From a virus, in the IMG/VR virus record IMGVR_UViG_3300048834_000258, positions 9,568 to 73,567 of that record: 64,000 nt of DNA; one strand, given 5' to 3'. This document shows positions 1-64,000 of this stretch, piece by piece. How positions within the stretch are numbered: the stretch's first letter is position 1; the number at the start of each line of letters is the position of its first letter. The position numbers and the translations under genes are program-made. The notes under the pieces were generated by a model. That model saw nothing but the letters and a program-made list of their open reading frames with translations, was not told where the DNA came from and searched no databases.

Positions 1-33
1 AAGGCTAAGCAGAAGAAGACGACCGAGGAGTGG

Positions 34-507
34 GTGAACAAGTTCACCGAAGATCCGGCCGATGTGATGGACCAGGAAATGGAGCGGAAGATCGAGTCCT
101 ATCTTTCGCAGAAGTTTGGGATGCCGAACTGGGCGGAAGTTCAGAAGGCGGCGGTCCAGCAGATTGTGCAGGACAATTTGCAGAAGACCAAGAATGCGTT
201 CTTCGAACGTAACCCGGATTTCGTGGAAGATCCCGTCAATTTGCAGGCCATCCAAGGCATCATGCAGCAGAATGGCTTGCAGCCGTCGTTGCAGGGTCTA
301 GAGTGGGCTTGGTCCGAGGCGAAACGCCAGCAAGTTGCGCGTGTGAAGCAGGCGGAGCCGGTTGCAAGACCGACGGCCCCACTGCCGATGTTGCCTACGG
401 GCGGCGCAAATCCGGGTAGTGATCTGTTGGATGCGTTCTATTCAACGACTGATCCGGTCAAACAGGAACAGATTTTGCGGCTCATCGAGAAGGCGCAGGC
501 TGGCTAA
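34..507 (+). CDS. Capsid scaffolding protein (5'-truncated by window edge)
   Basis: Helical Q/E/K-rich protein with Pro-rich linker and short C-terminal helix, directly upstream of the major capsid gene; the frame is open from the window start. Confidence 0.65.
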   Translation: MNKFTEDPADVMDQEMERKIESYLSQKFGMPNWAEVQKAAVQQIVQDNLQKTKNAFFERNPDFVEDPVNLQAIQGIMQQNGLQPSLQGLEWAWSEAKRQQVARVKQAEPVARPTAPLPMLPTGGANPGSDLLDAFYSTTDPVKQEQILRLIEKAQAG

Positions 508-516
508 TGGGGGGGG

Positions 517-540
517 AGGGAGGCGTAAGCCTCCCTTTAT
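517..540 (+). terminator. Intrinsic terminator-like hairpin
   Basis: AGGGAGGC-GTAA-GCCTCCCT followed by TTAT. Confidence 0.5.
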
Positions 541-592
541 CCTTAATGCTAAATTGCGTATGTTACAATAATAAGTAGGAGGAACCCTTTCT

Positions 593-1630
593 ATGGCTTA
601 TACCCCGGCATCCGTTATCCTGCAAGGCAATACTAACTTGCAGCACAATTATACGGGCGGCTCCGCTTCCGGCCTGTATATTTTCCACTACCAGACCAAG
701 GCTCTCGATACTCTTCAGAAGAAGTTCGTGTTTATGGACGTTCTGAAGTTGGACGATATGCCCAAGCAGTCTGGCAATACTGTTCAGTGGTATCGTTACC
801 GCGAACTGGGCACCAACACCACGGCGGTCGGCTCCGCTGCGGAAGGCGCGGTCGGCACTGCGATTCCCGCGCTCAACAGCGATATCATTACGGCCACGCT
901 GTCTCAGTACATGGACTTCGTTACGCTGTCGGATCGGGTCATCCTGACTTCGATTGACGGTATGGTGCAGAGTGCCACTGAGCGCATGTCTTACCGGGCA
1001 GCGTACACTGTGGATATGATTACCCGTGCGGAAATCGATAGCATTTCGGCGGCTGATCGTAGCTCGGCGCTGCTGGGCACTTACCTGAGTTCCGGCGACA
1101 TTCGCCTGTCTCATGCGTATTTGCAGGGCAACGATGTCCGTCCAATGCAGAGCGGCTCCTGTGCAGGCTACTTCTGCGGCATTATCCACCCGTACATTGT
1201 GTTCGACGTGGTGAATGATCCCGCCGCGAACGGTATTGTTGACGTGCGCAAGTACACTGAAGGCAACCCGTTCGAGAAGGTCGAAGACCGTGGGCAGGCG
1301 TTCACTTTCAACGGCATCATGTTCAAGGTGTCTACGAATGTGCTGGTCGCTTCGAGCAACTACCGCACCTACATCTTCGGCGATGGTGGCATCGGTGGTT
1401 CGCAGCTTGCGGGCAAGGGGCCGTCCAAGGTTTCCGATCCTCGCAATCAGCGGTTCCGGCTGCACGTTGAGGGTAACCTTGCGCCGTCTCTGGCGAACCC
1501 CACCGGCTCCATTGGTGGCTTTGTGTCCTACAACTTCTACTATGTTGCGAAGGTGCTGACTGACACCCTGACGGGCGGATCGACCTTCAATCGGTTTATC
1601 TACTACGATACTCCGACCCAGGTTTCCTAG
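593..1630 (+). CDS. Major capsid protein, N4-gp56 family-like (HK97 fold)
   Basis: 345 aa; MPKQSGNTVQWYRY, EG...ITATLSQYMDFVTLSD, GIIHPYIVFDV and YRTYIFG match the pattern of N4-gp56-type capsids; RBS AGGAGG. Confidence 0.85.
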   Translation: MAYTPASVILQGNTNLQHNYTGGSASGLYIFHYQTKALDTLQKKFVFMDVLKLDDMPKQSGNTVQWYRYRELGTNTTAVGSAAEGAVGTAIPALNSDIITATLSQYMDFVTLSDRVILTSIDGMVQSATERMSYRAAYTVDMITRAEIDSISAADRSSALLGTYLSSGDIRLSHAYLQGNDVRPMQSGSCAGYFCGIIHPYIVFDVVNDPAANGIVDVRKYTEGNPFEKVEDRGQAFTFNGIMFKVSTNVLVASSNYRTYIFGDGGIGGSQLAGKGPSKVSDPRNQRFRLHVEGNLAPSLANPTGSIGGFVSYNFYYVAKVLTDTLTGGSTFNRFIYYDTPTQVS

Positions 1631-1667
1631 TCTCTTGGCGGCGGGCGTAGGCTGGTTTCTCCTCAAT

Positions 1668-1697
1668 AGGGAGGCGTGTAAAAGCGCCTCCCTTTTT
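1668..1697 (+). terminator. Intrinsic terminator after capsid gene
   Basis: GGGAGGCG...CGCCTCCC followed by TTTTT. Confidence 0.75.
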
Positions 1698-1720
1698 GTT
1701 TATTAGTGCGGATAATCACT

Positions 1721-1746
1721 TGCCGCAGGCATGGTAAAATAAAAGT
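1721..1746 (+). promoter_or_regulatory. Extended -10 promoter (TGGTAAAAT) with upstream TGCC-GCA-GGCA mini-hairpin; leaderless start at 1747
   Basis: TAAAAT at 1735-1740, 6 nt, then ATG with no RBS. Confidence 0.6.
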
Positions 1747-2373
1747 ATGGCAAGTGAACAAAAAGCGGAACTGACTGGTACCATCACGTATGTCGATGGC
1801 ACTCTTTTTAATGGGTGGATGCTAGTCGGTTTGGTTCCTCCGCTGCGCGGGTCAACTGCCTATACGAGTTTCTACAAAATCTACGCACAGCAGCGCACGA
1901 AGCTGCCCCAGTGGATTACGTTTCAAGTCCGGAACGGAGAGTTACAGGCTCCTGCGAAGCTTCGCTTCAACACCTCCATTTCACCGCCGAATACGAAGTA
2001 TGTTTCGTTTTTTGTTGACTACGAGGGGAACACGCTAGCGACCGGGAGCCTGTTCACGGTGACTGCTACTCCACACGCGATTGTGGAACCCTCTTTCTCG
2101 ATTCCGACTGCGGGCACCACTGCCCCGACACCATGCCAGGGGGTTTCCGTGAGCGCACTTTCCACACCTATCCGCGAGACGCCTACCGGCACCATTGATG
2201 GGGTCAACGACACGTTCACCCTCTCCGTCATCCCACCTTCCTTCGTGATCGTCATTCTAGGCGGTACCATTCAGGAAGAGGGAACCTCTTACACGATTTC
2301 CGGGAACACGATCACCTTCGAGGCTGCTTACATCCCGAGCAGCGGAAGTATTATCGAAGCGATCATTTTCTAA
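1747..2373 (+). CDS. Virion structural protein (tail/fiber-associated)
   Basis: Thr-rich beta protein; C-terminal ETPTGTIDGVNDTFTL...YTISGNTITF module typical of phage tail proteins. Confidence 0.6.
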   Translation: MASEQKAELTGTITYVDGTLFNGWMLVGLVPPLRGSTAYTSFYKIYAQQRTKLPQWITFQVRNGELQAPAKLRFNTSISPPNTKYVSFFVDYEGNTLATGSLFTVTATPHAIVEPSFSIPTAGTTAPTPCQGVSVSALSTPIRETPTGTIDGVNDTFTLSVIPPSFVIVILGGTIQEEGTSYTISGNTITFEAAYIPSSGSIIEAIIF

Positions 2374-2386
2374 GGGAGAGACGCCC

Positions 2387-2650
2387 ATGGACACAGTAAA
2401 CGAGTTCTTAGAGAAGGCATTTGGAGTCTCTGTGTTCAAGCTGCTAAGTGTCGTTGTATTAGGTATGGCTATGTTTTTTGCCATGCAGTCGAAACTGGAT
2501 GCACTTTCGCGCGACGTACAGAACGCCTTGACACAAAACCAAGCACTGACTGCGGAACTCAAAGAGACCAACAAAGAACTCGCGAAGATGCGCGAAGCAC
2601 TGATCGAAGTCAAGACAGAATTAGCCCTCGATAGAGGAAGGAGAAACTAA
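2387..2650 (+). CDS. Single-TM coiled-coil protein (holin/spanin-like)
   Basis: Hydrophobic segment at aa ~16-33 followed by a coiled coil; RBS GGGAGAG. Confidence 0.5.
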   Translation: MDTVNEFLEKAFGVSVFKLLSVVVLGMAMFFAMQSKLDALSRDVQNALTQNQALTAELKETNKELAKMREALIEVKTELALDRGRRN

Positions 2651-3238
2651 GTGGCGCACGCCGTTTTTGACACCGCCTCCCTGGAGCGACAACGCCTTGG
2701 AGACAAGATCGACCGTACCGGCGAGTTTATCGATAGAGCGGAGAAGGAGCAAACCTCCGCCGTAATCGAGAACGAAGATGGGTCAATCATTGATCCTGAG
2801 TATAATGCCGGGAGGCCAATGGCCCATACGCAGTTGGAGAGGCTGGTACGTGTTTATGCGCCACATTTGCACTTTTACGATCATCCTCGAAACCCGACGC
2901 TGAAGTTCATTTCGAGAAGCAATTGGCACGAGAAGAGCGAGTACAGCACGGTGCTGTATCATCGTGGGATCATGCCGGAAAACACACTCCACTCGTTCCA
3001 AACGGTGAAGGTGCCGCACCCTTACAACAACCATATTGATTGTAAGGACGACCCGGACAAGCAGCTTTTCGTGGAGCGGCGGGTGCCGGGGCCAATCGTG
3101 CGTAAGGGATGGAAGCGGGTGTTTACTGAGCTTTTCAAGCTCGGGTGGATTACCCAGGAACAGTGCGAGCGGGTCGGCGGTAAGTTTGGATCGTCTCGTG
3201 ACGACCAACGCTTTGCCCAGGATATGGGCAGAGCTTAG
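2651..3238 (+). CDS. Hypothetical phage protein
   Basis: 195 aa ORF abutting the previous gene in the late operon. Confidence 0.65.
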   Translation: MAHAVFDTASLERQRLGDKIDRTGEFIDRAEKEQTSAVIENEDGSIIDPEYNAGRPMAHTQLERLVRVYAPHLHFYDHPRNPTLKFISRSNWHEKSEYSTVLYHRGIMPENTLHSFQTVKVPHPYNNHIDCKDDPDKQLFVERRVPGPIVRKGWKRVFTELFKLGWITQEQCERVGGKFGSSRDDQRFAQDMGRA

Positions 3239-3305
3239 ATATCCTTCCATTTAGATGCCGAAGGCCCAATGGTAAAATAGAAGTAGCAGCTATGCTGCTT
3301 ATTCT

Positions 3306-3728
3306 ATGCCGAGAGGAAAGACCATGCCTTCCATTACTCCCCCACTGAAGGGAACCGATGCACCGGCCCCGGCTGCGTCTGATATCGAATTGCGTCTAAA
3401 GGCGCTTCAGCTTGCTAAATTGGAACGAGAAGAGGCGGAGCTTGCCGAAAAGCAAGAGCGGCGTGTAGCTAGTGCTCGTCGTCAAGCTGAAGACGCCGTA
3501 GAGACCGAACGAAAACAAAAGTTAGCTGAGAGTATGTGCTCTCACCAGATGCCGGGAGGCGTTTCTGCCTTCGGCGGGCAATGGCTATCTAACGGCAAAT
3601 TGCGCGTAGTTTGCGGGAAATGCGGCAAGAATTGTTATCGTGAGGAGCTAACGCCTGCGGAGCGGGCTTTGGTCGATTCTGATATGGGCCGTTTTGGCGG
3701 TTCAATGACTTTTAGCATGTCGGTCTAA
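3306..3728 (+). CDS. Coiled-coil protein with putative Zn site
   Basis: Coiled coil then CSH...CGKC; own TGGTAAAAT promoter at 3270-3278. Confidence 0.6.
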   Translation: MPRGKTMPSITPPLKGTDAPAPAASDIELRLKALQLAKLEREEAELAEKQERRVASARRQAEDAVETERKQKLAESMCSHQMPGGVSAFGGQWLSNGKLRVVCGKCGKNCYREELTPAERALVDSDMGRFGGSMTFSMSV

Positions 3729-3738
3729 GAGGTAGCTG

Positions 3739-4410
3739 ATGGCTTACACAGTCGGCAAGGCGCTTACATACGCGAAGAAGTTTATCAAAGACCAGCCTAT
3801 TGATGGGACGGACGTAGGTGTTCAGACCCTCGATATGGCGTCTAAGTTCTTCTGGATGTATGCGCCTTGGCGCTGGACCATTGGCAATATGAGCCCCGTG
3901 CAGATTACCGGGAATGCCGTAGATTATACAGTGGCGGAACCCGCCGATTTTCTGTATCTGCAGCAGGCATGGCTTCCAGAAGGCGACAAATTTACGCCCC
4001 TGGACATTGTGCCAATGCTGCCTGCGGACCCCAAGCAGACGGGCAAGCCTTCTAAGGTGATGTTTGTTCAAGGGGCAACTGACAAGTATCGTCTGTTTCC
4101 CCAGCCTCCGGCTGGAGGCGACAAGTGGCTTCTGGCCATCTACAAGAAGGCTCATACGGAAATTACAGCGACTTCAGACACTCCGGGGTTTCCCGACGAG
4201 TGGTTTCCGATCTATCAGGAGATCGTGCTCTACTATGCGTACAAGTTTGCAGATGACCAGAGAGCGGGCAGTTCGACCATTATGGCCAATGGTCAAACGC
4301 AGCACTCAGGCCAGTGGGGCAAAGTGATTTCGATGCTCGAAGCGATGAAGGGCCGCGAAGATCTGCTGTTTACGTGGCCGGGATCGATGCAGAGCAAGGA
4401 GCAACGGTAA
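3739..4410 (+). CDS. Head-tail adaptor / tail tubular protein A-like
   Basis: Size, position and N-helix/beta/C-helix pattern (PWRW...Y..P.DF...RLFPQP...FPDEW) typical of podovirus adaptors. Confidence 0.6.
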   Translation: MAYTVGKALTYAKKFIKDQPIDGTDVGVQTLDMASKFFWMYAPWRWTIGNMSPVQITGNAVDYTVAEPADFLYLQQAWLPEGDKFTPLDIVPMLPADPKQTGKPSKVMFVQGATDKYRLFPQPPAGGDKWLLAIYKKAHTEITATSDTPGFPDEWFPIYQEIVLYYAYKFADDQRAGSSTIMANGQTQHSGQWGKVISMLEAMKGREDLLFTWPGSMQSKEQR

Positions 4411-5102
4411 TGGCAAGCACCTACACATGGGAAGATGTTTTGGCCTACCTGTATCAGAACGTGCCTCGCGTAAGCGAGTCGCAGGTAGGGCCGCTGGTGT
4501 GCAACCAGATTCTTAACATGATGTGGGATAAGTGCGACTGGCGCGAGACGATGGCGGATATGCCGCCGTGGCATCCGATTTGCGGAGAACAGGATCATTA
4601 TTCTCCGCTTGTTTGCGCCCCTTCGGACTTCCGGGGGTTGCGTAAAGCGCAAGTGTTCGGCATTGGAAGTGATCCGCCCGTGGAACGCATTCTTATCGTC
4701 AACAAAGATCTGAAGGAAACAACGTTCCAGTCGCTTCCCGAGGACCTGTCCTATGATACGGCACGCCGATGCTTCCGGCTTTTCCCGAGGTTTCCCGAGG
4801 GACTGGACCCGACCGATTGGGTCATCCAGTGTACCTACAAGAAGAATCCGACGAAGATTACTGGAGCGACTATCAATTCAGTAATTCCGTTCGATGACCA
4901 CTATTTCCAGACACTGGTGGATGTAGGCCACTATTGTTTGGCCAAAACAGATCCGCGCCGTATCCGTGAGTATGAAGCTCTACGGGGACAAGCTGAGTAT
5001 TCGCTGGAACGGAAAGCGATTGAAGAGGGCATTAACCTGGGAGACCAGCCGATTGCACCGCAGTTTCCTATGGATATGTTTAGGGGAGGATGGTACCGCT
5101 AA
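4410..5102 (+). CDS. Second adaptor-like paralog
   Basis: TAATG overlap with the previous gene; shares PSDF, RLFP, YKK.PT.IT and PFDD motifs with 3739..4410. Confidence 0.55.
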   Translation: MASTYTWEDVLAYLYQNVPRVSESQVGPLVCNQILNMMWDKCDWRETMADMPPWHPICGEQDHYSPLVCAPSDFRGLRKAQVFGIGSDPPVERILIVNKDLKETTFQSLPEDLSYDTARRCFRLFPRFPEGLDPTDWVIQCTYKKNPTKITGATINSVIPFDDHYFQTLVDVGHYCLAKTDPRRIREYEALRGQAEYSLERKAIEEGINLGDQPIAPQFPMDMFRGGWYR

Positions 5103-6427
5103 TGGCTACAAATGCATTTCGACTCTCAAGAACGGCGACTCCAACGCCTCGTGTCAATTACGGTCCCAACGAACCCGTTTCTACCACCGGACGAACGGCA
5201 ACCTCCGATTTCCCGCGTGTAGGTGCTCCCTCTACCTTCGAGGAAACCTTCGGAGGGCGCACCTCGCAGCCCTATGCCCCCACCTCCAGCTTCGGAGCTA
5301 CCTCGCGTACCTCTGGCTATGGAGTGGGCAATACACCGTCTGCAACGCCGCAAGCTCCGCCTACGGCTCCGGCGAATCCGATGTTTTCCGTGCCTACGGC
5401 AGCGCCTACGCAGGCCCCTTCCGGGGGCGGAGCCTCCGCTCCGAATCCGTATGCACCGGCCTCCAACTTTATGTCTCCATACTTTGTCGAGAGTATGGGG
5501 CAGAATGTTCAGACGCCGAACTTCGGTGGACCTGTTCTGAACCCCGACGGCAGTGTGTCTACGGGCACCCCTGACAGTTGGGGCGCTTTCGGCTTCAACC
5601 CGTTTGCCAACTGGAGCGGTATCAATTCTGATACAGGCCAAGCCTGGAATGTGGGCGACCGCTTCCTCAATGACCAGGGAGCGCGGAAGCTGATGGAGCT
5701 TCTCGGGCTGAACGCGCCCATCATGAACGAAAGCGGCGACATTCGCGGCTGGTCTCAGAAAATGGGCAATGTCTTTGGCCCCGGCTCGGGTAACGTAAGT
5801 GGCCCTGGCGGGGTGGGTATGTATCGCTACGCGGACCCGCTGACGGGCCAGTTGGTGGATCTAAGTGCGTATGCACCCTACTTCATTTCTGGCCAAGATG
5901 ATATTGGAAAGTTTCTCTTCGAAAACCGAAACAACCCGATGGTGAATACGGGCCTTCAGTCTGTTATTCCTCAACAGTTCACCAACGTATCGGATCTGCA
6001 AGCGGCTCTCCAGAGCGCGGCCTCTTCCCCTGCGGCGCAAGGCATCTTTCCGGCCACTCCTGCCACGCCCACGACACCCGGCACGGGCGGTACTGGCAGT
6101 GGGAGCGGAACGGGTAACAGTTCTGCGGGCAATCGCTCGGCGATTGATTCTTTCATTCAGTTGCTCCAAGGTATCTACCAGGGAAGTAACCCGTTCACGG
6201 TCCAGAACTTCAATACGACGGGTAATCTCGGCACGCCGGGAGCGCCCTTCGGGCAGGATTATCTGGATGGGCTGAGGGTGTTGAGCAACTTCTCCAATCT
6301 GGGGGATCAGATTACCAGTTTGCTTACGCCGAAGGATTTGTTCGACGTATCCCCCACGGGGATGTACGCCAACTTCGGACCAGCGGCGTACCTGCAACGA
6401 GCACTTTATCCTGAATTCTATATGTAG
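5102..6427 (+). CDS. Low-complexity Pro/Gly/Thr-rich internal virion protein
   Basis: TAATG coupling; composition like podovirus ejection/pilot proteins. Confidence 0.55.
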   Translation: MATNAFRLSRTATPTPRVNYGPNEPVSTTGRTATSDFPRVGAPSTFEETFGGRTSQPYAPTSSFGATSRTSGYGVGNTPSATPQAPPTAPANPMFSVPTAAPTQAPSGGGASAPNPYAPASNFMSPYFVESMGQNVQTPNFGGPVLNPDGSVSTGTPDSWGAFGFNPFANWSGINSDTGQAWNVGDRFLNDQGARKLMELLGLNAPIMNESGDIRGWSQKMGNVFGPGSGNVSGPGGVGMYRYADPLTGQLVDLSAYAPYFISGQDDIGKFLFENRNNPMVNTGLQSVIPQQFTNVSDLQAALQSAASSPAAQGIFPATPATPTTPGTGGTGSGSGTGNSSAGNRSAIDSFIQLLQGIYQGSNPFTVQNFNTTGNLGTPGAPFGQDYLDGLRVLSNFSNLGDQITSLLTPKDLFDVSPTGMYANFGPAAYLQRALYPEFYM

Positions 6428-6435
6428 GGGGATTA

Positions 6436-8775
6436 ATGGCGCAAGAGAACCAGCTTGACGGCGTATCTATTCCCCTACGACTTCCGTTCGACGCGATCCT
6501 TTCGGAACTTGATCCGTCTCCGCGTATTGTCTCTGGTTTGAATAACCAAGTCACTACGGGAGGTTTCCTCAAGAAGCGTGGGGCAATGTCGCAGGTATCT
6601 GCCGCCAGCACCATCGGAACGAATAAGCGGATCGACCGTCTCTACTGCTATACGACCATGGGTGCGTCCCCCAAGTCGTTTGTGATGGCGTCTGTCTACG
6701 ATACCTCGGGAGGCACCTGGAGCGTCTACTACACACGCCCCTCCGCGCCTACGGCATGGACGCAGATCACTTCGTATCGAGACATTAATGCTTCCACGCG
6801 CCCTCACGAAATGTGCGAGTCTCGCGGACTTCTCTACATCAAGGGGTATCCCGCCAGCGGCTCTAGTGAGAAGCTCGGCACTGTTGTCTTCAACGGTGAC
6901 GACCTGACGGTCAAACCGTGGGGCGCTCTTGGGCCGTCTACAGCGGCTCGGATGACGAACCAGTACAAGACCAGCGATGCCCTCTACAGCGCGTGGACCT
7001 CCTCTGCGCACCCCTTCTCGGTCTCGCAAGGCTGGCAGTACACCTACGCCTACAAGAGCCTTACGGGCCACATTACAAACCGTTCGCCGCTCGAAACCAA
7101 CTATGATTTCCCGGCCAGCAACACGGGCGCTTTCAGCAATCTTTTGCCGAAATTGACGTACGTTGTTCCTGCGGACCCTACCAATTTTCCTACAGTTGTA
7201 GTATTTCGCACTACGGATGGCGGCGGAACTTGGTATGAACTAGACACCATCAATGTGTCGGCAATGACACCGAGTTCGTCCCAGACCTACACCGACAATA
7301 GCTTTGTGAGCGGCTTAACGGGGGGGACAGTCACAACCACACTAAATGGTGGTATTAATTCAAGTGTACTTTCATTAGTGGTGGCTTCTGCCACCAACTT
7401 TCCTGGGTACGGTGACTTTGCCATTCTCATCGATAGTGAGTATATCAAAGTGACTGCCGTCAGCGGAACTACATTCACCATTGAGCGCGGCTTTGCCGGA
7501 ACGACCGCTGCTTCGCATTTGAATGGTGCAACTATTACCTATTATGGACTGGACCCAGTACCGGATTCCCAGTTAGACAAGGCCAGCGTAGCTCCTACCC
7601 TTACCTCTAATTCGCCGCCTCCTACGGTCCTAGCGGAAGACGGCGGGATCGTCGGAACCACTACGCCTCAGCCCTCTACGCCTATTGTCAAATTTGCGGG
7701 CCGTCTGTGGTACGGAATTGGCAATGTGCTTTTTTACAGTGCCCTCGAAGAGTTGGACCAAGGGAAGCCTGAAGAGGCTTGGCCCTCGGGAACACTCGGG
7801 AACTTCTTCCGACTCCAGGAGCCGCTCGTCGGAATGGTGTCTACGGCGGAATCCCTCTACATCTTCACGACAAGACGTACCTACTGGCTGAAGGGCTTCG
7901 ACAAGCCCTCCTTTTCCATTCAACCGCTCTTTACAGACGTAGGGGCCAAGGATGGCTGGGGCATGTGTGCCAAAGGAGATGTGGTCTACTGGGTATCCAA
8001 CAACAACCGCATCTTTCGCGCCCGCGACAACCAGAAGGAGCCTATCGGCGACCCACTAGGGTCGGAACTGGCTACGCGCCTAGCGCCTTCGAATGGCGTC
8101 TCGAACCTACGCCTCTATCTCACTTCCTACCAAGTAGATCAGCTTGACTGGGTTGTGTTGCAAGCTACGAATGTTGCGGATAGTTCACTAACGCGCACAT
8201 TTGTATTCGATTTGCAACAGGAAGGTATCTTCTGGTATACACCTTGGGATTTGCCCGTGTCTTGCGTAGCAAGCGGTCAGATTTACGAGACAGATACAAA
8301 GGACTATCTGATCGGTAGCGGTTGGAATAGAAGCACAAATACTGTTTCGCTCAACTACTACCAGGATGACGGAACACAGGACTATGTGCCTTCTGCCGTG
8401 CAGAACTATACCTATTCCTACAAAACGAACCTGTTCGGCATCCCCTCGGGGAATAACGTCAACACATACAAGAAGCCGACCTTTGTGCCGTGCATCTATG
8501 CGGTTGTGTTCGAGCGCAAGAAGTTCACGAGTGACACGGAACCGACGCTCACCTTCTTCATTGATAGCGCCACTACTTCGGTGGCTTCCGGTACGGCGTA
8601 TCCGCCGCCACGCAGAGCGCAGAGCACCGACTACCTCGCCTATAAGTATTGTGACAACATCTACAAGGTGGGCGAACGAATCGGTATCAACGTAGCCAAG
8701 TCGGCAGTCAACGAGAAGTTCGAATGTCACGGCATGAGAATCATTTGGGAGTACACTGGTGGCATTGGATACTAG
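6436..8775 (+). CDS. Tail nozzle / tubular protein B-like
   Basis: 779 aa beta-rich; GGFLKKRG at the N-terminus and GRLWY...LFYS...PEEAWP propeller-like motifs. Confidence 0.65.
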   Translation: MAQENQLDGVSIPLRLPFDAILSELDPSPRIVSGLNNQVTTGGFLKKRGAMSQVSAASTIGTNKRIDRLYCYTTMGASPKSFVMASVYDTSGGTWSVYYTRPSAPTAWTQITSYRDINASTRPHEMCESRGLLYIKGYPASGSSEKLGTVVFNGDDLTVKPWGALGPSTAARMTNQYKTSDALYSAWTSSAHPFSVSQGWQYTYAYKSLTGHITNRSPLETNYDFPASNTGAFSNLLPKLTYVVPADPTNFPTVVVFRTTDGGGTWYELDTINVSAMTPSSSQTYTDNSFVSGLTGGTVTTTLNGGINSSVLSLVVASATNFPGYGDFAILIDSEYIKVTAVSGTTFTIERGFAGTTAASHLNGATITYYGLDPVPDSQLDKASVAPTLTSNSPPPTVLAEDGGIVGTTTPQPSTPIVKFAGRLWYGIGNVLFYSALEELDQGKPEEAWPSGTLGNFFRLQEPLVGMVSTAESLYIFTTRRTYWLKGFDKPSFSIQPLFTDVGAKDGWGMCAKGDVVYWVSNNNRIFRARDNQKEPIGDPLGSELATRLAPSNGVSNLRLYLTSYQVDQLDWVVLQATNVADSSLTRTFVFDLQQEGIFWYTPWDLPVSCVASGQIYETDTKDYLIGSGWNRSTNTVSLNYYQDDGTQDYVPSAVQNYTYSYKTNLFGIPSGNNVNTYKKPTFVPCIYAVVFERKKFTSDTEPTLTFFIDSATTSVASGTAYPPPRRAQSTDYLAYKYCDNIYKVGERIGINVAKSAVNEKFECHGMRIIWEYTGGIGY

Positions 8776-10177
8776 TCCTACGCTGGTAACGCAGAACGAG
8801 TTGAAGCGCGTGGCTGATGCCATGCGCTCTCTCGTCGGCTCGGCGTCCGCAGGCCAGGGCAGCGCCTTTGCTCCGAAGTTGGTCGGAAGCACCCAGGTTC
8901 CGACCGTTCAATCCCTCCGTGTGACGCCGCTGTCTGACTCCTTCCTAGGAAGCGAGTTCCTGCTCACCTGGGAGGACTTGCCGCGCTTCCTGAACGTAGA
9001 CAGGTACAACGTATATGCCAAGCGTGCAAACGACCTAGAGGAGCCTAAGATCGTCGCCTCCGTAGGTAAGGCCCCGTGCCGTATCCGCGTCGGAGGTGAC
9101 TCGACTTCGCCGGTTACATTTTGGGTCCAGACCCAACTGAAGAACGGTTTTGCTTCTCCTCGCGAACTAAGCTCTACCGTGACCGGCGTTTCCACGCAGT
9201 CTCAGATTGAAGACGACGATATCTCTTCTGTGTCGATTGGTAAGCTACTTGCAGGGACCGCCACCTTTACGGGGACAGCTACCTTCCAGAACGGAAGCTA
9301 TTTGCTTGAGATCGCTTCCACGGGTATCCGTATGTCCGACGGCACCCGCAATGTGAATATTACGGGAAGTGCCATCACCATCGGAGACGGTACCGCAAGT
9401 GTTACCATCAACTCTTCGGGAAACGTCGTCCTCTCGCGCAGCGGACGCACCGTTACATTGTCCTCAACCGCACTTACTTTGTCTGACGGAACCGGCAGCG
9501 TTACCATCAATTCTTCGGGTCATGTAGTCCTTCAGAACGGAAGCTATACTTCGACCCTTACGGGGTCTAGCCTTACAATGGGCAATGGCACCCAAGCGGT
9601 GTCTATCTCCGGCACTGCTATCTCCATGGCGTATACAGCAGGCCGTTATATCCAGTTTGATGCTACGCAGATCACACTTACAGACGGCACTGGCTCTCTG
9701 TCCATGACAGGTAGTTTGGCGCGGTTCTCGCGCGGCAGCTATCGACTGGATTTAGCCGCTACCTACGTTGAAATCTCGGACGGCACCAACTACAACCGAA
9801 TTACTTCCACCCAGCAACTTATTAATGGCGGGCAAATCATCATTAATGGTACGTCGGGAACTGAGCCGGTTATCATTCGCCTGAGCGGTAATACCAAATT
9901 TCGCGTGAACTCGGGCGGCGACATGCAGTTCTCGGACGATGTACAATTCGGCCCCACAGATATCATTGAACACGGAGATGGGTCTTTCTCCCGAGTGTGG
10001 CAGTCTCGAAGTTCAGGCTTTGATTGTTTCGTAGACTTCGAAGTAGTCAACTCGGGAACAGCTTACCGTCATAATGGAAACGCGGGTATTACGGGGACAA
10101 GAACTGCGCTGGACAGCGGAAGTGTAAGCCGCACGGTAACTATTAGTGGCGGCATCATTACGGGGTGGACAACCTAA
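8759..10177 (+). CDS. Tail spike/fiber with FN3-like domain and beta repeats
   Basis: LTW...YNVY...FWVQT FN3-like segment; repeated DGT.SVTINSSG.VVL units; C-terminal GGIIT. Confidence 0.6.
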   Translation: MALDTSPTLVTQNELKRVADAMRSLVGSASAGQGSAFAPKLVGSTQVPTVQSLRVTPLSDSFLGSEFLLTWEDLPRFLNVDRYNVYAKRANDLEEPKIVASVGKAPCRIRVGGDSTSPVTFWVQTQLKNGFASPRELSSTVTGVSTQSQIEDDDISSVSIGKLLAGTATFTGTATFQNGSYLLEIASTGIRMSDGTRNVNITGSAITIGDGTASVTINSSGNVVLSRSGRTVTLSSTALTLSDGTGSVTINSSGHVVLQNGSYTSTLTGSSLTMGNGTQAVSISGTAISMAYTAGRYIQFDATQITLTDGTGSLSMTGSLARFSRGSYRLDLAATYVEISDGTNYNRITSTQQLINGGQIIINGTSGTEPVIIRLSGNTKFRVNSGGDMQFSDDVQFGPTDIIEHGDGSFSRVWQSRSSGFDCFVDFEVVNSGTAYRHNGNAGITGTRTALDSGSVSRTVTISGGIITGWTT

Positions 10178-10488
10178 TGTCAGCTTGCAAAGATTGCGCC
10201 AATTTCTCGGGCTTGGGGAGCTTCGCCGATGGAGCGGTGCCTAAGATCGACACATCCGAAAGGGCCGAATGGTACGCGCCTCTCAAGTGCCGCGCCAGTG
10301 TCCAACTGATCCAACTGTGGGACCCCGTGAATGGTATCATGAAGGAATGGAAAGGATACGCCAATGTCGGAGACATTAACAACGACCCCCAGCGAGACTG
10401 CCCCCTCTTCGAGCGAAGAAGTGCAGGAATCTCCCTCCAGGATAGTGCTCTCATCGCGCCACCAGCAAAACTTGAAGGAATTAGATGA
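10177..10488 (+). CDS. Small Cys-containing hypothetical protein
   Basis: TAATG coupling; CKDC...C...CPLF. Confidence 0.45.
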   Translation: MSACKDCANFSGLGSFADGAVPKIDTSERAEWYAPLKCRASVQLIQLWDPVNGIMKEWKGYANVGDINNDPQRDCPLFERRSAGISLQDSALIAPPAKLEGIR

Positions 10489-10630
10489 GTTGACGGCCAG
10501 AGCCGCAGAAGAAGCGATCCGCCCCTTCCTGGAGCGCCGCAACGGCTATCTGGCGGCTGTCATGACCGCACTCGAACTGACGGGCAACTGGGACTACGAC
10601 GCACAGACCTTTACGTTCACACGTAAGTAA
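10364..10630 (+). CDS. Small coiled-coil protein (tail chaperone-like)
   Basis: RBS AAAGGA 7 nt upstream; helical C-terminal half. Confidence 0.5.
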   Translation: MSETLTTTPSETAPSSSEEVQESPSRIVLSSRHQQNLKELDELTARAAEEAIRPFLERRNGYLAAVMTALELTGNWDYDAQTFTFTRK

Positions 10631-10641
10631 AAAGCACCTAC

Positions 10642-10709
10642 AAAACGCACAAAGGGCGGCACAATGGCCGCCTCTCTGTGTTTTGGTGGTCTACAACCAG
10701 TGTAGCATA
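10642..10709 (-). ncRNA. Promoter + short RNA unit E1
   Basis: Minus strand: TATGCTACACT GGTTGT AGACCACC...CACAGAG-A-GGCGGC CATTGT GCCGCC-CTTTGTG CGTTTT. Confidence 0.6.
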
Positions 10710-10717
10710 GACGCGAG

Positions 10718-11506
10718 CTATTCTTCGACGTAAGTACCTTTCCACCCATAGAAGGTTACTTCTGAGCCGGGAGCCGGAATCGGAAATTTTGGATGTGTCG
10801 GAGATCCAAGGTAATCGGCCACGGCATCATACGGGATACGAATGTATCCCCGCTTGCGCGTGCCGACGATGGCTCGACGCGGTGAGCCGAGCAAACTGAC
10901 ACTTGTCAGGACAGTAAGATCTGCGGTGCTTACAAACACAGAGTCAGCATTTACGCATTGCATTTCCGGCTCAATGAACTGGTTCTCCTTGAGTTTCCCC
11001 TCCGCCCGCAGCTTCGCTTCCAGCGCCGCCGCGTCGGTGATGTCCTCGCCGTACACCTGCTGCCAGTCGTTGAGCTTGTAGGCGTGAATGATTTTGAAGT
11101 TGATGCCATATTCGCCCGTGAAGTCTTGAGACAAAGTCGGTCGCCTGCCTGCGTAATGGATCACAGCAAAGGGCCGTCCCGCAGCAACGTCCCCAAACTT
11201 CGGCTTCCCATACTTCTCCGGGCAGGGGCAGTGCTTCGCCCACACGCTCTCGGGCGTAGCGCCTTCGCCGTACTTTTCCTCGATCTCGGTCAACGCCGGG
11301 GCGAGGATGAGGACAGGGGCATCACAGGGGTAATCGTCGGAAGCGGCAATCACCCGAGGTGCCCACCTCCCTAGCCAATTCTCCCCTTTCTTGGGGGGCC
11401 GAAACGCAATTGCCCGAAAGCCGGTTGGGATCGGTGGGTTGGGGGTTCCGTACTTCTGCTCAACCGTGATCGTTTCCTCAACTTGCACTTTCCAAGGTTC
11501 AAACAT
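10718..11506 (-). CDS. Repeat-domain protein (3 YG...FRxP units), paralog family
   Basis: Lone reverse gene in the late operon with own -10 (TGTTATCCT near 11550) and RBS GAGGAGG; internal repeats QKYG/EKYG/QVYG. Confidence 0.75.
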   Translation of the reverse strand: MFEPWKVQVEETITVEQKYGTPNPPIPTGFRAIAFRPPKKGENWLGRWAPRVIAASDDYPCDAPVLILAPALTEIEEKYGEGATPESVWAKHCPCPEKYGKPKFGDVAAGRPFAVIHYAGRRPTLSQDFTGEYGINFKIIHAYKLNDWQQVYGEDITDAAALEAKLRAEGKLKENQFIEPEMQCVNADSVFVSTADLTVLTSVSLLGSPRRAIVGTRKRGYIRIPYDAVADYLGSPTHPKFPIPAPGSEVTFYGWKGTYVEE

Positions 11507-11596
11507 GAAATCCTCCTCTGGCGCACAGCGCCGATTGACTTACACAGACAGGATAACACGGGTCCACCCGGACTGCAATGGTAAAATAGTAGTAGG

Positions 11597-14011
11597 ATGG
11601 CTGAATACCAAGCTCCGACTTTAGATAAAATTCTAGGTGGTGTGGGCACTGGCGTCGGGCTTGGGACGATGGCCACAACCGCTATGGGGAGTGCTGCGGC
11701 CTCCGGGCTGATGGGCGCAACGATGGCGGGGTTGCTTAGCAACCCGTTTACGGCGGTGGGAGCAGCCCTGCTGCCACTGGCAGCGAAGATGTTTGGTCCG
11801 GGGTCCGATGGACCGAAGATGGTGGGGGCAACCAACTTGGTTGAACCCTACGACAAGCTGCTTACGCAAAGGCGTGATGACTTCCTGAAGAATAGTGCGA
11901 ATGCTACGCCGGAACAGAAATTACGGTTTGCGGCGGAACAAGAAGCTATTATTCAGGATATGTTCTCGAAATTCGAGAAATATAAGGATCAGTTAGGGGA
12001 TATCGGGGCGCGTAGTATTGCTGAACGGCAGGCGGGCGGCAAGCATGACTTCTACAAATACTATGTGACTCCTATTACTGGTGGCGGGCGAGCCGCAGAT
12101 TTCGCGCAGGCGAACGGGTTGCAGATGCCGCAAATCAGCGGCGTAGGCACCCCCGGAGGGGGAGGTCTCAACCTCACCCAGCGAGTAATGGGTGCTCCCG
12201 GAGGGAGCGCGGGTACGGGAATAGGCGGTGCCGCAGGCACCCCGATTTTGAATTTGGGAGGCGGCTCTGCCGCTAATTGGGCTTTACCAGCAGCGGCGGG
12301 AGGTGCGACGATGTTCAGCGGTATTGGTTCGTGGCTCGGAAATCTTTTCGGAAACCAGGGTTTCCAGCAAGCAATGGGCGCTCTTGCGCCCGCAATTACC
12401 GGCATTCTCGGCGGTCTGGGTCAGCGGTCTTCTAACGATTCGGCTAACGAGACTCTCCAGGGCGCAATCGCAGACCTCCTCGGACGCGGCGATGAGTTTG
12501 CCAATTTGTCCGCAGAACAACAGGCACAGGTGGTCCAAGCTGTTCAGCAGATGCTCGGAGCGGGCGGGGCCACCCCGCAGTTCTCCGCTTTGCAGAGTGA
12601 TATCGCTCGCACTGGCAGTTCGATGCCCGCGCTGTTCGGCCAGAACCTTGCGGACCCGCAGGCTATCAACATGCTGCTTCAGAGCATCGCTGATCCTCGG
12701 GCGCAAAGCGCCATGACACAGGGGGCTAACATGGTCGCCTCTGGCGGAATGACTCCTGAACTGGCTCAGTTGTTCCAGACAGCACAGGCGCTCCAGACGG
12801 GCAGTTCTGGCCAACAGATGCAGCTTCAATCGTTGGCAAACGAACTAACCCAAAACGGCGGTACTACGCCCTTCCTCCAAACGCTTATGGGCGCGGGGGC
12901 TAGTGCCCTCGGCACTAGAGGGATGACGCCGGAGATCCAGCAGGCACTCGGCCCGTTTATGTCGCTCTTGCAGAGCGGCGGTAAGAATGCCGAAAATACC
13001 GCGCTGTTTGGGCGCGGCATGGACCTCTTCAACCGGGAAGCCTTGCTTCCTATGTCGAAGGTTATTGGCATCGCTGGTGACCAAGCGGGTAGAGCCGTCC
13101 TCGATCAGTATGAGCAGGTACGGCGCGAAGCGCAGCAGCGTGGCGGTGGCCCTGGAGCCGTGGTTGGCTCGGGGAGTGCCAACGATGCGCGGGCCGAGTT
13201 TGGAGACCGGGCAGCAGCAGCTATTGCGAAGGCACAGCAAGACGCAATGATGGGCCAGCAGGGGCTGCAACTGCAACAGCAGGCGACTGGTGCCGGAGCC
13301 GCAGGCCAAGGGGCTTCACTGATGGCGCAGCTTCTCGGAATGGGCCAGAGCGGCGTATCCAACCTTCTGAGCACAGCCGCAGGGCGCGAAGGCACTCTGG
13401 GCCAGTTGGGAGCCGCAGGTCAGCAGCAGGCCAATGCCCGGACGGGCATGGGTGGAGATTTCCTCAACACCATCATGCAAATTGCCCTGGGCGGCGGACA
13501 GTTGGGAGCCTCTGCTGCGGGACAGCAGACGGGGCGCATTAACGCTGGTGGTAACATTGTGCAAGGCATGGGCCAATTGCAGCAGAGCGGCCTCGATTCG
13601 ATTGTGAAGAATCTGCTGCAAGGTTCGCAGTTGGGGATCCAGCAGGGAACAGCTTTGGGCAATTTGCTCAATACAAACCAGGAGCTTCTGTCTCGGAACG
13701 AGATTGGACGGATGTCCAATATCAATTCGCTGCTTTCGTTGCTAACACAAATGAGCGGGCAGAATTTGAGTACAGCGAGTGGGCTGTATCAGGGTTCGAC
13801 AGGACTACAAACACCGCTGGCAACTGGACAGCGAAACTCGCCTATTAGTGATGCGCTAACGGCTCTTGGACCTGGACTAGCTCAGTGGTTCGGTAATCGG
13901 ATGTCTATTCCTACTGCGAGTACGCCGGGAATTGTACCCACTCCCAATGCAACGGTAGCGCCCTATGTGACATCACTACCTAAACTTCCGGGATTTAATC
14001 CGACTTCGTAG
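11597..14011 (+). CDS. Gly/Ala/Gln-rich DNA ejection (pilot)-like protein
   Basis: 804 aa with hydrophobic Gly-rich N-terminus and Gln-rich helices; promoter TGGTAAAAT at 11579-11587. Confidence 0.65.
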   Translation: MAEYQAPTLDKILGGVGTGVGLGTMATTAMGSAAASGLMGATMAGLLSNPFTAVGAALLPLAAKMFGPGSDGPKMVGATNLVEPYDKLLTQRRDDFLKNSANATPEQKLRFAAEQEAIIQDMFSKFEKYKDQLGDIGARSIAERQAGGKHDFYKYYVTPITGGGRAADFAQANGLQMPQISGVGTPGGGGLNLTQRVMGAPGGSAGTGIGGAAGTPILNLGGGSAANWALPAAAGGATMFSGIGSWLGNLFGNQGFQQAMGALAPAITGILGGLGQRSSNDSANETLQGAIADLLGRGDEFANLSAEQQAQVVQAVQQMLGAGGATPQFSALQSDIARTGSSMPALFGQNLADPQAINMLLQSIADPRAQSAMTQGANMVASGGMTPELAQLFQTAQALQTGSSGQQMQLQSLANELTQNGGTTPFLQTLMGAGASALGTRGMTPEIQQALGPFMSLLQSGGKNAENTALFGRGMDLFNREALLPMSKVIGIAGDQAGRAVLDQYEQVRREAQQRGGGPGAVVGSGSANDARAEFGDRAAAAIAKAQQDAMMGQQGLQLQQQATGAGAAGQGASLMAQLLGMGQSGVSNLLSTAAGREGTLGQLGAAGQQQANARTGMGGDFLNTIMQIALGGGQLGASAAGQQTGRINAGGNIVQGMGQLQQSGLDSIVKNLLQGSQLGIQQGTALGNLLNTNQELLSRNEIGRMSNINSLLSLLTQMSGQNLSTASGLYQGSTGLQTPLATGQRNSPISDALTALGPGLAQWFGNRMSIPTASTPGIVPTPNATVAPYVTSLPKLPGFNPTS

Positions 14012-14019
14012 GAGCTAAT

Positions 14020-15876
14020 ATGGCGTTCAACTTTACACAACTCGCGGAAATGATGAACCCTCAAGCTCCTCAACCTGCGCCTATGGCACAGCAGGCGGCA
14101 GCACAGCAGGCAGCGGCGGAATTGGAGTTCCAGCAAATGCTGGCAAAGATCCGCGAACACCAAGAGGCTCAGCGCCAAGCTCAGTTGGCCGAAACTAGCC
14201 AGCAGTTTGATCCTATTATCGAACGGATGCGTGGTAACGTTGAAACGGCTACGCAGCCGGTTCCGCAGGGAAGCCGTCTCGGCGACTTGGGCGAGATCAT
14301 TGCGAATGCTTTCTATACTGCTAGGTTCAACGAACGGCTGAAGACACCCTACGAGCGCCGACAGGCGGAAGCCGGAACCCGCCAGCAGCAAGAGATGAAC
14401 GCGCTAGCGCAAATGCGGCTGATGATGGAGGGCAAGTCCAAGGCAGAGGATCGAATTTCCCAGTCGTTTGATGACCGCACAAAAGCGGAGATGGACGCAG
14501 CCGCTAAGCTGTGGAAAGCTCGTCAAGACATGGAGAAAGCTGCTCGTGCTGCACAGCAGCGGGACCGAGGTTTGGATATTTCTCAAGCGAGATTAGAAGA
14601 TACTCAGAAGCGCACTGGTATTATGGAAGGTCGTGCTGAGGATGATATTGGCAATCAAGCTGATGTTCTCGTCCAACAGAAGTATCCTCGTTTGAAAAAG
14701 GGATCTGCTGAGTATGTGGCTCGTCATGCGGAGGAGTTTGATGCTATTCGCAGAAATCGCCAAGGCTCTAAAATCCTCTCGCAGCAAACATTCGATGCGG
14801 GCCTAAATCCCGTCATCGACATTATGCGAGTACCTCCGGTGCCTATCTCCGTCACACCAACACAACAGCCGAAGGCCGCAGCCGCTCCTACGAAACAATT
14901 AGGCGGGCAGGCTCGACCCTCGATCCCAGCACCGGCTCCCCCGGCTAATGCGTCTCCGAGACCTCTAGTGTCTGAACGCACGCTACTGTCGGCTTCGGAA
15001 TTACCCAACACAAATAACAAAAGCTGGTGGGTTCGTAGAAACATTACCGACGGAGCGCCAAAAGTCTGGTTCAATTCAGGAAGACGCCACAAAGCACAGT
15101 CGCTTAAAGTAGTGCAAGACCACCAAGCGTTGCTCGATCTCAACAACTCTATGTTGTCGGCGGTCGGGCGTATTGTGGAAAAGGGAGGAGCCGAATATTT
15201 CTCACCGGCCCACCCTCGAAATATTATGGGACTTCTAGCGGCTCCTGTAACTGAACCTGGAGTGGCCGAGGATCTCTACGACCGGGGCTGGAGTATTCTG
15301 AAATCGGTCATGTCTCCAAAAGCAGGAGGCGAGAATTCACTGCCTCCTCAAGTTCGAGATTTGGTGATGGACTTGCGGGAGAATCTCAACAAAGCCATCA
15401 AACTACAGACTGGCGCTGCTGGTTCGTTTCAGGAATACAAACGTATCAGTTTGACGCAACCTGCGGAAAGCGATAGCTTGCACGAGTTAGCTCGAAAGTT
15501 CGTAAAGAATCAAATAGCAGTTTCTTTGAATCTCGGCTTGCTGGATGTATACACTACAGGCAAGGGTCAGTTGTCCGACAAGCAACTAGAATCGTTCCGC
15601 CAATACCATGCCGTTATTGCGGAGAAGATGAGCCAATCATTGGTTAATGGCAACCTTTCTGGGGCTGAATTGGAGGAGGCGTTTAAGCCCGAAACCTTAA
15701 TCGAAGGGGCACTTCTCTACAGTCAAGCCAAAGAACGGGGGCCTGAGTTCGCCGATCAAGTTCTGGCGGATATGGTTCGCGGCATTGAAGCCATTCAGAA
15801 GAAGAAGTCTAATGTCATCGATAGGATGAAAAAAGCCAACACATCTGAAGGTGAGTTCGCGGAGTTCAACAACTAG
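14020..15876 (+). CDS. Internal virion/ejection protein
   Basis: 618 aa, helical; RBS AGGAG; position after the pilot-like gene. Confidence 0.6.
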   Translation: MAFNFTQLAEMMNPQAPQPAPMAQQAAAQQAAAELEFQQMLAKIREHQEAQRQAQLAETSQQFDPIIERMRGNVETATQPVPQGSRLGDLGEIIANAFYTARFNERLKTPYERRQAEAGTRQQQEMNALAQMRLMMEGKSKAEDRISQSFDDRTKAEMDAAAKLWKARQDMEKAARAAQQRDRGLDISQARLEDTQKRTGIMEGRAEDDIGNQADVLVQQKYPRLKKGSAEYVARHAEEFDAIRRNRQGSKILSQQTFDAGLNPVIDIMRVPPVPISVTPTQQPKAAAAPTKQLGGQARPSIPAPAPPANASPRPLVSERTLLSASELPNTNNKSWWVRRNITDGAPKVWFNSGRRHKAQSLKVVQDHQALLDLNNSMLSAVGRIVEKGGAEYFSPAHPRNIMGLLAAPVTEPGVAEDLYDRGWSILKSVMSPKAGGENSLPPQVRDLVMDLRENLNKAIKLQTGAAGSFQEYKRISLTQPAESDSLHELARKFVKNQIAVSLNLGLLDVYTTGKGQLSDKQLESFRQYHAVIAEKMSQSLVNGNLSGAELEEAFKPETLIEGALLYSQAKERGPEFADQVLADMVRGIEAIQKKKSNVIDRMKKANTSEGEFAEFNN

Positions 15877-15885
15877 GAGTAATCT

Positions 15886-18303
15886 ATGCCCATCATTGGC
15901 GGCGGTATTGTTTCGGAGCAAAAAGCGCAAGAGCGTGAAGAGAAATTTCGCCGGTTTCAGCAACAACTGAAACTATACAAGACCATGCCGCCCGAAGCCC
16001 GCAAGGAATTCCTCGTCAAAAAGATGGGAATGTCGGAATTGGCCGAGGTTTCTCCCGAAGAGGCGGCTTTGAAATTCGACGAGATTTACGCCAAGAAAGC
16101 GGACGCTCCAGGACCGGATCTTACTGCTAATCCTATGTGGATGATTTCTGGAACTGACCCAGTTAGCCCCGGAACTGCCGCAACCCGCCTAGGTCTAGGC
16201 ACAGCGGGAGCCGCTGCTACTGCTTTTTTGCCAGGTCCCTTTAAGGGGGCTGGGATGTCTCTGCTAGCTTCGGCCCCTTTTACTTCTCCAGATTCCGCAC
16301 CGGCTGATGTAGCAAGTGCTGCCGTCAATGCTATCCCAGCGGGACGCGGCGGCTTTATTATGCAAACCCTCAAAAATATGTTTCTGGGCGGGGCCGAGGG
16401 AGTTGCCCGTAAAGCCTTTGGGGATGAACAGGCCAGTCCTGCCCTTCAAGCGGGACTAGGTGCTGCGTCAGGGCTAGCCCAAGGTACTGTGCCGTGGATG
16501 GCTCGCGCCATTCCGGGCAAGGGACGAGAGATGGCCGAAGATATACTCTTCCAGTCACGCTCCAAACTTAAGCCTGCTGGAGAAAAAGCTATTCCCCAAA
16601 AAGAAGCTGTGCGTATGCTTACTCAACGACCCGAGTACATGGCACAGGTAGACCAAGCCCTAGGCCAACCGGGCCTCGCCGCTTCCACAGCAGCCCCGGC
16701 TAGCCTTGTTCCCGAAGACGTTCTCAAGTATATGCGAAGTTTGGAGGAAACCGCTAAGGGTAGCGTGCAAGTCGCGCCTTTGCCGAAGCGGCCCACTATC
16801 AAACCCTTCAAGGAAACACCGACCTATAATAGAGGCGTTAGTCCTCTGGCCAAAGGTACCGAAGACGAGGTAGTTGAAGAATTTATTGGAGGTGGGCGTA
16901 TCACACTAGAGCCTGGAACTGCTTCAGTATCTCGTCAGTCCCTTGGAGTCGGCTTTAATCCCGACCTCATGTACACTAGACTTCTGGGGCAAATTACCCA
17001 GAATAAGAAATATGCAGTTGAAGCGCAGGCAGCTTTGCAAGCCTTGGATTACATGAACGACGCAGTATTTGGTGATGCTAAAGGGGCAGACGCTGTATTG
17101 GAAGTAGCCAATAAGCACAAGCTCTTTAGCAATGTGAAAAATTTCCCCTCCCGTGCTTCTATCGATGCCGCTGCGGAAGATTTGGCCGAAGCCTCCAATT
17201 TTGACAAGACTTCAGCCGTTGCCGTACTTGAACACGCTGTTAAGTACGGACGCGGCGAAGGCACGCTCAAAAAGCTGGTGGATAAGGTCGGCAAGGAAAC
17301 CGACCAAGGTATCCGCGCTCTTATTGACGAGACTAAAATGCCGGGGGAGACAGTCGAAACTGTTATTCCGGGGCAAGCACCTAAGTTCGACCTTGCGGAT
17401 AATACCGCGTATGAAATGCGCGTAGCACCTATGCGGCAGCAGGCTGCTCAGCGCACGGAAGAAGCTAATGCCAAAATCGCGGCAGAGAATGCTTTCAAAC
17501 AAGAGCAAGCGCAGGTGGCCAACGCGCGAAACATTGCGCAATTCAAGCAGAAGCTAGAAAAGTTTGACGCAATTCGCCAAACTCGTGAGAGCTTGGGGTT
17601 GCCGGGGATTCTCCCAAAAGGAGATGAACTGGCAAAGCCGATCACCTCGGGAGGAGATTCTCAGGATATTGTTCATTCTCTAGGGAAACTGTTTGAGACG
17701 GTGGAGAAAGAAATTCCCAAAGATCTTCCCCGTACTCGTCAGTTGATGATTCAACAGATGTTGGCAAAGGTTCGAGACGCCAAACTTACTAAGGATATGG
17801 TCAAGCGTCTCAAGCCCCCGGACGGCATTGGGGTACTCCCCGACGACCAGATTGATCCTAAGACCGCAGGGCTTTCTTGGGAATACCTAAAGACGCTGAC
17901 AGGCGAAACCGAAGTTCCTGACAGCCAAGCCACGGCAGCTTTGGGCTTGTCTGCCGTGCTTCGGGACGAACAACTTCTCAACGCAATTGCCCAGGGAGAC
18001 CGAGAGACTGTCTGGCTTAGTACCAAACTGTCGATTATCGGCGTTCGTTTCCGCGAATTGCTCAAAGCCGATCCTTCGGGAGCCGTCGAACGTTACATGA
18101 AAGCCACTCCCGAGCAAATCAAAGCCATGGGCACTCGCCTTAACACAACACTGCCCATGCTTCGTTCCGGGATGCGTGTAGGTGTGGGGGAAATATCTCG
18201 AAGTACAGAAGGCGAAGGCCAACGTCAAACCATTCTGGACACAGTTGCCAAGAAGTTCAAGGGTGCGAAAAATCGGCAGAAGATTGTAGATCGGTTGCCT
18301 TAA
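15886..18303 (+). CDS. Internal virion/ejection protein
   Basis: 805 aa, helical with Gly/Ala hydrophobic segments; last gene of the late block. Confidence 0.6.
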   Translation: MPIIGGGIVSEQKAQEREEKFRRFQQQLKLYKTMPPEARKEFLVKKMGMSELAEVSPEEAALKFDEIYAKKADAPGPDLTANPMWMISGTDPVSPGTAATRLGLGTAGAAATAFLPGPFKGAGMSLLASAPFTSPDSAPADVASAAVNAIPAGRGGFIMQTLKNMFLGGAEGVARKAFGDEQASPALQAGLGAASGLAQGTVPWMARAIPGKGREMAEDILFQSRSKLKPAGEKAIPQKEAVRMLTQRPEYMAQVDQALGQPGLAASTAAPASLVPEDVLKYMRSLEETAKGSVQVAPLPKRPTIKPFKETPTYNRGVSPLAKGTEDEVVEEFIGGGRITLEPGTASVSRQSLGVGFNPDLMYTRLLGQITQNKKYAVEAQAALQALDYMNDAVFGDAKGADAVLEVANKHKLFSNVKNFPSRASIDAAAEDLAEASNFDKTSAVAVLEHAVKYGRGEGTLKKLVDKVGKETDQGIRALIDETKMPGETVETVIPGQAPKFDLADNTAYEMRVAPMRQQAAQRTEEANAKIAAENAFKQEQAQVANARNIAQFKQKLEKFDAIRQTRESLGLPGILPKGDELAKPITSGGDSQDIVHSLGKLFETVEKEIPKDLPRTRQLMIQQMLAKVRDAKLTKDMVKRLKPPDGIGVLPDDQIDPKTAGLSWEYLKTLTGETEVPDSQATAALGLSAVLRDEQLLNAIAQGDRETVWLSTKLSIIGVRFRELLKADPSGAVERYMKATPEQIKAMGTRLNTTLPMLRSGMRVGVGEISRSTEGEGQRQTILDTVAKKFKGAKNRQKIVDRLP

Positions 18304-18304
18304 T

Positions 18305-18382
18305 TGTGGTATGCTTGTTGTAGACACCAACCCCACGAGAGGACAGACGCCGACGCCCGTTGGCTCTGTCCTTTTGTGTTTT
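18305..18382 (+). ncRNA. Promoter + short RNA unit E2
   Basis: TGTGGTATGCT TGTTGT AGACACC...AGGACAGA-C-GCCGACG CC CGTTGGC-TCTGTCCT TTTGTGTTTT. Confidence 0.6.
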
Positions 18383-18410
18383 CTGTGCGTTTTCGATTTG
18401 GGAATAGCGA

Positions 18411-18554
18411 ATGAGACGAGTGCCTAGAAACCCCTACGTGAAGGCCGTCAAAAATAGAAGTGGCGCGGGTCCCCACAAGTTCAACCGCAAAGCGGCCCTT
18501 GCCGAAATCCGCGCCAAAGAAGCCTCCAAAGAAGCCGAACGCTGGAGGCGCTAG
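18411..18554 (+). CDS. 47-aa Arg/Lys-rich peptide (below ORF-track cutoff)
   Basis: MRRVPRNPYVKAVKNRSGAGPHKFNRKAALAEIRAKEASKEAERWRR; its stop overlaps (CTAG) the stop of the convergent gene. Confidence 0.55.
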   Translation: MRRVPRNPYVKAVKNRSGAGPHKFNRKAALAEIRAKEASKEAERWRR

Positions 18555-19252
18555 AGCGCTTCGCGCTCTTCGACTTTTCCTGCCAAAAGTCCCGTTTTAC
18601 CTTTGCGGAGACCGCCGAGAACCACCCACTGGAGGCATCCGACTTCTGGATTGGGGACCACAGTATAAGTCGTCTTAGCAACCTCATCGAAATCGAAAAC
18701 CAGGACGCGCTTTTTGCGCGGCTGCTTCGGACGCACGATATAGACGGGCTTGCCTCCGGCCTCGTAGTTCTGTGCGCCGTCTATCGTACCGTAGATCCAA
18801 AACTCTTCTGGGTCGATGAAGGCGCAGGTCTCCTTGTCTCGCAACTTGCGAAACTCAACCACTTCCCACTCGTTGCCGTCTCGACTAGCCATAGCGTCGT
18901 CAGACTTGCCCACTGCGTTCCGTGCATGATTGGAGGCTCGTGGACACTTCGCCAGCGCGTCTGCGCCGGTCTTGATGCCTTTGCCGTAGGTGCGCTCGCT
19001 CTCGTTGAGGTCTTCTACCACAATCAAGCGCGGGCCGTAAGGTCCCTTGTCGCCCTTCTCCTTCGTGGCAATCTTGCCGTCGGGAGTCAGGTAAGTGTCC
19101 CCTAAAGAGGGGACGCGGAAGTTGGGTACACAGGGGGCCTTGCTATACCCCAAGGAACTCAGGTAGACTGCGATAGACACCCCCAAATCCTTTACCAATT
19201 CCGAATAGACCTCCCCAAACCAAACAGAAACACAGTTAGATGGTGTAAGCAT
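18551..19252 (-). CDS. Repeat-domain protein (2 units), paralog of 10718..11506
   Basis: FRVPSLGDTYL...GPRLIV; LNESERTYGKGIKTGADALAK aligns with LNDWQQVYGEDITDAAALEAK; RBS GGAGG. Confidence 0.75.
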   Translation of the reverse strand: MLTPSNCVSVWFGEVYSELVKDLGVSIAVYLSSLGYSKAPCVPNFRVPSLGDTYLTPDGKIATKEKGDKGPYGPRLIVVEDLNESERTYGKGIKTGADALAKCPRASNHARNAVGKSDDAMASRDGNEWEVVEFRKLRDKETCAFIDPEEFWIYGTIDGAQNYEAGGKPVYIVRPKQPRKKRVLVFDFDEVAKTTYTVVPNPEVGCLQWVVLGGLRKGKTGLLAGKVEEREAL

Positions 19253-19264
19253 CTCAAAACCCTC

Positions 19265-19510
19265 CTATGTGAGAATGACTTTCAGTTCTTTGGCGTCTAC
19301 GAGTACTTCGCGTACCGTTTCGCCAAAGTGGATTGCGTTCACCGCGCCAAAGGCGGTGCTCTGCACCTTTACAGTGCGGAGTTGACATAATTCGCCGTCG
19401 TGGTAACGGAAGCGAGTTTGAGCGCCCAACTGGCGGCGGTCGATGTAGTAGATCGGCGCGTGGCTGGGCACTTCTTCAAGAGCTTTCAGAAGGTCGGCTT
19501 TCGTCATCAC
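19265..19510 (-). CDS. Hypothetical phage protein
   Basis: MTKADLLKALEEVP start typical of small phage proteins. Confidence 0.6.
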   Translation of the reverse strand: MMTKADLLKALEEVPSHAPIYYIDRRQLGAQTRFRYHDGELCQLRTVKVQSTAFGAVNAIHFGETVREVLVDAKELKVILT

Positions 19511-19543
19511 AAAACCAGTTTCGCACAGAAAAGCGAAAAATGC

Positions 19544-19612
19544 AAACGAAAAAGGCAGGCCACTTTCGCGGCACTGCCTCTTCCGGGGTTGGTCTACAAC
19601 CAGTATAGCATA
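19544..19612 (-). ncRNA. Promoter + short RNA unit E3
   Basis: TATGCTATACT GGTTGT AGACCAACC...AGGCAG-T-GCCGC GAAA GTGGC-CTGCCT TTTT. Confidence 0.6.
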
Positions 19613-19777
19613 AAAAGCGAACGGCCCTCCGGGTACCAGTCGAAGGGCCGCTCACAAGCGAAATTCTCACAAATTGTATGGTCACCCTAACAACAGGTTA
19701 TAGGGACTTCCTTTCCGGTCCTATCGGACCCTTTGAGATTAGTGCCTTAGCACACTCTCAGAATAACGCCGCAGGGG

Positions 19778-20620
19778 TTAAATGTCAAACGGAAAAGATT
19801 CGCAGAGGTCGTAAAGGGGAGCTTTGTAGGAGTTCTGGACGTAGAGGACGCGGGAGAGGTTGTAGGCGTTCACTTCGAGGTAGAAGTCTTCTGGGGATTC
19901 GCCCTGGCGGGTTTGGACGCGCATTTCGAGGTACCAGCTACAGTGAGAGGAGTGGTGCCGTTTGGAGGCGCTGACGAGCGTGTCCGGGTTGCCCACCCAC
20001 TGGGAGGCCCCTCGGAAGTTGTGGATGTCGAGGGTGTCTGCGTTGCGGCTGGTTTCGTCGGTGCCCGGTTTGCGGAAGTGATGGGCGATGATGGCGGAAG
20101 CGCCTGGGTGCTTCAGGAGAGCTTCGTCTAGGTGCGCGTAGAACTGACGTACTACTTGGTTTGAAGAATCGTCGCCCTCTAACATGCGGCCCACGGGGTC
20201 GAGGATCACGATGTCCGGTTGTGCTTCGCCCATTAGCTGGAGGAGCAGTTTGTACCCTTCGTAGGTGTCCAGTTTGAATTCTGGTATTTTTGAGACGTAG
20301 GTGAAGCCCTCCAGTTGTTCGGGCGTTAGACCGCGCAAGAGGCGCTTCAAACGTTTCTGGAGGCCCCATTCGCCGAGTTCCTGTTCGAAGTAGAGGATGC
20401 GAGGCTTGGCCTCCGGGAGAAAGTCTGGATGGCCGTAGATGGGATTTCCAAGGGCGAAGTCCCGGATGTTTTCGAGGATGCAGAAGGACTTGCCCACTTT
20501 AGCGCCAGCGCCTAAGAGGAGCGTGCCGCCTTTGGGGAGGTACGACGGACCAGCCCACGTTGCGTTTGTGGGTAGGTCCGCCGCTACGAGTTGTGCAAGC
20601 GACTTGACTTGCGGGGGCAT
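19778..20620 (-). CDS. RecA-fold AAA ATPase/helicase (RepA/AAA_25-like)
   Basis: Walker A GAGAKVGKS, YFEQE, Walker B VILDP, IAHHFRK, RGAS. Confidence 0.85.
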   Translation of the reverse strand: MPPQVKSLAQLVAADLPTNATWAGPSYLPKGGTLLLGAGAKVGKSFCILENIRDFALGNPIYGHPDFLPEAKPRILYFEQELGEWGLQKRLKRLLRGLTPEQLEGFTYVSKIPEFKLDTYEGYKLLLQLMGEAQPDIVILDPVGRMLEGDDSSNQVVRQFYAHLDEALLKHPGASAIIAHHFRKPGTDETSRNADTLDIHNFRGASQWVGNPDTLVSASKRHHSSHCSWYLEMRVQTRQGESPEDFYLEVNAYNLSRVLYVQNSYKAPLYDLCESFPFDI

Positions 20621-21127
20621 TTAGCTGTTGACCTTCCCTTCCACGGAAGGAAACTTCTCCAAGATGCGAGCGAATAGGGAGGGTGGCGGGGGCGCAAAGG
20701 TGGTAGCGGTCGGAACCGAAGGTTCTTCGATGTCCGCAGCCGTAGGCTGGTCGTGTTCGATGTATTCGTCCAGGATACCGAAGTCTTCGGGGAGTGGGTA
20801 GTTGCCGAAGATGCCAGCTTCTGCGAGTTCCCCCAGGTGGCCGCGCAAGTAGAGGAAATAGACGAGTATGTTTAGGTTGGCAGCACAATGGCCAATATGT
20901 TCGGCTGCTTTTTCTGGCTCTTCGATGAGGCCGTAGAGGTGTTCAAGCGCGTGGGTATAGCAGCTTTTGATGAACTCCGGGCCACCGGAACGGTAGTTGT
21001 ACTCGCCCTTAGATTTACGACCCTCGGTCATCGCTTCGGCAACAAGCCGATTGAATTGAGGGTTGACCAGATGATAGTCAGGCTTAGCCTCAGAACGAGC
21101 GGCTCCGCCTTCGTATGAAACGGACAT
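20621..21127 (-). CDS. dATP/dGTP diphosphohydrolase N-terminal domain-like protein (DUF5664)
   Basis: KPDYHLV...VAEAMTEG..K.GEYNY...HALEHL...HIGHCAAN pattern; RBS GAAGGAG before ATG 21127. Confidence 0.7.
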   Translation of the reverse strand: MSVSYEGGAARSEAKPDYHLVNPQFNRLVAEAMTEGRKSKGEYNYRSGGPEFIKSCYTHALEHLYGLIEEPEKAAEHIGHCAANLNILVYFLYLRGHLGELAEAGIFGNYPLPEDFGILDEYIEHDQPTAADIEEPSVPTATTFAPPPPSLFARILEKFPSVEGKVNS

Positions 21128-21153
21128 GGTGTCTCCTTCTGTAGCCCTCCGGG

Positions 21154-21954
21154 CTACGGTGTGTAGATTTTGCCGTTGAGCGCGAAGCGTTCGGCGTGCA
21201 TGATTACAGGGTAAATGCTGAAGGTGCCGTCGGTCAATAGGTAGCCGTAGGCAAAGCCGTGGGACCACTCATTGTTTTGGCGTTTTGAGTAGTGGGGGTT
21301 CAGATCACAAAGACCGGGGATGCTCCATCCGATGAGTGTTTCGTTTTTGTCGAGGGGCTTTTTGCGCGAATGCGCTTGGAAGGTGTGACGGTGACCATAT
21401 ACGATGTTGCGCATATAGTCGCGGGTTGCGGCGGCTGCGTGGTATTGGCCGTTGGCGATAGTGTCGCCGTGGCCGAAGAAGAGCTTGCCGAGTTGGTGGA
21501 AGTACCCTTGTTCAACTATCTTGAAGGATTGTGCAGATAGCTGAAGCAGCCCATCCAAAGATAGGATGTCATCCAGACAGGGGTACTTGTCGAGGAACTG
21601 CTGAAGCCAGTTTTCGTGGTTGCCGATAATGAATACACGCTCGGCAGCGATAGCCGCCATGGGTGCGATGACTTGCTCTTGTGCTTTGTTCAAATCGTCG
21701 CGCAGCGACGTGCGAGACACCTCAGCGGCGCGGTCTTTGTTCCAGTGGGAAATGGGTGCCCAATCAAGGAGGTCGCCGCCATGAATCCAGACATCGGGGC
21801 GGAAGTCTTCGGCGAAGTTGCGGACGCAGCGGATAGCCCGTTCGTTGTGGGTCTTTTTGTTGATGTATTTGCCCGCTTTGTGTTCGACCCAGGTGCCGAT
21901 GTGAGTGTCTGTCCAGAAGAGGAAGCGTTTGGCGATTTCGACGTGTTTAGGCAT
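21154..21954 (-). CDS. Calcineurin-like metallophosphoesterase
   Basis: DTH, GDLLD, GNHE, HGD and GHRH motifs. Confidence 0.9.
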   Translation of the reverse strand: MPKHVEIAKRFLFWTDTHIGTWVEHKAGKYINKKTHNERAIRCVRNFAEDFRPDVWIHGGDLLDWAPISHWNKDRAAEVSRTSLRDDLNKAQEQVIAPMAAIAAERVFIIGNHENWLQQFLDKYPCLDDILSLDGLLQLSAQSFKIVEQGYFHQLGKLFFGHGDTIANGQYHAAAATRDYMRNIVYGHRHTFQAHSRKKPLDKNETLIGWSIPGLCDLNPHYSKRQNNEWSHGFAYGYLLTDGTFSIYPVIMHAERFALNGKIYTP

Positions 21955-22216
21955 TGAACTCAACCCTCGCTTGGTAGAGACGGTTGGCGGTTGCTAAGCA
22001 AATCCAGGCGGCTTCGGCGAGAGTTAAGTGTTCTTGTTCGGTGAATTGGTGGAAGCTGTCGAGTAGAGCTTCGACGGCGGGCAAGTATTTCGTTTCGAGT
22101 TTAGAAGGATCTATGTCTTGAGAATCCTCCCGGAGCATTACGAGAGAAGCCGTGCGAAGCGCATTGGCTACGTCTTTGGCTGTGGTGCGCTCTTCAACCT
22201 TTGGTTTTCTCGCCAA
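21947..22216 (-). CDS. Hypothetical protein
   Basis: TTG start with AGGAGG RBS and TTGACG-17-TACAAT promoter upstream. Confidence 0.6.
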   Translation of the reverse strand: MARKPKVEERTTAKDVANALRTASLVMLREDSQDIDPSKLETKYLPAVEALLDSFHQFTEQEHLTLAEAAWICLATANRLYQARVEFNA

Positions 22217-22269
22217 ACAGCTATCCTCCTACAATTATTGTAACAGTTTCAAGAGGTTGGCGTCAAGAG

Positions 22270-24264
22270 TTAAATTAGTTCCATGGTGCCCCAGTTAGGG
22301 CCGCGCTTTAGTTCGGATGCGCAATAGAAGTCGGGGTAAATGTCCGTTTCGGTTGTCATGAGGTTCATGAACTCCCGGCATTCGTCTAGCGTCCAGACGA
22401 GGGGAACTTCAAAGATAAGCTCGTCGTGGATTTGCATTAGAGGCACAGCACCATAGGTACTGTAGTATTTGCGCATAATACCTTGGCAGTGGTCGCCGCC
22501 GTAGCCTTGACCGATAGCTGCCGCAGCTTTCTTGAGGTTGTCGTTGGGGTCTTTGTAGAGATTGAGAAAGTAGCCATTTGCGCGGGTAATACGCTCAGTA
22601 GTTTCAACCTCTCTACCGATTTTCTGCTGCCAGTCTAAGACCTTCGGAAAGTGATGAAGGTAGCCAAGTTGAATCTCTACCGCTTGACGACGATGTTCGA
22701 TAGTGTCATCGCCAAAGAGTAGGAAGGCCAGCTTCTTTCCACTGAGGCACATTTGGAGACCGCAGTATTGCCAGTCTTCAAAAATGTGCAGAGCGCCTTG
22801 ATCGAGCAGTTGGCGGTTGAAACCAGTGCGTAGGTCGCCGGGGCGGTAGCCGTGATATCCAAGCAAATAGTTGGTGCCTAATACCACAATCTTCGAGATA
22901 TCGCGAGGTTTGCAGTTTCGGTCTTTAGCGGGTCTTGCGAACAGTTCACCCACAGTATCAGTGATTAAGGTGTAGCCATCGTATTTTAATTCTTCGAGAT
23001 ACCCCGCCTCTTTCAAAACAATGCGAAGTTCGAGCTGGCTAAAATCCCCACGAAGTAGTACATAATCTTCTCTGGAAGGGACGACTACGCGGCGCACAGC
23101 CGACATGCCGCCTTTCTTAGGGACGTTCTGAAAGTTGGGCGAAGCACAACTGAGGCGACCCGTCGAGGTACTCGCGACGATGAAGCGCGGGTGGACTTTG
23201 TTGGCGCGGTCGAGATATTTTTCATCGACCCAAGACTTGATACCCTTGCCTGCCTGCTTCCAGTCGTACAAATTTTTGAGGTGCCGGAGAAGCTCGGGAG
23301 CCGATTCGTCTACGTCTTCGAGGCGGTAGCCGTATTCGTCAGCTACGCTGCGCAGCGTAGAAAGCACGTTGTCCTTAGAGGCGCTCTCCATTTCGATGCC
23401 GGAGGCGGAGAAGAAAGCAGTCACTTGCTTTGGCGAGCCGGGATTGAAGGGGAGGTCAGCAGCAGTACGGTCGCGCTTTTCTTTGATTTCGGCGGCAATC
23501 TCCGCCGCAGTCTCCATGTTGAGTTGGATGCCCCGGTCTTGCATCTTCTCGGCAATCTCGGCCATCTCCGCTTTGTGCCAATACGCCAGCTTGGAGGGGA
23601 ACTGTTTTTCGTACTGGCGCTTCATTTCGTACCAAGCCACCAAGGGTGCCCAGCTATCGACGGCATTGTACCCCCAAACGTCGCATTTCGGGCAAGGCCC
23701 TGTACAGAACTTGCCTCGACACTCTTTGTAGTTGGGGATAAGCAAGTAGTGAGCGGAGCACGAAAACAGATCGAAAAGTCCGATAGATCCGCTTTCGCCA
23801 GTGGATTCACCACTTTCCGAGCGGTCTTCAGTTTTGGCGTAGTGCTGATGTAGGATGTAGAAGTAGAGAAGAGTATCCTCCCAGCGGTGGAGGTCTGTCT
23901 TGAAGCCGAGAACGGCTTCAGTCACAGGCTTGTCAGCGGACACTACTGCGTGGCCTACGAGCGGTAGTCCGCTGTCCCATATCTCTTCTACGAGCTTCTG
24001 CTCGTGCGGCAGCGATGCGGCGCTTCTCTTAGAGGCAATGCCTACGATAGTGGGCCGCAGGCCCGTAAACTCCAAGTCGTAGCCGAGAGCGCCTTCCTCT
24101 TGTGCTTCGCGCAGGGTGCGCGAAAAGCCCGCGTAATCGCGGTAGATGGGCGGAAAGAAGCCCTCCCCCAAAGGGGGACCGTCGTCGCCGAGAAGTGTAA
24201 GCTGCATTGGCCGCGAGCCGAGCAGGTTTGCGAACAGTTCGCCTTTTGCTTTTCTACTTGCCAT
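22270..24264 (-). CDS. polA: Family A DNA polymerase with 3'-5' exonuclease domain
   Basis: ExoI YDLE, ExoIII YNAVD, TGRLSCASPNFQNVP, motif A DFSQLELR, motif B RDISKIVVLGTNY, motif C QIHDEL; start codon uncertain (24264 or 24207). Confidence 0.92.
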   Translation of the reverse strand: MASRKAKGELFANLLGSRPMQLTLLGDDGPPLGEGFFPPIYRDYAGFSRTLREAQEEGALGYDLEFTGLRPTIVGIASKRSAASLPHEQKLVEEIWDSGLPLVGHAVVSADKPVTEAVLGFKTDLHRWEDTLLYFYILHQHYAKTEDRSESGESTGESGSIGLFDLFSCSAHYLLIPNYKECRGKFCTGPCPKCDVWGYNAVDSWAPLVAWYEMKRQYEKQFPSKLAYWHKAEMAEIAEKMQDRGIQLNMETAAEIAAEIKEKRDRTAADLPFNPGSPKQVTAFFSASGIEMESASKDNVLSTLRSVADEYGYRLEDVDESAPELLRHLKNLYDWKQAGKGIKSWVDEKYLDRANKVHPRFIVASTSTGRLSCASPNFQNVPKKGGMSAVRRVVVPSREDYVLLRGDFSQLELRIVLKEAGYLEELKYDGYTLITDTVGELFARPAKDRNCKPRDISKIVVLGTNYLLGYHGYRPGDLRTGFNRQLLDQGALHIFEDWQYCGLQMCLSGKKLAFLLFGDDTIEHRRQAVEIQLGYLHHFPKVLDWQQKIGREVETTERITRANGYFLNLYKDPNDNLKKAAAAIGQGYGGDHCQGIMRKYYSTYGAVPLMQIHDELIFEVPLVWTLDECREFMNLMTTETDIYPDFYCASELKRGPNWGTMELI

Positions 24265-24385
24265 AGTGCTCCGCGAAATAGGCAGCGATGGTGCTGATAA
24301 TGACAACAGCGGCGAAGATGGCTGCTAGCGAAAGCAGGTCTTGCCAAAAGTGCCAATCGTAGTCTTCCGGTGGTTTGGGAATCAT
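24254..24385 (-). CDS. 43-aa single-TM peptide
   Basis: MIPKPPEDYDWHFWQDLLSLAAIFAAVVIISTIAAYFAEHYGK; ATGA coupling to the upstream gene; RBS GAGG. Confidence 0.55.
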   Translation of the reverse strand: MIPKPPEDYDWHFWQDLLSLAAIFAAVVIISTIAAYFAEHYGK

Positions 24386-24798
24386 TTAAGCACCTCAAGA
24401 ATTAAACAGTCTTTGCCGTAGTAGATGAGCGTGGGTTTGGGATCTTCTTCGTAATGAATATGGCCCAAGTGATCTTCTGGGGTGGCTTCGATGTATGGAT
24501 GTATCCAGGCAAGGAAGCGTTCAATCTCTCGGTCGTAGTTCTTTAGATCGCAGCGAGTGGTGAGACAATACCCCGAGTCAATAGAGTTTCGCTTAAAATC
24601 CCGAACAAATCGAGGGACGAAATAGTAAGAACTGGAGTTTCCTATATGGTCCCAACGCTCGGTCACGAAGTATGGATGAAAAGGTAGCAGTTTAGGCTCC
24701 TGCCCTTCATCGAATAAATACTGAAGCACTGCCAGAACCTCCCCCGGCAAATCCTTCTTGAGGGTGCAGCAGAGATACAGTTCGGTGTACATTCCCAT
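24382..24798 (-). CDS. Conserved hypothetical phage protein
   Basis: MGMYTEL...RW...SSYYF...LKNYDREIERFLAWI motif set; RBS AGGAGG. Confidence 0.7.
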   Translation of the reverse strand: MGMYTELYLCCTLKKDLPGEVLAVLQYLFDEGQEPKLLPFHPYFVTERWDHIGNSSSYYFVPRFVRDFKRNSIDSGYCLTTRCDLKNYDREIERFLAWIHPYIEATPEDHLGHIHYEEDPKPTLIYYGKDCLILEVLK

Positions 24799-24814
24799 AG
24801 AAACCTCCTACGTC

Positions 24815-25381
24815 CTATGGACGCCAATGGAACTTAGTATCGATGTGGAGCTTCCAGGAGGACAAGCCCCCCTTGAGTTGCGGGTCGAGGAACTCCAGAA
24901 CTTCTTTGCCGTAAGCGACTAAGGGGCGATAGCCCCGGTCAGCCAGTTGTTGAGCTTTGCTCGCCGCCAACTCGTTGATGCACTGCATCGGAGGGGAGCC
25001 GAAAGCTCCCTCCAGGTCGTAGGTGTAGACGACGGCGTTCGGCCTCCAAGCCCGCAGGGCTTGGTCGTACTGGCGGCATAGGGTGAGCGCGTGCTGTGCG
25101 TTCGTCTTTGGAAGCGTGCCCTTGGCACTGTGCGCAAAGTAGCAGCGAATGAGGTACGCTACTAAGATGTCGTCTTTGGCAAAGCCAAGTTTGTTATAGG
25201 TCCGTAGGACCGAGTACATAGAGTCGGCATCCCAAGGGTCGCCAGTGACGGCGCTTTCGCGCCCAGGGCGATACAACAGCACACCTACTTTAGGTGCCGA
25301 AGGCACCAAGTCAGCGCAGAAGCCTACCGTAGGTAGGTGATAGAGACGGCAACTTGAGCAAGTGTCCGGCTTGCGGTTCAT
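24815..25381 (-). CDS. Degenerate uracil-DNA glycosylase (family 4)-like protein
   Basis: CSSCRL, ..PGRE...G.P and YLIRC...C pattern; canonical GEAPG replaced by LYRPG. Confidence 0.55.
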   Translation of the reverse strand: MNRKPDTCSSCRLYHLPTVGFCADLVPSAPKVGVLLYRPGRESAVTGDPWDADSMYSVLRTYNKLGFAKDDILVAYLIRCYFAHSAKGTLPKTNAQHALTLCRQYDQALRAWRPNAVVYTYDLEGAFGSPPMQCINELAASKAQQLADRGYRPLVAYGKEVLEFLDPQLKGGLSSWKLHIDTKFHWRP

Positions 25382-25596
25382 TAGACCCAGACCACCTTTT
25401 CCAAATCTTCGGAATAGGCTGGGTGATGCAGAGGAATGAGATTTCCGTGTGCGCAGCGTTCGACCGACAGCACGGAATGTTCGTACTCAATCTCTCCGCC
25501 TTTGTCAGGAAATGGTACACATTCCACCACTACAGGCAAATCGCCGTGCAGTTCTCGCAGATGCTCTAACCGTTTGATGTATTGTGAAATTGTCAT
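25381..25596 (-). CDS. Small hypothetical protein (HGDLPV family)
   Basis: RBS AGGAG; paralog of the adjacent gene. Confidence 0.6.
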   Translation of the reverse strand: MTISQYIKRLEHLRELHGDLPVVVECVPFPDKGGEIEYEHSVLSVERCAHGNLIPLHHPAYSEDLEKVVWV

Positions 25597-25606
25597 GTGA
25601 AGCTCC

Positions 25607-25813
25607 TTAGCGTAGTTCGAGATAGGGACCGTAGAAAGGTTTTTCATCCTCGGGCACAGGCCCATAGGTGTGAAGACGTTCTCGTAGGTTGCGTTGAACT
25701 ACCAAAGCCTCCGAGACCTCCTCGAAACCATCTTCCTGCCATAAGATGACAGGAAGATCTCCGTGCTCAACAATCTGAGCAGCAATCTCCTGAATGAGTT
25801 CTGATGCTTTCAT
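25607..25813 (-). CDS. Small hypothetical protein (HGDLPV family)
   Basis: RBS GAGGAG; promoter TTGATT-17-TATACT upstream. Confidence 0.6.
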   Translation of the reverse strand: MKASELIQEIAAQIVEHGDLPVILWQEDGFEEVSEALVVQRNLRERLHTYGPVPEDEKPFYGPYLELR

Positions 25814-25861
25814 GTGAAGCTCCTCTAAGTCAGTATACCGCGATTTGCGAAGCAAATCAAC

Positions 25862-25891
25862 AAAAAACAGGGGCGAGCCGAAGCCCGCCCC
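25862..25891 (-). terminator. Intrinsic terminator
   Basis: Minus strand GGGGCGGGC TTCG GCTCGCCCC TGTTTTTT. Confidence 0.75.
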
Positions 25892-25923
25892 TTAGTTAGG
25901 AGGTTGCCTATTGCATGGCTTAC

Positions 25924-26613
25924 TTAGAGGACTTCTCCCACGCGGTCGGGGGTGAAGGTCACTTCGGCGTCGTCTTCGTCCAACTTGTCGTAGGAGTTGA
26001 TTTCGCCCGCCGCAAAACGAGTGGCCTGTTTCTCGGCGCGTTTCAGGAAGGACTCGAAGGTCTTCGTCATCTTGGCTTCGTCGCCGAAGGGAATGAAGGT
26101 GAAGTTCGCGATTTCGCGATACTGGCCGCGAACCTTGATCCATTCGCCGTCACCGTCGCGCTCGTTCTTGCGCTGCTGTGCGGTGATGTAGAGGAAGGGC
26201 AGGGGCCGCTTCGTTTCGTCTTCTTCACCCTGGGCGAACACGGAACGAAGAACCGCGACCAACTCTTCGGGAGTGTACTCGGCCATTTCGCCGAGGGCGG
26301 CAAGATAGTCGTCGGCGCGTTCAAACGAACCGGCTACGCCCATCAGAAGACCGGGGCGGTCCACCGAGCCGAGGTTGCGCTGGTATTCGTACTTGTCGCG
26401 CTTTTCGAGCGTGTTGCAGTTGAAGGTATTGGGGCACCACTCGGGCTGAATGGTGATGTATGTGTTGAAGTCGGGGGAACCGGCGAGGCCCTTGATCTTG
26501 ACCTTTACGCCTAGAGCACCGTCGGTGCTGCGCACCTTCCCTACTTCAAATCCGGCGAGGACGCCCAGGTTGAACTGCTGCGGCATGGGCCGCGCTTGCA
26601 ATGGTTTTGCCAT
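25924..26613 (-). CDS. Putative single-stranded DNA-binding protein
   Basis: Position in the recombination cluster, strong codon bias, acidic C-terminus, followed by a terminator. Confidence 0.4.
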   Translation of the reverse strand: MAKPLQARPMPQQFNLGVLAGFEVGKVRSTDGALGVKVKIKGLAGSPDFNTYITIQPEWCPNTFNCNTLEKRDKYEYQRNLGSVDRPGLLMGVAGSFERADDYLAALGEMAEYTPEELVAVLRSVFAQGEEDETKRPLPFLYITAQQRKNERDGDGEWIKVRGQYREIANFTFIPFGDEAKMTKTFESFLKRAEKQATRFAAGEINSYDKLDEDDAEVTFTPDRVGEVL

Positions 26614-26626
26614 GTGATGTTTCTCC

Positions 26627-27013
26627 TTAGTGGATCAATTTCGTCTGAGGCGGAGCCTCTTCAGAAGTACCCCGAACGGGGTACACGAACTGCGGCGAAG
26701 CCGAGAACGAAGTGCCCGGTAGGGCCAGCGGCGTGTGGTTGTCCACGAGCGCCTCTTCGTAGCCAGCTTGCTTTCGCATCTCGGGCAAAGCTGCCCTATA
26801 TGAGTCTACCGCAAGTTGATAGTTTTTGTCAACAACTTCCTCGCCAAATTGTACGAGGAGAGATGCTCGAAGTGAAGAGACGATAGCGGACACCGCTGCT
26901 GGCGGATAAGGGCACAGCATGATGTTAACCGCTTCGTGCAACTTCAAAAGAATGAGTTCGACCTTTTGAGCTTCGCTCAAATCGCCAAAGTTTACTTGTT
27001 GATTTTCTTCCAC
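26627..27013 (-). CDS. Hypothetical protein
   Basis: ORF with RBS GGAGG coupled within the operon. Confidence 0.55.
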   Translation of the reverse strand: MEENQQVNFGDLSEAQKVELILLKLHEAVNIMLCPYPPAAVSAIVSSLRASLLVQFGEEVVDKNYQLAVDSYRAALPEMRKQAGYEEALVDNHTPLALPGTSFSASPQFVYPVRGTSEEAPPQTKLIH

Positions 27014-27858
27014 AGGGCCTCCATGTCGGCTGGTTCAGTTGGCTGCAAGTCATTGCCACGCTGCTTGCTGACGCAATCAGGGGAGGCAATGACGTATTCG
27101 TAGGTGAGTTCTTTCTTTCCGATGGGATACTTGCGCACCGAGCGGAAAACGAAGTCGAAGTAGCCTGCAACTTGGTTGCGAGTAGCACCTACCAGTGCGG
27201 GGCGATAGACCGTATCGGCCTGTTTGACTTCGCGCCCCGGCTGCGGAGCCGCAGGCTCGTACTCCCAAGCGTTGACGTAGTAGTGCAGCGGCTTCGCCGC
27301 TGTCGCCTGCAAGTGCAGGAAGTCGTCCAGGACGCGCTTGGAAACACGTCCGATGGCGTCCCAGTCTTTCTCGCCAGCTACGAGACCCTCTTCGCGCATC
27401 TGGCCTCCAGCCTTGTCTACCTTGCCTGCGTAGTCCTTGGAAAGGACGTACTCGTCAATGTAGTTGGTCTGGAAGTTGGAGAGGCCGTCCCAGGCGAGGA
27501 GGTCGGGGTCGAAATCGGCCATCGTTTTGCCGTCGCCAAGCGCAAGCTCCGCGAACCCCTCCACAAAGGCTTTCACTTCCTGGTAAGTGGCGAGGTCGAA
27601 GAAAACGAGGTTATCGAGAAGCTCGGGCTTGCCCTCGGCAAGCAGGTCAGCACGGACGGTGCGAAGCCCATGGCCTCCGGCTTCCGTCGAGAGGACCGCT
27701 ACCTTTAGGCCCGCTTTGAGAAAGCCCGTAAGGGCTTTCGTCTTTCCGGTGCCTGAGGCTCCGTACATGAAGATTTTCTGTTGCTGCGGTTCTTCGTCCG
27801 TCAGCTTGCGAGGCCGCAAGACGGGTGCGTCTTTCGGCTTGAAGTTGAGAAGACTCAT
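26992..27858 (-). CDS. AAA ATPase (Sak4/AAA_24-like)
   Basis: MYGASGTGKT, STEAG, AWDGLS, AWE and YFDFV motifs; ATG at 27858. Confidence 0.8.
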   Translation of the reverse strand: MSLLNFKPKDAPVLRPRKLTDEEPQQQKIFMYGASGTGKTKALTGFLKAGLKVAVLSTEAGGHGLRTVRADLLAEGKPELLDNLVFFDLATYQEVKAFVEGFAELALGDGKTMADFDPDLLAWDGLSNFQTNYIDEYVLSKDYAGKVDKAGGQMREEGLVAGEKDWDAIGRVSKRVLDDFLHLQATAAKPLHYYVNAWEYEPAAPQPGREVKQADTVYRPALVGATRNQVAGYFDFVFRSVRKYPIGKKELTYEYVIASPDCVSKQRGNDLQPTEPADMEALWKKINK

Positions 27859-28694
27859 AGAGTAAGTTCCTTTCCAGTGTTGAAGCCGGTGGCGATTTGC
27901 CAATCGCGAATCTGCATATAGGCGGCAGCGATAGCGGCGTGAGCCGCTTTGCCGACCTGAAGTGCCATCCCGTCTTCCTCGGTCCCCGTCAATTTTGAGA
28001 GGCGAAGCCTCTCCGGGCAAAGGGCGAATTTGTCGAGGGTTGAATGCGACAGGTGCTCTAATTTTAGCACACCAGCGGGGGTGCCAGTCGAAAGGCACCC
28101 TGTCATAAAGGGACAGTCGCGCCCAAAAGCGCCGCAGCCTGAGGGGCGGTATTCCGGCCAGCGTTCCGCGTCTCGGAGAGATTCCAATTGCGCGGCACTC
28201 TGCCGCAGGTAAAGAGGTACCTTACCTAGTTGGTAGTTCCAGTAAGAGGATGCCGACGTAAGAGCGACTTGGCGCGGTTTGCCGCTCCCGGCACGCGGAA
28301 TGCCGCGATAGAGGAACTTGACATTCAGTTTGGGGAATCGTTGCTGGATGAAGTAGCTGTAGAGCCGCCACTGCCAGCTATCCACTATCTTAGACTCCCA
28401 GCGTTTGTCGGGATTCGTTGTGATCTTCCAGTCAACGATGATTACCTGGGAAGGGTTGTACGCGATCAGGTCGGCGACCCACTTGAACTTGTAGGGCCAG
28501 AAGTCGAGCGTTTCTTCGAACTCCTGTTCGACGCCTACGATGCGGAACCCGTCTGCGTCCGCCGAGGCGCATGCCTCTAAAGCACACATAGCAGAAGCTG
28601 CCGCGCTGTCGGTGTAATAGTCGGGAAGGTCGCAGTCGAGGATTGCTTGGTTGAGGGGGTCGGAGTTAAGGTCGTTAAGGCGAAACTTAGCCAT
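27855..28694 (-). CDS. PD-(D/E)XK (Cas4/RecB-like) exonuclease
   Basis: VEQEF, ADLI, IVDWK, QWRLY, C...CPF...C; the HLSHS...CP...GKAAH motif that is normally N-terminal lies at the C-terminus. Confidence 0.8.
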   Translation of the reverse strand: MAKFRLNDLNSDPLNQAILDCDLPDYYTDSAAASAMCALEACASADADGFRIVGVEQEFEETLDFWPYKFKWVADLIAYNPSQVIIVDWKITTNPDKRWESKIVDSWQWRLYSYFIQQRFPKLNVKFLYRGIPRAGSGKPRQVALTSASSYWNYQLGKVPLYLRQSAAQLESLRDAERWPEYRPSGCGAFGRDCPFMTGCLSTGTPAGVLKLEHLSHSTLDKFALCPERLRLSKLTGTEEDGMALQVGKAAHAAIAAAYMQIRDWQIATGFNTGKELTL

Positions 28695-28984
28695 TAAGCC
28701 TCCCCTTCTTCGAAGTGGTCATTGTGCGGAGATCCAAAGGATCTCGCTTGAACAAGAGTACGTCCTCCGGGCGCGAGGCTAAAGCCTCCACGTTCAAAGC
28801 GTTCCACTTCTGAGAGAGCGCAGCGTATGAGCGAGGTTTCCTCGGCGCTAGCCGTGCCGCTGTAACGATCCTCCCACCCTCGGGCCGCGAAGTGCTCGTC
28901 CAGCTTCTCCGCTAACGATTTGCGGTTGGGGTTTTGGTTGCGTTGGGCAACGTAGTAGCGTTTGCGTGTTGCATCAATCTGCAT
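28694..28984 (-). CDS. Hypothetical protein
   Basis: RBS AAGGAG; TAATG coupling. Confidence 0.55.
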   Translation of the reverse strand: MQIDATRKRYYVAQRNQNPNRKSLAEKLDEHFAARGWEDRYSGTASAEETSLIRCALSEVERFERGGFSLAPGGRTLVQARSFGSPHNDHFEEGEA

Positions 28985-29007
28985 TTAAGTATTCTCCTTT
29001 CTTGACG

Positions 29008-29943
29008 CTATTTTAGCGCCTTGCCCTCGTTGTCCGTGATGCCATAGCCGTGGCACTTGTCGCACACCCGAAGCGGCTCTCCCAGTTTTGCAAGAATGCC
29101 GTCCAGAAACGCCTGCACCTTGGATTCAAGGTCGTCGGCATTCTGCCCAGTGATGGTTTCCGGCTGTGGGTGCCCTTGGCGGTATTGTGCGGTTCCGTAA
29201 TTTACGATGTTACCCAAGGACAACTCACGAAGCGGCTCCCGCCACGACCTGACGCGCTTACTACGACCGCGCCCCTCTTCGCGTGTGAAGTTTTGCATCT
29301 CTTCATGAATGACGGGGATGGTCTTTTTGATTTCCAGAAAGGTAGTTGCGCTGCTTCCCGAAAAGATGCCGGAACTCAGCGAGCACCCCGCTGGAATGCG
29401 CGGGACCACATAATCCCAGATGACCTTGTAGAGATCATCACCGCCTAAGTAGCATGGGTACTTGTGCCAAGATACTGGGTTGTATTCCAAACCGAAAGGA
29501 AGCTGCATTTTAGTGCCTGCATACTTCGGGGTGCGCGGTTCGCAGTCGTCATCCACGAGGCGCAAGTCGTACTCAATAGGCACCCACGTTCCGGGGATTT
29601 TGGTTGAGTCCGTGTCGTAGAACTGCTGCATTCCTCCCGGCCATTCCTCATCGGGCCAACCGCCCCATCGGGCTGGGGCCACCTCGGCAGGCAACGTCGG
29701 AGACGGCACAAGTTCGGGCTTCAACACAAAGCGGTGAACGTCCTCGCGCGGTGGTTGCCATTTCGCAATTTCTTTGACTGGCCATTCAGCCTTGTACCAG
29801 TCCTTGCCATAGTTGCAGGATTTCGCTTCGGTACCGTTGACCGACCACGGCCCGCTGATGGTACGCGGGTACTCTCCCGACGAGATACCGCAAAAATACA
29901 CCACGCCAGCTTTTTTCACTGCATTGAATGTTGTAGGATTCAT
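29008..29943 (-). CDS. Hypothetical protein with C-terminal Zn motif
   Basis: 311 aa; VCDKCHGYG. Confidence 0.7.
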   Translation of the reverse strand: MNPTTFNAVKKAGVVYFCGISSGEYPRTISGPWSVNGTEAKSCNYGKDWYKAEWPVKEIAKWQPPREDVHRFVLKPELVPSPTLPAEVAPARWGGWPDEEWPGGMQQFYDTDSTKIPGTWVPIEYDLRLVDDDCEPRTPKYAGTKMQLPFGLEYNPVSWHKYPCYLGGDDLYKVIWDYVVPRIPAGCSLSSGIFSGSSATTFLEIKKTIPVIHEEMQNFTREEGRGRSKRVRSWREPLRELSLGNIVNYGTAQYRQGHPQPETITGQNADDLESKVQAFLDGILAKLGEPLRVCDKCHGYGITDNEGKALK

Positions 29944-29945
29944 CG

Positions 29946-30242
29946 CTATTCTTCCTCCTCCTCTTCAAAGGCTTCCGCCAGTTCACAAAGTCCCTTTAAG
30001 TTTAGCAGACCTGGCGGCTTCGCCGTAAGGGCGTAGAGTTCTTCCTTTACCATTCCATAAACCGCCAAAAGGTAGTCAGTTGTGATTTCCTCTTCCGCGA
30101 GTTGCTTTAGCAACAAAGTAGCTAGACGGAAGTTCTGTTCGGCTAGAGGCGCTAGCGCCAGCAGCTCTTTGGCTTCGAGCCAAGCAACTGAGCCGAAAAC
30201 AGGGCGCGAACGCGCCAGTTCGCGAGCTTCATTCAGTGTCAT
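29946..30242 (-). CDS. Hypothetical protein
   Basis: ATG 30242 with AAGGAAA RBS; acidic tail. Confidence 0.5.
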   Translation of the reverse strand: MTLNEARELARSRPVFGSVAWLEAKELLALAPLAEQNFRLATLLLKQLAEEEITTDYLLAVYGMVKEELYALTAKPPGLLNLKGLCELAEAFEEEEEE

Positions 30243-30522
30243 TGGTTTTCCTTTCTTCCGCCAAAGGCGGAATGTCCTTGACGCGGAGGGCGGCGAGGGA
30301 TTTAGCGGCGAGGCACTGACTGCAATCGCAGTCAGTGTTGATATACGGACAAACCCCCTCATCCTCAACGCGGTTCTCCTGTATGCCTATTAGTGCTTCC
30401 CGCATCGCCCGGCTGTCGGCTTCGATGGCGAGGGTGTAAGCACAAAGCAAATTTATGGTGTAGTGAGAGGGTAGCCGGACGGATTCCGTAGCCATGATTC
30501 CCTCAATGTCCGGTCGTTTCAT
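30229..30522 (-). CDS. Hypothetical protein
   Basis: ATGA coupling; CPY...CDCSQC. Confidence 0.5.
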   Translation of the reverse strand: MKRPDIEGIMATESVRLPSHYTINLLCAYTLAIEADSRAMREALIGIQENRVEDEGVCPYINTDCDCSQCLAAKSLAALRVKDIPPLAEERKTNDTE

Positions 30523-30857
30523 ACTTCCACCCCATTCGCCCTGAGCACACAAACCGTCAGTGCCCGTGCGGCATCTTGCGGCGTGCCGTCGTGAGGTTCG
30601 GAAAAAGCCCTATTCGGGGCCATCCATACGCGAGCCCAGTCCCTATCCATTTCCCAATTCCACAAGTCTTTCGCCCGCGCGAACTCCCAGGCTTGGGTGA
30701 GGTTGGAAACGGGAAGCCACGCACTTACGGAAACAGTAGGCCCGGCGGTGTCGTGCCAACAGGCGTAAGCGCCATCAGCCCAAGTCGCTACAGGCAATAG
30801 CCGCTTCTCCCACCCCATGTACTTCGCCGCTGCGGCGTTCAGTTGTTCGTTGGTCAT
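30519..30857 (-). CDS. Phage ABA-sandwich domain-like protein
   Basis: LNAAAAKYMGW...WLPVSNLTQAW...ARALTVCVL pattern. Confidence 0.6.
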   Translation of the reverse strand: MTNEQLNAAAAKYMGWEKRLLPVATWADGAYACWHDTAGPTVSVSAWLPVSNLTQAWEFARAKDLWNWEMDRDWARVWMAPNRAFSEPHDGTPQDAARALTVCVLRANGVEV

Positions 30858-31105
30858 GCAGTCCCCCTAGTCTTTAGATAGGCCACCACCTTATTGCGAA
30901 AGTCCTGTGTCGAATTCCTCAGCACCCAGCCAATCAATTCCTGAGCTTCCATCGGCGATAGATCAAAATCCTCGTCAATATCTTCCGACGATCCGGCAGA
31001 ATCGGTATAGCGATGGCCCGAGAACACGCTTACATGGACCGCCGTATCTTCCGTTAGCGGCTTGCCGCTGAGATCCGAGGTAATCACCTCAACTGTTTTT
31101 CTCAC
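30854..31105 (-). CDS. Hypothetical protein (Lsr2-dimerisation-like start)
   Basis: MRKTVEVITSDLSG...DFDLS. Confidence 0.45.
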   Translation of the reverse strand: MRKTVEVITSDLSGKPLTEDTAVHVSVFSGHRYTDSAGSSEDIDEDFDLSPMEAQELIGWVLRNSTQDFRNKVVAYLKTRGTA

Positions 31106-31566
31106 TCTGCACCTCCCTGTTCACTCTCCGCGTCTGTTCGCGTGGCGTGAACACGCGCCGGGTTGATTGCATCCAGCACCCTTGTGCCAATCTCTTCGCC
31201 GTCGGCGTTTTCGTATCCCGGCCAGTCCATGGGGTCTGGCATGATCAAAGACAGCGCGTGGAGGAGCCGCTCGCGATCCGCCCGCAGTTCGCGGATCTCG
31301 GCGATCAGGTTGGGAAGGGCATTACGGGCAGCGCAAATCAGGTCGCGGTTCGCCGGGTGATCTGTCCAATCGCAGAAATCGACTATTTGGCACACTAGCC
31401 GGGACGCCAAGCGTCTTCCAAAGTGGATAATTGGTTGTGCAATTTCCACGCGGTAAACCCTACGCTTTCCATACGGAGTTGCTTCATGGGCAAATTCCCT
31501 AGCCTCCCACGGTCCCGGCGTAGCTTCCACCAGCAGTCGCTCAAGTTCTTGTAGGTCAATCGGCAT
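31102..31566 (-). CDS. Ead/Ea22-like protein
   Basis: LERLLVEATPGPW...NRDLICAARNALPNLIAEIRELR. Confidence 0.75.
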   Translation of the reverse strand: MPIDLQELERLLVEATPGPWEAREFAHEATPYGKRRVYRVEIAQPIIHFGRRLASRLVCQIVDFCDWTDHPANRDLICAARNALPNLIAEIRELRADRERLLHALSLIMPDPMDWPGYENADGEEIGTRVLDAINPARVHATRTDAESEQGGAE

Positions 31567-31759
31567 TGTCTTCTCCCTTCCGCGCTACGCGAACGCCATT
31601 GTCCAGCTCCTCTTGTACCTGCGTTGGTGTCCACTGTGACCAACCGCACCGCTCGCCATTGATGCTGGCTTGCCACTTGTACACAACCTGCTCAAGGGTG
31701 AAGACGGACCCATCATCGTAGATGAGCCGGTCCCCCGGCTTCAGTTCACTTGCTTGCAT
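31556..31759 (-). CDS. Small hypothetical protein
   Basis: MQASELKPGDRL; RBS AAGGGAG. Confidence 0.5.
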   Translation of the reverse strand: MQASELKPGDRLIYDDGSVFTLEQVVYKWQASINGERCGWSQWTPTQVQEELDNGVRVARKGEDNAD

Positions 31760-31926
31760 CGGATTCTCCCTTCTCGATCTGCACCAGTTCGTAGCCGTCG
31801 AGGGCCTGTTGCCATAGCGGGTGGATGTCACACATATTGCTCTTGTGGCGCACCGCCCAGTGCTGATTGCACCATCCGCGAGCAGCCCCGAGAAAATTCC
31901 ACTTCGGGCACATCTCGCACCGGATG

Positions 31927-32295
31927 TCAGAGAGTTTCATCGCCTTCTCCCTTCGGCGGCGCGGGCAGGGGCATCCAGTGGGTAGGCATCGGGTCGTCGT
32001 CCACATAACCAAGCCAACCCTCATCACACTGCCCCAGATACACCTCTTCATCGATGGTCCAGCCGTAGGCGTCCGCGTCCACGTTGTACTCCCACTTAGC
32101 AACCGGGGCGCAATGCCAGCCTTCGCGCCAGATGAAAATTTCGGTCCCATCCTTCGGGGCCGTCTCAATCGGCTTCCACTCCGTCTCTTCGAGCAGTTGG
32201 CGGAGGGCTAATCCGCATTCGCTGGCCCAAGCAAGCGGGTCAGCGGCCATCCTGTCCTCGTTCGTCACCAACTCCCGCATCTCATCTCGCGTCAT
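31927..32295 (-). CDS. DUF551-like protein
   Basis: WKPIETAPKDGTEI...PTHWMPLPAPP. Confidence 0.75.
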   Translation of the reverse strand: MTRDEMRELVTNEDRMAADPLAWASECGLALRQLLEETEWKPIETAPKDGTEIFIWREGWHCAPVAKWEYNVDADAYGWTIDEEVYLGQCDEGWLGYVDDDPMPTHWMPLPAPPKGEGDETL

Positions 32296-32536
32296 CGCTT
32301 CTCCCTCCATTCCCGTGCAGCCGCCAGCATGACGCCCGCCAGTTCATCCGCTTCCTTGGCCGTGCGGCAAAGAATGGGGGAGCGATGTGGCCTATTCCGT
32401 TCGAAATAGGCTTGGTACCAGTAAAGTTTTGCCCACCGCCCCCCCCTTTGCAGATCCGGCGCAACTCGTGGGTAGTACATCTCGTCGCCGTCCTGCGCCT
32501 CCCCCGTCTCAAGGAACTTCGCCCATTGCTTCGGTG

Positions 32537-32830
32537 TCATGATGCCTCGCTTTCTTCGTCGTCCTCCCAATCGTCTTCATCTTCTAGTGCCCGCACTTCA
32601 CGCTCAATACAAGGCAGGCAGCAATAATACCGCCCGAACTCCCCATCCACCAATGCTGAGTCACAAACAACTTTCGTTCCGGCAGGAATGGAATGCCCAC
32701 ATTCGGGGCCGGGGACCATGCAATCGTGCGGTTTTCTGGTTATTACCAGTTTTATCGACCTGCACTGAATGTCGGTATCGCGGTCTTCGAATATGAGATA
32801 CGGAGCATCCAGATATTCCGCGTCTGTCAT
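32537..32830 (-). CDS. Zn-binding hypothetical protein
   Basis: TRKPHDC...CGHSIPAG...YCCLPC. Confidence 0.6.
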   Translation of the reverse strand: MTDAEYLDAPYLIFEDRDTDIQCRSIKLVITRKPHDCMVPGPECGHSIPAGTKVVCDSALVDGEFGRYYCCLPCIEREVRALEDEDDWEDDEESEAS

Positions 32831-33205
32831 TTCGCCTCACCCTCCTTGATCTTCGCAACCACCGCATCCACCACTTCCGACAGGTCGATCTCGCCAAGGT
32901 CGGTGATGACATCAGCGCCCATAAAGTCCACTTGCGCCTCCGGCATCTTGCTGGCCACCACGAACCGCACGTCATCTGATCCATAGCGATACTTCCGCCG
33001 GACTCGGTACAGGTTGAATGTCATACGCCCTCCGGGTTTCGTCGCCCTGCTCTGCATGTCTCTCCTTTGCCGCTACGTTGCCGCAAAATCGCACGTTTGA
33101 CGCCGATTTGCCGCATCTCCTTTGCTGCTAAGTCGTTGATTCCCCGTTCGCCCGGTCTGTAAGTCATTGACCAAAAGGCGGGCATGCCATAATCGCAATT
33201 TGCCT

Positions 33206-33706
33206 CTATGCCCCATTTAGCGGGGGTTCTGGCGATGTTTGCCGCTCAGTTGACGCAGTTGCGTCGATGGACTTTACCGTCATGGGGTGCGTAATTTCCA
33301 ACCGCAGCGCGGCGTCGCGCACCTGCTGCATGTCTTCGCCGTATCCCCACAGGTCGCCACGGCAATACTCGGCTGGCCATGGCCCGAAGTGCCAAGCATG
33401 GAGCCGCTTGCCGGTCATGATGTAATCACGGAGGCTGCACACCAGCGACCGTAGGGTGCCGCCTTCGCTGAACCCTCGTTTCCAGTAATCGTAGTGAAGA
33501 TAGATCCGCTTCTGGGTGTACTTGTCGATGAACCACACCCGCCCGCGATCATCCACCTCCAGCCGGCTCACTCGCGGGTTCTCCATTCGCTCCAGTCGAT
33601 CCGCATCCTCGCTGAAGAACCGGCGTCCGCAACTGGCGATCACTCGCAATAGCTCATTAGCGCGTTCGCATCGTTCTCGTTTAGTGTCAATCTTGGTGCC
33701 CATCAC
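33206..33706 (-). CDS. Conserved hypothetical phage protein
   Basis: GRRFF...GFSEGGTLRSLV...WGYG motif set. Confidence 0.7.
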   Translation of the reverse strand: MMGTKIDTKRERCERANELLRVIASCGRRFFSEDADRLERMENPRVSRLEVDDRGRVWFIDKYTQKRIYLHYDYWKRGFSEGGTLRSLVCSLRDYIMTGKRLHAWHFGPWPAEYCRGDLWGYGEDMQQVRDAALRLEITHPMTVKSIDATASTERQTSPEPPLNGA

Positions 33707-34479
33707 TCTCCCCCTTCGCCGGTTGACGGCCGCCCAGTTGCCGGGGCTTTCGACCGATTGAGCCGATCTATCTCGGCAGCAATCAGTGCCCCCGCTTTGA
33801 CAAGATTTCGTACCGGATCTGGGTCAGGCTTCCACCAGCGCGCCTCCCACGGCCACGGGTGCAGCCACTTGCGAATCCAACCAAATTCTGACTCGACGGT
33901 GACCTTCGCCTTTATTGGAAGTTGCGCTGCGTGAGCGATGTAGGAAATTGCAGCCGCTGCGAGTTCTCCGTACAGATGCTGGTCATCGTGATCGTGGGTC
34001 CAGCCTTCTTTTTCAATCTGCCGCCACCGTTCAGCGATAATTAACTCTGCTCCCGTCATCACCCCCCCCTCCGCCTCGCTGGGCTTCTGTGTCTTCTTGG
34101 CGGCCTCCGCGTCCAGGGCGGCGAGTTTGGCTAGCCATTCCTTCGCCCACCGTGTTAAAATGATGACTTTCCCTTTGTCTTCGTCCACTACCGTGGGGGC
34201 TTCCAAAAGTCTGAGCATGACCTCCAGCACCTTTCGCCGCTCGTCGGCACGGATCCTCTGCTCGTAGGCTTCGGCGGCTTCCGCTGTACCGTTCAGCGCC
34301 TTGAGTGCGGCAACGCCCTCATCGCTTTCCAGATCAATCGCCAAGCCACCATCCTCGTACCACTTGTCGCTCTCTTCGATCTTGCGGTACAGGTCGGATA
34401 AGGCATCTCGCACAACGGCCAGCGCCGCCACCTGGGCCTCTGCCGCTTCAGCGCGGGCCTTCCAGTCGATGTCACTCAT
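33703..34479 (-). CDS. Two-domain phage protein (C-terminal AERxRQ...EGW...HDD...WPW...[17 protein letters not shown] domain)
   Basis: Motif typical of temperate-phage accessory proteins; internal ATG at 34059 after a G8 tract. Confidence 0.7.
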
Positions 34480-34970
34480 TGGGGGCCTCCTTTCGGCAGC
34501 GCAGCCAGGCGCGCCGCCACGAACTCAATCCACGCGCCGTACTCGGCTGTTTCCGCGTCGGTGTAGCCTTCCTTCCGCCCAACCGCCGCGTAATGTTCCC
34601 GCCACCACTCGACCGTCTCGGTCATGCAGCCAATTGAGATCTTTCCGTCGTGGACAATCGCAGCGTGGCGCGACAGGCCAAAGTGCCATGGAGCGCCTAC
34701 CGCTGACGCCACAGCCGCATTGTTCCATCGCGCCCCGCTCAGGTCGGCCCCGCTCAGGTCGGCCCAGCGCAAGTCGGCCTCGCGCAGGTCGGCCCCGCTC
34801 AGGTCGGCCCCGCTCAGGTCGGCCCAGCGCAAGTCGGCCTCGCGCAGGTCGGCCCCGCGCAAGTTAGCCTCACTCAAGTTGGCCCAACTCAGGTTGGCTC
34901 CGCTGGCCACCGCGTCCGCTACGCTGGCGTATTCGCCTATTTCCGTTCCGTCTCGTCTATAGATTTTCAT
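34476..34970 (-). CDS. Pentapeptide-repeat protein
   Basis: A(D/N)Lxx repeats; 60-bp tandem duplication around 34732-34856. Confidence 0.9.
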
Positions 34971-35146
34971 TACTCCTCCCTCCCTAGCGCAAATTTGGCC
35001 ACTTGCGCCATAAACACCGGGTCTCTCTTGGCCGCGATTCGCTCCAGCGCCGCACGCAGTCGGGCGTTGTCCGCTTCGAGTGCTTCGACACGCTCATGGT
35101 ATTCGAACAGCATTTCGCTAGTCGCTTTCGTGTTCATCTCAACCTC

Positions 35147-35773
35147 CTAGTAAACAATGCCTTTGGGCGCGAAGTGCGCGGCTGTTACCAGTGTACCGAG
35201 ATTGAGCGTGTCAATCAAGGTCACGGAGCCATTTAGGTCGCGAAGTCGCTCGAAATCCAGGCGAAGCCTGACCTGCTGATAGGGGCCGACGATAGTTTCA
35301 GAACGAAACACCTCAACGCCATTGCGTTCGCGGTAGATCGCCGCTACGCTGACTGGCGTTTCGCCAGTGTTCACGAACACAATCTCCGTGTCCGCGTTCA
35401 GTTCGAACCACGGAAGGGTCCGCTTCGCGCTCGGCTTCTGCGTGCGCAGAACGCCTTTGTCCGTTAGGACAAAGATGCGTGGAGAGCCAAAGGGCGATAC
35501 GTTGACAGCCCAGTAGGTGCCCGGTTCAGCGAACGTGAAGCACGCGATTGCTTGCGGGACGAGTCCGCCCAAGAGGGCGGCTTGCCGTCCAAAGGCTTTG
35601 AAAGAAGGTTGTGTCGGGGAGCCGAGAGGCTCCCGGAACTGGATGTTGTAGCCGACAGTTTCATCGGAATCATTGAGGATGCAGAGTTGCGTGCCAGGAG
35701 TCGCGTCAACGACGGGGAGCACCTGGGCGCTAAGCGCAAAACAAAGTGTCAAAAGTGTGAATGTGAGTTTCAT
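35147..35773 (-). CDS. Secreted beta-sandwich protein
   Basis: Signal peptide MKLTFTLLTLCFALSA-Q; RBS AAGGAAA. Confidence 0.65.
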   Translation of the reverse strand: MKLTFTLLTLCFALSAQVLPVVDATPGTQLCILNDSDETVGYNIQFREPLGSPTQPSFKAFGRQAALLGGLVPQAIACFTFAEPGTYWAVNVSPFGSPRIFVLTDKGVLRTQKPSAKRTLPWFELNADTEIVFVNTGETPVSVAAIYRERNGVEVFRSETIVGPYQQVRLRLDFERLRDLNGSVTLIDTLNLGTLVTAAHFAPKGIVY

Positions 35774-35803
35774 TGTCTTTTCCTTTGGAGGGGCCAAAGG
35801 CCC

Positions 35804-36253
35804 CTAGCAGATTTCGTAGCCCTCGTAGGTACAAGTGAAGAACAGCGTCTCTCCCTTGCAATGGTATGCGAAGTGGTGCGGCCCGGACACGTCAAATGAC
35901 AGATCGTCGCAGATCTCGACAATGGGCGCAATGTCGGTGAAAACAGTCTTGGCTGCGCTAATCGCACGGTCTTTCTCCGAGACAGCCTTCGCGTTGTTGG
36001 GAAAACCATCGTAGAGGAAATCGACGGGGCAATAGCCACGGATTTCGATGGTCACGTCGCAGCACTCGGGCGAGCCGTAGCAATCAACCGAGGTTTCGGC
36101 GGAAGGCCCGCGCCCTTTGACGCGCGGATAGTGGAAACCCTGGACTACATCGTAGTCGAGGCCGCACTTGGATTCGGCCAGTTGTTCTTGGATTCGTTTT
36201 GCTTCGAGTTGCGTCCGTTGAAGTTTTTCGAGTAGTGTTAGTGTCGTTGCCAT
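35804..36253 (-). CDS. Hypothetical protein, leaderless
   Basis: TTGCAC-17-TATAGT promoter, then 6 nt and ATG. Confidence 0.65.
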   Translation of the reverse strand: MATTLTLLEKLQRTQLEAKRIQEQLAESKCGLDYDVVQGFHYPRVKGRGPSAETSVDCYGSPECCDVTIEIRGYCPVDFLYDGFPNNAKAVSEKDRAISAAKTVFTDIAPIVEICDDLSFDVSGPHHFAYHCKGETLFFTCTYEGYEIC

Positions 36254-36316
36254 GTCTCAACTATAACGGCTTTGCGAAGCAAGTGCAAGAGAAAAATGCG
36301 CTTAGCGCAAAAAATC

Positions 36317-36814
36317 TTACAAACCAAGTTTGGCAAACGCTTCTTCGAGCGGAAGTGGTTTGTAATCATGCAGTTCCACACAAACGCAAAGGGAGTATTT
36401 GCCGAAGGGTTTGTGGGGAGTGTTGTGAACGTGTCCATAAAACAGCCCAAAGTTGGGGTTGACCTTAGGAAGGTTGGGCCGGTGTTGGGCTACTACCGGG
36501 CGCTTGCGAGTTGAGAACACATACCGATCTACTACAGATGTAAAACCCGCTTTGAGCAGAAAGTCCGCAGGTCGATCATGGTTGCCGCGCACCAGGAAGA
36601 TGCGCCCATTAAGACACTCGCGGTACTTCGCCACATTTTCGGCCTTGCCCAGGGCAAAATCGCCCAGGTGATAGACCCAATCTTCCGGCCTTACTACGGA
36701 GTTCCAGTTGGCGATGAGGGTTTCGTCCATCTCCTCAACGGAAGAAAAAGGGCGCTGACAGTACTTGATGATATTGGTGTGCCCAAAATGGGTGTCGGAA
36801 ATGATGAAGTCCAT
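36317..36814 (-). CDS. Metallophosphoesterase
   Basis: SDTHFGH, HLGDF, RGNHD, GHVH; leaderless ATG 6 nt after TATACT. Confidence 0.9.
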   Translation of the reverse strand: MDFIISDTHFGHTNIIKYCQRPFSSVEEMDETLIANWNSVVRPEDWVYHLGDFALGKAENVAKYRECLNGRIFLVRGNHDRPADFLLKAGFTSVVDRYVFSTRKRPVVAQHRPNLPKVNPNFGLFYGHVHNTPHKPFGKYSLCVCVELHDYKPLPLEEAFAKLGL

Positions 36815-36841
36815 AAACGCAGTATAACGCAATCAAAACGC

Positions 36842-36912
36842 AAAAGGAAAACGGCGGAACCGCTCTCACGGAATCCGCCGCTCTCCGGGTGGTTGCACTA
36901 CTATTCTACCAC
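36842..36912 (-). ncRNA. Promoter + short RNA unit E4 (variant)
   Basis: TGGTAGAAT AGTAGT GCAACCACCC...GGCGGA TT CCG TGAGAG CGG T TCCGCC GTTTTCCTTTTGCG. Confidence 0.45.
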
Positions 36913-37087
36913 GGCTTCGCCACCGAAGGTGGTACGAAGAGTGGGAACAAAGACTTTTTCTAGGATTTGAGTGAAAGCCCAGGTGACTGATTTGTCGCCG
37001 AAGTGAGGGGCGATAGCCCCTCCGACATTGGGGCGTTTCCGCCCCGCTAGGGCCGGGTCATGAGCGGTAGCTTGGAAGGAAGGCGTT

Positions 37088-37567
37088 TCACTCATGGGCT
37101 TCGCCCTCTTCCGCTTCGGAAGGCTCCTCGAACTCGGCGGTGATGATTTCGCCTTTGGCTTCGTAGCCGGTGAAGTCGAGCACTTCTGCCAGGAGTGTTT
37201 CGCGCTCTTTGAGAAGCGCGATGTTGATGTTGATCTTCTCGGAAGGTGCCCAGCCGACTTCCTTCTTCTTCGCGAGCAGTTCAGCGGCTTTTAACTGGTC
37301 GCTAGCGCGATCAGCAGTCAACATTGTTTCGACCGCTTTAGCGGTCAGAAGGCGGTTAATCTGTTCGTTGGAGAGGTCCTGCTGGCGCAGAAGGCGTTGG
37401 ATCTCAGCCTGCACAGGCGTGCTCTCCAGCGAAGCTGGGTTGCCCAGGGCGATAGCCGCTTCGCTTTGCGAAAGCCCTTGGCCTACGGTCAGGTCAACGA
37501 ATTGCTTCGCGATTGCTTTACTCTCCGTCCGTACTTGGCTTAGGCTCTTCGGCTTCTGTATCCGCAT
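37088..37567 (-). CDS. Terminase small subunit-like protein
   Basis: HTH-like GLSQSEAAIAL, PVQAEI, DQLKAAELLAK, ININI and acidic tail. Confidence 0.5.
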   Translation of the reverse strand: MRIQKPKSLSQVRTESKAIAKQFVDLTVGQGLSQSEAAIALGNPASLESTPVQAEIQRLLRQQDLSNEQINRLLTAKAVETMLTADRASDQLKAAELLAKKKEVGWAPSEKININIALLKERETLLAEVLDFTGYEAKGEIITAEFEEPSEAEEGEAHE

Positions 37568-37971
37568 AGAATAGGCCCCCTCCTTCGATTATACTAATGC
37601 ACTCGATCAGTTCGCCTACGGCCTTTAGAATCTCCTGGATAGAGCGAAGCTCTGGTTGCGTAGCAACTGTGAGGGCAATGCCGCGTGGTCCCATTTTGAG
37701 GGTGACGTATTCACCTCGGTAAACATTTACGTTGAAAGTGTAGTCCTTGTAGGCTTGTTCCATCATTTGCCGAGTATCTCCGGGTCATACAGACAGTGGG
37801 CTTTCGCAGTAAAGCTGCGCCAATCTCGTAATAGGTCTTTGTGCTGACCTGTTCGCATTGTGTTGTTCCAGTCACTAATACTGGAGACATAGGTGACACT
37901 GGAAGCGTCAGCTTCCAGCACTTCGCGGATCTCAGACGAGTCCGACCAGACTTGGCCCTTCTTTGGTTCCA

Positions 37972-38355
37972 TTATTCCTCCCAAGGTGGGGTTTCCACCA
38001 TTGCAATTTCTTCTGCTGTCGCAGACGGCGCATAGCGTGGTACGCGCTTCCGTCCGGGGGTTTTGCGCCCCTTGGGCGGCTTGTAGTAGAGCTTTTTGCC
38101 GTACTGCATTTCGAGCAGGTCTGTCATCTCCAACAAAAGGCCCATAGGTGTCTCTACCATAGGGAAGTAGCGATGGCCCGCTTTCCGAGACGGAGGCAAC
38201 ACCTCCAGTTTTCCTTTGGCAGTACGCCGAGCTAGGTAGCCAGGGACTAGAAAAACTTCTCCCGAAGGGAGAGGGATGACTAGTGTGAAGCGAAGACCTT
38301 TGCCGGTCTTCAGGTCCACGTAGTCAACGTCGCGTAGATGCGGTTCGGTGGCCAT
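37972..38355 (-). CDS. SpoVG-like nucleic-acid-binding protein
   Basis: FLVPGY...LEVLPPSRK..HRYFPMV resembles the SpoVG VxxPSRK...Y pattern. Confidence 0.4.
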   Translation of the reverse strand: MATEPHLRDVDYVDLKTGKGLRFTLVIPLPSGEVFLVPGYLARRTAKGKLEVLPPSRKAGHRYFPMVETPMGLLLEMTDLLEMQYGKKLYYKPPKGRKTPGRKRVPRYAPSATAEEIAMVETPPWEE

Positions 38356-38634
38356 TTAGAGAATCTCCGCTTTTTGGGGACTTTCTGGCGATAGCCGGTC
38401 GTTGCTAGAATGCGTCACGTGCGCATTTTCAGCCTCCTGGTGAAGCCGGGAGAGCACTTTTTGATTAGCCGGGTTCTGGAGCAGAATTGCTAGTTCCTCG
38501 GAAGTAATAAAAACTCCCTTCAAGGGGCTTCTCCAGTGTTTCGTCCGGCATTTGGCAGAGCAGTAGTGATGCCAAGGTCGAGTCGCTTCGAAAAGATCGC
38601 CGCATTGCATACAGTTGCGAAAATCGCTCATCAA
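38356..38634 (-). CDS. Zinc-finger protein
   Basis: CMQCGDLF...YCSAKCR. Confidence 0.7.
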   Translation of the reverse strand: MMSDFRNCMQCGDLFEATRPWHHYCSAKCRTKHWRSPLKGVFITSEELAILLQNPANQKVLSRLHQEAENAHVTHSSNDRLSPESPQKAEIL

Positions 38635-39347
38635 TCCTCCAACTCTTCCAAGAAAAGCCGCACCTCATCCACCGAAAGTTTGAACTGCTCGACCGCTTCC
38701 TTTGATAGAAGCGTTTGGGAATGGGACAAGAGCCGGAACTCTTTGGCCCCTTCATCGTGGAGACAGATGAGATCCCCGTAGTCTGCTGAGTGATCTTCCG
38801 CCAGCACTTTAGTAAACCAGCGAAGATGTCCCGAAAGAGGCTTCCCCTTATCGTCCGCGAGAAAACATCGTTGAAAGAACCGATGCAGCCGTTGGACGGG
38901 AACATCTTCAACGAAGTTCGTTTTCTTGCGAGGCAGTCCTCTATCGGTAATTCGGTTGATGGAGGATGCCCACCGCGCAGCGGTGTAGTTTTCCTCGAAC
39001 ATACCATCTTCGTCCACCAGATGGGAGTAAACCTCCCCTATGCGCTTTTCCCAATCGGCCAAGGCCGATTGCCACGAATGCGGGATGTAGTCAAACGCTA
39101 GCCCATCTGCCGACAGGCAGACATGTTCAAAGAGCGCCTGCGCTCCGCTAGGAGCCGTCAGAATGAGGTTGTGCTTCATCGCGGCTCTGCCACGCAGAGC
39201 GGGGTCTTCATCGAAAAGCCCTTCTAGCCACATGAAAGCCCCCAGTTCGAAGGTCCAGTCGTCTAGCGAAGCTAAGTAGGTCCGCTCTTTGCGCGGTACT
39301 CGCACCGTGTAGGTGCCTTTCGAAAGGTCAATCGTTGTTAGGTCCAT
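38631..39347 (-). CDS. Hypothetical protein
   Basis: ATG 39347 with AAGGA RBS; 238 aa. Confidence 0.6.
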   Translation of the reverse strand: MDLTTIDLSKGTYTVRVPRKERTYLASLDDWTFELGAFMWLEGLFDEDPALRGRAAMKHNLILTAPSGAQALFEHVCLSADGLAFDYIPHSWQSALADWEKRIGEVYSHLVDEDGMFEENYTAARWASSINRITDRGLPRKKTNFVEDVPVQRLHRFFQRCFLADDKGKPLSGHLRWFTKVLAEDHSADYGDLICLHDEGAKEFRLLSHSQTLLSKEAVEQFKLSVDEVRLFLEELED

Positions 39348-39660
39348 TAGAGCGTCCTTTCTCGGATATCTCCGGTAACGGCCACCAGTAGATAGGCTCT
39401 CGGATTTCGTCTGTGCAAAAGCCCGCATCTTCATGCCAAGCGCAGACCGAGAAGAAAGGTGATAGCCCACAGCCCTTCAGGTCCACTGAGTAGGCGAGAA
39501 ACGGTGTACCGTCCGTAGGCGCGGTCTCCATGCTGTGAGGTTCTAACCTATCTAGCAACTCGCCTACCACACTAGCCAGAAGCCTAGCAGCGGTGGTATC
39601 CACTGAAGGGAAACCATTCCAGTAATCGGACAAGATAGAGCGGGCGCGTTCAGTAGTCAT
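39328..39660 (-). CDS. DUF551-like protein
   Basis: METAPTDGTPFL...PIYWWPLP; RBS GGAGGAG. Confidence 0.6.
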   Translation of the reverse strand: MTTERARSILSDYWNGFPSVDTTAARLLASVVGELLDRLEPHSMETAPTDGTPFLAYSVDLKGCGLSPFFSVCAWHEDAGFCTDEIREPIYWWPLPEISEKGRSNGPNND

Positions 39661-39661
39661 C

Positions 39662-39880
39662 CTAAAACTCCTCCTCCGCCGACGGGGGAGCAAACTCCGT
39701 CTTAAGCCATTCCGACCGCTTAGCCGCTTCGTTGAGCGGAGCGTTCAGCCGTTGGTTTATTTCGTGGCGGTGTTCGAGGTAATCGATCCACGCAATCACG
39801 TCCTTGGCGGTGAGCGGGTCCAGACCGGCACCCGAGCGCAGGACGTGATAAACCCATTGCTGCTCAAACGGTCTCTTCAC
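39662..39880 (-). CDS. Hypothetical protein
   Basis: GTG start with RBS, coupled within the operon. Confidence 0.5.
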   Translation of the reverse strand: MKRPFEQQWVYHVLRSGAGLDPLTAKDVIAWIDYLEHRHEINQRLNAPLNEAAKRSEWLKTEFAPPSAEEEF

Positions 39881-40172
39881 CCTTCACCTCCTCCGGCGAA
39901 GCCGGAAATGCTACGTTCGGGTGCTTCGCATCCAGGCCCATCGAACGTAGGTTAGCACAGATTTCCTCTTCTGCCCACCCAGGCAGAGAAAAAACAGGCC
40001 AGTACGCCCCTATCTTATCTCGCGACTTAGGCGGGTGCACCGCTGCGCGAAACAACTGAAAGCCTTTGACAAGCAAAGTCTTGCCGGAAGCAAACTTGAA
40101 TGTCACATCGAAGTAGAGGCACTCCTCTCCGTTTTTCAGACGACTGTGTCTCACGTTTCCAACTGAAAGCAT
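39864..40172 (-). CDS. SpoVG-like nucleic-acid-binding protein
   Basis: VGNVR...FDVTF...LLVKGFQL...PPKSRDKIGAYWPV; RBS GAGGAGG; first gene of the leftward arm. Confidence 0.5.
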   Translation of the reverse strand: MLSVGNVRHSRLKNGEECLYFDVTFKFASGKTLLVKGFQLFRAAVHPPKSRDKIGAYWPVFSLPGWAEEEICANLRSMGLDAKHPNVAFPASPEEVKGEETV

Positions 40173-40220
40173 TTTTCCTCCTCTTTCTCGCTTCTGCGAA
40201 GCAGTTTGGCACTCCAATTG

Positions 40221-40600
40221 CTATATACTATATACTACTATAGTTATACCTATACTCCCGTAAGGGAGTATAGGATAGTACAAATATGAAAGTATACCTT
40301 ATACTGTATACTGACCGGGGCCTTCCGCTTCCGCTCGGCCCCGGAGGTAGTAGTCATACGGTTACGATTTCGCGCCTGCGGCGAGATTCGCCTCTTCTTC
40401 GCGTTAAATGGCATGTTAACTCCCGCGTTAACGGTTAAATTAACGTTCCGTTGGCTGTGCCAACCGCCGACCCCTTGCGGGATCTCTGCCGTTGCGCGGT
40501 TTCTATAGGTATAGTATAGGCACTCCACCTTCGGCACAAGGAAAAAACGCCCACGGCGCTCATTAAAATTTTTTAATGCACCGGAGGCGCACCGAAGGCA
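40221..40600. other. AT-rich strand-switch region, candidate origin/control region
   Basis: TATACT repeats, hairpin CCTATACTCCC-GTAA-GGGAGTATAGG (40249-40274), GTTAA repeats, palindrome at 40561-40578. Confidence 0.45.
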
Positions 40601-40609
40601 CGAAAGCCC

Positions 40610-40716
40610 TTGTATTTTGGCGCGTCTAGCGCCAAAATAGTTGTAGACCACCACAGCGGCAGCGGGACCGCCAAGTCCCCTGTCCTGCGGTAAACCGCCC
40701 GCTTCGCGGGTTTGCA
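40610..40716 (+). promoter_or_regulatory. Promoter + structured leader unit E5
   Basis: TTGTAT-17-CAAAAT AGTTGT AGACCACC...GGCAG-C-GGGAC CGCCAA GTCCC-CTGTC; no U-tract, leads into 40735. Confidence 0.6.
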
Positions 40717-40734
40717 AAGCAAACGGAGGTTCCA

Positions 40735-41097
40735 ATGTTTCCATTTCCAACAACTTATACATACGAAGAGACAGTCCGCAAGACTGTCACTGTCTACGAT
40801 GTCTACGGGGATAAAATCCCGGATCCGCCGAAAGGCAAGCGGTATGTAGCGTTTCGCCCGCCACTACCAAATGACAACTATCTGGCGATAGAGGGAGGCC
40901 GTTGTCTCGGCCCTCGTCTCATCATCGGCGATGTGCCGAAGCCAAAGCGTTTCCTGAAAGTGCCCATGGTAGAGGGCGACACTGTATGGTGCTTGGTCGA
41001 GCCTCAGTTGCTTGCTCGAATTTCTGTCAATCGTTTCTGGGAAGGTACCATCATCGAAGAAAGCCCCGAAGGGGCCGAAGAAGGAGGAGCGGCCTAG
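40735..41097 (+). CDS. Repeat-domain protein (1 unit), paralog of 10718..11506
   Basis: EET...YGDKIPDPPKGKRYVAFRPP...NYL...PRLII...WEGTIIEE aligns with EET...YGTPNPPIPTGFRAIAFRPP...NWL...PVLIL...WKGTYVEE. Confidence 0.8.
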   Translation: MFPFPTTYTYEETVRKTVTVYDVYGDKIPDPPKGKRYVAFRPPLPNDNYLAIEGGRCLGPRLIIGDVPKPKRFLKVPMVEGDTVWCLVEPQLLARISVNRFWEGTIIEESPEGAEEGGAA

Positions 41098-41111
41098 CCG
41101 CGTACAACACT

Positions 41112-41645
41112 ATGAAGAAGCTTAAGAACATTGTGCCGATTCCGCTGGGCGGCGAAATCGCTGAACCGGGGTGCATTTGGGAAGAATCTCCCGAGTCAGG
41201 GCTCTACAGCACACCTATTAATGGCCTTAACAGGTACATTAATAAAAGGCAAGCCGCCGACCGTCGGATCTTCGAGCCGGTGGAGGAGGAGTGGCCTCGT
41301 CTTACATCGCCCTACATGTATCTGTATAGCGCTACGAGCGCTGAGCATTCGTGGTGGACCAATGATGACATAGATCAACAGCGGTTCGCGGAAGGCAACT
41401 GCTTCCACCCAGACACCAACCTGAACCCCGCAGGGGTTCACATCGACGACGCGCTGAAGGTGTTCAAGCTCGCGCTGCGGGTGCCGAATCTTTGGGGCAC
41501 TTTGGTCGGGATGTTTCAGGACCCTCAAGGGTTTACGGCAAACCAGGACTATTTGGAAGAATTCCACATCGCTGCCGAGATCGAGGAAGCCGCGAAGCGG
41601 CTTGGAGGACGCGAAGATGAACTACATCGAACGTGCGAAGATTGA
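41112..41645 (+). CDS. Hypothetical protein
   Basis: ATG 41112; DDIDQQRFAEGNCF motif. Confidence 0.55.
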   Translation: MKKLKNIVPIPLGGEIAEPGCIWEESPESGLYSTPINGLNRYINKRQAADRRIFEPVEEEWPRLTSPYMYLYSATSAEHSWWTNDDIDQQRFAEGNCFHPDTNLNPAGVHIDDALKVFKLALRVPNLWGTLVGMFQDPQGFTANQDYLEEFHIAAEIEEAAKRLGGREDELHRTCED

Positions 41646-41911
41646 CGCGATCCTTCGGATCCTGCGCGATTTGGAAACACTCGGTGCCTACGGCACCAAC
41701 GTAGCTACACCACATCGCTATATGGAAGCTACGCTAGACGAATTGCTGCGAACTTCGTTCGCGCCGAAAGCAGCACTAAAGCATGTGACGGCATCACGGC
41801 CCGAGTACCTGCCTACAATCGAGACGGTGCGAGCTTCGCTTGCGCAAGGGGGAGCGCCTTCGGCGCTCTAAAATCTGCGAAATTTGGAGATTCGGAACGA
41901 ATCCCGAAAAC

Positions 41912-41946
41912 AGCATATATAGAGGCGGCAAAAGCCGCCTCTTTTT
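41912..41946 (+). terminator. Intrinsic terminator
   Basis: AGAGGCGGC AAAA GCCGCCTCT TTTT. Confidence 0.75.
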
Positions 41947-42099
41947 GTGTGCCTATGGGGGCCTTCGGCCCTGGAGGCTCGGCGCTACGCGCCGTGTCAA
42001 TGATCGATTAGTCAAGTATTATTTCGCAAAAATTGCTTGCTGATGGCGTGAAATCGCGATAGCCTATGACTTCCGGCGATGCCGGAAAGCGAGGAAAAC

Positions 42100-42417
42100 A
42101 TGGGAAAATTCGACAATGACATGGAGGCATACATCTACGGTCTTAGCCTAGATGGGTGCGATGAGGAATGCGGCGATAGCGTGGATGGTACCGGATGGTA
42201 CGGATTGCTAGTAGGCAATCTGGCCGAGGCTGACCGCGAAGAGTTCGCCCAACTCAGTTCAGAAGACCGAACGGAACTGGCCAGATTCGCTGGTGCAATC
42301 ATCGGCGAAGATACCCAAGGTTTCGTTAGTGTCGAATACTTCGAAACCGAAACCGAACTCCGGGAAACTTGGGCGCAAGTTTTAGTCGATGTGGGAGAAC
42401 TGGAACATGAAAACTGA
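42100..42417 (+). CDS. Highly acidic small protein
   Basis: D/E-rich; RBS GAGGAAA. Confidence 0.6.
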   Translation: MGKFDNDMEAYIYGLSLDGCDEECGDSVDGTGWYGLLVGNLAEADREEFAQLSSEDRTELARFAGAIIGEDTQGFVSVEYFETETELRETWAQVLVDVGELEHEN

Positions 42418-42916
42418 ATTGATTCGAGACGGTGAGAGTCTGGTCTCTGCCAGATTCAAGTCTAGCGGAACTGAGATACCCGTTTATGACGATGGATTCG
42501 GTCCGCTCTACATTCATCGCGATTCTATGGGAGTTAGCGGAATCGTGAGAGCGCAAACATGGGAAGACGCCTACAGTATTTGCGAAGACGAGTTTTTCCC
42601 CGAAGCAACGGAAACGTTGGAAGAAATCGTCAAGGAATACGGATTTCGGCGTGAACACAAGAAAGTGGTAGACGACTCTGGCCAGTTTGTACGCTGGGAA
42701 ACGGTAGAAACACCCGACCCTGACGCTTGGATCGAGAATGCATTGTTCTGTGAGGCGTTCGGCTTCCGTTCCAGTGGTCCGAACGTTACAGACACTCTAA
42801 ATCACGGCATCTATGCCAAGGATCTGAACGGGGATTTTTTAGACCGTCTCACGCGAAAATTGCTGGATCAACTGGGAATCGAACTGACAATCGAAACGAA
42901 TGAGGAAATCGACTAA
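42407..42916 (+). CDS. Acidic hypothetical protein
   Basis: Coupled ORF, ATG at 42407. Confidence 0.6.
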   Translation: MKTELIRDGESLVSARFKSSGTEIPVYDDGFGPLYIHRDSMGVSGIVRAQTWEDAYSICEDEFFPEATETLEEIVKEYGFRREHKKVVDDSGQFVRWETVETPDPDAWIENALFCEAFGFRSSGPNVTDTLNHGIYAKDLNGDFLDRLTRKLLDQLGIELTIETNEEID

Positions 42917-42917
42917 C

Positions 42918-43916
42918 ATGGCAAGACAGAAAACGATCTATCCAACAAACGAGATTGCTCACTTATGGGCACACCAAGCGGTACCCGTTGCGTACAATCC
43001 GCGACGGAACTTTTACTTCGAAGGGCCGACGATTTTTTCCTATGGCTCTCACTTCCCGATTGCGATGCACGTTCGGAACAAACGCGGCCAATCGGCTATT
43101 TTGCTCACGGAGAAAACCCATTCGGTTACGACCGCTGGGCATATCTCCATGGTTCGGCGTGCGATTCCGTTTCCGACATCTACTTGTTTCAACGTTTGGA
43201 ATCCTACGGATGCCCGGCCCGAAGTAATCCGGCGCGATTACGAAATCCGCATTGAACGGAAACGCGCATCCCTGGACGCGCCTAAGACACGCAAGACAAC
43301 CAAAGCACAACGATTGCTTGAACTCCGTTCGTTGATCGCAGAAGCGAACCGCGCGGCTGAGTTCTTTGGCTTTGATTCGTTCGAGCCGGTACCGCAAGCG
43401 GACATCGATGCCGCGTTAGCGGTGCAAGCAGAATATTCTGCGAAATTGGAGGAAACGCGCGAAGCGCGTAGGATTGTGCAGAACGCGCGCTGGGAAGCAC
43501 AACGCGAACGCTGGGCGCAAGAACAGACAAAACGCCGATTGGATCAAGAGCAGTTTTGCGCCATGTGGGAATCGACTCTCAAGGATTGTTGGCGCAATCG
43601 GCAACCATTCCCGGATGGCGTGGGAATGCAAGGGCACGCGCTATCGTTTGCTTACTTGCGCGTCAGCGGAAACGAAATCGAAACTACGCTAGGCGCTCGT
43701 GTTCCGGCAGAGCATGTACGGCGTGCTTTGCCCTTCGTCCTTCGCCTGTTGGCCAGCGGCCAGCAATGGCAACGGAACGGCCATACAATCCATCTAGGAC
43801 ATTATAGCCTAGATCGGATTGACGCTGATGGGACTGTCCATGCTGGATGCCATCGTATCCCGCGCGCCGAAGTGGAGTACATCGCAGCTACGCTGGGAGT
43901 ACCTCATGCAGCATAA
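42918..43916 (+). CDS. Conserved hypothetical phage protein
   Basis: IFSYGSHFPIA...SVTT..H, coiled coil, IETTLGARVP...GHY...AGCHRI. Confidence 0.7.
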   Translation: MARQKTIYPTNEIAHLWAHQAVPVAYNPRRNFYFEGPTIFSYGSHFPIAMHVRNKRGQSAILLTEKTHSVTTAGHISMVRRAIPFPTSTCFNVWNPTDARPEVIRRDYEIRIERKRASLDAPKTRKTTKAQRLLELRSLIAEANRAAEFFGFDSFEPVPQADIDAALAVQAEYSAKLEETREARRIVQNARWEAQRERWAQEQTKRRLDQEQFCAMWESTLKDCWRNRQPFPDGVGMQGHALSFAYLRVSGNEIETTLGARVPAEHVRRALPFVLRLLASGQQWQRNGHTIHLGHYSLDRIDADGTVHAGCHRIPRAEVEYIAATLGVPHAA

Positions 43917-44014
43917 CGGGCTTTGGCTCACTCTCGAATTGCTGGCAGCACTTACACTGCCGGTATACGCAATTTATAGGCTAGTCAACGGCTAGCCAAC
44001 CAACTAACCGACAC

Positions 44015-44044
44015 AAAAAAGCCGCTCCAATCGGAGCGGCTTTT
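44015..44044. terminator. Bidirectional terminator
   Basis: AAAAAAGCCGCTCC AATC GGAGCGGCTTTT between convergent operons. Confidence 0.8.
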
Positions 44045-44065
44045 GCTTTGGGTGGTGAGCGTAGC

Positions 44066-44916
44066 TTAAAGCGATTCGACATAGACGCGCATTGCTCGCC
44101 TTGTCCGATAGGACGCTATCGCGTCGCAAAGACGCTGTATCGCGTTTCGGTGCGGTTCGGGAAGCGAAGCTTCCGGCGTCCGCTCCAGACGGTCCAGGAG
44201 GGCTAAGGCTCTCCGATAGTGATCTACCCTAGCTGTATCGGCCAGTAGATCGTCGCATCTATCGATGCGGCGCGATTCAGCCAAGTAGGCCAGTAGCACG
44301 TATTCGCGTGTTCGCTCCAAGGTTGTCATTGCGTATACTCCGTTTCGAAGGTTTGGGTTTTGTCATTGTGCCACCAATAGACCCTGCGGCCATGGTAGAG
44401 ACCTGTTCCTGACGTTCCATTCGTGGTGGATGCCAGTATTCGCAACTTAGGGATTTTCGCGTAGTCCGTTAACCAGCATCCATTTTCGTTCAGGCCGTGG
44501 TGCTGTTTGAGTAGACGTGCCAAGGTTTCGAGCATCTTAGTTTTCCTCCGATTCGATTCTGATTTCACGCTGCAATCGCCGCGCGACGCGGTTTAGGATG
44601 CGCCAGCTAACGCTGGAGCAACCTGGAGTTGATTGGAGATCGGTTACGATCTCCAAAGCATCGCAGAGATCGGTTAGGCGTTTGATAGAGCGCGCTAACG
44701 CGCGGATTGATTGGGTTGCCATGGTTTGATTCTCCCTTGAGTGGGGGGCGCTTAGCGTCCTGCGTAGTCCCAATAGACGGCATCATAATTGCTTTGTGCT
44801 AGGCGCAAAGCAAACCACGCACGAGCGCGGTCAAGTCCGTCTGTATTGAGAGTCAGTGACTCATAAGTCACGCGTGCATTGCACAGTGTTTGGTAAAGCG
44901 TGTGTAAGGTTTCCAT
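44066..44916 (-). CDS. Operon of four small early-type genes (44752..44916, 44537..44722, 44326..44535, 44066..44329)
   Basis: Coupled small ORFs driven by TTGCTT-17-GATACT with a leaderless first ATG at 44916. Confidence 0.55.
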
Positions 44917-45309
44917 GAGTCCAGTATCCCGCCGTGTGCTAGCACACGCAAGCAAACAAAGGGCGAAGGATCGATAGATTATTTTTATGGGAGCTTCGCT
45001 CCGCAAATACTTGAGTGGAAGAGACTCAAGTATTGGATATGTGAGTGTGAGACACTCAGATGCTAAGAATTTAGCACACCGCACGTCCCTTGCCAAACTA
45101 CAAGTGTAGTAAATCGGATTTATAGGTCCATTAACGAAATTAATGGCCTTTCGGGCCTGTCAGCTAGTACCATGAGGCTAGAATCCTCGCTACAGTACCG
45201 TGCCGCTAAGCTCCATTATGTAACCTTTCGTCTTTTTCGCTGTAAGCCCTTACACTATACAACTGGCCTATATTCAGACATGCGTGTCCGAATTAATTAT
45301 GTTTAATGT

Positions 45310-45460
45310 GGGGAGGGGTCGGGGGAGGGGGCACTGCGTGCCTGGGGTCGTAAACCGTTGATTTTAAAGGGAAAGAAGGTTCCTTGCCGGGGTATGGGGT
45401 GGGGTCCCTTTTTTGTGGGGAGGGGTTGGGGCGGGGTTTGGGGTGGGGGCGCAGCCCCCA
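45310..45460 (+). repeat. G-run tract (G-quadruplex-prone) with IHF-like site
   Basis: More than a dozen G4-G5 runs; TAAACCGTTGATT at 45351-45363 fits WATCAANNNNTTR on the minus strand. Confidence 0.7.
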
Positions 45461-45651
45461 CTGTCTCCGGCCCAAACCAAGAAGGTTCCTAACTTTTTGA
45501 TTCCCTTGGCGGGGAATTCGTTGCATCTATCTTAGCGAATATTTCTGAGAATTTCCTATCAATAACAAAACTAATCTTCGCCCTTTGTTCCCCTTGGGGG
45601 AACGCGCTTCCGGGGGCCGGAAGGGACCTTTAGCCCCTTCCACTAACCCCT

Positions 45652-46002
45652 TTATTTGTAATCACTTAGCACCTTAGCCACTTTCTTCGACAGCCGGTCC
45701 ACATCCTCTTCAATTTCAAGCAGTTGCGCCCGCAAAGAATCTCCTAAGTCGGATCTCTGCGGCCTCGCGGCCAACAACGTCGGCAAGTAGCTCTCCGCTA
45801 CCGCATAGTCCCAAGCCTGCAAAAGCCACTCCACTCCCATCTCGTTCGTCTCAATCAGTCGCGCGGCTTCCCACTTGGAGCGATTGTCACGAATCCACAA
45901 AAAGAACATCTCCCTGGCGCTACTCGCCGAATCCGCCATGGACAAAACGTGCGTCTTCCACTTCCGCGCCCCGTTCTCCAAATACTCAATCGTGTACGTC
46001 AT
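45652..46002 (-). CDS. Hypothetical protein
   Basis: ATGA coupling; RBS AAGGAGGG. Confidence 0.55.
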   Translation of the reverse strand: MTYTIEYLENGARKWKTHVLSMADSASSAREMFFLWIRDNRSKWEAARLIETNEMGVEWLLQAWDYAVAESYLPTLLAARPQRSDLGDSLRAQLLEIEEDVDRLSKKVAKVLSDYK

Positions 46003-46310
46003 TTGCCCTCCTTCGGGGCTTTCGCTCCGGCGCTTAAAACACTTTGCCGCTCCTTCTGCAACTGCTCCGACCACCAATCAAGTACGAGCCGCTTCGCGTT
46101 TGTCTCCCCTCGCGCCCCCAAATACTCGCGTATCTGTATAACCGCGTCGTTCCGCCCTATGCGGCGCTGCGCTGCCGCGCTCTGCGCATATACCGTGTAC
46201 CACTCAGTCTCCGACCGAGCGGTCTGAGACACTCCCAGGTTATAACCACTGACAGCACAAGTCGCCGCCAGAAAAGTCAACCACGCTAAATGCAACAACG
46301 CTTTCTTCAT
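45999..46310 (-). CDS. N-terminal TM protein
   Basis: MKKALLHLAWLTFLAATCAVSGY; RBS AGGAGGG. Confidence 0.55.
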   Translation of the reverse strand: MKKALLHLAWLTFLAATCAVSGYNLGVSQTARSETEWYTVYAQSAAAQRRIGRNDAVIQIREYLGARGETNAKRLVLDWWSEQLQKERQSVLSAGAKAPKEGK

Positions 46311-46897
46311 TTGCCCTCCTGCGCCTGCGCCTCCGGCGCTCCGAAACAATCAGACATGGCCAGTGCCCAAAATTTGGTGGCCTTTTCCGGGAACCGGCAG
46401 GCTGCCGTAATTTGCTCTACTCCGTACCAAATCACGGAATCCGATACCTCCGGTTCCCATTGTGTCCAACACTCGGCCAACTTACCCAGAAACATCTTCG
46501 CCTCCAGGTACGTCGCCACGTTGTCCATCTCCTTAACAATCGGCAAATCGCACGCCACCCCAAACTTCCCACAAATCACACGCCTTGCGCGATCCTCCGC
46601 CTGCCGATATGCAAGCATGTCCGGCCTGTGCTTAATCGGCTTCGGCATATCCTTCAGATAGGCTTCGCCCGCGTCATGGAGCAGCGCACACTTCCAAAGC
46701 TCTCTATCGTCCGTCGCGCTGCGCACCAACTCGTAAACCACCAGCGTATGCTGCGCGACCGTCCACCCACCCGCGTTCCCGCCGAAGCGCACCTCATGTG
46801 CCAAGTTATGGACGATATCGCTCAACTCGATGTCCTCCGCGCGTAGCGCAAACGGATCAACGACTTTACCACTTCCCATTTGAATGCGGTAGCTCAT
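46307..46897 (-). CDS. HD-domain phosphohydrolase (YfbR/5'-deoxynucleotidase-like)
   Basis: DIVHNLA...RFGG...TVAQH...ALLHDAGEAYLKDMPKPIK. Confidence 0.85.
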   Translation of the reverse strand: MSYRIQMGSGKVVDPFALRAEDIELSDIVHNLAHEVRFGGNAGGWTVAQHTLVVYELVRSATDDRELWKCALLHDAGEAYLKDMPKPIKHRPDMLAYRQAEDRARRVICGKFGVACDLPIVKEMDNVATYLEAKMFLGKLAECWTQWEPEVSDSVIWYGVEQITAACRFPEKATKFWALAMSDCFGAPEAQAQEGK

Positions 46898-47178
46898 CAG
46901 AAGCACTCCTCGGCGAACTGCTTTGCCTTCTCACGGTCCTCAAAATAGTAGGTCACGTCCGGTTCGCGCTGCGCCGTCCCAAAGAACTTCACCTCATACG
47001 CCTGCACATCTGCGCACAGCGCCGCCATTCCCAACCGCGCCACCACTTCCGCCGACTCGTCGCACACCAGCCACGCCGTATGCTCCTTGTCGATCCAATG
47101 CGTCTTTCGCGCTGCCCGCGCTTGGCGCACCAAGTCCTTAGCCATTAACGCCGTCTGAAAACTCAACATATCTGGCAT
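46897..47178 (-). CDS. Hypothetical protein
   Basis: RBS AAGGAGG; TGATG coupling. Confidence 0.6.
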   Translation of the reverse strand: MPDMLSFQTALMAKDLVRQARAARKTHWIDKEHTAWLVCDESAEVVARLGMAALCADVQAYEVKFFGTAQREPDVTYYFEDREKAKQFAEECF

Positions 47179-47297
47179 AAATCCTCCTTCGGAGCCTTTG
47201 GCTCCACTCCCATCTTACCCCTTTCTTGCAAGAAAAACTACTACTTTTTTTTCTTGCAGGCGCAAAGCGCCCGTGCTATCCTAAGTGCGGAGGTCCA

Positions 47298-47564
47298 ATG
47301 GCTCGCAAACCAATCGAACGCCCGCGCACAACACTTGTGCCCCTACCGTGCCGCTGGTATGCCCCCGGCAAATTCGCACACAACCCCAACTGGGAGTTGC
47401 ACACCCTTTGCGAAGGCTACTTCCTGGCCGAAATTGCCCAGGACGGACCCAACTACTTCGTCTTTGTTCCCGGCGCGAAAGTCCCCGAACTGCCCTTCCC
47501 GACGGCCCACGCCGCCAAAGAATGGGCCGAGACCTACCTCGCCGACCCCAACAACTTCAAATAG
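47298..47564 (+). CDS. Hypothetical protein
   Basis: Promoter TTGCAG-17-TATCCT; RBS GGAGG. Confidence 0.6.
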   Translation: MARKPIERPRTTLVPLPCRWYAPGKFAHNPNWELHTLCEGYFLAEIAQDGPNYFVFVPGAKVPELPFPTAHAAKEWAETYLADPNNFK

Positions 47565-47591
47565 CGCCTAGCGCAAGAAAGGAACCGCCCC

Positions 47592-47972
47592 ATGCCCGCA
47601 CGCACCAAAAAGACTCCCATCGTACTTGTGTACGATCCCACCGACGAAGGACGCTTTGCTTTCTATGACGAGGGCACTCTCGCTTTCGAAGGCTCTGACG
47701 AAAACAACCACTACTTCGACTTCCTCGCCTTCTGTCAAAAGTTCAACATCCCTTACGAAGAACGCGAGATGCTCGAAGGTCTTGAAGGCGAGGAATTTCC
47801 CCGCAAACTCGAAGATCTGAAGCCGAAGGTTTCCGTTCACGTCGAAATCGATACGTGGGATGAAGCCGAATACCTGAACATCGCGACCGACGATACCGGC
47901 CTCGGTTGGGTCTCCAAAGCCGACGCCATCGAGATCCGCGACCGTCTCGTGGAGGCCCTCGGCAAATGCTAG
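47592..47972 (+). CDS. Acidic hypothetical protein
   Basis: RBS AAGGA. Confidence 0.6.
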   Translation: MPARTKKTPIVLVYDPTDEGRFAFYDEGTLAFEGSDENNHYFDFLAFCQKFNIPYEEREMLEGLEGEEFPRKLEDLKPKVSVHVEIDTWDEAEYLNIATDDTGLGWVSKADAIEIRDRLVEALGKC

Positions 47973-48313
47973 CCACCCGAACCGAACTACCGAACGAGCC
48001 GCGCCGCTGGCGGCTCGTCTCCTCGGCCCGCGCCGAACCGGGACGCGACTTCGCCATCTACATTGACAACTACCTTTACTGCATCGGAGATGCGGGTCTC
48101 GAAGCGATTCTTCTTGAGACGAAGACTCCCTTCATCCCCGAAATGACAGAACGGGAGAAGTTCCCCGAGTTCTTCGAAGATCTCATCCACACAACCGACA
48201 TCGACATCGACTGCCTCGCGACCGACGAAGCGGCTTTTCTGCGCCTCGATGGACGCTATTACACACGCCGCCAAGCGGAGCACATCTACAACGCGCTAAA
48301 AGCGCACTTCTAA
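47966..48313 (+). CDS. Hypothetical protein
   Basis: Overlapping start; RBS GGAGG; similar acidic composition to the upstream gene. Confidence 0.55.
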   Translation: MLATRTELPNEPRRWRLVSSARAEPGRDFAIYIDNYLYCIGDAGLEAILLETKTPFIPEMTEREKFPEFFEDLIHTTDIDIDCLATDEAAFLRLDGRYYTRRQAEHIYNALKAHF

Positions 48314-48392
48314 ACGCACAAAAGGCGGAACCAAAGCCGCTCGGCCTCGGATTCCGCCCTTCGTGTGGTGGGTCTACAACCAGTTTAACATA
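48312..48392 (-). ncRNA. Promoter + short RNA unit E6
   Basis: TATGTTAAACT GGTTGT AGACCCACC CACGAAGGGCGGAAT-C-CGAGGCCG AG CGGCTTTG-GTTCCGCCTTTTGTG CGTTT. Confidence 0.6.
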
Positions 48393-48439
48393 AAAGGGGA
48401 GCCGGGTGGCTCCCCTTTTAGTTAGTTAGCGCCGAAGGC

Positions 48440-48946
48440 TTACAGGCCCGCGAAGTCGCCGTAGGCGCGGCTGTCAGCGCCCGCCTGGGGAGCGCACCAC
48501 AGGACGACGAAGGCACCAGCGCCCTCGGTTTCCGGCGTGGTCCGCGTCACGTCGAAGTCCGCAGTCAACACGGAACCCGCCGCAATCGTGGTTTTGGTCG
48601 CGTCCAGGACGGGCGGGGTAACGCCGGTGCTGGCAGCATTCGCGTAGACAAAGCCCGCGCCCGCAGCCTTGGTGATGGTGCAGGTGGTGGTAAGAATGGA
48701 AGTGCCGGAAGTCGCGGCGTCAGCCCGCTTGTCCACGTCGATAACGACCTGCCAAGCATCGGTGCCGTCAACACCGTTGGTTACGATGCCCGCATTGATG
48801 CCGACAACTTCCACATCAAAGGGGAAGATGCCGCCAGGGACGCCGAGCACGTCAGCGGACAAAGTGCCCGACTGCATAATCACGGGAAAGAGCAGCGCCG
48901 TTCCGGGCGCAGCCGCGTTAGAGAGAAGCAAAACACCATTAGCCAT
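48440..48946 (-). CDS. Virion-type beta protein (capsid decoration-like)
   Basis: Ala/Gly/Thr-rich with TIAAGSVLTADFD; own promoter, RBS AGGAGG and terminator at 48392-48420. Confidence 0.5.
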   Translation of the reverse strand: MANGVLLLSNAAAPGTALLFPVIMQSGTLSADVLGVPGGIFPFDVEVVGINAGIVTNGVDGTDAWQVVIDVDKRADAATSGTSILTTTCTITKAAGAGFVYANAASTGVTPPVLDATKTTIAAGSVLTADFDVTRTTPETEGAGAFVVLWCAPQAGADSRAYGDFAGL

Positions 48947-49042
48947 AGTTTGGCCTCCTAGCTAGAAGTATAAGGATGCGCAATCCTACTATTATTCTAC
49001 CATGTGCTTCGCACGCCATTAACTTTCCATAGTGGAAGGGTA

Positions 49043-49280
49043 TTGACAGCGGGCCAGAGGCCCGCTATACTGAGATTGTCGCTCGGCGCAACCTCCCCGG
49101 TTGTCGTTAGTGGCAGGCCCGAGCTGGGCGGGGCGCGACGAAACCCGGCAAAGATTCGCCAACAGCCTCGGCTTAACGCTTGCAAGGTTGGCGAAGTCGC
49201 AGGTCTGGCGAATGTCACCGTAGGGTGGCCAGTAACCAGCGCATGTGGCCCCGAGTGTGGCGACGAATCGGGGCAATTTT
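49043..49280 (+). ncRNA. Consensus promoter followed by a ~200-nt structured RNA/leader
   Basis: TTGACA-17-TATACT (49043-49071), then at least five stems before the RBS of 49295. Confidence 0.5.
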
Positions 49281-49294
49281 CGAGGAGGTAAATC

Positions 49295-49657
49295 ATGAGT
49301 GTTTTTGGTGGATGGATCGGCGTGGACCTGGATGGCACACTCGCTGAATATGACGGATGGAAGGGGCCGGAACACATCGGCAAGCCCGTCCCGGCGATGG
49401 CCTTCCGCGTCAAGAAGTGGCTGGCTGAAGGAAAGGACGTGCGGATCTTCACGGCACGAGTGTCGCATGACGGGTCTCCCGCTCGCGTGGCCGATGCAGC
49501 AGATGCTTCTGACGCCATTTCTAGTTGGTGCAAAGAGAACTTCGGCCAACGACTTCCGATTACAAACCAGAAAGACTACGCCATGGTGGAACTGTGGGAC
49601 GACCGCTGCGTGCAGGTTGAACCCAACACCGGCAGAAGGGTGGATGGGAAGTCATGA
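49295..49657 (+). CDS. HAD-superfamily phosphatase
   Basis: GVDLDGTLA, IFTAR, TNQKD, WDDR. Confidence 0.85.
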   Translation: MSVFGGWIGVDLDGTLAEYDGWKGPEHIGKPVPAMAFRVKKWLAEGKDVRIFTARVSHDGSPARVADAADASDAISSWCKENFGQRLPITNQKDYAMVELWDDRCVQVEPNTGRRVDGKS

Positions 49658-50079
49658 GTGAACCGTTCAAGATGACGCCGGAAGAGATCAAGCAGGCGGA
49701 GGATATGTATGTCAACAGCGGGCCTTTCGGCTCACTGACGCAGGTGTTCAACAAATTCCCGCGAATCTACGCATTCAGGCCCTACCGAGAGGGAGAGGAA
49801 GTGGTTACGCTGGACCGGACTTCGCTTGTTGTGAACCATAGTGGTGGTGACAGACCGCACTTCATCCTCCGCCCGCGCAAGAAGGTCACCGTGACCGACT
49901 ACGTGTTTCGCGATACGGGGGAGACGCGGCTCCCAGACTACGGAGAGTGGTTTCGTTCTGGTGGGATGCTTGGCCTCGAAGATTATTTCCTGCAAGCGAT
50001 GCCGGGAAATCTCTACACCAAACGCGAACGGATCTACACCCGCGAGGAGATCACCCGCGAAATCGAGGTGGAGGAATGA
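49654..50079 (+). CDS. Repeat-domain protein, divergent member of the FRxP..GE family
   Basis: YAFRPYREGE...PHFILRPRKK and GETRLPDYGEWF; ends in VEE like its paralogs. Confidence 0.6.
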   Translation: MSEPFKMTPEEIKQAEDMYVNSGPFGSLTQVFNKFPRIYAFRPYREGEEVVTLDRTSLVVNHSGGDRPHFILRPRKKVTVTDYVFRDTGETRLPDYGEWFRSGGMLGLEDYFLQAMPGNLYTKRERIYTREEITREIEVEE

Positions 50080-50106
50080 TTCGGCGCAAAGCGCCGAAGA
50101 AATAGC

Positions 50107-50194
50107 TTGACAGATTTACCGCGAAGCGGTAAATTAGTAGTGGACCCTCCTCACGAGAGACGCCGCGATGCTTGCATCCGGCGTTTTTCGTTTT
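50107..50194 (+). ncRNA. Promoter + short RNA unit E7 (variant)
   Basis: TTGACA-17-TAAATT AGTAGT GGACCC...GACGCCG-C-GATGC TT GCATC-CGGCGTT TTTCGTTTT. Confidence 0.55.
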
Positions 50195-50231
50195 AGTTGA
50201 AATGATAAAATAGTCATAGGAGGCGTGTCCT

Positions 50232-50642
50232 ATGGCATTTACCTTTGTTAATGATGGGGAGCGAGTTGCCCTCGAACTTTTGCTCAACAAAACCGGGTCG
50301 TTGGCTAATACAGTTATGGGCCTGTACACCAACAACCAGTCGATCTCTAACGCGGTTGTTTTAGGCGACTTGACCGAGGCGACTGGCAGCGGCTATAGCG
50401 CGATTACCCTTACGGGAGCCAGTTGGACGATTACCGAGGGCGCTCCTACCAGCGCGGCTTTTCCCCAGCAGACCTTCACTTTCAGTGGAGCCATCGGTCC
50501 CATTTACGGCTACTTCATTAAGCATGGGACCACTTTGATCGGGCTTGAGGCTTTTTCGGCTGGCCCCTATACATACACGTCAGCCGGTGGTACCCTAAAG
50601 GTGACGGTCAATTTGACCGCAGGATCTTCAACCAACGACTAG
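50232..50642 (+). CDS. Virion structural protein (tail-fiber-associated)
   Basis: GLYTNN...LTEATGSGYSAITL...W...QTFTF...IYGYF motif common in phage tail modules. Confidence 0.7.
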   Translation: MAFTFVNDGERVALELLLNKTGSLANTVMGLYTNNQSISNAVVLGDLTEATGSGYSAITLTGASWTITEGAPTSAAFPQQTFTFSGAIGPIYGYFIKHGTTLIGLEAFSAGPYTYTSAGGTLKVTVNLTAGSSTND

Positions 50643-50649
50643 GAGACGC

Positions 50650-51030
50650 ATGAGACACACCTTCTTCCTTCTCTGGGCCGTCCTTTTGACGGCCCTTCTT
50701 TTGCCCGCGCAGACCGCACAGCGCAAGGTGACCCTTAATTGGGATCACCCAGACGCGAACGTCACGTTCAACGCCTACATTTCTCCTGGAGATTGCCTGA
50801 CGACTCCGACGTTTGTGAAGCACAACACCGCGCCCATCACGGCGAAGACCTATGAGATTACGGGGCTTGCCGAGGGCACGTACTGTTTCGCGGTGCGAGC
50901 CGAGCGGGACACGCTGGAGTCTGGAAACAGTAACTTGGCCAGTGCCATTGTTGGCCCGCCGCCCGTCGTTCCTGGCGCTCCGACCGGGCTTAGCTTGAGC
51001 GTGTCGGTGACGGTAACCGTTAACCCCTAA
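50650..51030 (+). CDS. FN3-domain protein with signal peptide
   Basis: Hydrophobic N-terminus; VTLNW...YCFAVRA...ESGNSN...PGAPTGL. Confidence 0.75.
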   Translation: MRHTFFLLWAVLLTALLLPAQTAQRKVTLNWDHPDANVTFNAYISPGDCLTTPTFVKHNTAPITAKTYEITGLAEGTYCFAVRAERDTLESGNSNLASAIVGPPPVVPGAPTGLSLSVSVTVTVNP

Positions 51031-52631
51031 TGCGCGTACTGATCGCTCTCTTGTGGGTGGCACTGGCGTTCGCGCAGCCGGTGCCGCCTACTAACCTTCG
51101 GGCGTCTACCAAACCCATGGCCACTTTCGTACAAGGCGCAGTTCCCACATCGGCGGCAGATCCGATCAGTTGCACGTTCTCTTCGGCTCCGACCGAGGGA
51201 AATCTGCTGATTGCGGCGATGTCCGAGCGGAGCGGGAATAGCACGACAAACCACACCATCAGTGGAAGCGGCTGGACAAAGCGGGTGGGGCGTGATGTGT
51301 CGCTACCATCGGGCGACAATAGACGCACCCTCACGATCTGGACGAAAGTAGCGGGAGCCTCAGAGCCGTCTACCATCACAATGGATGATGGCGGGTCCGG
51401 TACATCAAAAAACGGTTTCGTCGCAGAGTACGCGCTGGAGAGCGGCGAAGACACCTGGGAATTTCTGGAAGCCGTATCAAACGACAACGGGGAAACCGAT
51501 AACGCCACGAGTCTAGCCACCGGGACCACATCGTCGTTGTCTGGCACGCAGATGGTGGTGTTTGGCGTTGGATCGATGAAGGCGGCGAGCGGCGCTCCAT
51601 CGGGCCATACCTGGGCGTCCGCGACGTTGACTGCTAATGTCAGTTCCTACCCGAGTGGCTTGGGCAGCTACGGGATGTGGCTCGGCATCGCGTCCGCGAA
51701 CAGTGATAGCGCGGGGACGAAAGCCTCCACGATGACGATGGGTGGCGGCCCGTCGAATGACGGGCTTACCGCTGCGATCCTGGTTTTCAATTTGGTGAGT
51801 GGCGGAGGTGGCGACGATTACACCCACTCTGGTACCGGAGCTTTAGCCCTTTCTGGTTCCAATACCACAGTTCTAGACACCATTGTAAGCTCTTCTGGCA
51901 ACCTAGCCGTTTCGGGCACTACCGGGATTGTGCTAGAGGCCATTGTCACCACTTCGGGGGCATTGACATTTACGGGGAGTCACGCTGCGGTCCTTGAAGC
52001 CATCGCAGCCGTTTCCGGCAACTTGACGCTATCTGGTAGTGCGGCTGTTGCACCTGATTGGGTAGTTAGTAGCTCCGGTGGTTTTCTATTAGGCGGCACG
52101 GGAGAACCTGTGCCCGGCTTCGATCTACTGGGAACCGGGGCGCTTTCCCTGGGCGGCTCCGTCAGCGTAGAGTTTACCGAATCTGGCGATATTGTGTACT
52201 CCGGTACTGGCCATCTAGCCCTAGCCGGTGCTGCCTCCATTGTCCTAGACGCGATCACCTCTCAGTCGGGCAACCTCGCTTTAGGAGGCTCGGGCGCTAT
52301 CGCCCCCGACTTCCTCATTGCGGGTACGGGGGCTCTCAGCTTAGCGGGTAGTTCGGCGCTTGTGCCCGAGTTTGTGCTTACGCCCTCGGGCAATTTGGCC
52401 CTAAGTGGCTCGATTGCGACTGAAGCTAACTTTGTCGTGGCGGTTTCGGGCGACCTGGAGTTGGGCGGAACGGCAGTCGTTGCGTATACCGGCCCCGTCT
52501 CTACGCAAGTAGCAACTTCTACAATTGTAGTAGTTCCGTGTGTGGCTACCGTGGTAAAATTAGATCATAGGACTGTTTTACTGCTACAGAAGCCCCGCAC
52601 GGAGGTCTCTTTATGGAAAGACATCACGTAG
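51030..52631 (+). CDS. Tail-fiber-like protein with signal peptide and SGxLxLxG repeats
   Basis: MRVLIALLWVALAFA-Q; about 12 repeats of ~20 aa in the C-terminal half. Confidence 0.65.
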   Translation: MRVLIALLWVALAFAQPVPPTNLRASTKPMATFVQGAVPTSAADPISCTFSSAPTEGNLLIAAMSERSGNSTTNHTISGSGWTKRVGRDVSLPSGDNRRTLTIWTKVAGASEPSTITMDDGGSGTSKNGFVAEYALESGEDTWEFLEAVSNDNGETDNATSLATGTTSSLSGTQMVVFGVGSMKAASGAPSGHTWASATLTANVSSYPSGLGSYGMWLGIASANSDSAGTKASTMTMGGGPSNDGLTAAILVFNLVSGGGGDDYTHSGTGALALSGSNTTVLDTIVSSSGNLAVSGTTGIVLEAIVTTSGALTFTGSHAAVLEAIAAVSGNLTLSGSAAVAPDWVVSSSGGFLLGGTGEPVPGFDLLGTGALSLGGSVSVEFTESGDIVYSGTGHLALAGAASIVLDAITSQSGNLALGGSGAIAPDFLIAGTGALSLAGSSALVPEFVLTPSGNLALSGSIATEANFVVAVSGDLELGGTAVVAYTGPVSTQVATSTIVVVPCVATVVKLDHRTVLLLQKPRTEVSLWKDIT

Positions 52632-52912
52632 TTAAGGATACTAAATGCCGTCTTACCTGCACTTTCTACGACATTTCGAACGCGCTGGCCGATCCTACCA
52701 CAGTGACCTTCTCGATTAAGCTGCCTGCGGGCACGACCACCACATACACCTACGGAACCGATGCGGAGTTGGTGCGGTCTTCGACTGGTGTTTACTACGT
52801 GGATTTCCTGTTTAACGCCAAAGGCGCGTACATTTACCGCTTTCTGGGTGCTGGTTCGGTGGGTGCGCCGGGTGAGGGTACCGTGGACGTTGCCGAGAGT
52901 GCTCTAGCCTAA
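52613..52912 (+). CDS. Small Ig-like virion protein
   Basis: ADPTTVTF...P.G...STGVYYVD...G.Y.YRF. Confidence 0.65.
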   Translation: MERHHVVKDTKCRLTCTFYDISNALADPTTVTFSIKLPAGTTTTYTYGTDAELVRSSTGVYYVDFLFNAKGAYIYRFLGAGSVGAPGEGTVDVAESALA

Positions 52913-52942
52913 ATGCTAAAATAGTCATAGGAGACTGAACCT

Positions 52943-53218
52943 ATGGCCTTTTTGCAGATTTTCGCTTTGATTCCCGTCCTCTGGGAACTTCTGGAGCGCA
53001 TCATCAAGACTGTTGAGACCGAGGAGCTTCCTGGGTCTGAGAAGAAGCAGCTTGCGCTCGACGCGCTCAAATCCCTGGTCGAAGTAGTTGGGTCGATCCC
53101 TGGCGTGAAGGGCAAATTCTCTGCCGACTTTGTGGTCAACCTCGCTATCCCTATCATTGACATTGTTGTTGGCATTTTCAATGCCATCGGCATCTTCCGC
53201 AAGAAACCTGCCGCCTAA
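52943..53218 (+). CDS. Holin-like protein
   Basis: Hydrophobic ends, GSEKKQLA motif, basic C-terminus; upstream of the putative endolysin. Confidence 0.5.
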   Translation: MAFLQIFALIPVLWELLERIIKTVETEELPGSEKKQLALDALKSLVEVVGSIPGVKGKFSADFVVNLAIPIIDIVVGIFNAIGIFRKKPAA

Positions 53219-53240
53219 AGGCAGTGCCGGGACTTCGACC

Positions 53241-53786
53241 ATGACGCGCACAGAACTTATTTCCATGATGGCGGATGCCATCGAAATCAAGGAGGGGTAC
53301 CACGCTAGACCGGGGCACCCCGACTATCCGACCATTCCGCAGCAGCTTTGTAACCCTGGCAACGTTCGGCGCTGGAGTGCCAAGCATCCGACAGCTTACG
53401 GTTACATCGACTTCTATCAATGGGAGTTGAACAAGACCGGCTCGGTCGAGCCGCTTATGCCGCGCCGCCCTGTTCGGTCTGCCTCCAAAAAGCAGCGCCG
53501 CGAAACCTTAGATAAAATTCTAAGCGAAATGGCGAAGCGGCCCGCAGAGCGCGTCCGTTCGGCCCAAGCCGAAGGTCGCAGGGTGCTCGAAGCACTGATC
53601 GGCCAGTACATTGACGGGAAGTACACGAACGGGAAGTCGCCTTCGATGCTCGGCATGTTCCAGGTGTACGCGCCGTCTTCGGACGGCAACGAGCCGTTCA
53701 CTTACGCGCAGTTTGTAGGAGAACGGTGCGGGTTCGACCGCAAGACGATTATGGAAACGCCTCTAAAGGAGTTAGTTAGTGACTAA
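53241..53786 (+). CDS. Putative lysozyme-fold endolysin / lytic protein
   Basis: AI...EG, NPGNVR and YAPSSDGNEP..YAQFV motifs. Confidence 0.6.
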   Translation: MTRTELISMMADAIEIKEGYHARPGHPDYPTIPQQLCNPGNVRRWSAKHPTAYGYIDFYQWELNKTGSVEPLMPRRPVRSASKKQRRETLDKILSEMAKRPAERVRSAQAEGRRVLEALIGQYIDGKYTNGKSPSMLGMFQVYAPSSDGNEPFTYAQFVGERCGFDRKTIMETPLKELVSD

Positions 53787-54000
53787 CGAACATCTCGACC
53801 GAATTTTTACCTACCGCGCCCCTTTCGGGGATCAGCCGGAAAGGTACGTCAAGATTAGGCAAGCCGCCAAAGATTTCGCGCAATTGGTGCAGGATGCGTG
53901 TCCCGAATCTCGGGAGAAATCCACTGCTCTGACAAACATTCAACAGGCGGTGATGTGGGCAAATGCCAGCATCGCCATCAACGAGGAGCAAAGCTCATGA
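53779..54000 (+). CDS. Acb2/Tad1-hairpin-like protein (candidate signalling-nucleotide sponge)
   Basis: FTYRAP...RY..IR...CPESREKSTALTNIQQAVMWANASIA. Confidence 0.65.
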   Translation: MTNEHLDRIFTYRAPFGDQPERYVKIRQAAKDFAQLVQDACPESREKSTALTNIQQAVMWANASIAINEEQSS

Positions 54001-54203
54001 GTAAATTCACTGAATGGTTGGAGGGCGAGGGTGCCAAGATCTTTACGATGAGCGCCCTTTGTCTGGTGTTTTTCGCGGCGGAAGTGGCGATCAAGGTTTG
54101 GGTGCCGGAGAGCGAGCAGCTTCAGGGGCAGATCGGCTCGATTGCCGCTGGCTTTGGCGGAGCGTTGCTCGCGATCCTACGACCTCCGCAGGCGACGAAA
54201 TAA
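53997..54203 (+). CDS. Two-TM holin-like protein
   Basis: Two hydrophobic segments; ATGA coupling. Confidence 0.5.
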   Translation: MSKFTEWLEGEGAKIFTMSALCLVFFAAEVAIKVWVPESEQLQGQIGSIAAGFGGALLAILRPPQATK

Positions 54204-54208
54204 CGGCG

Positions 54209-54280
54209 AAAACTCAAAACCCCAGACGACCGTCCGCATTGCGGAGCGGCCATCCTGGGGTCTACAACTAGTCTAACACA
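54209..54280 (-). ncRNA. Promoter + short RNA unit E8
   Basis: TGTGTTAGACT AGTTGT AGACCCCAG-G-ATGGCCG-C-TCCGC AAT GCGGA-CGGTCGT-CTGGGGTT TT. Confidence 0.6.
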
Positions 54281-54335
54281 ACTCGCGGCGGTTGCGAAGC
54301 AAATGTTACAATAGAAAGAGGGAGGAACCTGCACT

Positions 54336-54617
54336 ATGGCTCAACCGAAGATTGGATCTGTTCCGTTCACGAAGATGCTGACGGCGAACGTCAACCCGGC
54401 TGAAGTGGCGGCGAATACGTCGGCGGCTCAGACGTTTACGATTGATGGGCTGCGGACGAATATGTTTCCGATTGTGACCGCGCCGAGTTTGGCGGCTGGT
54501 TTGGTGATTTCTCACGCCTGGGTGAGCGCCAACAATACGCTTTCGGTGGTTTTCGGGAATTTGACGGGCACGCCGATTGACGACGCCGCTCAGGATATCT
54601 TTGTCTATATTCCGTAA
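54336..54617 (+). CDS. Small virion protein
   Basis: PAEVAANTSAAQTFTI.GL...VSANNTL...F.N.TG.PID; own promoter and RBS GGAGG. Confidence 0.65.
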   Translation: MAQPKIGSVPFTKMLTANVNPAEVAANTSAAQTFTIDGLRTNMFPIVTAPSLAAGLVISHAWVSANNTLSVVFGNLTGTPIDDAAQDIFVYIP

Positions 54618-54626
54618 GGGGGTGCT

Positions 54627-54995
54627 ATGCCGGTAGAAGACTATCAAGAGATCGAACTGACGATTCCGGCAGGTGCGGCAATTTCGGCGGCTAAGAATGT
54701 GTCGGGACCGATTGTGGCAGTCTACATCCCGAGTGGGTGGACAGCCGCAAGACTGGGGTTTGACGGGTGGGTGACGGGGACTACCTATGCACCTCTCCGA
54801 ACCTCCGCAGGGGCGCTGGTGGGCGTAGCCGGGATTAGCACGTCAGCCGCAGGCTGGTACGCGGTACCGGAGAAGGAACTTACGGGCACTTCGAAGGCGA
54901 TTAAACTGACTAGCTTTAATACGGCCAGCGAGGCTGCGGTCAATCAGGTGAGTGCGATGACGGTAAAGGTCCGATTCGGTAGTCGCTTGATTTAG
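54627..54995 (+). CDS. Small virion beta protein
   Basis: TIPAG..IS...PSGWTAA.L.F pattern. Confidence 0.6.
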   Translation: MPVEDYQEIELTIPAGAAISAAKNVSGPIVAVYIPSGWTAARLGFDGWVTGTTYAPLRTSAGALVGVAGISTSAAGWYAVPEKELTGTSKAIKLTSFNTASEAAVNQVSAMTVKVRFGSRLI

Positions 54996-55081
54996 AAAGA
55001 GTAGCTTAGAAATCTAAATAAGGGGGGGCGCTGGCCCTCCCTTTTCATTTGGTAAAATAGAGGGAGAGGCACATCCCCACT

Positions 55082-57046
55082 ATGCGCTACATTTTTGCCC
55101 TCCTTTTTGCCGTTTCTTTGGCTTTTGGCCAACAGATCGATTTGAAGTCGCAGTCCCGGAATGCGGACTTTTCGACCCACGCCTTTATTAAACCTTGGGT
55201 GATTGGTACCTCTTTGCCCGCTACCTGTAGCGTAGGGAGTGCCTTCTTTGATTCGGATGCGACCGCAGGGCAGAATGTCTATGTGTGTACGGCTACGAAT
55301 ACCTGGACGTTATCTAGCGGTTCTACGGGCGGTCTTACCGCCAGCCGCGCTCTTCAGAGCGACGGAAGCGGGAACGTGGCTGTTTCGAGCGTGACCTCTA
55401 CGGAGTTGGGGTATTTGTCTGGGGTTACGTCTGCATTGCAGACGCAATTGAATGCGAAGTTGTCTTCGACACCTCCGGGGTCAAGTGGTCAATTTATCTA
55501 CAACAATGCAGGGGCATTCGGCGCTAAGGCGCTAGCTAATAGCGATTTGCCAGCTTCAATTGATTTTACAACTAAGACAGTGACGGCTCCGGTAAAGGCG
55601 GGCACTTCGGCTCCGGGTACTTGCGTGGTTTCGGAACTCTTTTTCGACACCGACGCAACTGCCGGATTGAATATGTTTGGATGTACTGCCACTGATACCT
55701 GGACGCTTTTAGGAGACGGCGGCTCTGGCGGCGGCCTTGCTGACCCAGGCGGTAATGGCGTAGTCGTCCGCACATCCAGCGGCGTTACTACGAATCGCAC
55801 GATCACCGCAGGCACGGGTATTGCAATAGCGAACGGCGATGGCGTTTCTGGAAACCCTACGGTATCAATCAACACGGCGGAAATGTCCACCACGGCTACG
55901 TTGCAGAGCGGGGCACCGTTTATCTGCCAGTCGGCATCTGGCAGCGGCGCGAACTATACCTGTTCGATGTCTCCTGCGCTTGGAGCGTACACCGAGGGTA
56001 TGGTCATTTGGTGGACGCCTGACGTATCCTGTGCGGGCGGGGCGACCCAGATCAACGTCAACAGCATTGGCAATGTGAACGTGAAAGCTGCCGACGGGAC
56101 GACCAACCCCACGGCGGCGCAGTGCGTGGCGGGCCGTCAGGAACCGATCTGGTACGACGGCACCGTGTTCCGGTTGCCTCCTGCGAGTTCTGGTGGCGGA
56201 ATTTCCAACGTCGTAGAGGACACCACGCCCCAGTTGGGCGGCGATCTGGACGCCAACAGCTTCAAGATTACGGGGGGAACGATCATCACCGGCCAGACGG
56301 CCAAGACCACGCCGATTGGTGCGGATAGCATTCTGCTGAGCGATTCGGCGGCGAGCGGGGCGTTGAAGAAAGTAACGCTAGATGAACTATTTGATAGTTT
56401 CGCGAAAGACCCGGCAAGGGTCTACCGGCACGATGAGTTCCTGTCTGGGGCAAGAGAGACATTTTACAATGGATCGCTTGGGTGGGATTATGACGGGTCA
56501 AGTAGCCCGTCTATTATTGCGGCGGTCGCTGGGAGACCTGGTGTTTTACGGCTAACGACCACTACCGCCGACGACAACGTGATTCGGTTTATCCAGGGCG
56601 GCTCCGAACCAGGCATCCATCAGACGGACTTGACCGGGTACGTGGGATGGTGGCATCGATTTCGCGTTCGGCCAAACAGTACGGCAGCTCGATATAACAT
56701 CGGGCTGTTGGGCGGTGGCTTTGCTTTTGATCGCGGCGTGTCGTTGTCCTATGATTCCGACACTGATACAAATTGGCAGTGTACTTACGACGAGGGAGTT
56801 GCGGCTACAGTATTCGTGGATAGTGGGGTGGCCTATAGTGCCGCTTCGTGGATCGTTGTGGATGTCTATAGCGATACGCTAGGCGGAGTGCGGGTGGCCA
56901 TCAATGGCACGGCATGCGCGAATCGCACGACAAGTCTGCCAGACTCCGGCGTGCAAGCGGCTGTTCGCGCACAAACGCGAGTCTCTGGAACGGCGGCCAC
57001 GATCGATATTGACTCCTACTCGTCTATCTTGGTGGTAAACAGATGA
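55082..57046 (+). CDS. Tail-fiber-like protein with signal peptide
   Basis: MRYIFALLFAVSLAFG-Q; duplicated P.TC.V...FFD.DATAG.N...CTAT.TW module; VTSTELGYLSGVTSALQTQLNAK and DTTPQLGGDLD fiber motifs. Confidence 0.75.
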   Translation: MRYIFALLFAVSLAFGQQIDLKSQSRNADFSTHAFIKPWVIGTSLPATCSVGSAFFDSDATAGQNVYVCTATNTWTLSSGSTGGLTASRALQSDGSGNVAVSSVTSTELGYLSGVTSALQTQLNAKLSSTPPGSSGQFIYNNAGAFGAKALANSDLPASIDFTTKTVTAPVKAGTSAPGTCVVSELFFDTDATAGLNMFGCTATDTWTLLGDGGSGGGLADPGGNGVVVRTSSGVTTNRTITAGTGIAIANGDGVSGNPTVSINTAEMSTTATLQSGAPFICQSASGSGANYTCSMSPALGAYTEGMVIWWTPDVSCAGGATQINVNSIGNVNVKAADGTTNPTAAQCVAGRQEPIWYDGTVFRLPPASSGGGISNVVEDTTPQLGGDLDANSFKITGGTIITGQTAKTTPIGADSILLSDSAASGALKKVTLDELFDSFAKDPARVYRHDEFLSGARETFYNGSLGWDYDGSSSPSIIAAVAGRPGVLRLTTTTADDNVIRFIQGGSEPGIHQTDLTGYVGWWHRFRVRPNSTAARYNIGLLGGGFAFDRGVSLSYDSDTDTNWQCTYDEGVAATVFVDSGVAYSAASWIVVDVYSDTLGGVRVAINGTACANRTTSLPDSGVQAAVRAQTRVSGTAATIDIDSYSSILVVNR

Positions 57047-60000
57047 GATTGATTCTACTGATAGTCTTGTCATCTTGCCTTGTCTTTGCTGGCCAGTCCG
57101 TAGTCCTGGATGATACTGCGCCGAACTACTTTACCGACCCAGCCACGACTGGCGACACAGACATCATGGTCGAGTTCCAGATTCACGACTGGACACTGCA
57201 TTCATCGTTTCGCGAGATCTTGACCCTGACTGGCAGTGGCCTCCGCGTAGGACTGACCGATACTGGGCTGTGGGGAAGTGTGGGGAAGGTGACTGAAAGC
57301 GGAAGCGGCACGCCATTTACCAATAACCTTGCTGGCCGCACGAATGTTTTGGTGCGCTATCGGCGTGACGCCACGGCAGGGGTGCTGACGTGGGAAACCT
57401 GGGATGTAGACGGAACCAATTACAATCTGCAAACTCGCACCATTACCGGCACGCGGGACCCCTCAACGAGTGGCGGTTCAACGTACACGGAGGGAGCGGC
57501 GGTGAGCTTTGGGTTCATCCGCGTCAGCACGAGCCTGGTCCCTGCGGGTTCGCGGCCTCCCACAACTTTCGGCACGGGCAACGTGCATGACTGGAAGTTC
57601 GACGGCAATACCACCGATACGGGCAGCGGCGGTGGGACGTGGACCGGCAGCTTTACCTTTGACGCGACGCCAAATCAGGACGTAGTTTCTGCAATTGCCA
57701 AGGTGTCGAATACTCCCACCTGGGCACCGTTTCGCCCTATCCGCGCGGGACATGCGGACACCCTGGACGGTTCGCAGAGCTTCACGATGGCCGACGATAG
57801 CGCCGATGCGGATTGTTCGTGGCGGCAACTGAGCGGGCCATCGACGCTGATCTGGAGCGACCGCGCCAGTTGTACGCCCACGGTGACGGGGGCGATCTTC
57901 GGTGAGTATTCCGTGAGACTGACCGCTACGTCCAGCGCGGGCGGGCTTGCATCGACCGATCTGACGTTTGGCGCGGTGGCTTACGACGACAACGGCGTGG
58001 TGATCTACCCGGATGAGCGGCTTTATGACTTGCTTGGACCGACCAAGGTATGGACAGGCAATGCCTGGGAATGGTTCGACCAGCGGTTGCTTTACATGGC
58101 AGACCTCAACTGGGACAAGTACAACGGCTTTGGTGGCGCGTGGGATGCGGAGAGCCTTGCCGCCACGATTGACGGCGTGCCTAGAACTGGCACCGTCTAT
58201 GTCGCAAACGGCAGTAACAAAGTCTACGGCACTGGAACCAACTTCCTCGCAGTATTCGGCGCGGGGCGTGCAGGCCCGCCGATCAAGACGACAGATTCCG
58301 CCAATGCCCAGATTGCGATTCGAAACGCGCCTACAGGCTATCCGTACTTTGTGAACCGCGTTATCGCGAATGTGGATTCCGACACGGAACTGACCACTGA
58401 GTCGCTCTGGTACCGGCCCACCATCAGCGCCCCCGGCGTTGAGTGGGGGTCCTGGTTCATCGGGCAGGTGCGCAAAGGTGCCGGGACGGTTTACGTGGCC
58501 AACGGCAGCGCAACGGTCACGGGCATAGACACCAATCTCCAAGCTGAGATCTGCGACGGCGGCACCACGCCCGATGCGGCCACTACCATCTATTTCGTTG
58601 AAGCGGGTGCGGTCACACGGAAATCGGTTGCATCCTGTCAAGGTGCCACGCAGATCACCCTTGCGGCTCCCTACGACGGCACAACAATTAGCAGTCCTGG
58701 GGTGGTCTACACCTTTGACGATTGGGATCTGGCCAAGGGGCCGTGGACCACGGAGGGCGGTTCTACGGTGAACTTCTACGACATTGCGGCGGCCATGTAT
58801 CGCTTCTATTATGCAAGCGGCTGGACGCGCCCCCGAGATGCGGCGCGGTTCCTGACAGATCGCTACTGGAAACAGACGGCAACGACGGGAACGTATCGCG
58901 TCGAGTCCTTCGCGGGAACCGTGATTCGACAGGTGATTGATCCGCCAGAGTCGCCTGATCCGGTGTTCTGGGAATTGAGCGAGGTCCGCATGGCGGATAT
59001 GTGGGACTCGCGGAAGTACGTCGGCAATAGCCCCATGTTTGAGGCGCGGGAGGATGCTTACGCGCTGGAGGTTGCCGTAAGAACCGCTCGCTACGACCCA
59101 GACGCTACGCGGCGGGCAACGAATCTGGCGCGGGTGCAGACCGCCTACGACGAGATGTGGAGTACGGACATGGTGGCGGCGTCCAGCGGGGGCTTCTACC
59201 GCAACCACATCAAAGAGGCCGACCCGGCGCGGGTGATGACGGTGACCAATGGCTCAGCGACGGTCACGAAGTACAGCGGGACGGATTTTCCGGCTGATTA
59301 CTGCGGCGATCCTGCGAGCTTCTACAGCACGGGCACGCTGGGGGTGACGAACGGGAGCACTGCTGTCACGTTGACGGGCGGAGGCTTCACCGGCCAGCAG
59401 AATAAGCGGCTGATGATTCGCGGGACGCTGGATGGCCAACCCTATTCGCAGATGAACGAGATTGTCAGCATCCAGACCAGCACCACAGCTACCCTTAGGT
59501 ACTCCTGGCCGGGGACGACGGGGAACGCGATAGCGTGGCGGATGCAGACGAAGACCGATCTAGGGGACAGCTACGCCATTGAGACCATGCAAGTCAACTC
59601 CTCCGGCGCGGCGATTGGGCCAAAATCGCAAGGCAGCGTCAACGCTGGCGCGGCGGAAGATTCTAGCTGGTACTGGTGTACGCGAGACAGCGGCACGCAG
59701 CTTACGCTGGACAAGCCATTCACCGGGGACACCAGCAGTACCGTGTATCGCCGATTTCTGCGAGGCGGGCAAAGCGCTATCCAGCCGTACTTCCAGGCAC
59801 TCCTGGCACGTTCGTTCCAGATGGCTGCAAGGTTGCTGGATGACGAAGGTGACACCGTGAGGGCGGCGGGGTATCGGGCACGGGCGGCTGATCTGCTGGA
59901 CTACATCACGGAAGTGGCTGCCGTGGGATACAGCGGCGGCGTGCCGTATCTGGCGGAAGGGAACCATTGCTACCCGCCTACCACGATCCCCAATGTGTGC

Positions 60001-60549
60001 GACGGCGGGAATTCCGTCGAACTGTGGCGGTCTTTGGCGGTGGAGGCGAACGGCCCGCTTGCGCAAGATTACCTGGACGCTCCGACGCCAGAAAAGCTGA
60101 CGCGAATGAATGCCTGGTTCAACGCGCAGTTTTGCCCATCAGCGGGATATGCCTGTCCCTTCGCATCCGATGGATATGTGGCGGAACTCGTGAAGGATGG
60201 CATTCCCGAGTTCAGCGAGATCCTCCGCACGAAGAACTTCGGGCAAGTCTTCGGCGCGGGCCAAGGCTACATGGTGGACGCAGCGCGGGTTGGCGGGCCG
60301 TCTCCCCCGCTTCCTGGTACAGTCACCATCCTTCCTCCTCCAGCGGGGTCCGAAGAGACGGTGGTCGTGCGGATTGAGGTGGTCGAGCCAACGTCGCGGA
60401 CCTTCAACCATGATTGCCCTGTGAATGAACCGTGTGAGATTACGATTGACCGGCGATTGGGGAAGCATCTCTATCGCATGGTGTACCTGGACGGGGAACA
60501 GCGCACGCTTTCCCGCTCGGGGTGGCGTCCCCTACTGGCTGTTCAGTAA
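57043..60549 (+). CDS. Large secreted/virion protein (lectin-like, PKD-like and glycanase-like segments)
   Basis: 1168 aa; signal peptide; TLDGS...WRQLSGP PKD-like motif; repeated GTV.V.NGS..V.G.GT units. Confidence 0.7.
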   Translation: MRLILLIVLSSCLVFAGQSVVLDDTAPNYFTDPATTGDTDIMVEFQIHDWTLHSSFREILTLTGSGLRVGLTDTGLWGSVGKVTESGSGTPFTNNLAGRTNVLVRYRRDATAGVLTWETWDVDGTNYNLQTRTITGTRDPSTSGGSTYTEGAAVSFGFIRVSTSLVPAGSRPPTTFGTGNVHDWKFDGNTTDTGSGGGTWTGSFTFDATPNQDVVSAIAKVSNTPTWAPFRPIRAGHADTLDGSQSFTMADDSADADCSWRQLSGPSTLIWSDRASCTPTVTGAIFGEYSVRLTATSSAGGLASTDLTFGAVAYDDNGVVIYPDERLYDLLGPTKVWTGNAWEWFDQRLLYMADLNWDKYNGFGGAWDAESLAATIDGVPRTGTVYVANGSNKVYGTGTNFLAVFGAGRAGPPIKTTDSANAQIAIRNAPTGYPYFVNRVIANVDSDTELTTESLWYRPTISAPGVEWGSWFIGQVRKGAGTVYVANGSATVTGIDTNLQAEICDGGTTPDAATTIYFVEAGAVTRKSVASCQGATQITLAAPYDGTTISSPGVVYTFDDWDLAKGPWTTEGGSTVNFYDIAAAMYRFYYASGWTRPRDAARFLTDRYWKQTATTGTYRVESFAGTVIRQVIDPPESPDPVFWELSEVRMADMWDSRKYVGNSPMFEAREDAYALEVAVRTARYDPDATRRATNLARVQTAYDEMWSTDMVAASSGGFYRNHIKEADPARVMTVTNGSATVTKYSGTDFPADYCGDPASFYSTGTLGVTNGSTAVTLTGGGFTGQQNKRLMIRGTLDGQPYSQMNEIVSIQTSTTATLRYSWPGTTGNAIAWRMQTKTDLGDSYAIETMQVNSSGAAIGPKSQGSVNAGAAEDSSWYWCTRDSGTQLTLDKPFTGDTSSTVYRRFLRGGQSAIQPYFQALLARSFQMAARLLDDEGDTVRAAGYRARAADLLDYITEVAAVGYSGGVPYLAEGNHCYPPTTIPNVCDGGNSVELWRSLAVEANGPLAQDYLDAPTPEKLTRMNAWFNAQFCPSAGYACPFASDGYVAELVKDGIPEFSEILRTKNFGQVFGAGQGYMVDAARVGGPSPPLPGTVTILPPPAGSEETVVVRIEVVEPTSRTFNHDCPVNEPCEITIDRRLGKHLYRMVYLDGEQRTLSRSGWRPLLAVQ

Positions 60550-60994
60550 CAAGCAGCCATGCGGTCCACATGAATAATCATCCTGGGCTTGGGAGAGGAT
60601 CAGTCTTCGGAGTGATCGTCACTGACCGCCATCTGAGTTAGCTGCGCTGCGTCGATGACGCAACTGGCCCATCATCGCCAGTGTGTTCCTCGACGCAGCG
60701 TATACTCCCTGTTGGTGGTGAGATGCTCCCTCACCATTGAACGTAACCGTAAGACCAACCCCAGTCTTGACGGCTTCGCTTAACTCCGGCTCTGTTCCCA
60801 GCCATTCGGCGTGAGGTTGTCTACTTCGCTGCGCTATCGGTCGGCCAAGCCGGGCAGCACATTGAGCAAGTAGTCGCGCAAGGGAATGTCTCGTCGCCGG
60901 CACGTTTCGGCAATGGTCAGGATCGCGGCCACTTTGGGTCCCGCGTATTCGCTGCCCAAGTGGATCCAGTTCTTCCGCTTATGTACACGTGCGC

Positions 60995-61389
60995 ATAAGC
61001 GGAAGAATTATCTGTTTGCGGGCTCCGACGCAGGTGGCCAGCGAGCTGCGGCGATCTACCGCTTAATCGGCACCGCAAAGCTCAACGGCATCAACCCGCA
61101 GGCGTATCTGCGAGAAGTCCTCGCCAAGATCGCCGACCACCCCCTCAACCGCATCGACAAACTTCTGCCATAGAACGTGAAGCTGGAAGCGGAAGCGACC
61201 GACGCGGAAGATGCCGAAGAGGCGCCAGCAACCGATACGACCGCGCAGGACAACGCCTGCGCTGCGGACTGAGACTCCGACAAGGTCACACACTCAAGCA
61301 GGCGAGTGTCCACGAAAACATCGTGGACACTTCGGCAATCGATACACCAAAAACAAGCGCCAACAAGACGGCCTGGGGCGAACGCTTAT
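60995..61389 (+). pseudogene. IS66 transposase C-terminal remnant with right-end-like sequence
   Basis: RKNYLFAGSDAGGQRAAAIY.LIGTAKLNGINPQAYL...RIDKLLP; GAACGCTTAT at ~61380-61389 resembles the IS66 terminal repeat. Confidence 0.85.
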
Positions 61390-61598
61390 TTCGGTTGCCA
61401 GTTCGCACCCACCGGCCAGAGAGCTGTATGTCGAACGCCGGCAGTGGCACGACCGTGCTGGAACTGAGGTCCTGATGTCGCATTCGAGAGGTGACGTTCA
61501 AAGCACTCCTGATCGGGCAGAGTTGGTTTAACCCGGTTAAACCTCTAGCACCACGTTTGAGCTCACGTAAGAGGTTAATCGCGGGGATGGCGAAAGCC

Positions 61599-61997
61599 TA
61601 TGCCTCTATGGAGGCATAGTGCCCTGAGGCTCCAGTTGGCCTGGAGTGCGTATGCCTCTATACAGGCAGAGCGTATGCCTCTATAGGGGTACACTTCCAA
61701 CGCGTCCGGATGGGCTTCAACTCAGCGAAGCCGAATTGGCATCAGTTCTGGCCCCGGCGAAGCTCGCCAGGAGGCCCGTATTGGCTCGTGGTGAAACGAA
61801 CGGTGGCGGTCTGGGGTAACGGGCTCTCGTGGATGCTGATTCGGCGTGGAGGCGGTCGCTCATGGAACCCATGATGCGCCTCAAAACCCGTCAAAACGGG
61901 CGTCTGCCTCTATGGAGGCATACGAAAGACTCTATAGAGGCACTCGGTTCTTGAGCCGCATTTTGGGTATTGCGAGAGTTGCCTCTATGGAGGCATA
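61599..61997. repeat. Six palindromic TATGCCTCTATGGAGGCATA-type repeats (parS/iteron-like)
   Basis: Copies at 61599, 61651, 61674, 61905, 61929 and 61980, directly upstream of parA. Confidence 0.8.
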
Positions 61998-62006
61998 CAC
62001 AGCTCC

Positions 62007-63008
62007 ATGAGATTTCCACGAACACAAGTTATTGCTTTAGTGAATAAGAAAGGGGGCTGCGGAAAAACGACCTCTTCAGTGGCCATTGCCTCAGCGTTTG
62101 CCCACCTGGGGTACTCGGCCACTCTTGCCGATACCGATCCTCAATGCAACGCCACTGAGAGTTTCGGCATTCGGGCGGAGAGCATCGTCGAGCAGGGAAG
62201 CTTCACCCTGGCCGATGCCTACCTGAAGAAACGGGCCGCAACCGATATCGAGCTTGACCTCGGAGAGAGATTTGAAGGCCGATTGACCCTGCTACCCGGA
62301 AACCGGGGTTTGAGCTCCGTTCCGCTCAAGCTGGAGTCGGAGCTTCAGATCGCAATTGCGGACGGAGAGAAGACCACGCTCGACGCTGATGAAATGCGAA
62401 GTGAGCAGCGGCTCCGGTTCAAGCGTTCTATCGATGCCCTCCGGGGGAAGCGGGATGTGGTCATCATCGACACTCCGCCCAGCCTCGATTTCTTGATGGT
62501 CTCAACACTCGTCGCGGCTGACTGGTTCATCATTCCGGTCTTTCCGTCGGGGTATGTCGACGAAGCGCCTCCGTCGATGCCGGCTAGACGGCCAACCAGA
62601 GTTGAGCCGAAGGCAGAGCGGGAGTTTCGCCCGGAACTCGTTCCTGATCGAACGCCAGCGCCGGTAGAAAGGAGAGGGGAGGCGGTGCCACTTCCTCGCC
62701 CGGTGAATCGGAAGCAATCCAGCGTCATCCGCTACCAGCTAAACCTTACGCCGAAAGCCAAGAGGATGCTGGAAGAGGTGGTCGAGTACGTCCGCACGTA
62801 CAGTCCCGAAAGCGACGCTCGGGTGAGCGAGGTCTTCCAGGGAATCATCGGACTGCTTCACGGGGCGACGGAGGAACTGGAGCTTTCCGAGCTTCCCCGA
62901 CGGGGCGCATGGGGATCAATCACGGCGAAGAACTTCCCAGAAGAGTTAAGTGGGGCTTTCGAACGGGCGATTCTCAGGGCGGCTAGACGCCGGGGAAACT
63001 CGGCCTGA
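62007..63008 (+). pseudogene. parA: ParA-family ATPase, C-terminally truncated and fused in frame to another protein
   Basis: KGGCGKTT, DTDPQCN, IIDTPP, ADWFIIPV, then an abrupt switch to a Pro/Arg-rich unrelated sequence. Confidence 0.7.
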
Positions 63009-63090
63009 GGAGGCCAAGCTGAGTGCGAGCTAAGTGAAGCCGCTTCAGTGATTTACGGCAGGTTATAGCGACACCCCATTTTGCGAGGCC

Positions 63091-63113
63091 CTACTGTCAC
63101 TACATTGTCACTA
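63091..63113. repeat. TGTCACTA direct repeats (integrase arm-site-like)
   Basis: TGTCACTA at 63095 and 63106, about 180 bp from the tRNA fragment. Confidence 0.45.
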
Positions 63114-63292
63114 GGCTGGGTGGAAATCAGGTGAAACTGAGAGAACTGGGGTGAAATCGCCAAGCCGCTGCAGAATGGCCCTGGCAAGAGGATTTCTTTT
63201 GAAATGAGTCGATTCTAACTGCAAGAAGGGAAGGGGACTTAACAGAGCCTGAGGCAAGCTACACATGAGGAGGCTTGTTTGGGGTCGATTTT

Positions 63293-63336
63293 GCGGCTTT
63301 CGAGACCGCCCGATTCAACCACTCTCGCACCTCTCC
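63293..63336 (-). tRNA. 5' half of tRNA-Ser(CGA), truncated after the anticodon arm
   Basis: GGAGAGGTGCGAGAGTGGTTGAATCGG GCGGT-CTCGAAA-GCCGC; no T-arm or 3' acceptor strand follows. Confidence 0.8.
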
Positions 63337-63477
63337 GCGTTGTGGAACGTCGAACCGAATCGTGTGGCCTCCTCTCAGGATAGCATCGGAAATCGGTAAC
63401 TCCTTCAAGCCACCAACCTCGTCCCGCCCGCATCTCCTTGCGACTCGCCGCCCCTTTGCCGCATCCCTACGTACATC

Positions 63478-63975
63478 ATGTTCCCGGAACTGGCAGACGA
63501 CCGCCGCAGCCAAACCGCCAAAGCGCTGTTTGAGCAGGCCTATGTCCGCCAGATGCAGGGAGACTTTCCGGAAGCGGTGCTGCTTTACAAACAGTCCATT
63601 GAGACGCTGCCCACCGCCGAAGCCTACACCTTTCTGGGCTGGACCTACCGCTTCATGGGAGACCTCAACGCGGCCATCGAGGAATGTAAGAACGCCATTC
63701 TGATTGATCCGACCTTGGGCAATCCCTACAACGACATCGGTGCATACCTCCTGGAGCTGGGCCGCCCCCAGGAATCGCTTGGCTGGCTGCGCAAAGCCAC
63801 CATGAGCCAGCGCTACCAGAGCTACCACTACGCCTGGTTTAACCTGGGCCGCGCGCATGCGGCGCTGGAGGAGTGGCCGCAGTCCCTGAATTGTTTTGAA
63901 AAGGCGGCCGCCCTAGCGCCCAATTACCAGCCTGCTGTGGATGCGGCGGCCAAAGTGCGGGGGATGATGCAGTAG
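63478..63975 (+). CDS. TPR-repeat protein (host gene)
   Basis: AEAYTFLGW, GNPYNDIGAYL and AWFNLGRA TPR helices. Confidence 0.9.
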   Translation: MFPELADDRRSQTAKALFEQAYVRQMQGDFPEAVLLYKQSIETLPTAEAYTFLGWTYRFMGDLNAAIEECKNAILIDPTLGNPYNDIGAYLLELGRPQESLGWLRKATMSQRYQSYHYAWFNLGRAHAALEEWPQSLNCFEKAAALAPNYQPAVDAAAKVRGMMQ

Positions 63976-64000
63976 GATGAGAGAAGGTCCCGGTTTTTCC

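Follow-up and report, generated by a model that had tools for sequence, protein, structure and literature searches.

The window analysed here, a 64-kb stretch of DNA (64,000 nucleotides) from an uncultured 73.6-kb phage, contains six exact copies of the 9-mer GTTGTAGAC (10689-10697(-), 18317-18325(+), 19592-19600(-), 40640-40648(+), 48372-48380(-) and 54260-54268(-)), compared with a mean of 0.31 expected from shuffled sequences; six or more copies were reached in none of the 100 shuffles. The whole 73,567-bp record holds seven, the seventh (E0) lying 2.6 kb upstream of the window start. With two variant boxes, AGTAGTGCAACC at 36.9 kb (-) and AGTAGTGGACC at 50.1 kb (+), they define nine units. 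The six intergenic copies and two variants that had been described previously are all present, and E0 makes a ninth unit in the record. All nine units have the same anatomy: promoter, start box, leader, hairpin and a tail that is mostly U-rich. The units of the window and several gene promoters of the same phage that lack a hairpin are as follows.

E1, 10638..10708 (-): extended -10 ATGCTACACT at 10708-10699, box 10697-10689, predicted +1 at 10692; hairpin 10680-10648 (-) with a bulged A and tail CGTTTTGTAGG; situated past the stop of gene 10718-11506(-), with convergent gene 10364-10630(+) ahead.
E2, 18306..18388 (+): -10 GTGGTATGCT, box 18317-18325, predicted +1 at 18322; hairpin 18334-18378 (+) with a bulged C and tail TTTTCTGTGCGTTT; begins 3 bases past the stop of gene 15886-18303(+), with convergent gene 18551-19252(-) ahead.
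E3, 19537..19611 (-): -10 ATGCTATACT, box 19600-19592, predicted +1 at 19595; hairpin 19585-19547 (-) with a bulged U, a GAAA loop and a long U-rich tail; a separate terminator (~19616-19655) upstream, genes 19265-19507 and 18551-19252(-) downstream.
E4, 36836..36912 (-): variant box GTAGTGCAA, -10 GTGGTAGAAT overlapping the stop of gene 36901-37095(-), predicted +1 at 36896; hairpin 36886-36846 (-) with a 2x1 internal loop and tail TTTTGCGTTTTG; then a second promoter (TATACT) and the apparently leaderless start of gene 36317-36814(-).
E5, 40629..40724 (+): -35 TTGTAT / 17 bp / CAAAAT, box 40640-40648, predicted +1 at 40645; bulged hairpin 40658-40684 (+) without a U tract, plus two further small hairpins; leader of gene 40735-41097(+).
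E6, 48308..48391 (-): -10 ATGTTAAACT, box 48380-48372, predicted +1 at 48375; hairpin 48364-48318 (-) with tail GCGTTTAG, its bulge lost in the ortholog of the relative G001; bidirectional terminator of gene 48440-48946(-) upstream; faces convergent gene 47966-48313(+).
E7, 50107..50201 (+): variant box GTAGTGGAC, promoter TTGACA-17-TAAATT, predicted +1 at 50142; hairpin 50153-50191 (+) with a bulged C and tail TTTAGTTG; then a second, extended -10 promoter TGATAAAAT before gene 50232-50642(+).
E8, 54208..54279 (-): -10 GTGTTAGACT, box 54268-54260, predicted +1 at 54263; hairpin 54262-54218 (-) with two 5' bulges and tail TTGAGTTTTCG; back-to-back with the promoter of gene 54336-54617(+), facing the end of gene 53997-54203(+).
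Hairpin-less gene promoter, 11576..11597 (+): TGGTAAAAT-A-GTAGT-AGG, immediately 5' of the ATG of gene 11597-14011.
Other five hairpin-less promoters with the GT/AG frame: ~-2606(+), 1735(+), 3273(+), 22242(-) and 48999(-).

A -10-like hexamer ends one base upstream of the box in all nine units (TAnnnT in eight, CAAAAT in E5), and TG is found at -15/-14 in seven of them, in agreement with the mostly extended -10 promoters of the original prediction. E7 carries TTGACA-17-TAAATT, and in E5 TTGTAT is placed at 17-bp spacing from CAAAAT; a neutral two-hexamer scan recognised only E7 among the eight in-window units, which counts against the preferred reading set out below. The predicted +1 is an A or G inside the box (GTTGT|AGAC), and the eight starts given above equal those proposed earlier. 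The 9-mer straddles this predicted start, with its GTTGT part upstream. The six hairpin-less gene promoters have the frame -10 / N / NNNGT / A, with GTAG in five of the six, and one orthologous gene promoter has GTCAT in one phage where the other has GTTGT. Because the 9-mer straddles the start and shares GT|AG with promoters that have no hairpin, it is largely a DNA-level signal (discriminator/start-site contacts or an operator) and not an RNA motif, which bears out the earlier caveat that part of the conservation may be at promoter level.

In the leader, 52 of 55 bases are C or A, compared with 49% A+C genome-wide, as expected from the short A/C-rich linker noticed before, and the E7 leader includes CCUCCU, an anti-Shine-Dalgarno-like word. 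The hairpins have 15-23 pairs, whereas the ordinary terminators of this phage have perfect cores of 8-13 pairs. An extra 5'-arm base is present in eight of the nine units, 4-8 pairs below the loop (a single bulge in E1, E2, E3, E5, E6, E7 and E8, a 2x1 loop in E4); the exception, E0, has a 1x1 loop, and the 3' arms have no core bulge in any unit. The unpaired 5'-arm base had been claimed for all eight in-window units and was found in each, but the base in E6 is U rather than C and E8 has two bulges, G and C (RNAfold). U-rich tails occur in seven units, and the three that had been assigned TGTGCGTTT are those of E1, E2 and E6; the tail of E0 is weak and E5 has no U tract after its first hairpin. 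An opposite-strand T run is found only at E0 and E1, so the hairpins are not merely bidirectional terminators. As a chance control, the 24-base promoter-plus-box pattern was matched 16 times in unrelated IMG/VR contigs, and at none of these sites was there a comparable hairpin (MFE -3.6 to -18.8 over 80 nt, versus -27 to -48 over 75-85 nt for the units). The Rfam search matched the nine-unit family to no described family.

The relative G001 (82.8% identity over the alignable 62% of the genome) retains all nine units, and the 9-mer is identical at 81 of 81 bases. The RNA bodies are 74-100% identical (100% in E0 and E3), and the sole difference across the -10, box and RNA of E3 is the base preceding the box. 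E5 and E7 are conserved islands of 111 and 119 bp in DNA that is unalignable with G001, and E1 terminates an alignment block. Wherever the leaders of the two phages differ, only C and A are involved. Loops change at about eight times the stem rate. Leaving E8 aside, 11 substitutions fall in loops and 8 in stems without loss of pairing, and 1 breaks the pair that closes a loop. The five upper-stem pairs of E8 all have new bases in both arms, and its bulged C, five pairs below the loop, persists. The bulge is retained in seven of eight orthologous pairs, E8 included, and lost in E6; the stems keep pairing. The metagenome contig L344 carries a shortened E3-to-E2 cassette, with a third copy of E2 and an E3 copy in which one G-to-A change preserves the pair. 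The joint 40724>41083 at E5 was found in contigs of four runs, with short sides. Covariation statistics, based on one full relative and a few fragments, are thin. The hairpin appears to be selected for pairing, mostly for the 5' bulge, and not for sequence.

E1, E2, E6 and E8 face convergent genes, one more (E2) than had been noted, and at three of these four junctions the opposite strand has no U tract; the remaining five run in the same direction as their neighbours. Behind both E4 and E7 lies a second promoter, which had been anticipated for E4. Seven of the nine units are self-contained from promoter to terminator and contain no ORF. Of the earlier proposal, it holds that the units form a real and conserved family; E0 and E5 are predicted to lead the next gene. 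Genes adjoining the units are those that have diverged or been replaced (57%, 53% and 58% identity for 10718, 18551 and 48440, compared with 85-99% for typical neighbour genes), genes 40735, 49654 and 50232-52912 have no hit, and homology breaks and indel joints are located at unit edges. Four paralogous ORFan genes each adjoin a unit; they have no Pfam family at E<=0.01 (three of the four tested), only three relatives among 5.8 billion proteins, a structure model of low confidence (mean pLDDT 65), and nothing that marks RNA binding in Pfam, the protein search or this low-confidence model. Among the best 25 of 37 Pfam and best 25 of 59 PHROG families (94 proteins), no antiterminator or sigma factor was found.

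A promoter running into its own terminator is a design already known from other phages. Two known kinds come closest: in T4-type phages, the promoter-early stem-loop (PeSL) cassettes (Arbiol et al., 2010, PMC2839356; Comeau et al., 2014, PMC4122927), and in Pseudomonas phages, short RNAs that arise by premature termination (Putzeys et al., 2024, PMC10914365). Like PeSLs as outlined in the former accounts, the units are repeated, dispersed, predicted strong sigma-70-type promoters with a stable, putatively terminating stem-loop, are intergenic beside variable ORFan genes, and are kept while flanking genes are inserted, deleted or replaced. However, the PeSL stem-loop as outlined there sits within or next to the promoter, or at the furthest just upstream of the start, and is followed by a Shine-Dalgarno sequence and a gene (PMC2839356), whereas the long hairpin here would be transcribed from its own promoter and has a U tail, with no gene behind it in seven units. 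PeSL stems, in the same accounts, share GGGG..CCCC; the present stems are unrelated. Small palindromes carried by the promoter spacers of this phage are a more PeSL-like feature. In Pseudomonas phages, ONT-cappable-seq mapped 5'UTR premature-termination units and short ncRNA candidates: a terminator directly 3' of a phage promoter, as in our units, yields a predominant short RNA and rarer long transcripts sharing its 5' end, a ~71-nt species of phiKZ was confirmed by northern blot, and about a quarter of transcription units are without an annotated feature (PMC10914365). Those units are described there singly before genes, not as a family with an invariant start box (PMC10914365). Compared with that description, four of the present units face convergent genes.

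The units also resemble the lambdoid PR'-qut-tR' region (6S RNA) and lambda oop, in which a constitutive host-type promoter followed by a terminator gives a short non-coding RNA, as predicted here; oop, too, points into a convergent gene. However, such phages have one unit per genome rather than nine, the present units stay intergenic, unlike oop, which overlaps its target gene at the 3' end, and Q control depends on a Q-binding element, on a pause signal that resembles a -10, and on a Q gene. Bulged-stem hairpins are known from the natural antisense RNAs CopA and RNA-OUT and from the MS2/PP7 coat-protein operators, which share with our units a single-stranded 5' tail, a GC-rich stem with a small loop and, a few pairs beneath it, a bulge, and a total length of 50-90 bases. 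In contrast to these, the loops of the present units are not conserved, and a complementary target transcript is not expected for five units.

Reading promoter activity, start point, termination and role from the observed anatomy, conservation and context, we give an even chance to the nine units being small host-RNA-polymerase transcription units that act as cis punctuation at module joints. They would belong to one promoter subclass specific to the phage lineage. The extended -10 promoter (a -35/-10 promoter in two units) would open, RNA would begin at the A or G within the invariant box, and a 4-9-base C/A leader would be transcribed before the polymerase reaches a hairpin of about twice the length of this phage's ordinary terminators. 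In the lower stem, a purine run (GAGAGG) would pair with the U tract via G-U pairs, so that the hairpin would form on one strand only and stop transcription in one direction. Seven units would give a 50-65-base RNA without a reading frame, while in E0 and E5, with a weak or missing U tract, the head would be a structured leader of the next gene. At gene-block borders beside fast-changing accessory genes, the units would most likely end the transcript of the upstream gene, let through little or none of the transcription that their own promoter starts, and mark conserved joints of module exchange, as PeSL cassettes do.

Punctuation alone leaves unexplained why E3, E4 and E7 keep a strong, perfectly conserved promoter 12 bases before the terminator; there the second promoter together with a terminator would suffice, and the RNA itself as product fits better. 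The 5'-arm bulge (eight of nine units, never on the 3' arm, surviving full upper-stem replacement in E8) argues for more than a terminator, and the doubled hairpin length, different in kind from the ordinary terminators of this phage, points the same way. These features would suit a trans-acting small-RNA family, a reading we consider unlikely, in which 50-65-base RNAs of common shape (C/A 5' leader, 4-8-pair apical stem, 5' bulge, long lower stem, U tail) are the selected product and bind a shape-recognising phage or host protein as sponge, decoy or scaffold, or in which the C-rich leader pairs with purine-rich ribosome-binding sites. Seven units with no ORF to lead keep promoter and terminator, the C/A leader is maintained through substitutions, and each of the four ORFan paralogs adjoins a unit. 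However, loops change fastest and hairpin sequences are unrelated between units, so recognition would be possible by shape only; the E6 ortholog has no bulge, the sole invariant sequence is mostly upstream of the start, a good anti-Shine-Dalgarno word occurs only in E7, and the ORFan paralogs offer few relatives, no Pfam match (three of four tested) and a poor model. The fast loop change argues against loop-specific recognition, and the suggested roles as protein-binding decoy, antitoxin-like RNA or antitermination signal found no support.

It is improbable that the units are promoter-proximal attenuators under antitermination, like lambdoid PR'-tR' released by Q or nut/put-type leaders, whose terminators would silence early promoters until a phage factor at the box or bulged hairpin permits read-through. 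A promoter with a conserved start region and then a terminator is the hallmark design of Q-type control. At -1 to +5, the box TAGAC(C) is loosely similar to a -10 element of the kind that induces sigma-dependent pausing, but it has no T at the last position of the hexamer. The genes behind E0, E5, probably E3 and, in G001, E7 have no other visible promoter, which means that read-through must occur there; since the G001 gene after E7 has no second promoter, the terminator must leak or be overridden, as antitermination predicts. On the other hand, simple leakiness is enough for gene-leading units with weak or absent U tracts, read-through at E1, E2, E6 and E8 would give only antisense RNA to convergent gene ends, E4 and E7 have promoters of their own behind them, and the families examined include no antiterminator or sigma factor. 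We likewise assign a low probability to firing or binding at the DNA, rather than the RNA, being what matters: polymerases started at the units would collide head-on with those from convergent blocks and stop them, or the 9-mer would serve a phage protein as operator or recombination site, the units persisting as module-exchange linkers. The 9-mer is more exact than the -10 hexamers, which come in six different forms; this suggests a specific binding factor and counts against cis punctuation. The four convergent junctions, three without an opposite-strand U tract, and the breaks and joints at unit edges would also fit, and there are published precedents for collision-assisted termination (bioRxiv 10.1101/2022.10.23.513370) and PeSL recombination (PMC2839356). 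Nevertheless, five co-directional units speak against collisions as a general role, the 9-mer is non-palindromic and no candidate binding protein was found, only ~20 bases are common between units, which is little for homologous exchange, and conserved hairpin pairing and C/A leaders are needless for a pure DNA site.

With cis punctuation as the preferred reading, the bulge kept in seven of eight ortholog pairs, including the rebuilt E8, leaves room for a further one, namely that the bulged hairpins may be recognised by shape. The units probably yield non-coding RNAs of 50-65 bases where gene blocks border on each other.

Nine units of one design (E0 to E8), each made of a promoter, a box, a leader and a hairpin, were found in this phage, whose IMG/VR record (73,567 bp, with the window at 9568-73567) is rated complete. 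The original prediction of a family of stand-alone phage sRNAs had counted six copies of GTTGTAGAC and two variants (E4 and E7), and this count was reproduced in the window (0.31 copies expected; none of 100 shuffles reached six). With a seventh copy (E0), found shortly before the window begins, the units number nine:

E0, 2.6 kb before the window start: only visible promoter of the genes behind it; poor terminator
E1, predicted start 10692, minus strand: same-strand gene directly 5'; points into the end of a convergent gene
E2, predicted start 18322, plus strand: same-strand gene directly 5'; points into the end of a convergent gene
E3, predicted start 19595, minus strand: separate terminator in front; precedes genes, possibly with a weak second promoter (TGCGAAACT) behind it
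E4, predicted start 36896, minus strand: variant box; same-strand gene directly 5'; second promoter behind
E5, predicted start 40645, plus strand: only visible promoter of the genes behind it; poor terminator
E6, predicted start 48375, minus strand: same-strand gene directly 5'; separate terminator in front; points into the end of a convergent gene
E7, predicted start 50142, plus strand: variant box; same-strand gene directly 5'; second promoter behind
E8, predicted start 54263, minus strand: points into the end of a convergent gene

In all nine units a -10-like hexamer ends one base 5' of the box. Seven carry an extended -10 TG, and E5 and E7 have instead a -35 hexamer at 17 bp. By the usual promoter spacing, the sixth base of the box is the predicted first base of the RNA, and the eight starts originally proposed within the window are the same positions. 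The leader has 4-9 bases, 52 of 55 being C or A (A+C is 49% genome-wide), and the hairpin, of 15-23 pairs, begins at +2 to +30, 3' of the predicted start. Hairpin sequences have nothing in common between units. In eight of the nine hairpins the 5' arm has an extra base 4-8 pairs below the loop, and in none does the 3' arm of the core have one; these eight are the hairpins to which the original prediction had ascribed an unpaired 5'-arm base, and the exception, E0, has a 1x1 loop. The ordinary terminators of the phage differ from these hairpins in having perfect GC cores of 8-13 pairs and usually tetraloops. A U-rich tail is present in E1-E4 and E6-E8 (the seven tails noticed before), weak in E0 and absent after the first hairpin of E5. 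In these seven units a GC-rich hairpin runs straight into a U-rich tract, which is the anatomy of intrinsic terminators, and they are predicted to act as such.

In the lower stems, GAGAGG-like runs are paired with the U tract through G-U pairs. On the opposite strand these pairs become C-A mismatches, and a T run is found there in E0 and E1 only, which argues that the hairpins are one-way stops and not shared bidirectional terminators, a possibility that the original prediction had named as counting against it. A match to a described family would also have counted against it: an Rfam covariance-model search (gathering score or E<=1) gave no match over the whole window on both strands. Judged from its anatomy, each unit is a putative self-contained transcription unit; seven should yield a predicted non-coding RNA of 50-65 bases, and in two the same head is predicted to be used as an mRNA leader.

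The gene map, obtained with a codon-bias script, agrees with the earlier statement that E1, E6 and E8 face convergent genes (E2 does too) and that E4 precedes a gene with its own promoter. Behind four units there is no gene on the same strand, and in two others a second promoter comes before the gene.

The original prediction had cautioned that part of the conservation might be promoter-level, and this caveat proved well founded. The GTTGT part of the box lies upstream of the predicted start. Six gene promoters without hairpins have the frame of a -10 hexamer, one base, NNNGT and A, with GTAG in five of the six; such promoters drive, among others, the portal gene, the gene that follows the capsid gene, the large block 11597-18303 and gene 48440-48946. 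One hairpin-less promoter has GTCAT in the phage and GTTGT in G001, the one full relative phage. The frame thus appears to be a general start-site feature of the phage's promoters, and the full 9-mer with a TAnACT-type hexamer defines a putative promoter subclass. The 9-mer is more invariant than the adjoining -10 hexamers; such invariance is compatible with strong discriminator and core-recognition contacts, or with a bound regulator.

A late-type promoter class, TGGTAAAAT-A-(G/A)NAGT-AG, was also observed, at window positions 1720-1750, 3260-3290, 11570-11600 and 48985-49010 (minus strand) and at genome position -2620 to -2590 (before the window), with small palindromes (gccgaaggc, ggcgcgtagcgcc) 5' of these promoters. 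Several of them start 0-4 bases 5' of an ATG and would give apparently leaderless mRNAs, for example TAAAATAAAAGTATGG 5' of gene 1747-2373. A further module is repeated at 50200-50236 and 52905-52947, where an extended -10 (TGnTAAAAT) is followed by a hairpin GTCATAGGAG...CCTATGGC that encloses the next gene's Shine-Dalgarno sequence and its start codon.

The relative G001 (61.8 kb; polymerase 86% identical) can be aligned to 62% of the genome, with 82.8% identity. Each of the nine units has an ortholog there, and no further unit is present. The 9-mer is identical in each of the nine pairs and the transcribed bodies are 74-100% identical, E0 and E3 being unchanged, and leader changes are restricted to C and A. 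E5 (111 bp) and E7 (119 bp) are islands between stretches that can no longer be aligned, and the gene behind E7 lacks the second promoter in G001. By pairwise reading, the hairpin changes outside E8 comprise 11 in loops, eight stem changes after which a standard pair still forms and one that opens a loop-closing pair. In E8 all five pairs of the upper stem have different bases on both sides, and its bulged C, five pairs down from the loop, is kept; the E6 ortholog has no bulge. An automatic tally (12 changes keeping pairing, 11 breaking it, 25 unpaired, 7 indels) was inflated by spurious outer helices and a misaligned E8 and was set aside, and in a MAFFT alignment of the 14 sequences other than those of E0 and E5 (18 in all) the unrelated stems were not in register. 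A 1722-bp metagenome contig contains third copies of E2 and E3, which differ only by one change that keeps the pairing and by changes to loops and leaders. These comparisons suggest that selection acts on the start box (at the DNA level), the C/A leader, the stem pairing and largely the 5' bulge, and that loops and stem sequence are not under selection.

The genes adjoining the units are fast-changing. Genes 10718-11506, 18551-19252 and 48440-48946 have 53-58% identity in G001 and genes 40735-41097, 49654-50079 and 50232-52912 are absent from it, whereas most other genes are 85-99% identical; E0, E4 and E8 lie among conserved genes. A joint 40724 -> 41083, at the 3' end of E5, occurs in contigs of relatives from four DNA sequencing runs, with matching sides of just 27-37 letters. 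In a contig of one of these runs the differences listed start only at 36906, with none across E4 and 34 in the next 128 bases, which we regard as no more than a hint. In the 1722-bp contig the distance between E3 and E2 is about 800 bp, compared with about 1280 bp in the phage, so that the size of the cassette between units varies among relatives. Four of the adjoining genes, 10718-11506 (minus), 18551-19252 (minus), 40735-41097 (plus) and 49654-50079 (plus), form an ORFan paralog family with an AFRPP-type N-terminal motif (Y-G..PP.G.R..AFRPP..G..YL..GPRLIL) and a C-terminal VEE. Between relatives these paralogs vary strongly, being 53-57% identical, absent or truncated; the one between E3 and E2 is reduced to its last 59 codons in the short contig. 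A Pfam scan of three of them (all but 49654-50079) gave no match, the 40735-41097 paralog has only three relatives in 5.8 billion proteins, and the structure model is of low confidence (mean pLDDT 65).

Most proteins of the phage are ORFans, and it has no close relative in culture. No DNA match to the phage was found among 50,697 phage records, and its major head (capsid) protein has at most 29% identity to any of them. It encodes a family-A DNA polymerase, a Gad1-like protein (Gabija anti-defence; gene 29008-29943, minus strand, E 1.5e-17) and an Acb2/Tad1-like domain. The Acb2/Tad1 hairpin-domain match (7e-20) was seen, together with pentapeptide, TPR, ParA-like and IS66_C/'transposase' matches, for the 94 proteins among the best 25 of 37 Pfam and best 25 of 59 PHROG families. 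At the left end, before the window, a 711-aa protein (genome 190-2325) shares 70% identity with the C-terminal 700 residues of a 1168-aa protein encoded near the right end (window 57043-60549); both of these fibre-like paralogs are only about 35% identical to their own counterparts in G001. An AT-rich run of TATAG-like repeats (GTATAGGTATAACTATAGTAGTATATAGTATATAGC) at 40217-40262, kept in G001, heads a long minus-strand block and could have a role in regulation or as an origin.

We searched for the units in other genomes. A 24-base promoter-plus-box pattern gave 19 stretches in IMG/VR, of which 16 were in unrelated contigs, all 16 without a comparable hairpin; the E0-bearing loci were absent from these 19 stretches, which is unexplained. 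Scans with 14- and 15-base patterns gave chance matches, in one set none with promoter context among the matches listed. Among the 112 IMG/VR pattern matches listed, a hairpin was present only in those from G001 and three E0-bearing fragments. Because the matches in unrelated contigs lack the hairpin, the composite appears confined to this phage, its one full relative and a few E0-bearing fragments. The motif family is missing from seven loci whose polymerases are distantly related (31-34% identity); two isolated regex matches occur there, neither with a hairpin. A metagenome scan yielded two short contigs, and relatives occur at freshwater and wastewater sites. A search of genome contigs with the capsid protein found nothing, and in the literature searches neither the box nor a family of such design in a relative of the phage was found.

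Several known elements were considered and rejected. In Cas12a-type solitary repeats a repeat hairpin stands upstream of the GTAGA(T) end, in all copies and in the transcript. The units have no conserved repeat hairpin and their predicted start is inside the box; the bases 5' of it are varying -10 hexamers, which pair with GTAG over four base pairs in E1 and E3 only. A CRISPR solitary repeat or RNA anti-CRISPR was thus dismissed. A one-mismatch copy of the box (GTTGTAGAT) was noticed at 48284-48292 (minus strand), 80 bases 3' of E6, past a second small hairpin and within the convergent gene 47966-48313. Its nine letters match the 3' end of Cas12a-type CRISPR repeats, which we judged a coincidence. 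REP/IS200-type elements have a GTAG foot; they were rejected because the hairpins of the units are unrelated to one another and the units have a promoter and a U tail. A Chi-like GGTGG occurs on the opposite strand in three units with no polarity, the LUZ24-type phage nick consensus does not match, the motif is not palindromic as in parS-type sites, and no tRNA or tmRNA was found.

The units resemble the PeSL (promoter-early stem-loop) cassettes of T4-type phages, which are composite promoter/stem-loop motifs flanking exchangeable ORFans (PMC2839356; PMC4122927). In the units, too, a stable stem-loop accompanies a sigma-70-like promoter, in nine intergenic copies. However, their hairpin is downstream of the predicted start, whereas the PeSL stem-loop lies inside the promoter, overlaps it, precedes it or sits just ahead of the start, and a Shine-Dalgarno sequence with a start codon comes after it (PMC2839356). 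The units also resemble the promoter-proximal terminators of an ONT-cappable-seq report (PMC10914365), where terminators directly after phage promoters give abundant short RNAs whose role is unknown.

By anatomy and context, the units fit cis-acting punctuation at module borders, and we propose that they would act in this way. Antitermination control would suit some of them, but not all nine. A Q-type late promoter unit (PR'-qut-tR') has a -10-like pause element within the first transcribed bases, a Q-binding element and a Q gene in the phage. In the present units the TAGAC(C) at -1 to +5 has no final T of such a pause element, and no antiterminator is present among the best 25 of 37 Pfam and best 25 of 59 PHROG families matched by the 94 proteins. 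A role in head-on collision likewise fits some units and not all nine. Punctuation leaves unexplained that a promoter persists at places where a terminator by itself would be enough; for this reason we still allow a small chance that the RNA itself is the product. Slightly less probable again is that nine short RNAs of one conserved shape and unrelated stems are bound by a shape-reading protein. Such RNAs would share a 5' tail of C and A only, a small apical stem, one bulge on the 5' arm, a long G-U-rich lower stem and a U tail. The binder could be the AFRPP ORFan paralogs beside four units; an RNA chaperone or a nuclease of the host is another candidate. If this were true, the units would form a multi-copy system of RNA decoys or scaffolds, a type as yet undescribed in phages.

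Promoter-plus-terminator units that encode nothing now appear in phage transcriptomes (PMC10914365). The present family offers a clean case, with nine copies, an invariant start box, a biased leader and a distinct hairpin type kept while neighbouring genes turn over, and it would thus allow a direct test between RNA products, punctuation and module-exchange joints. If the units are only punctuation, the finding would be ordinary, yet it would help promoter and terminator annotation in an uncultured phage lineage that appears to use extended -10 promoters and, apparently, leaderless starts.
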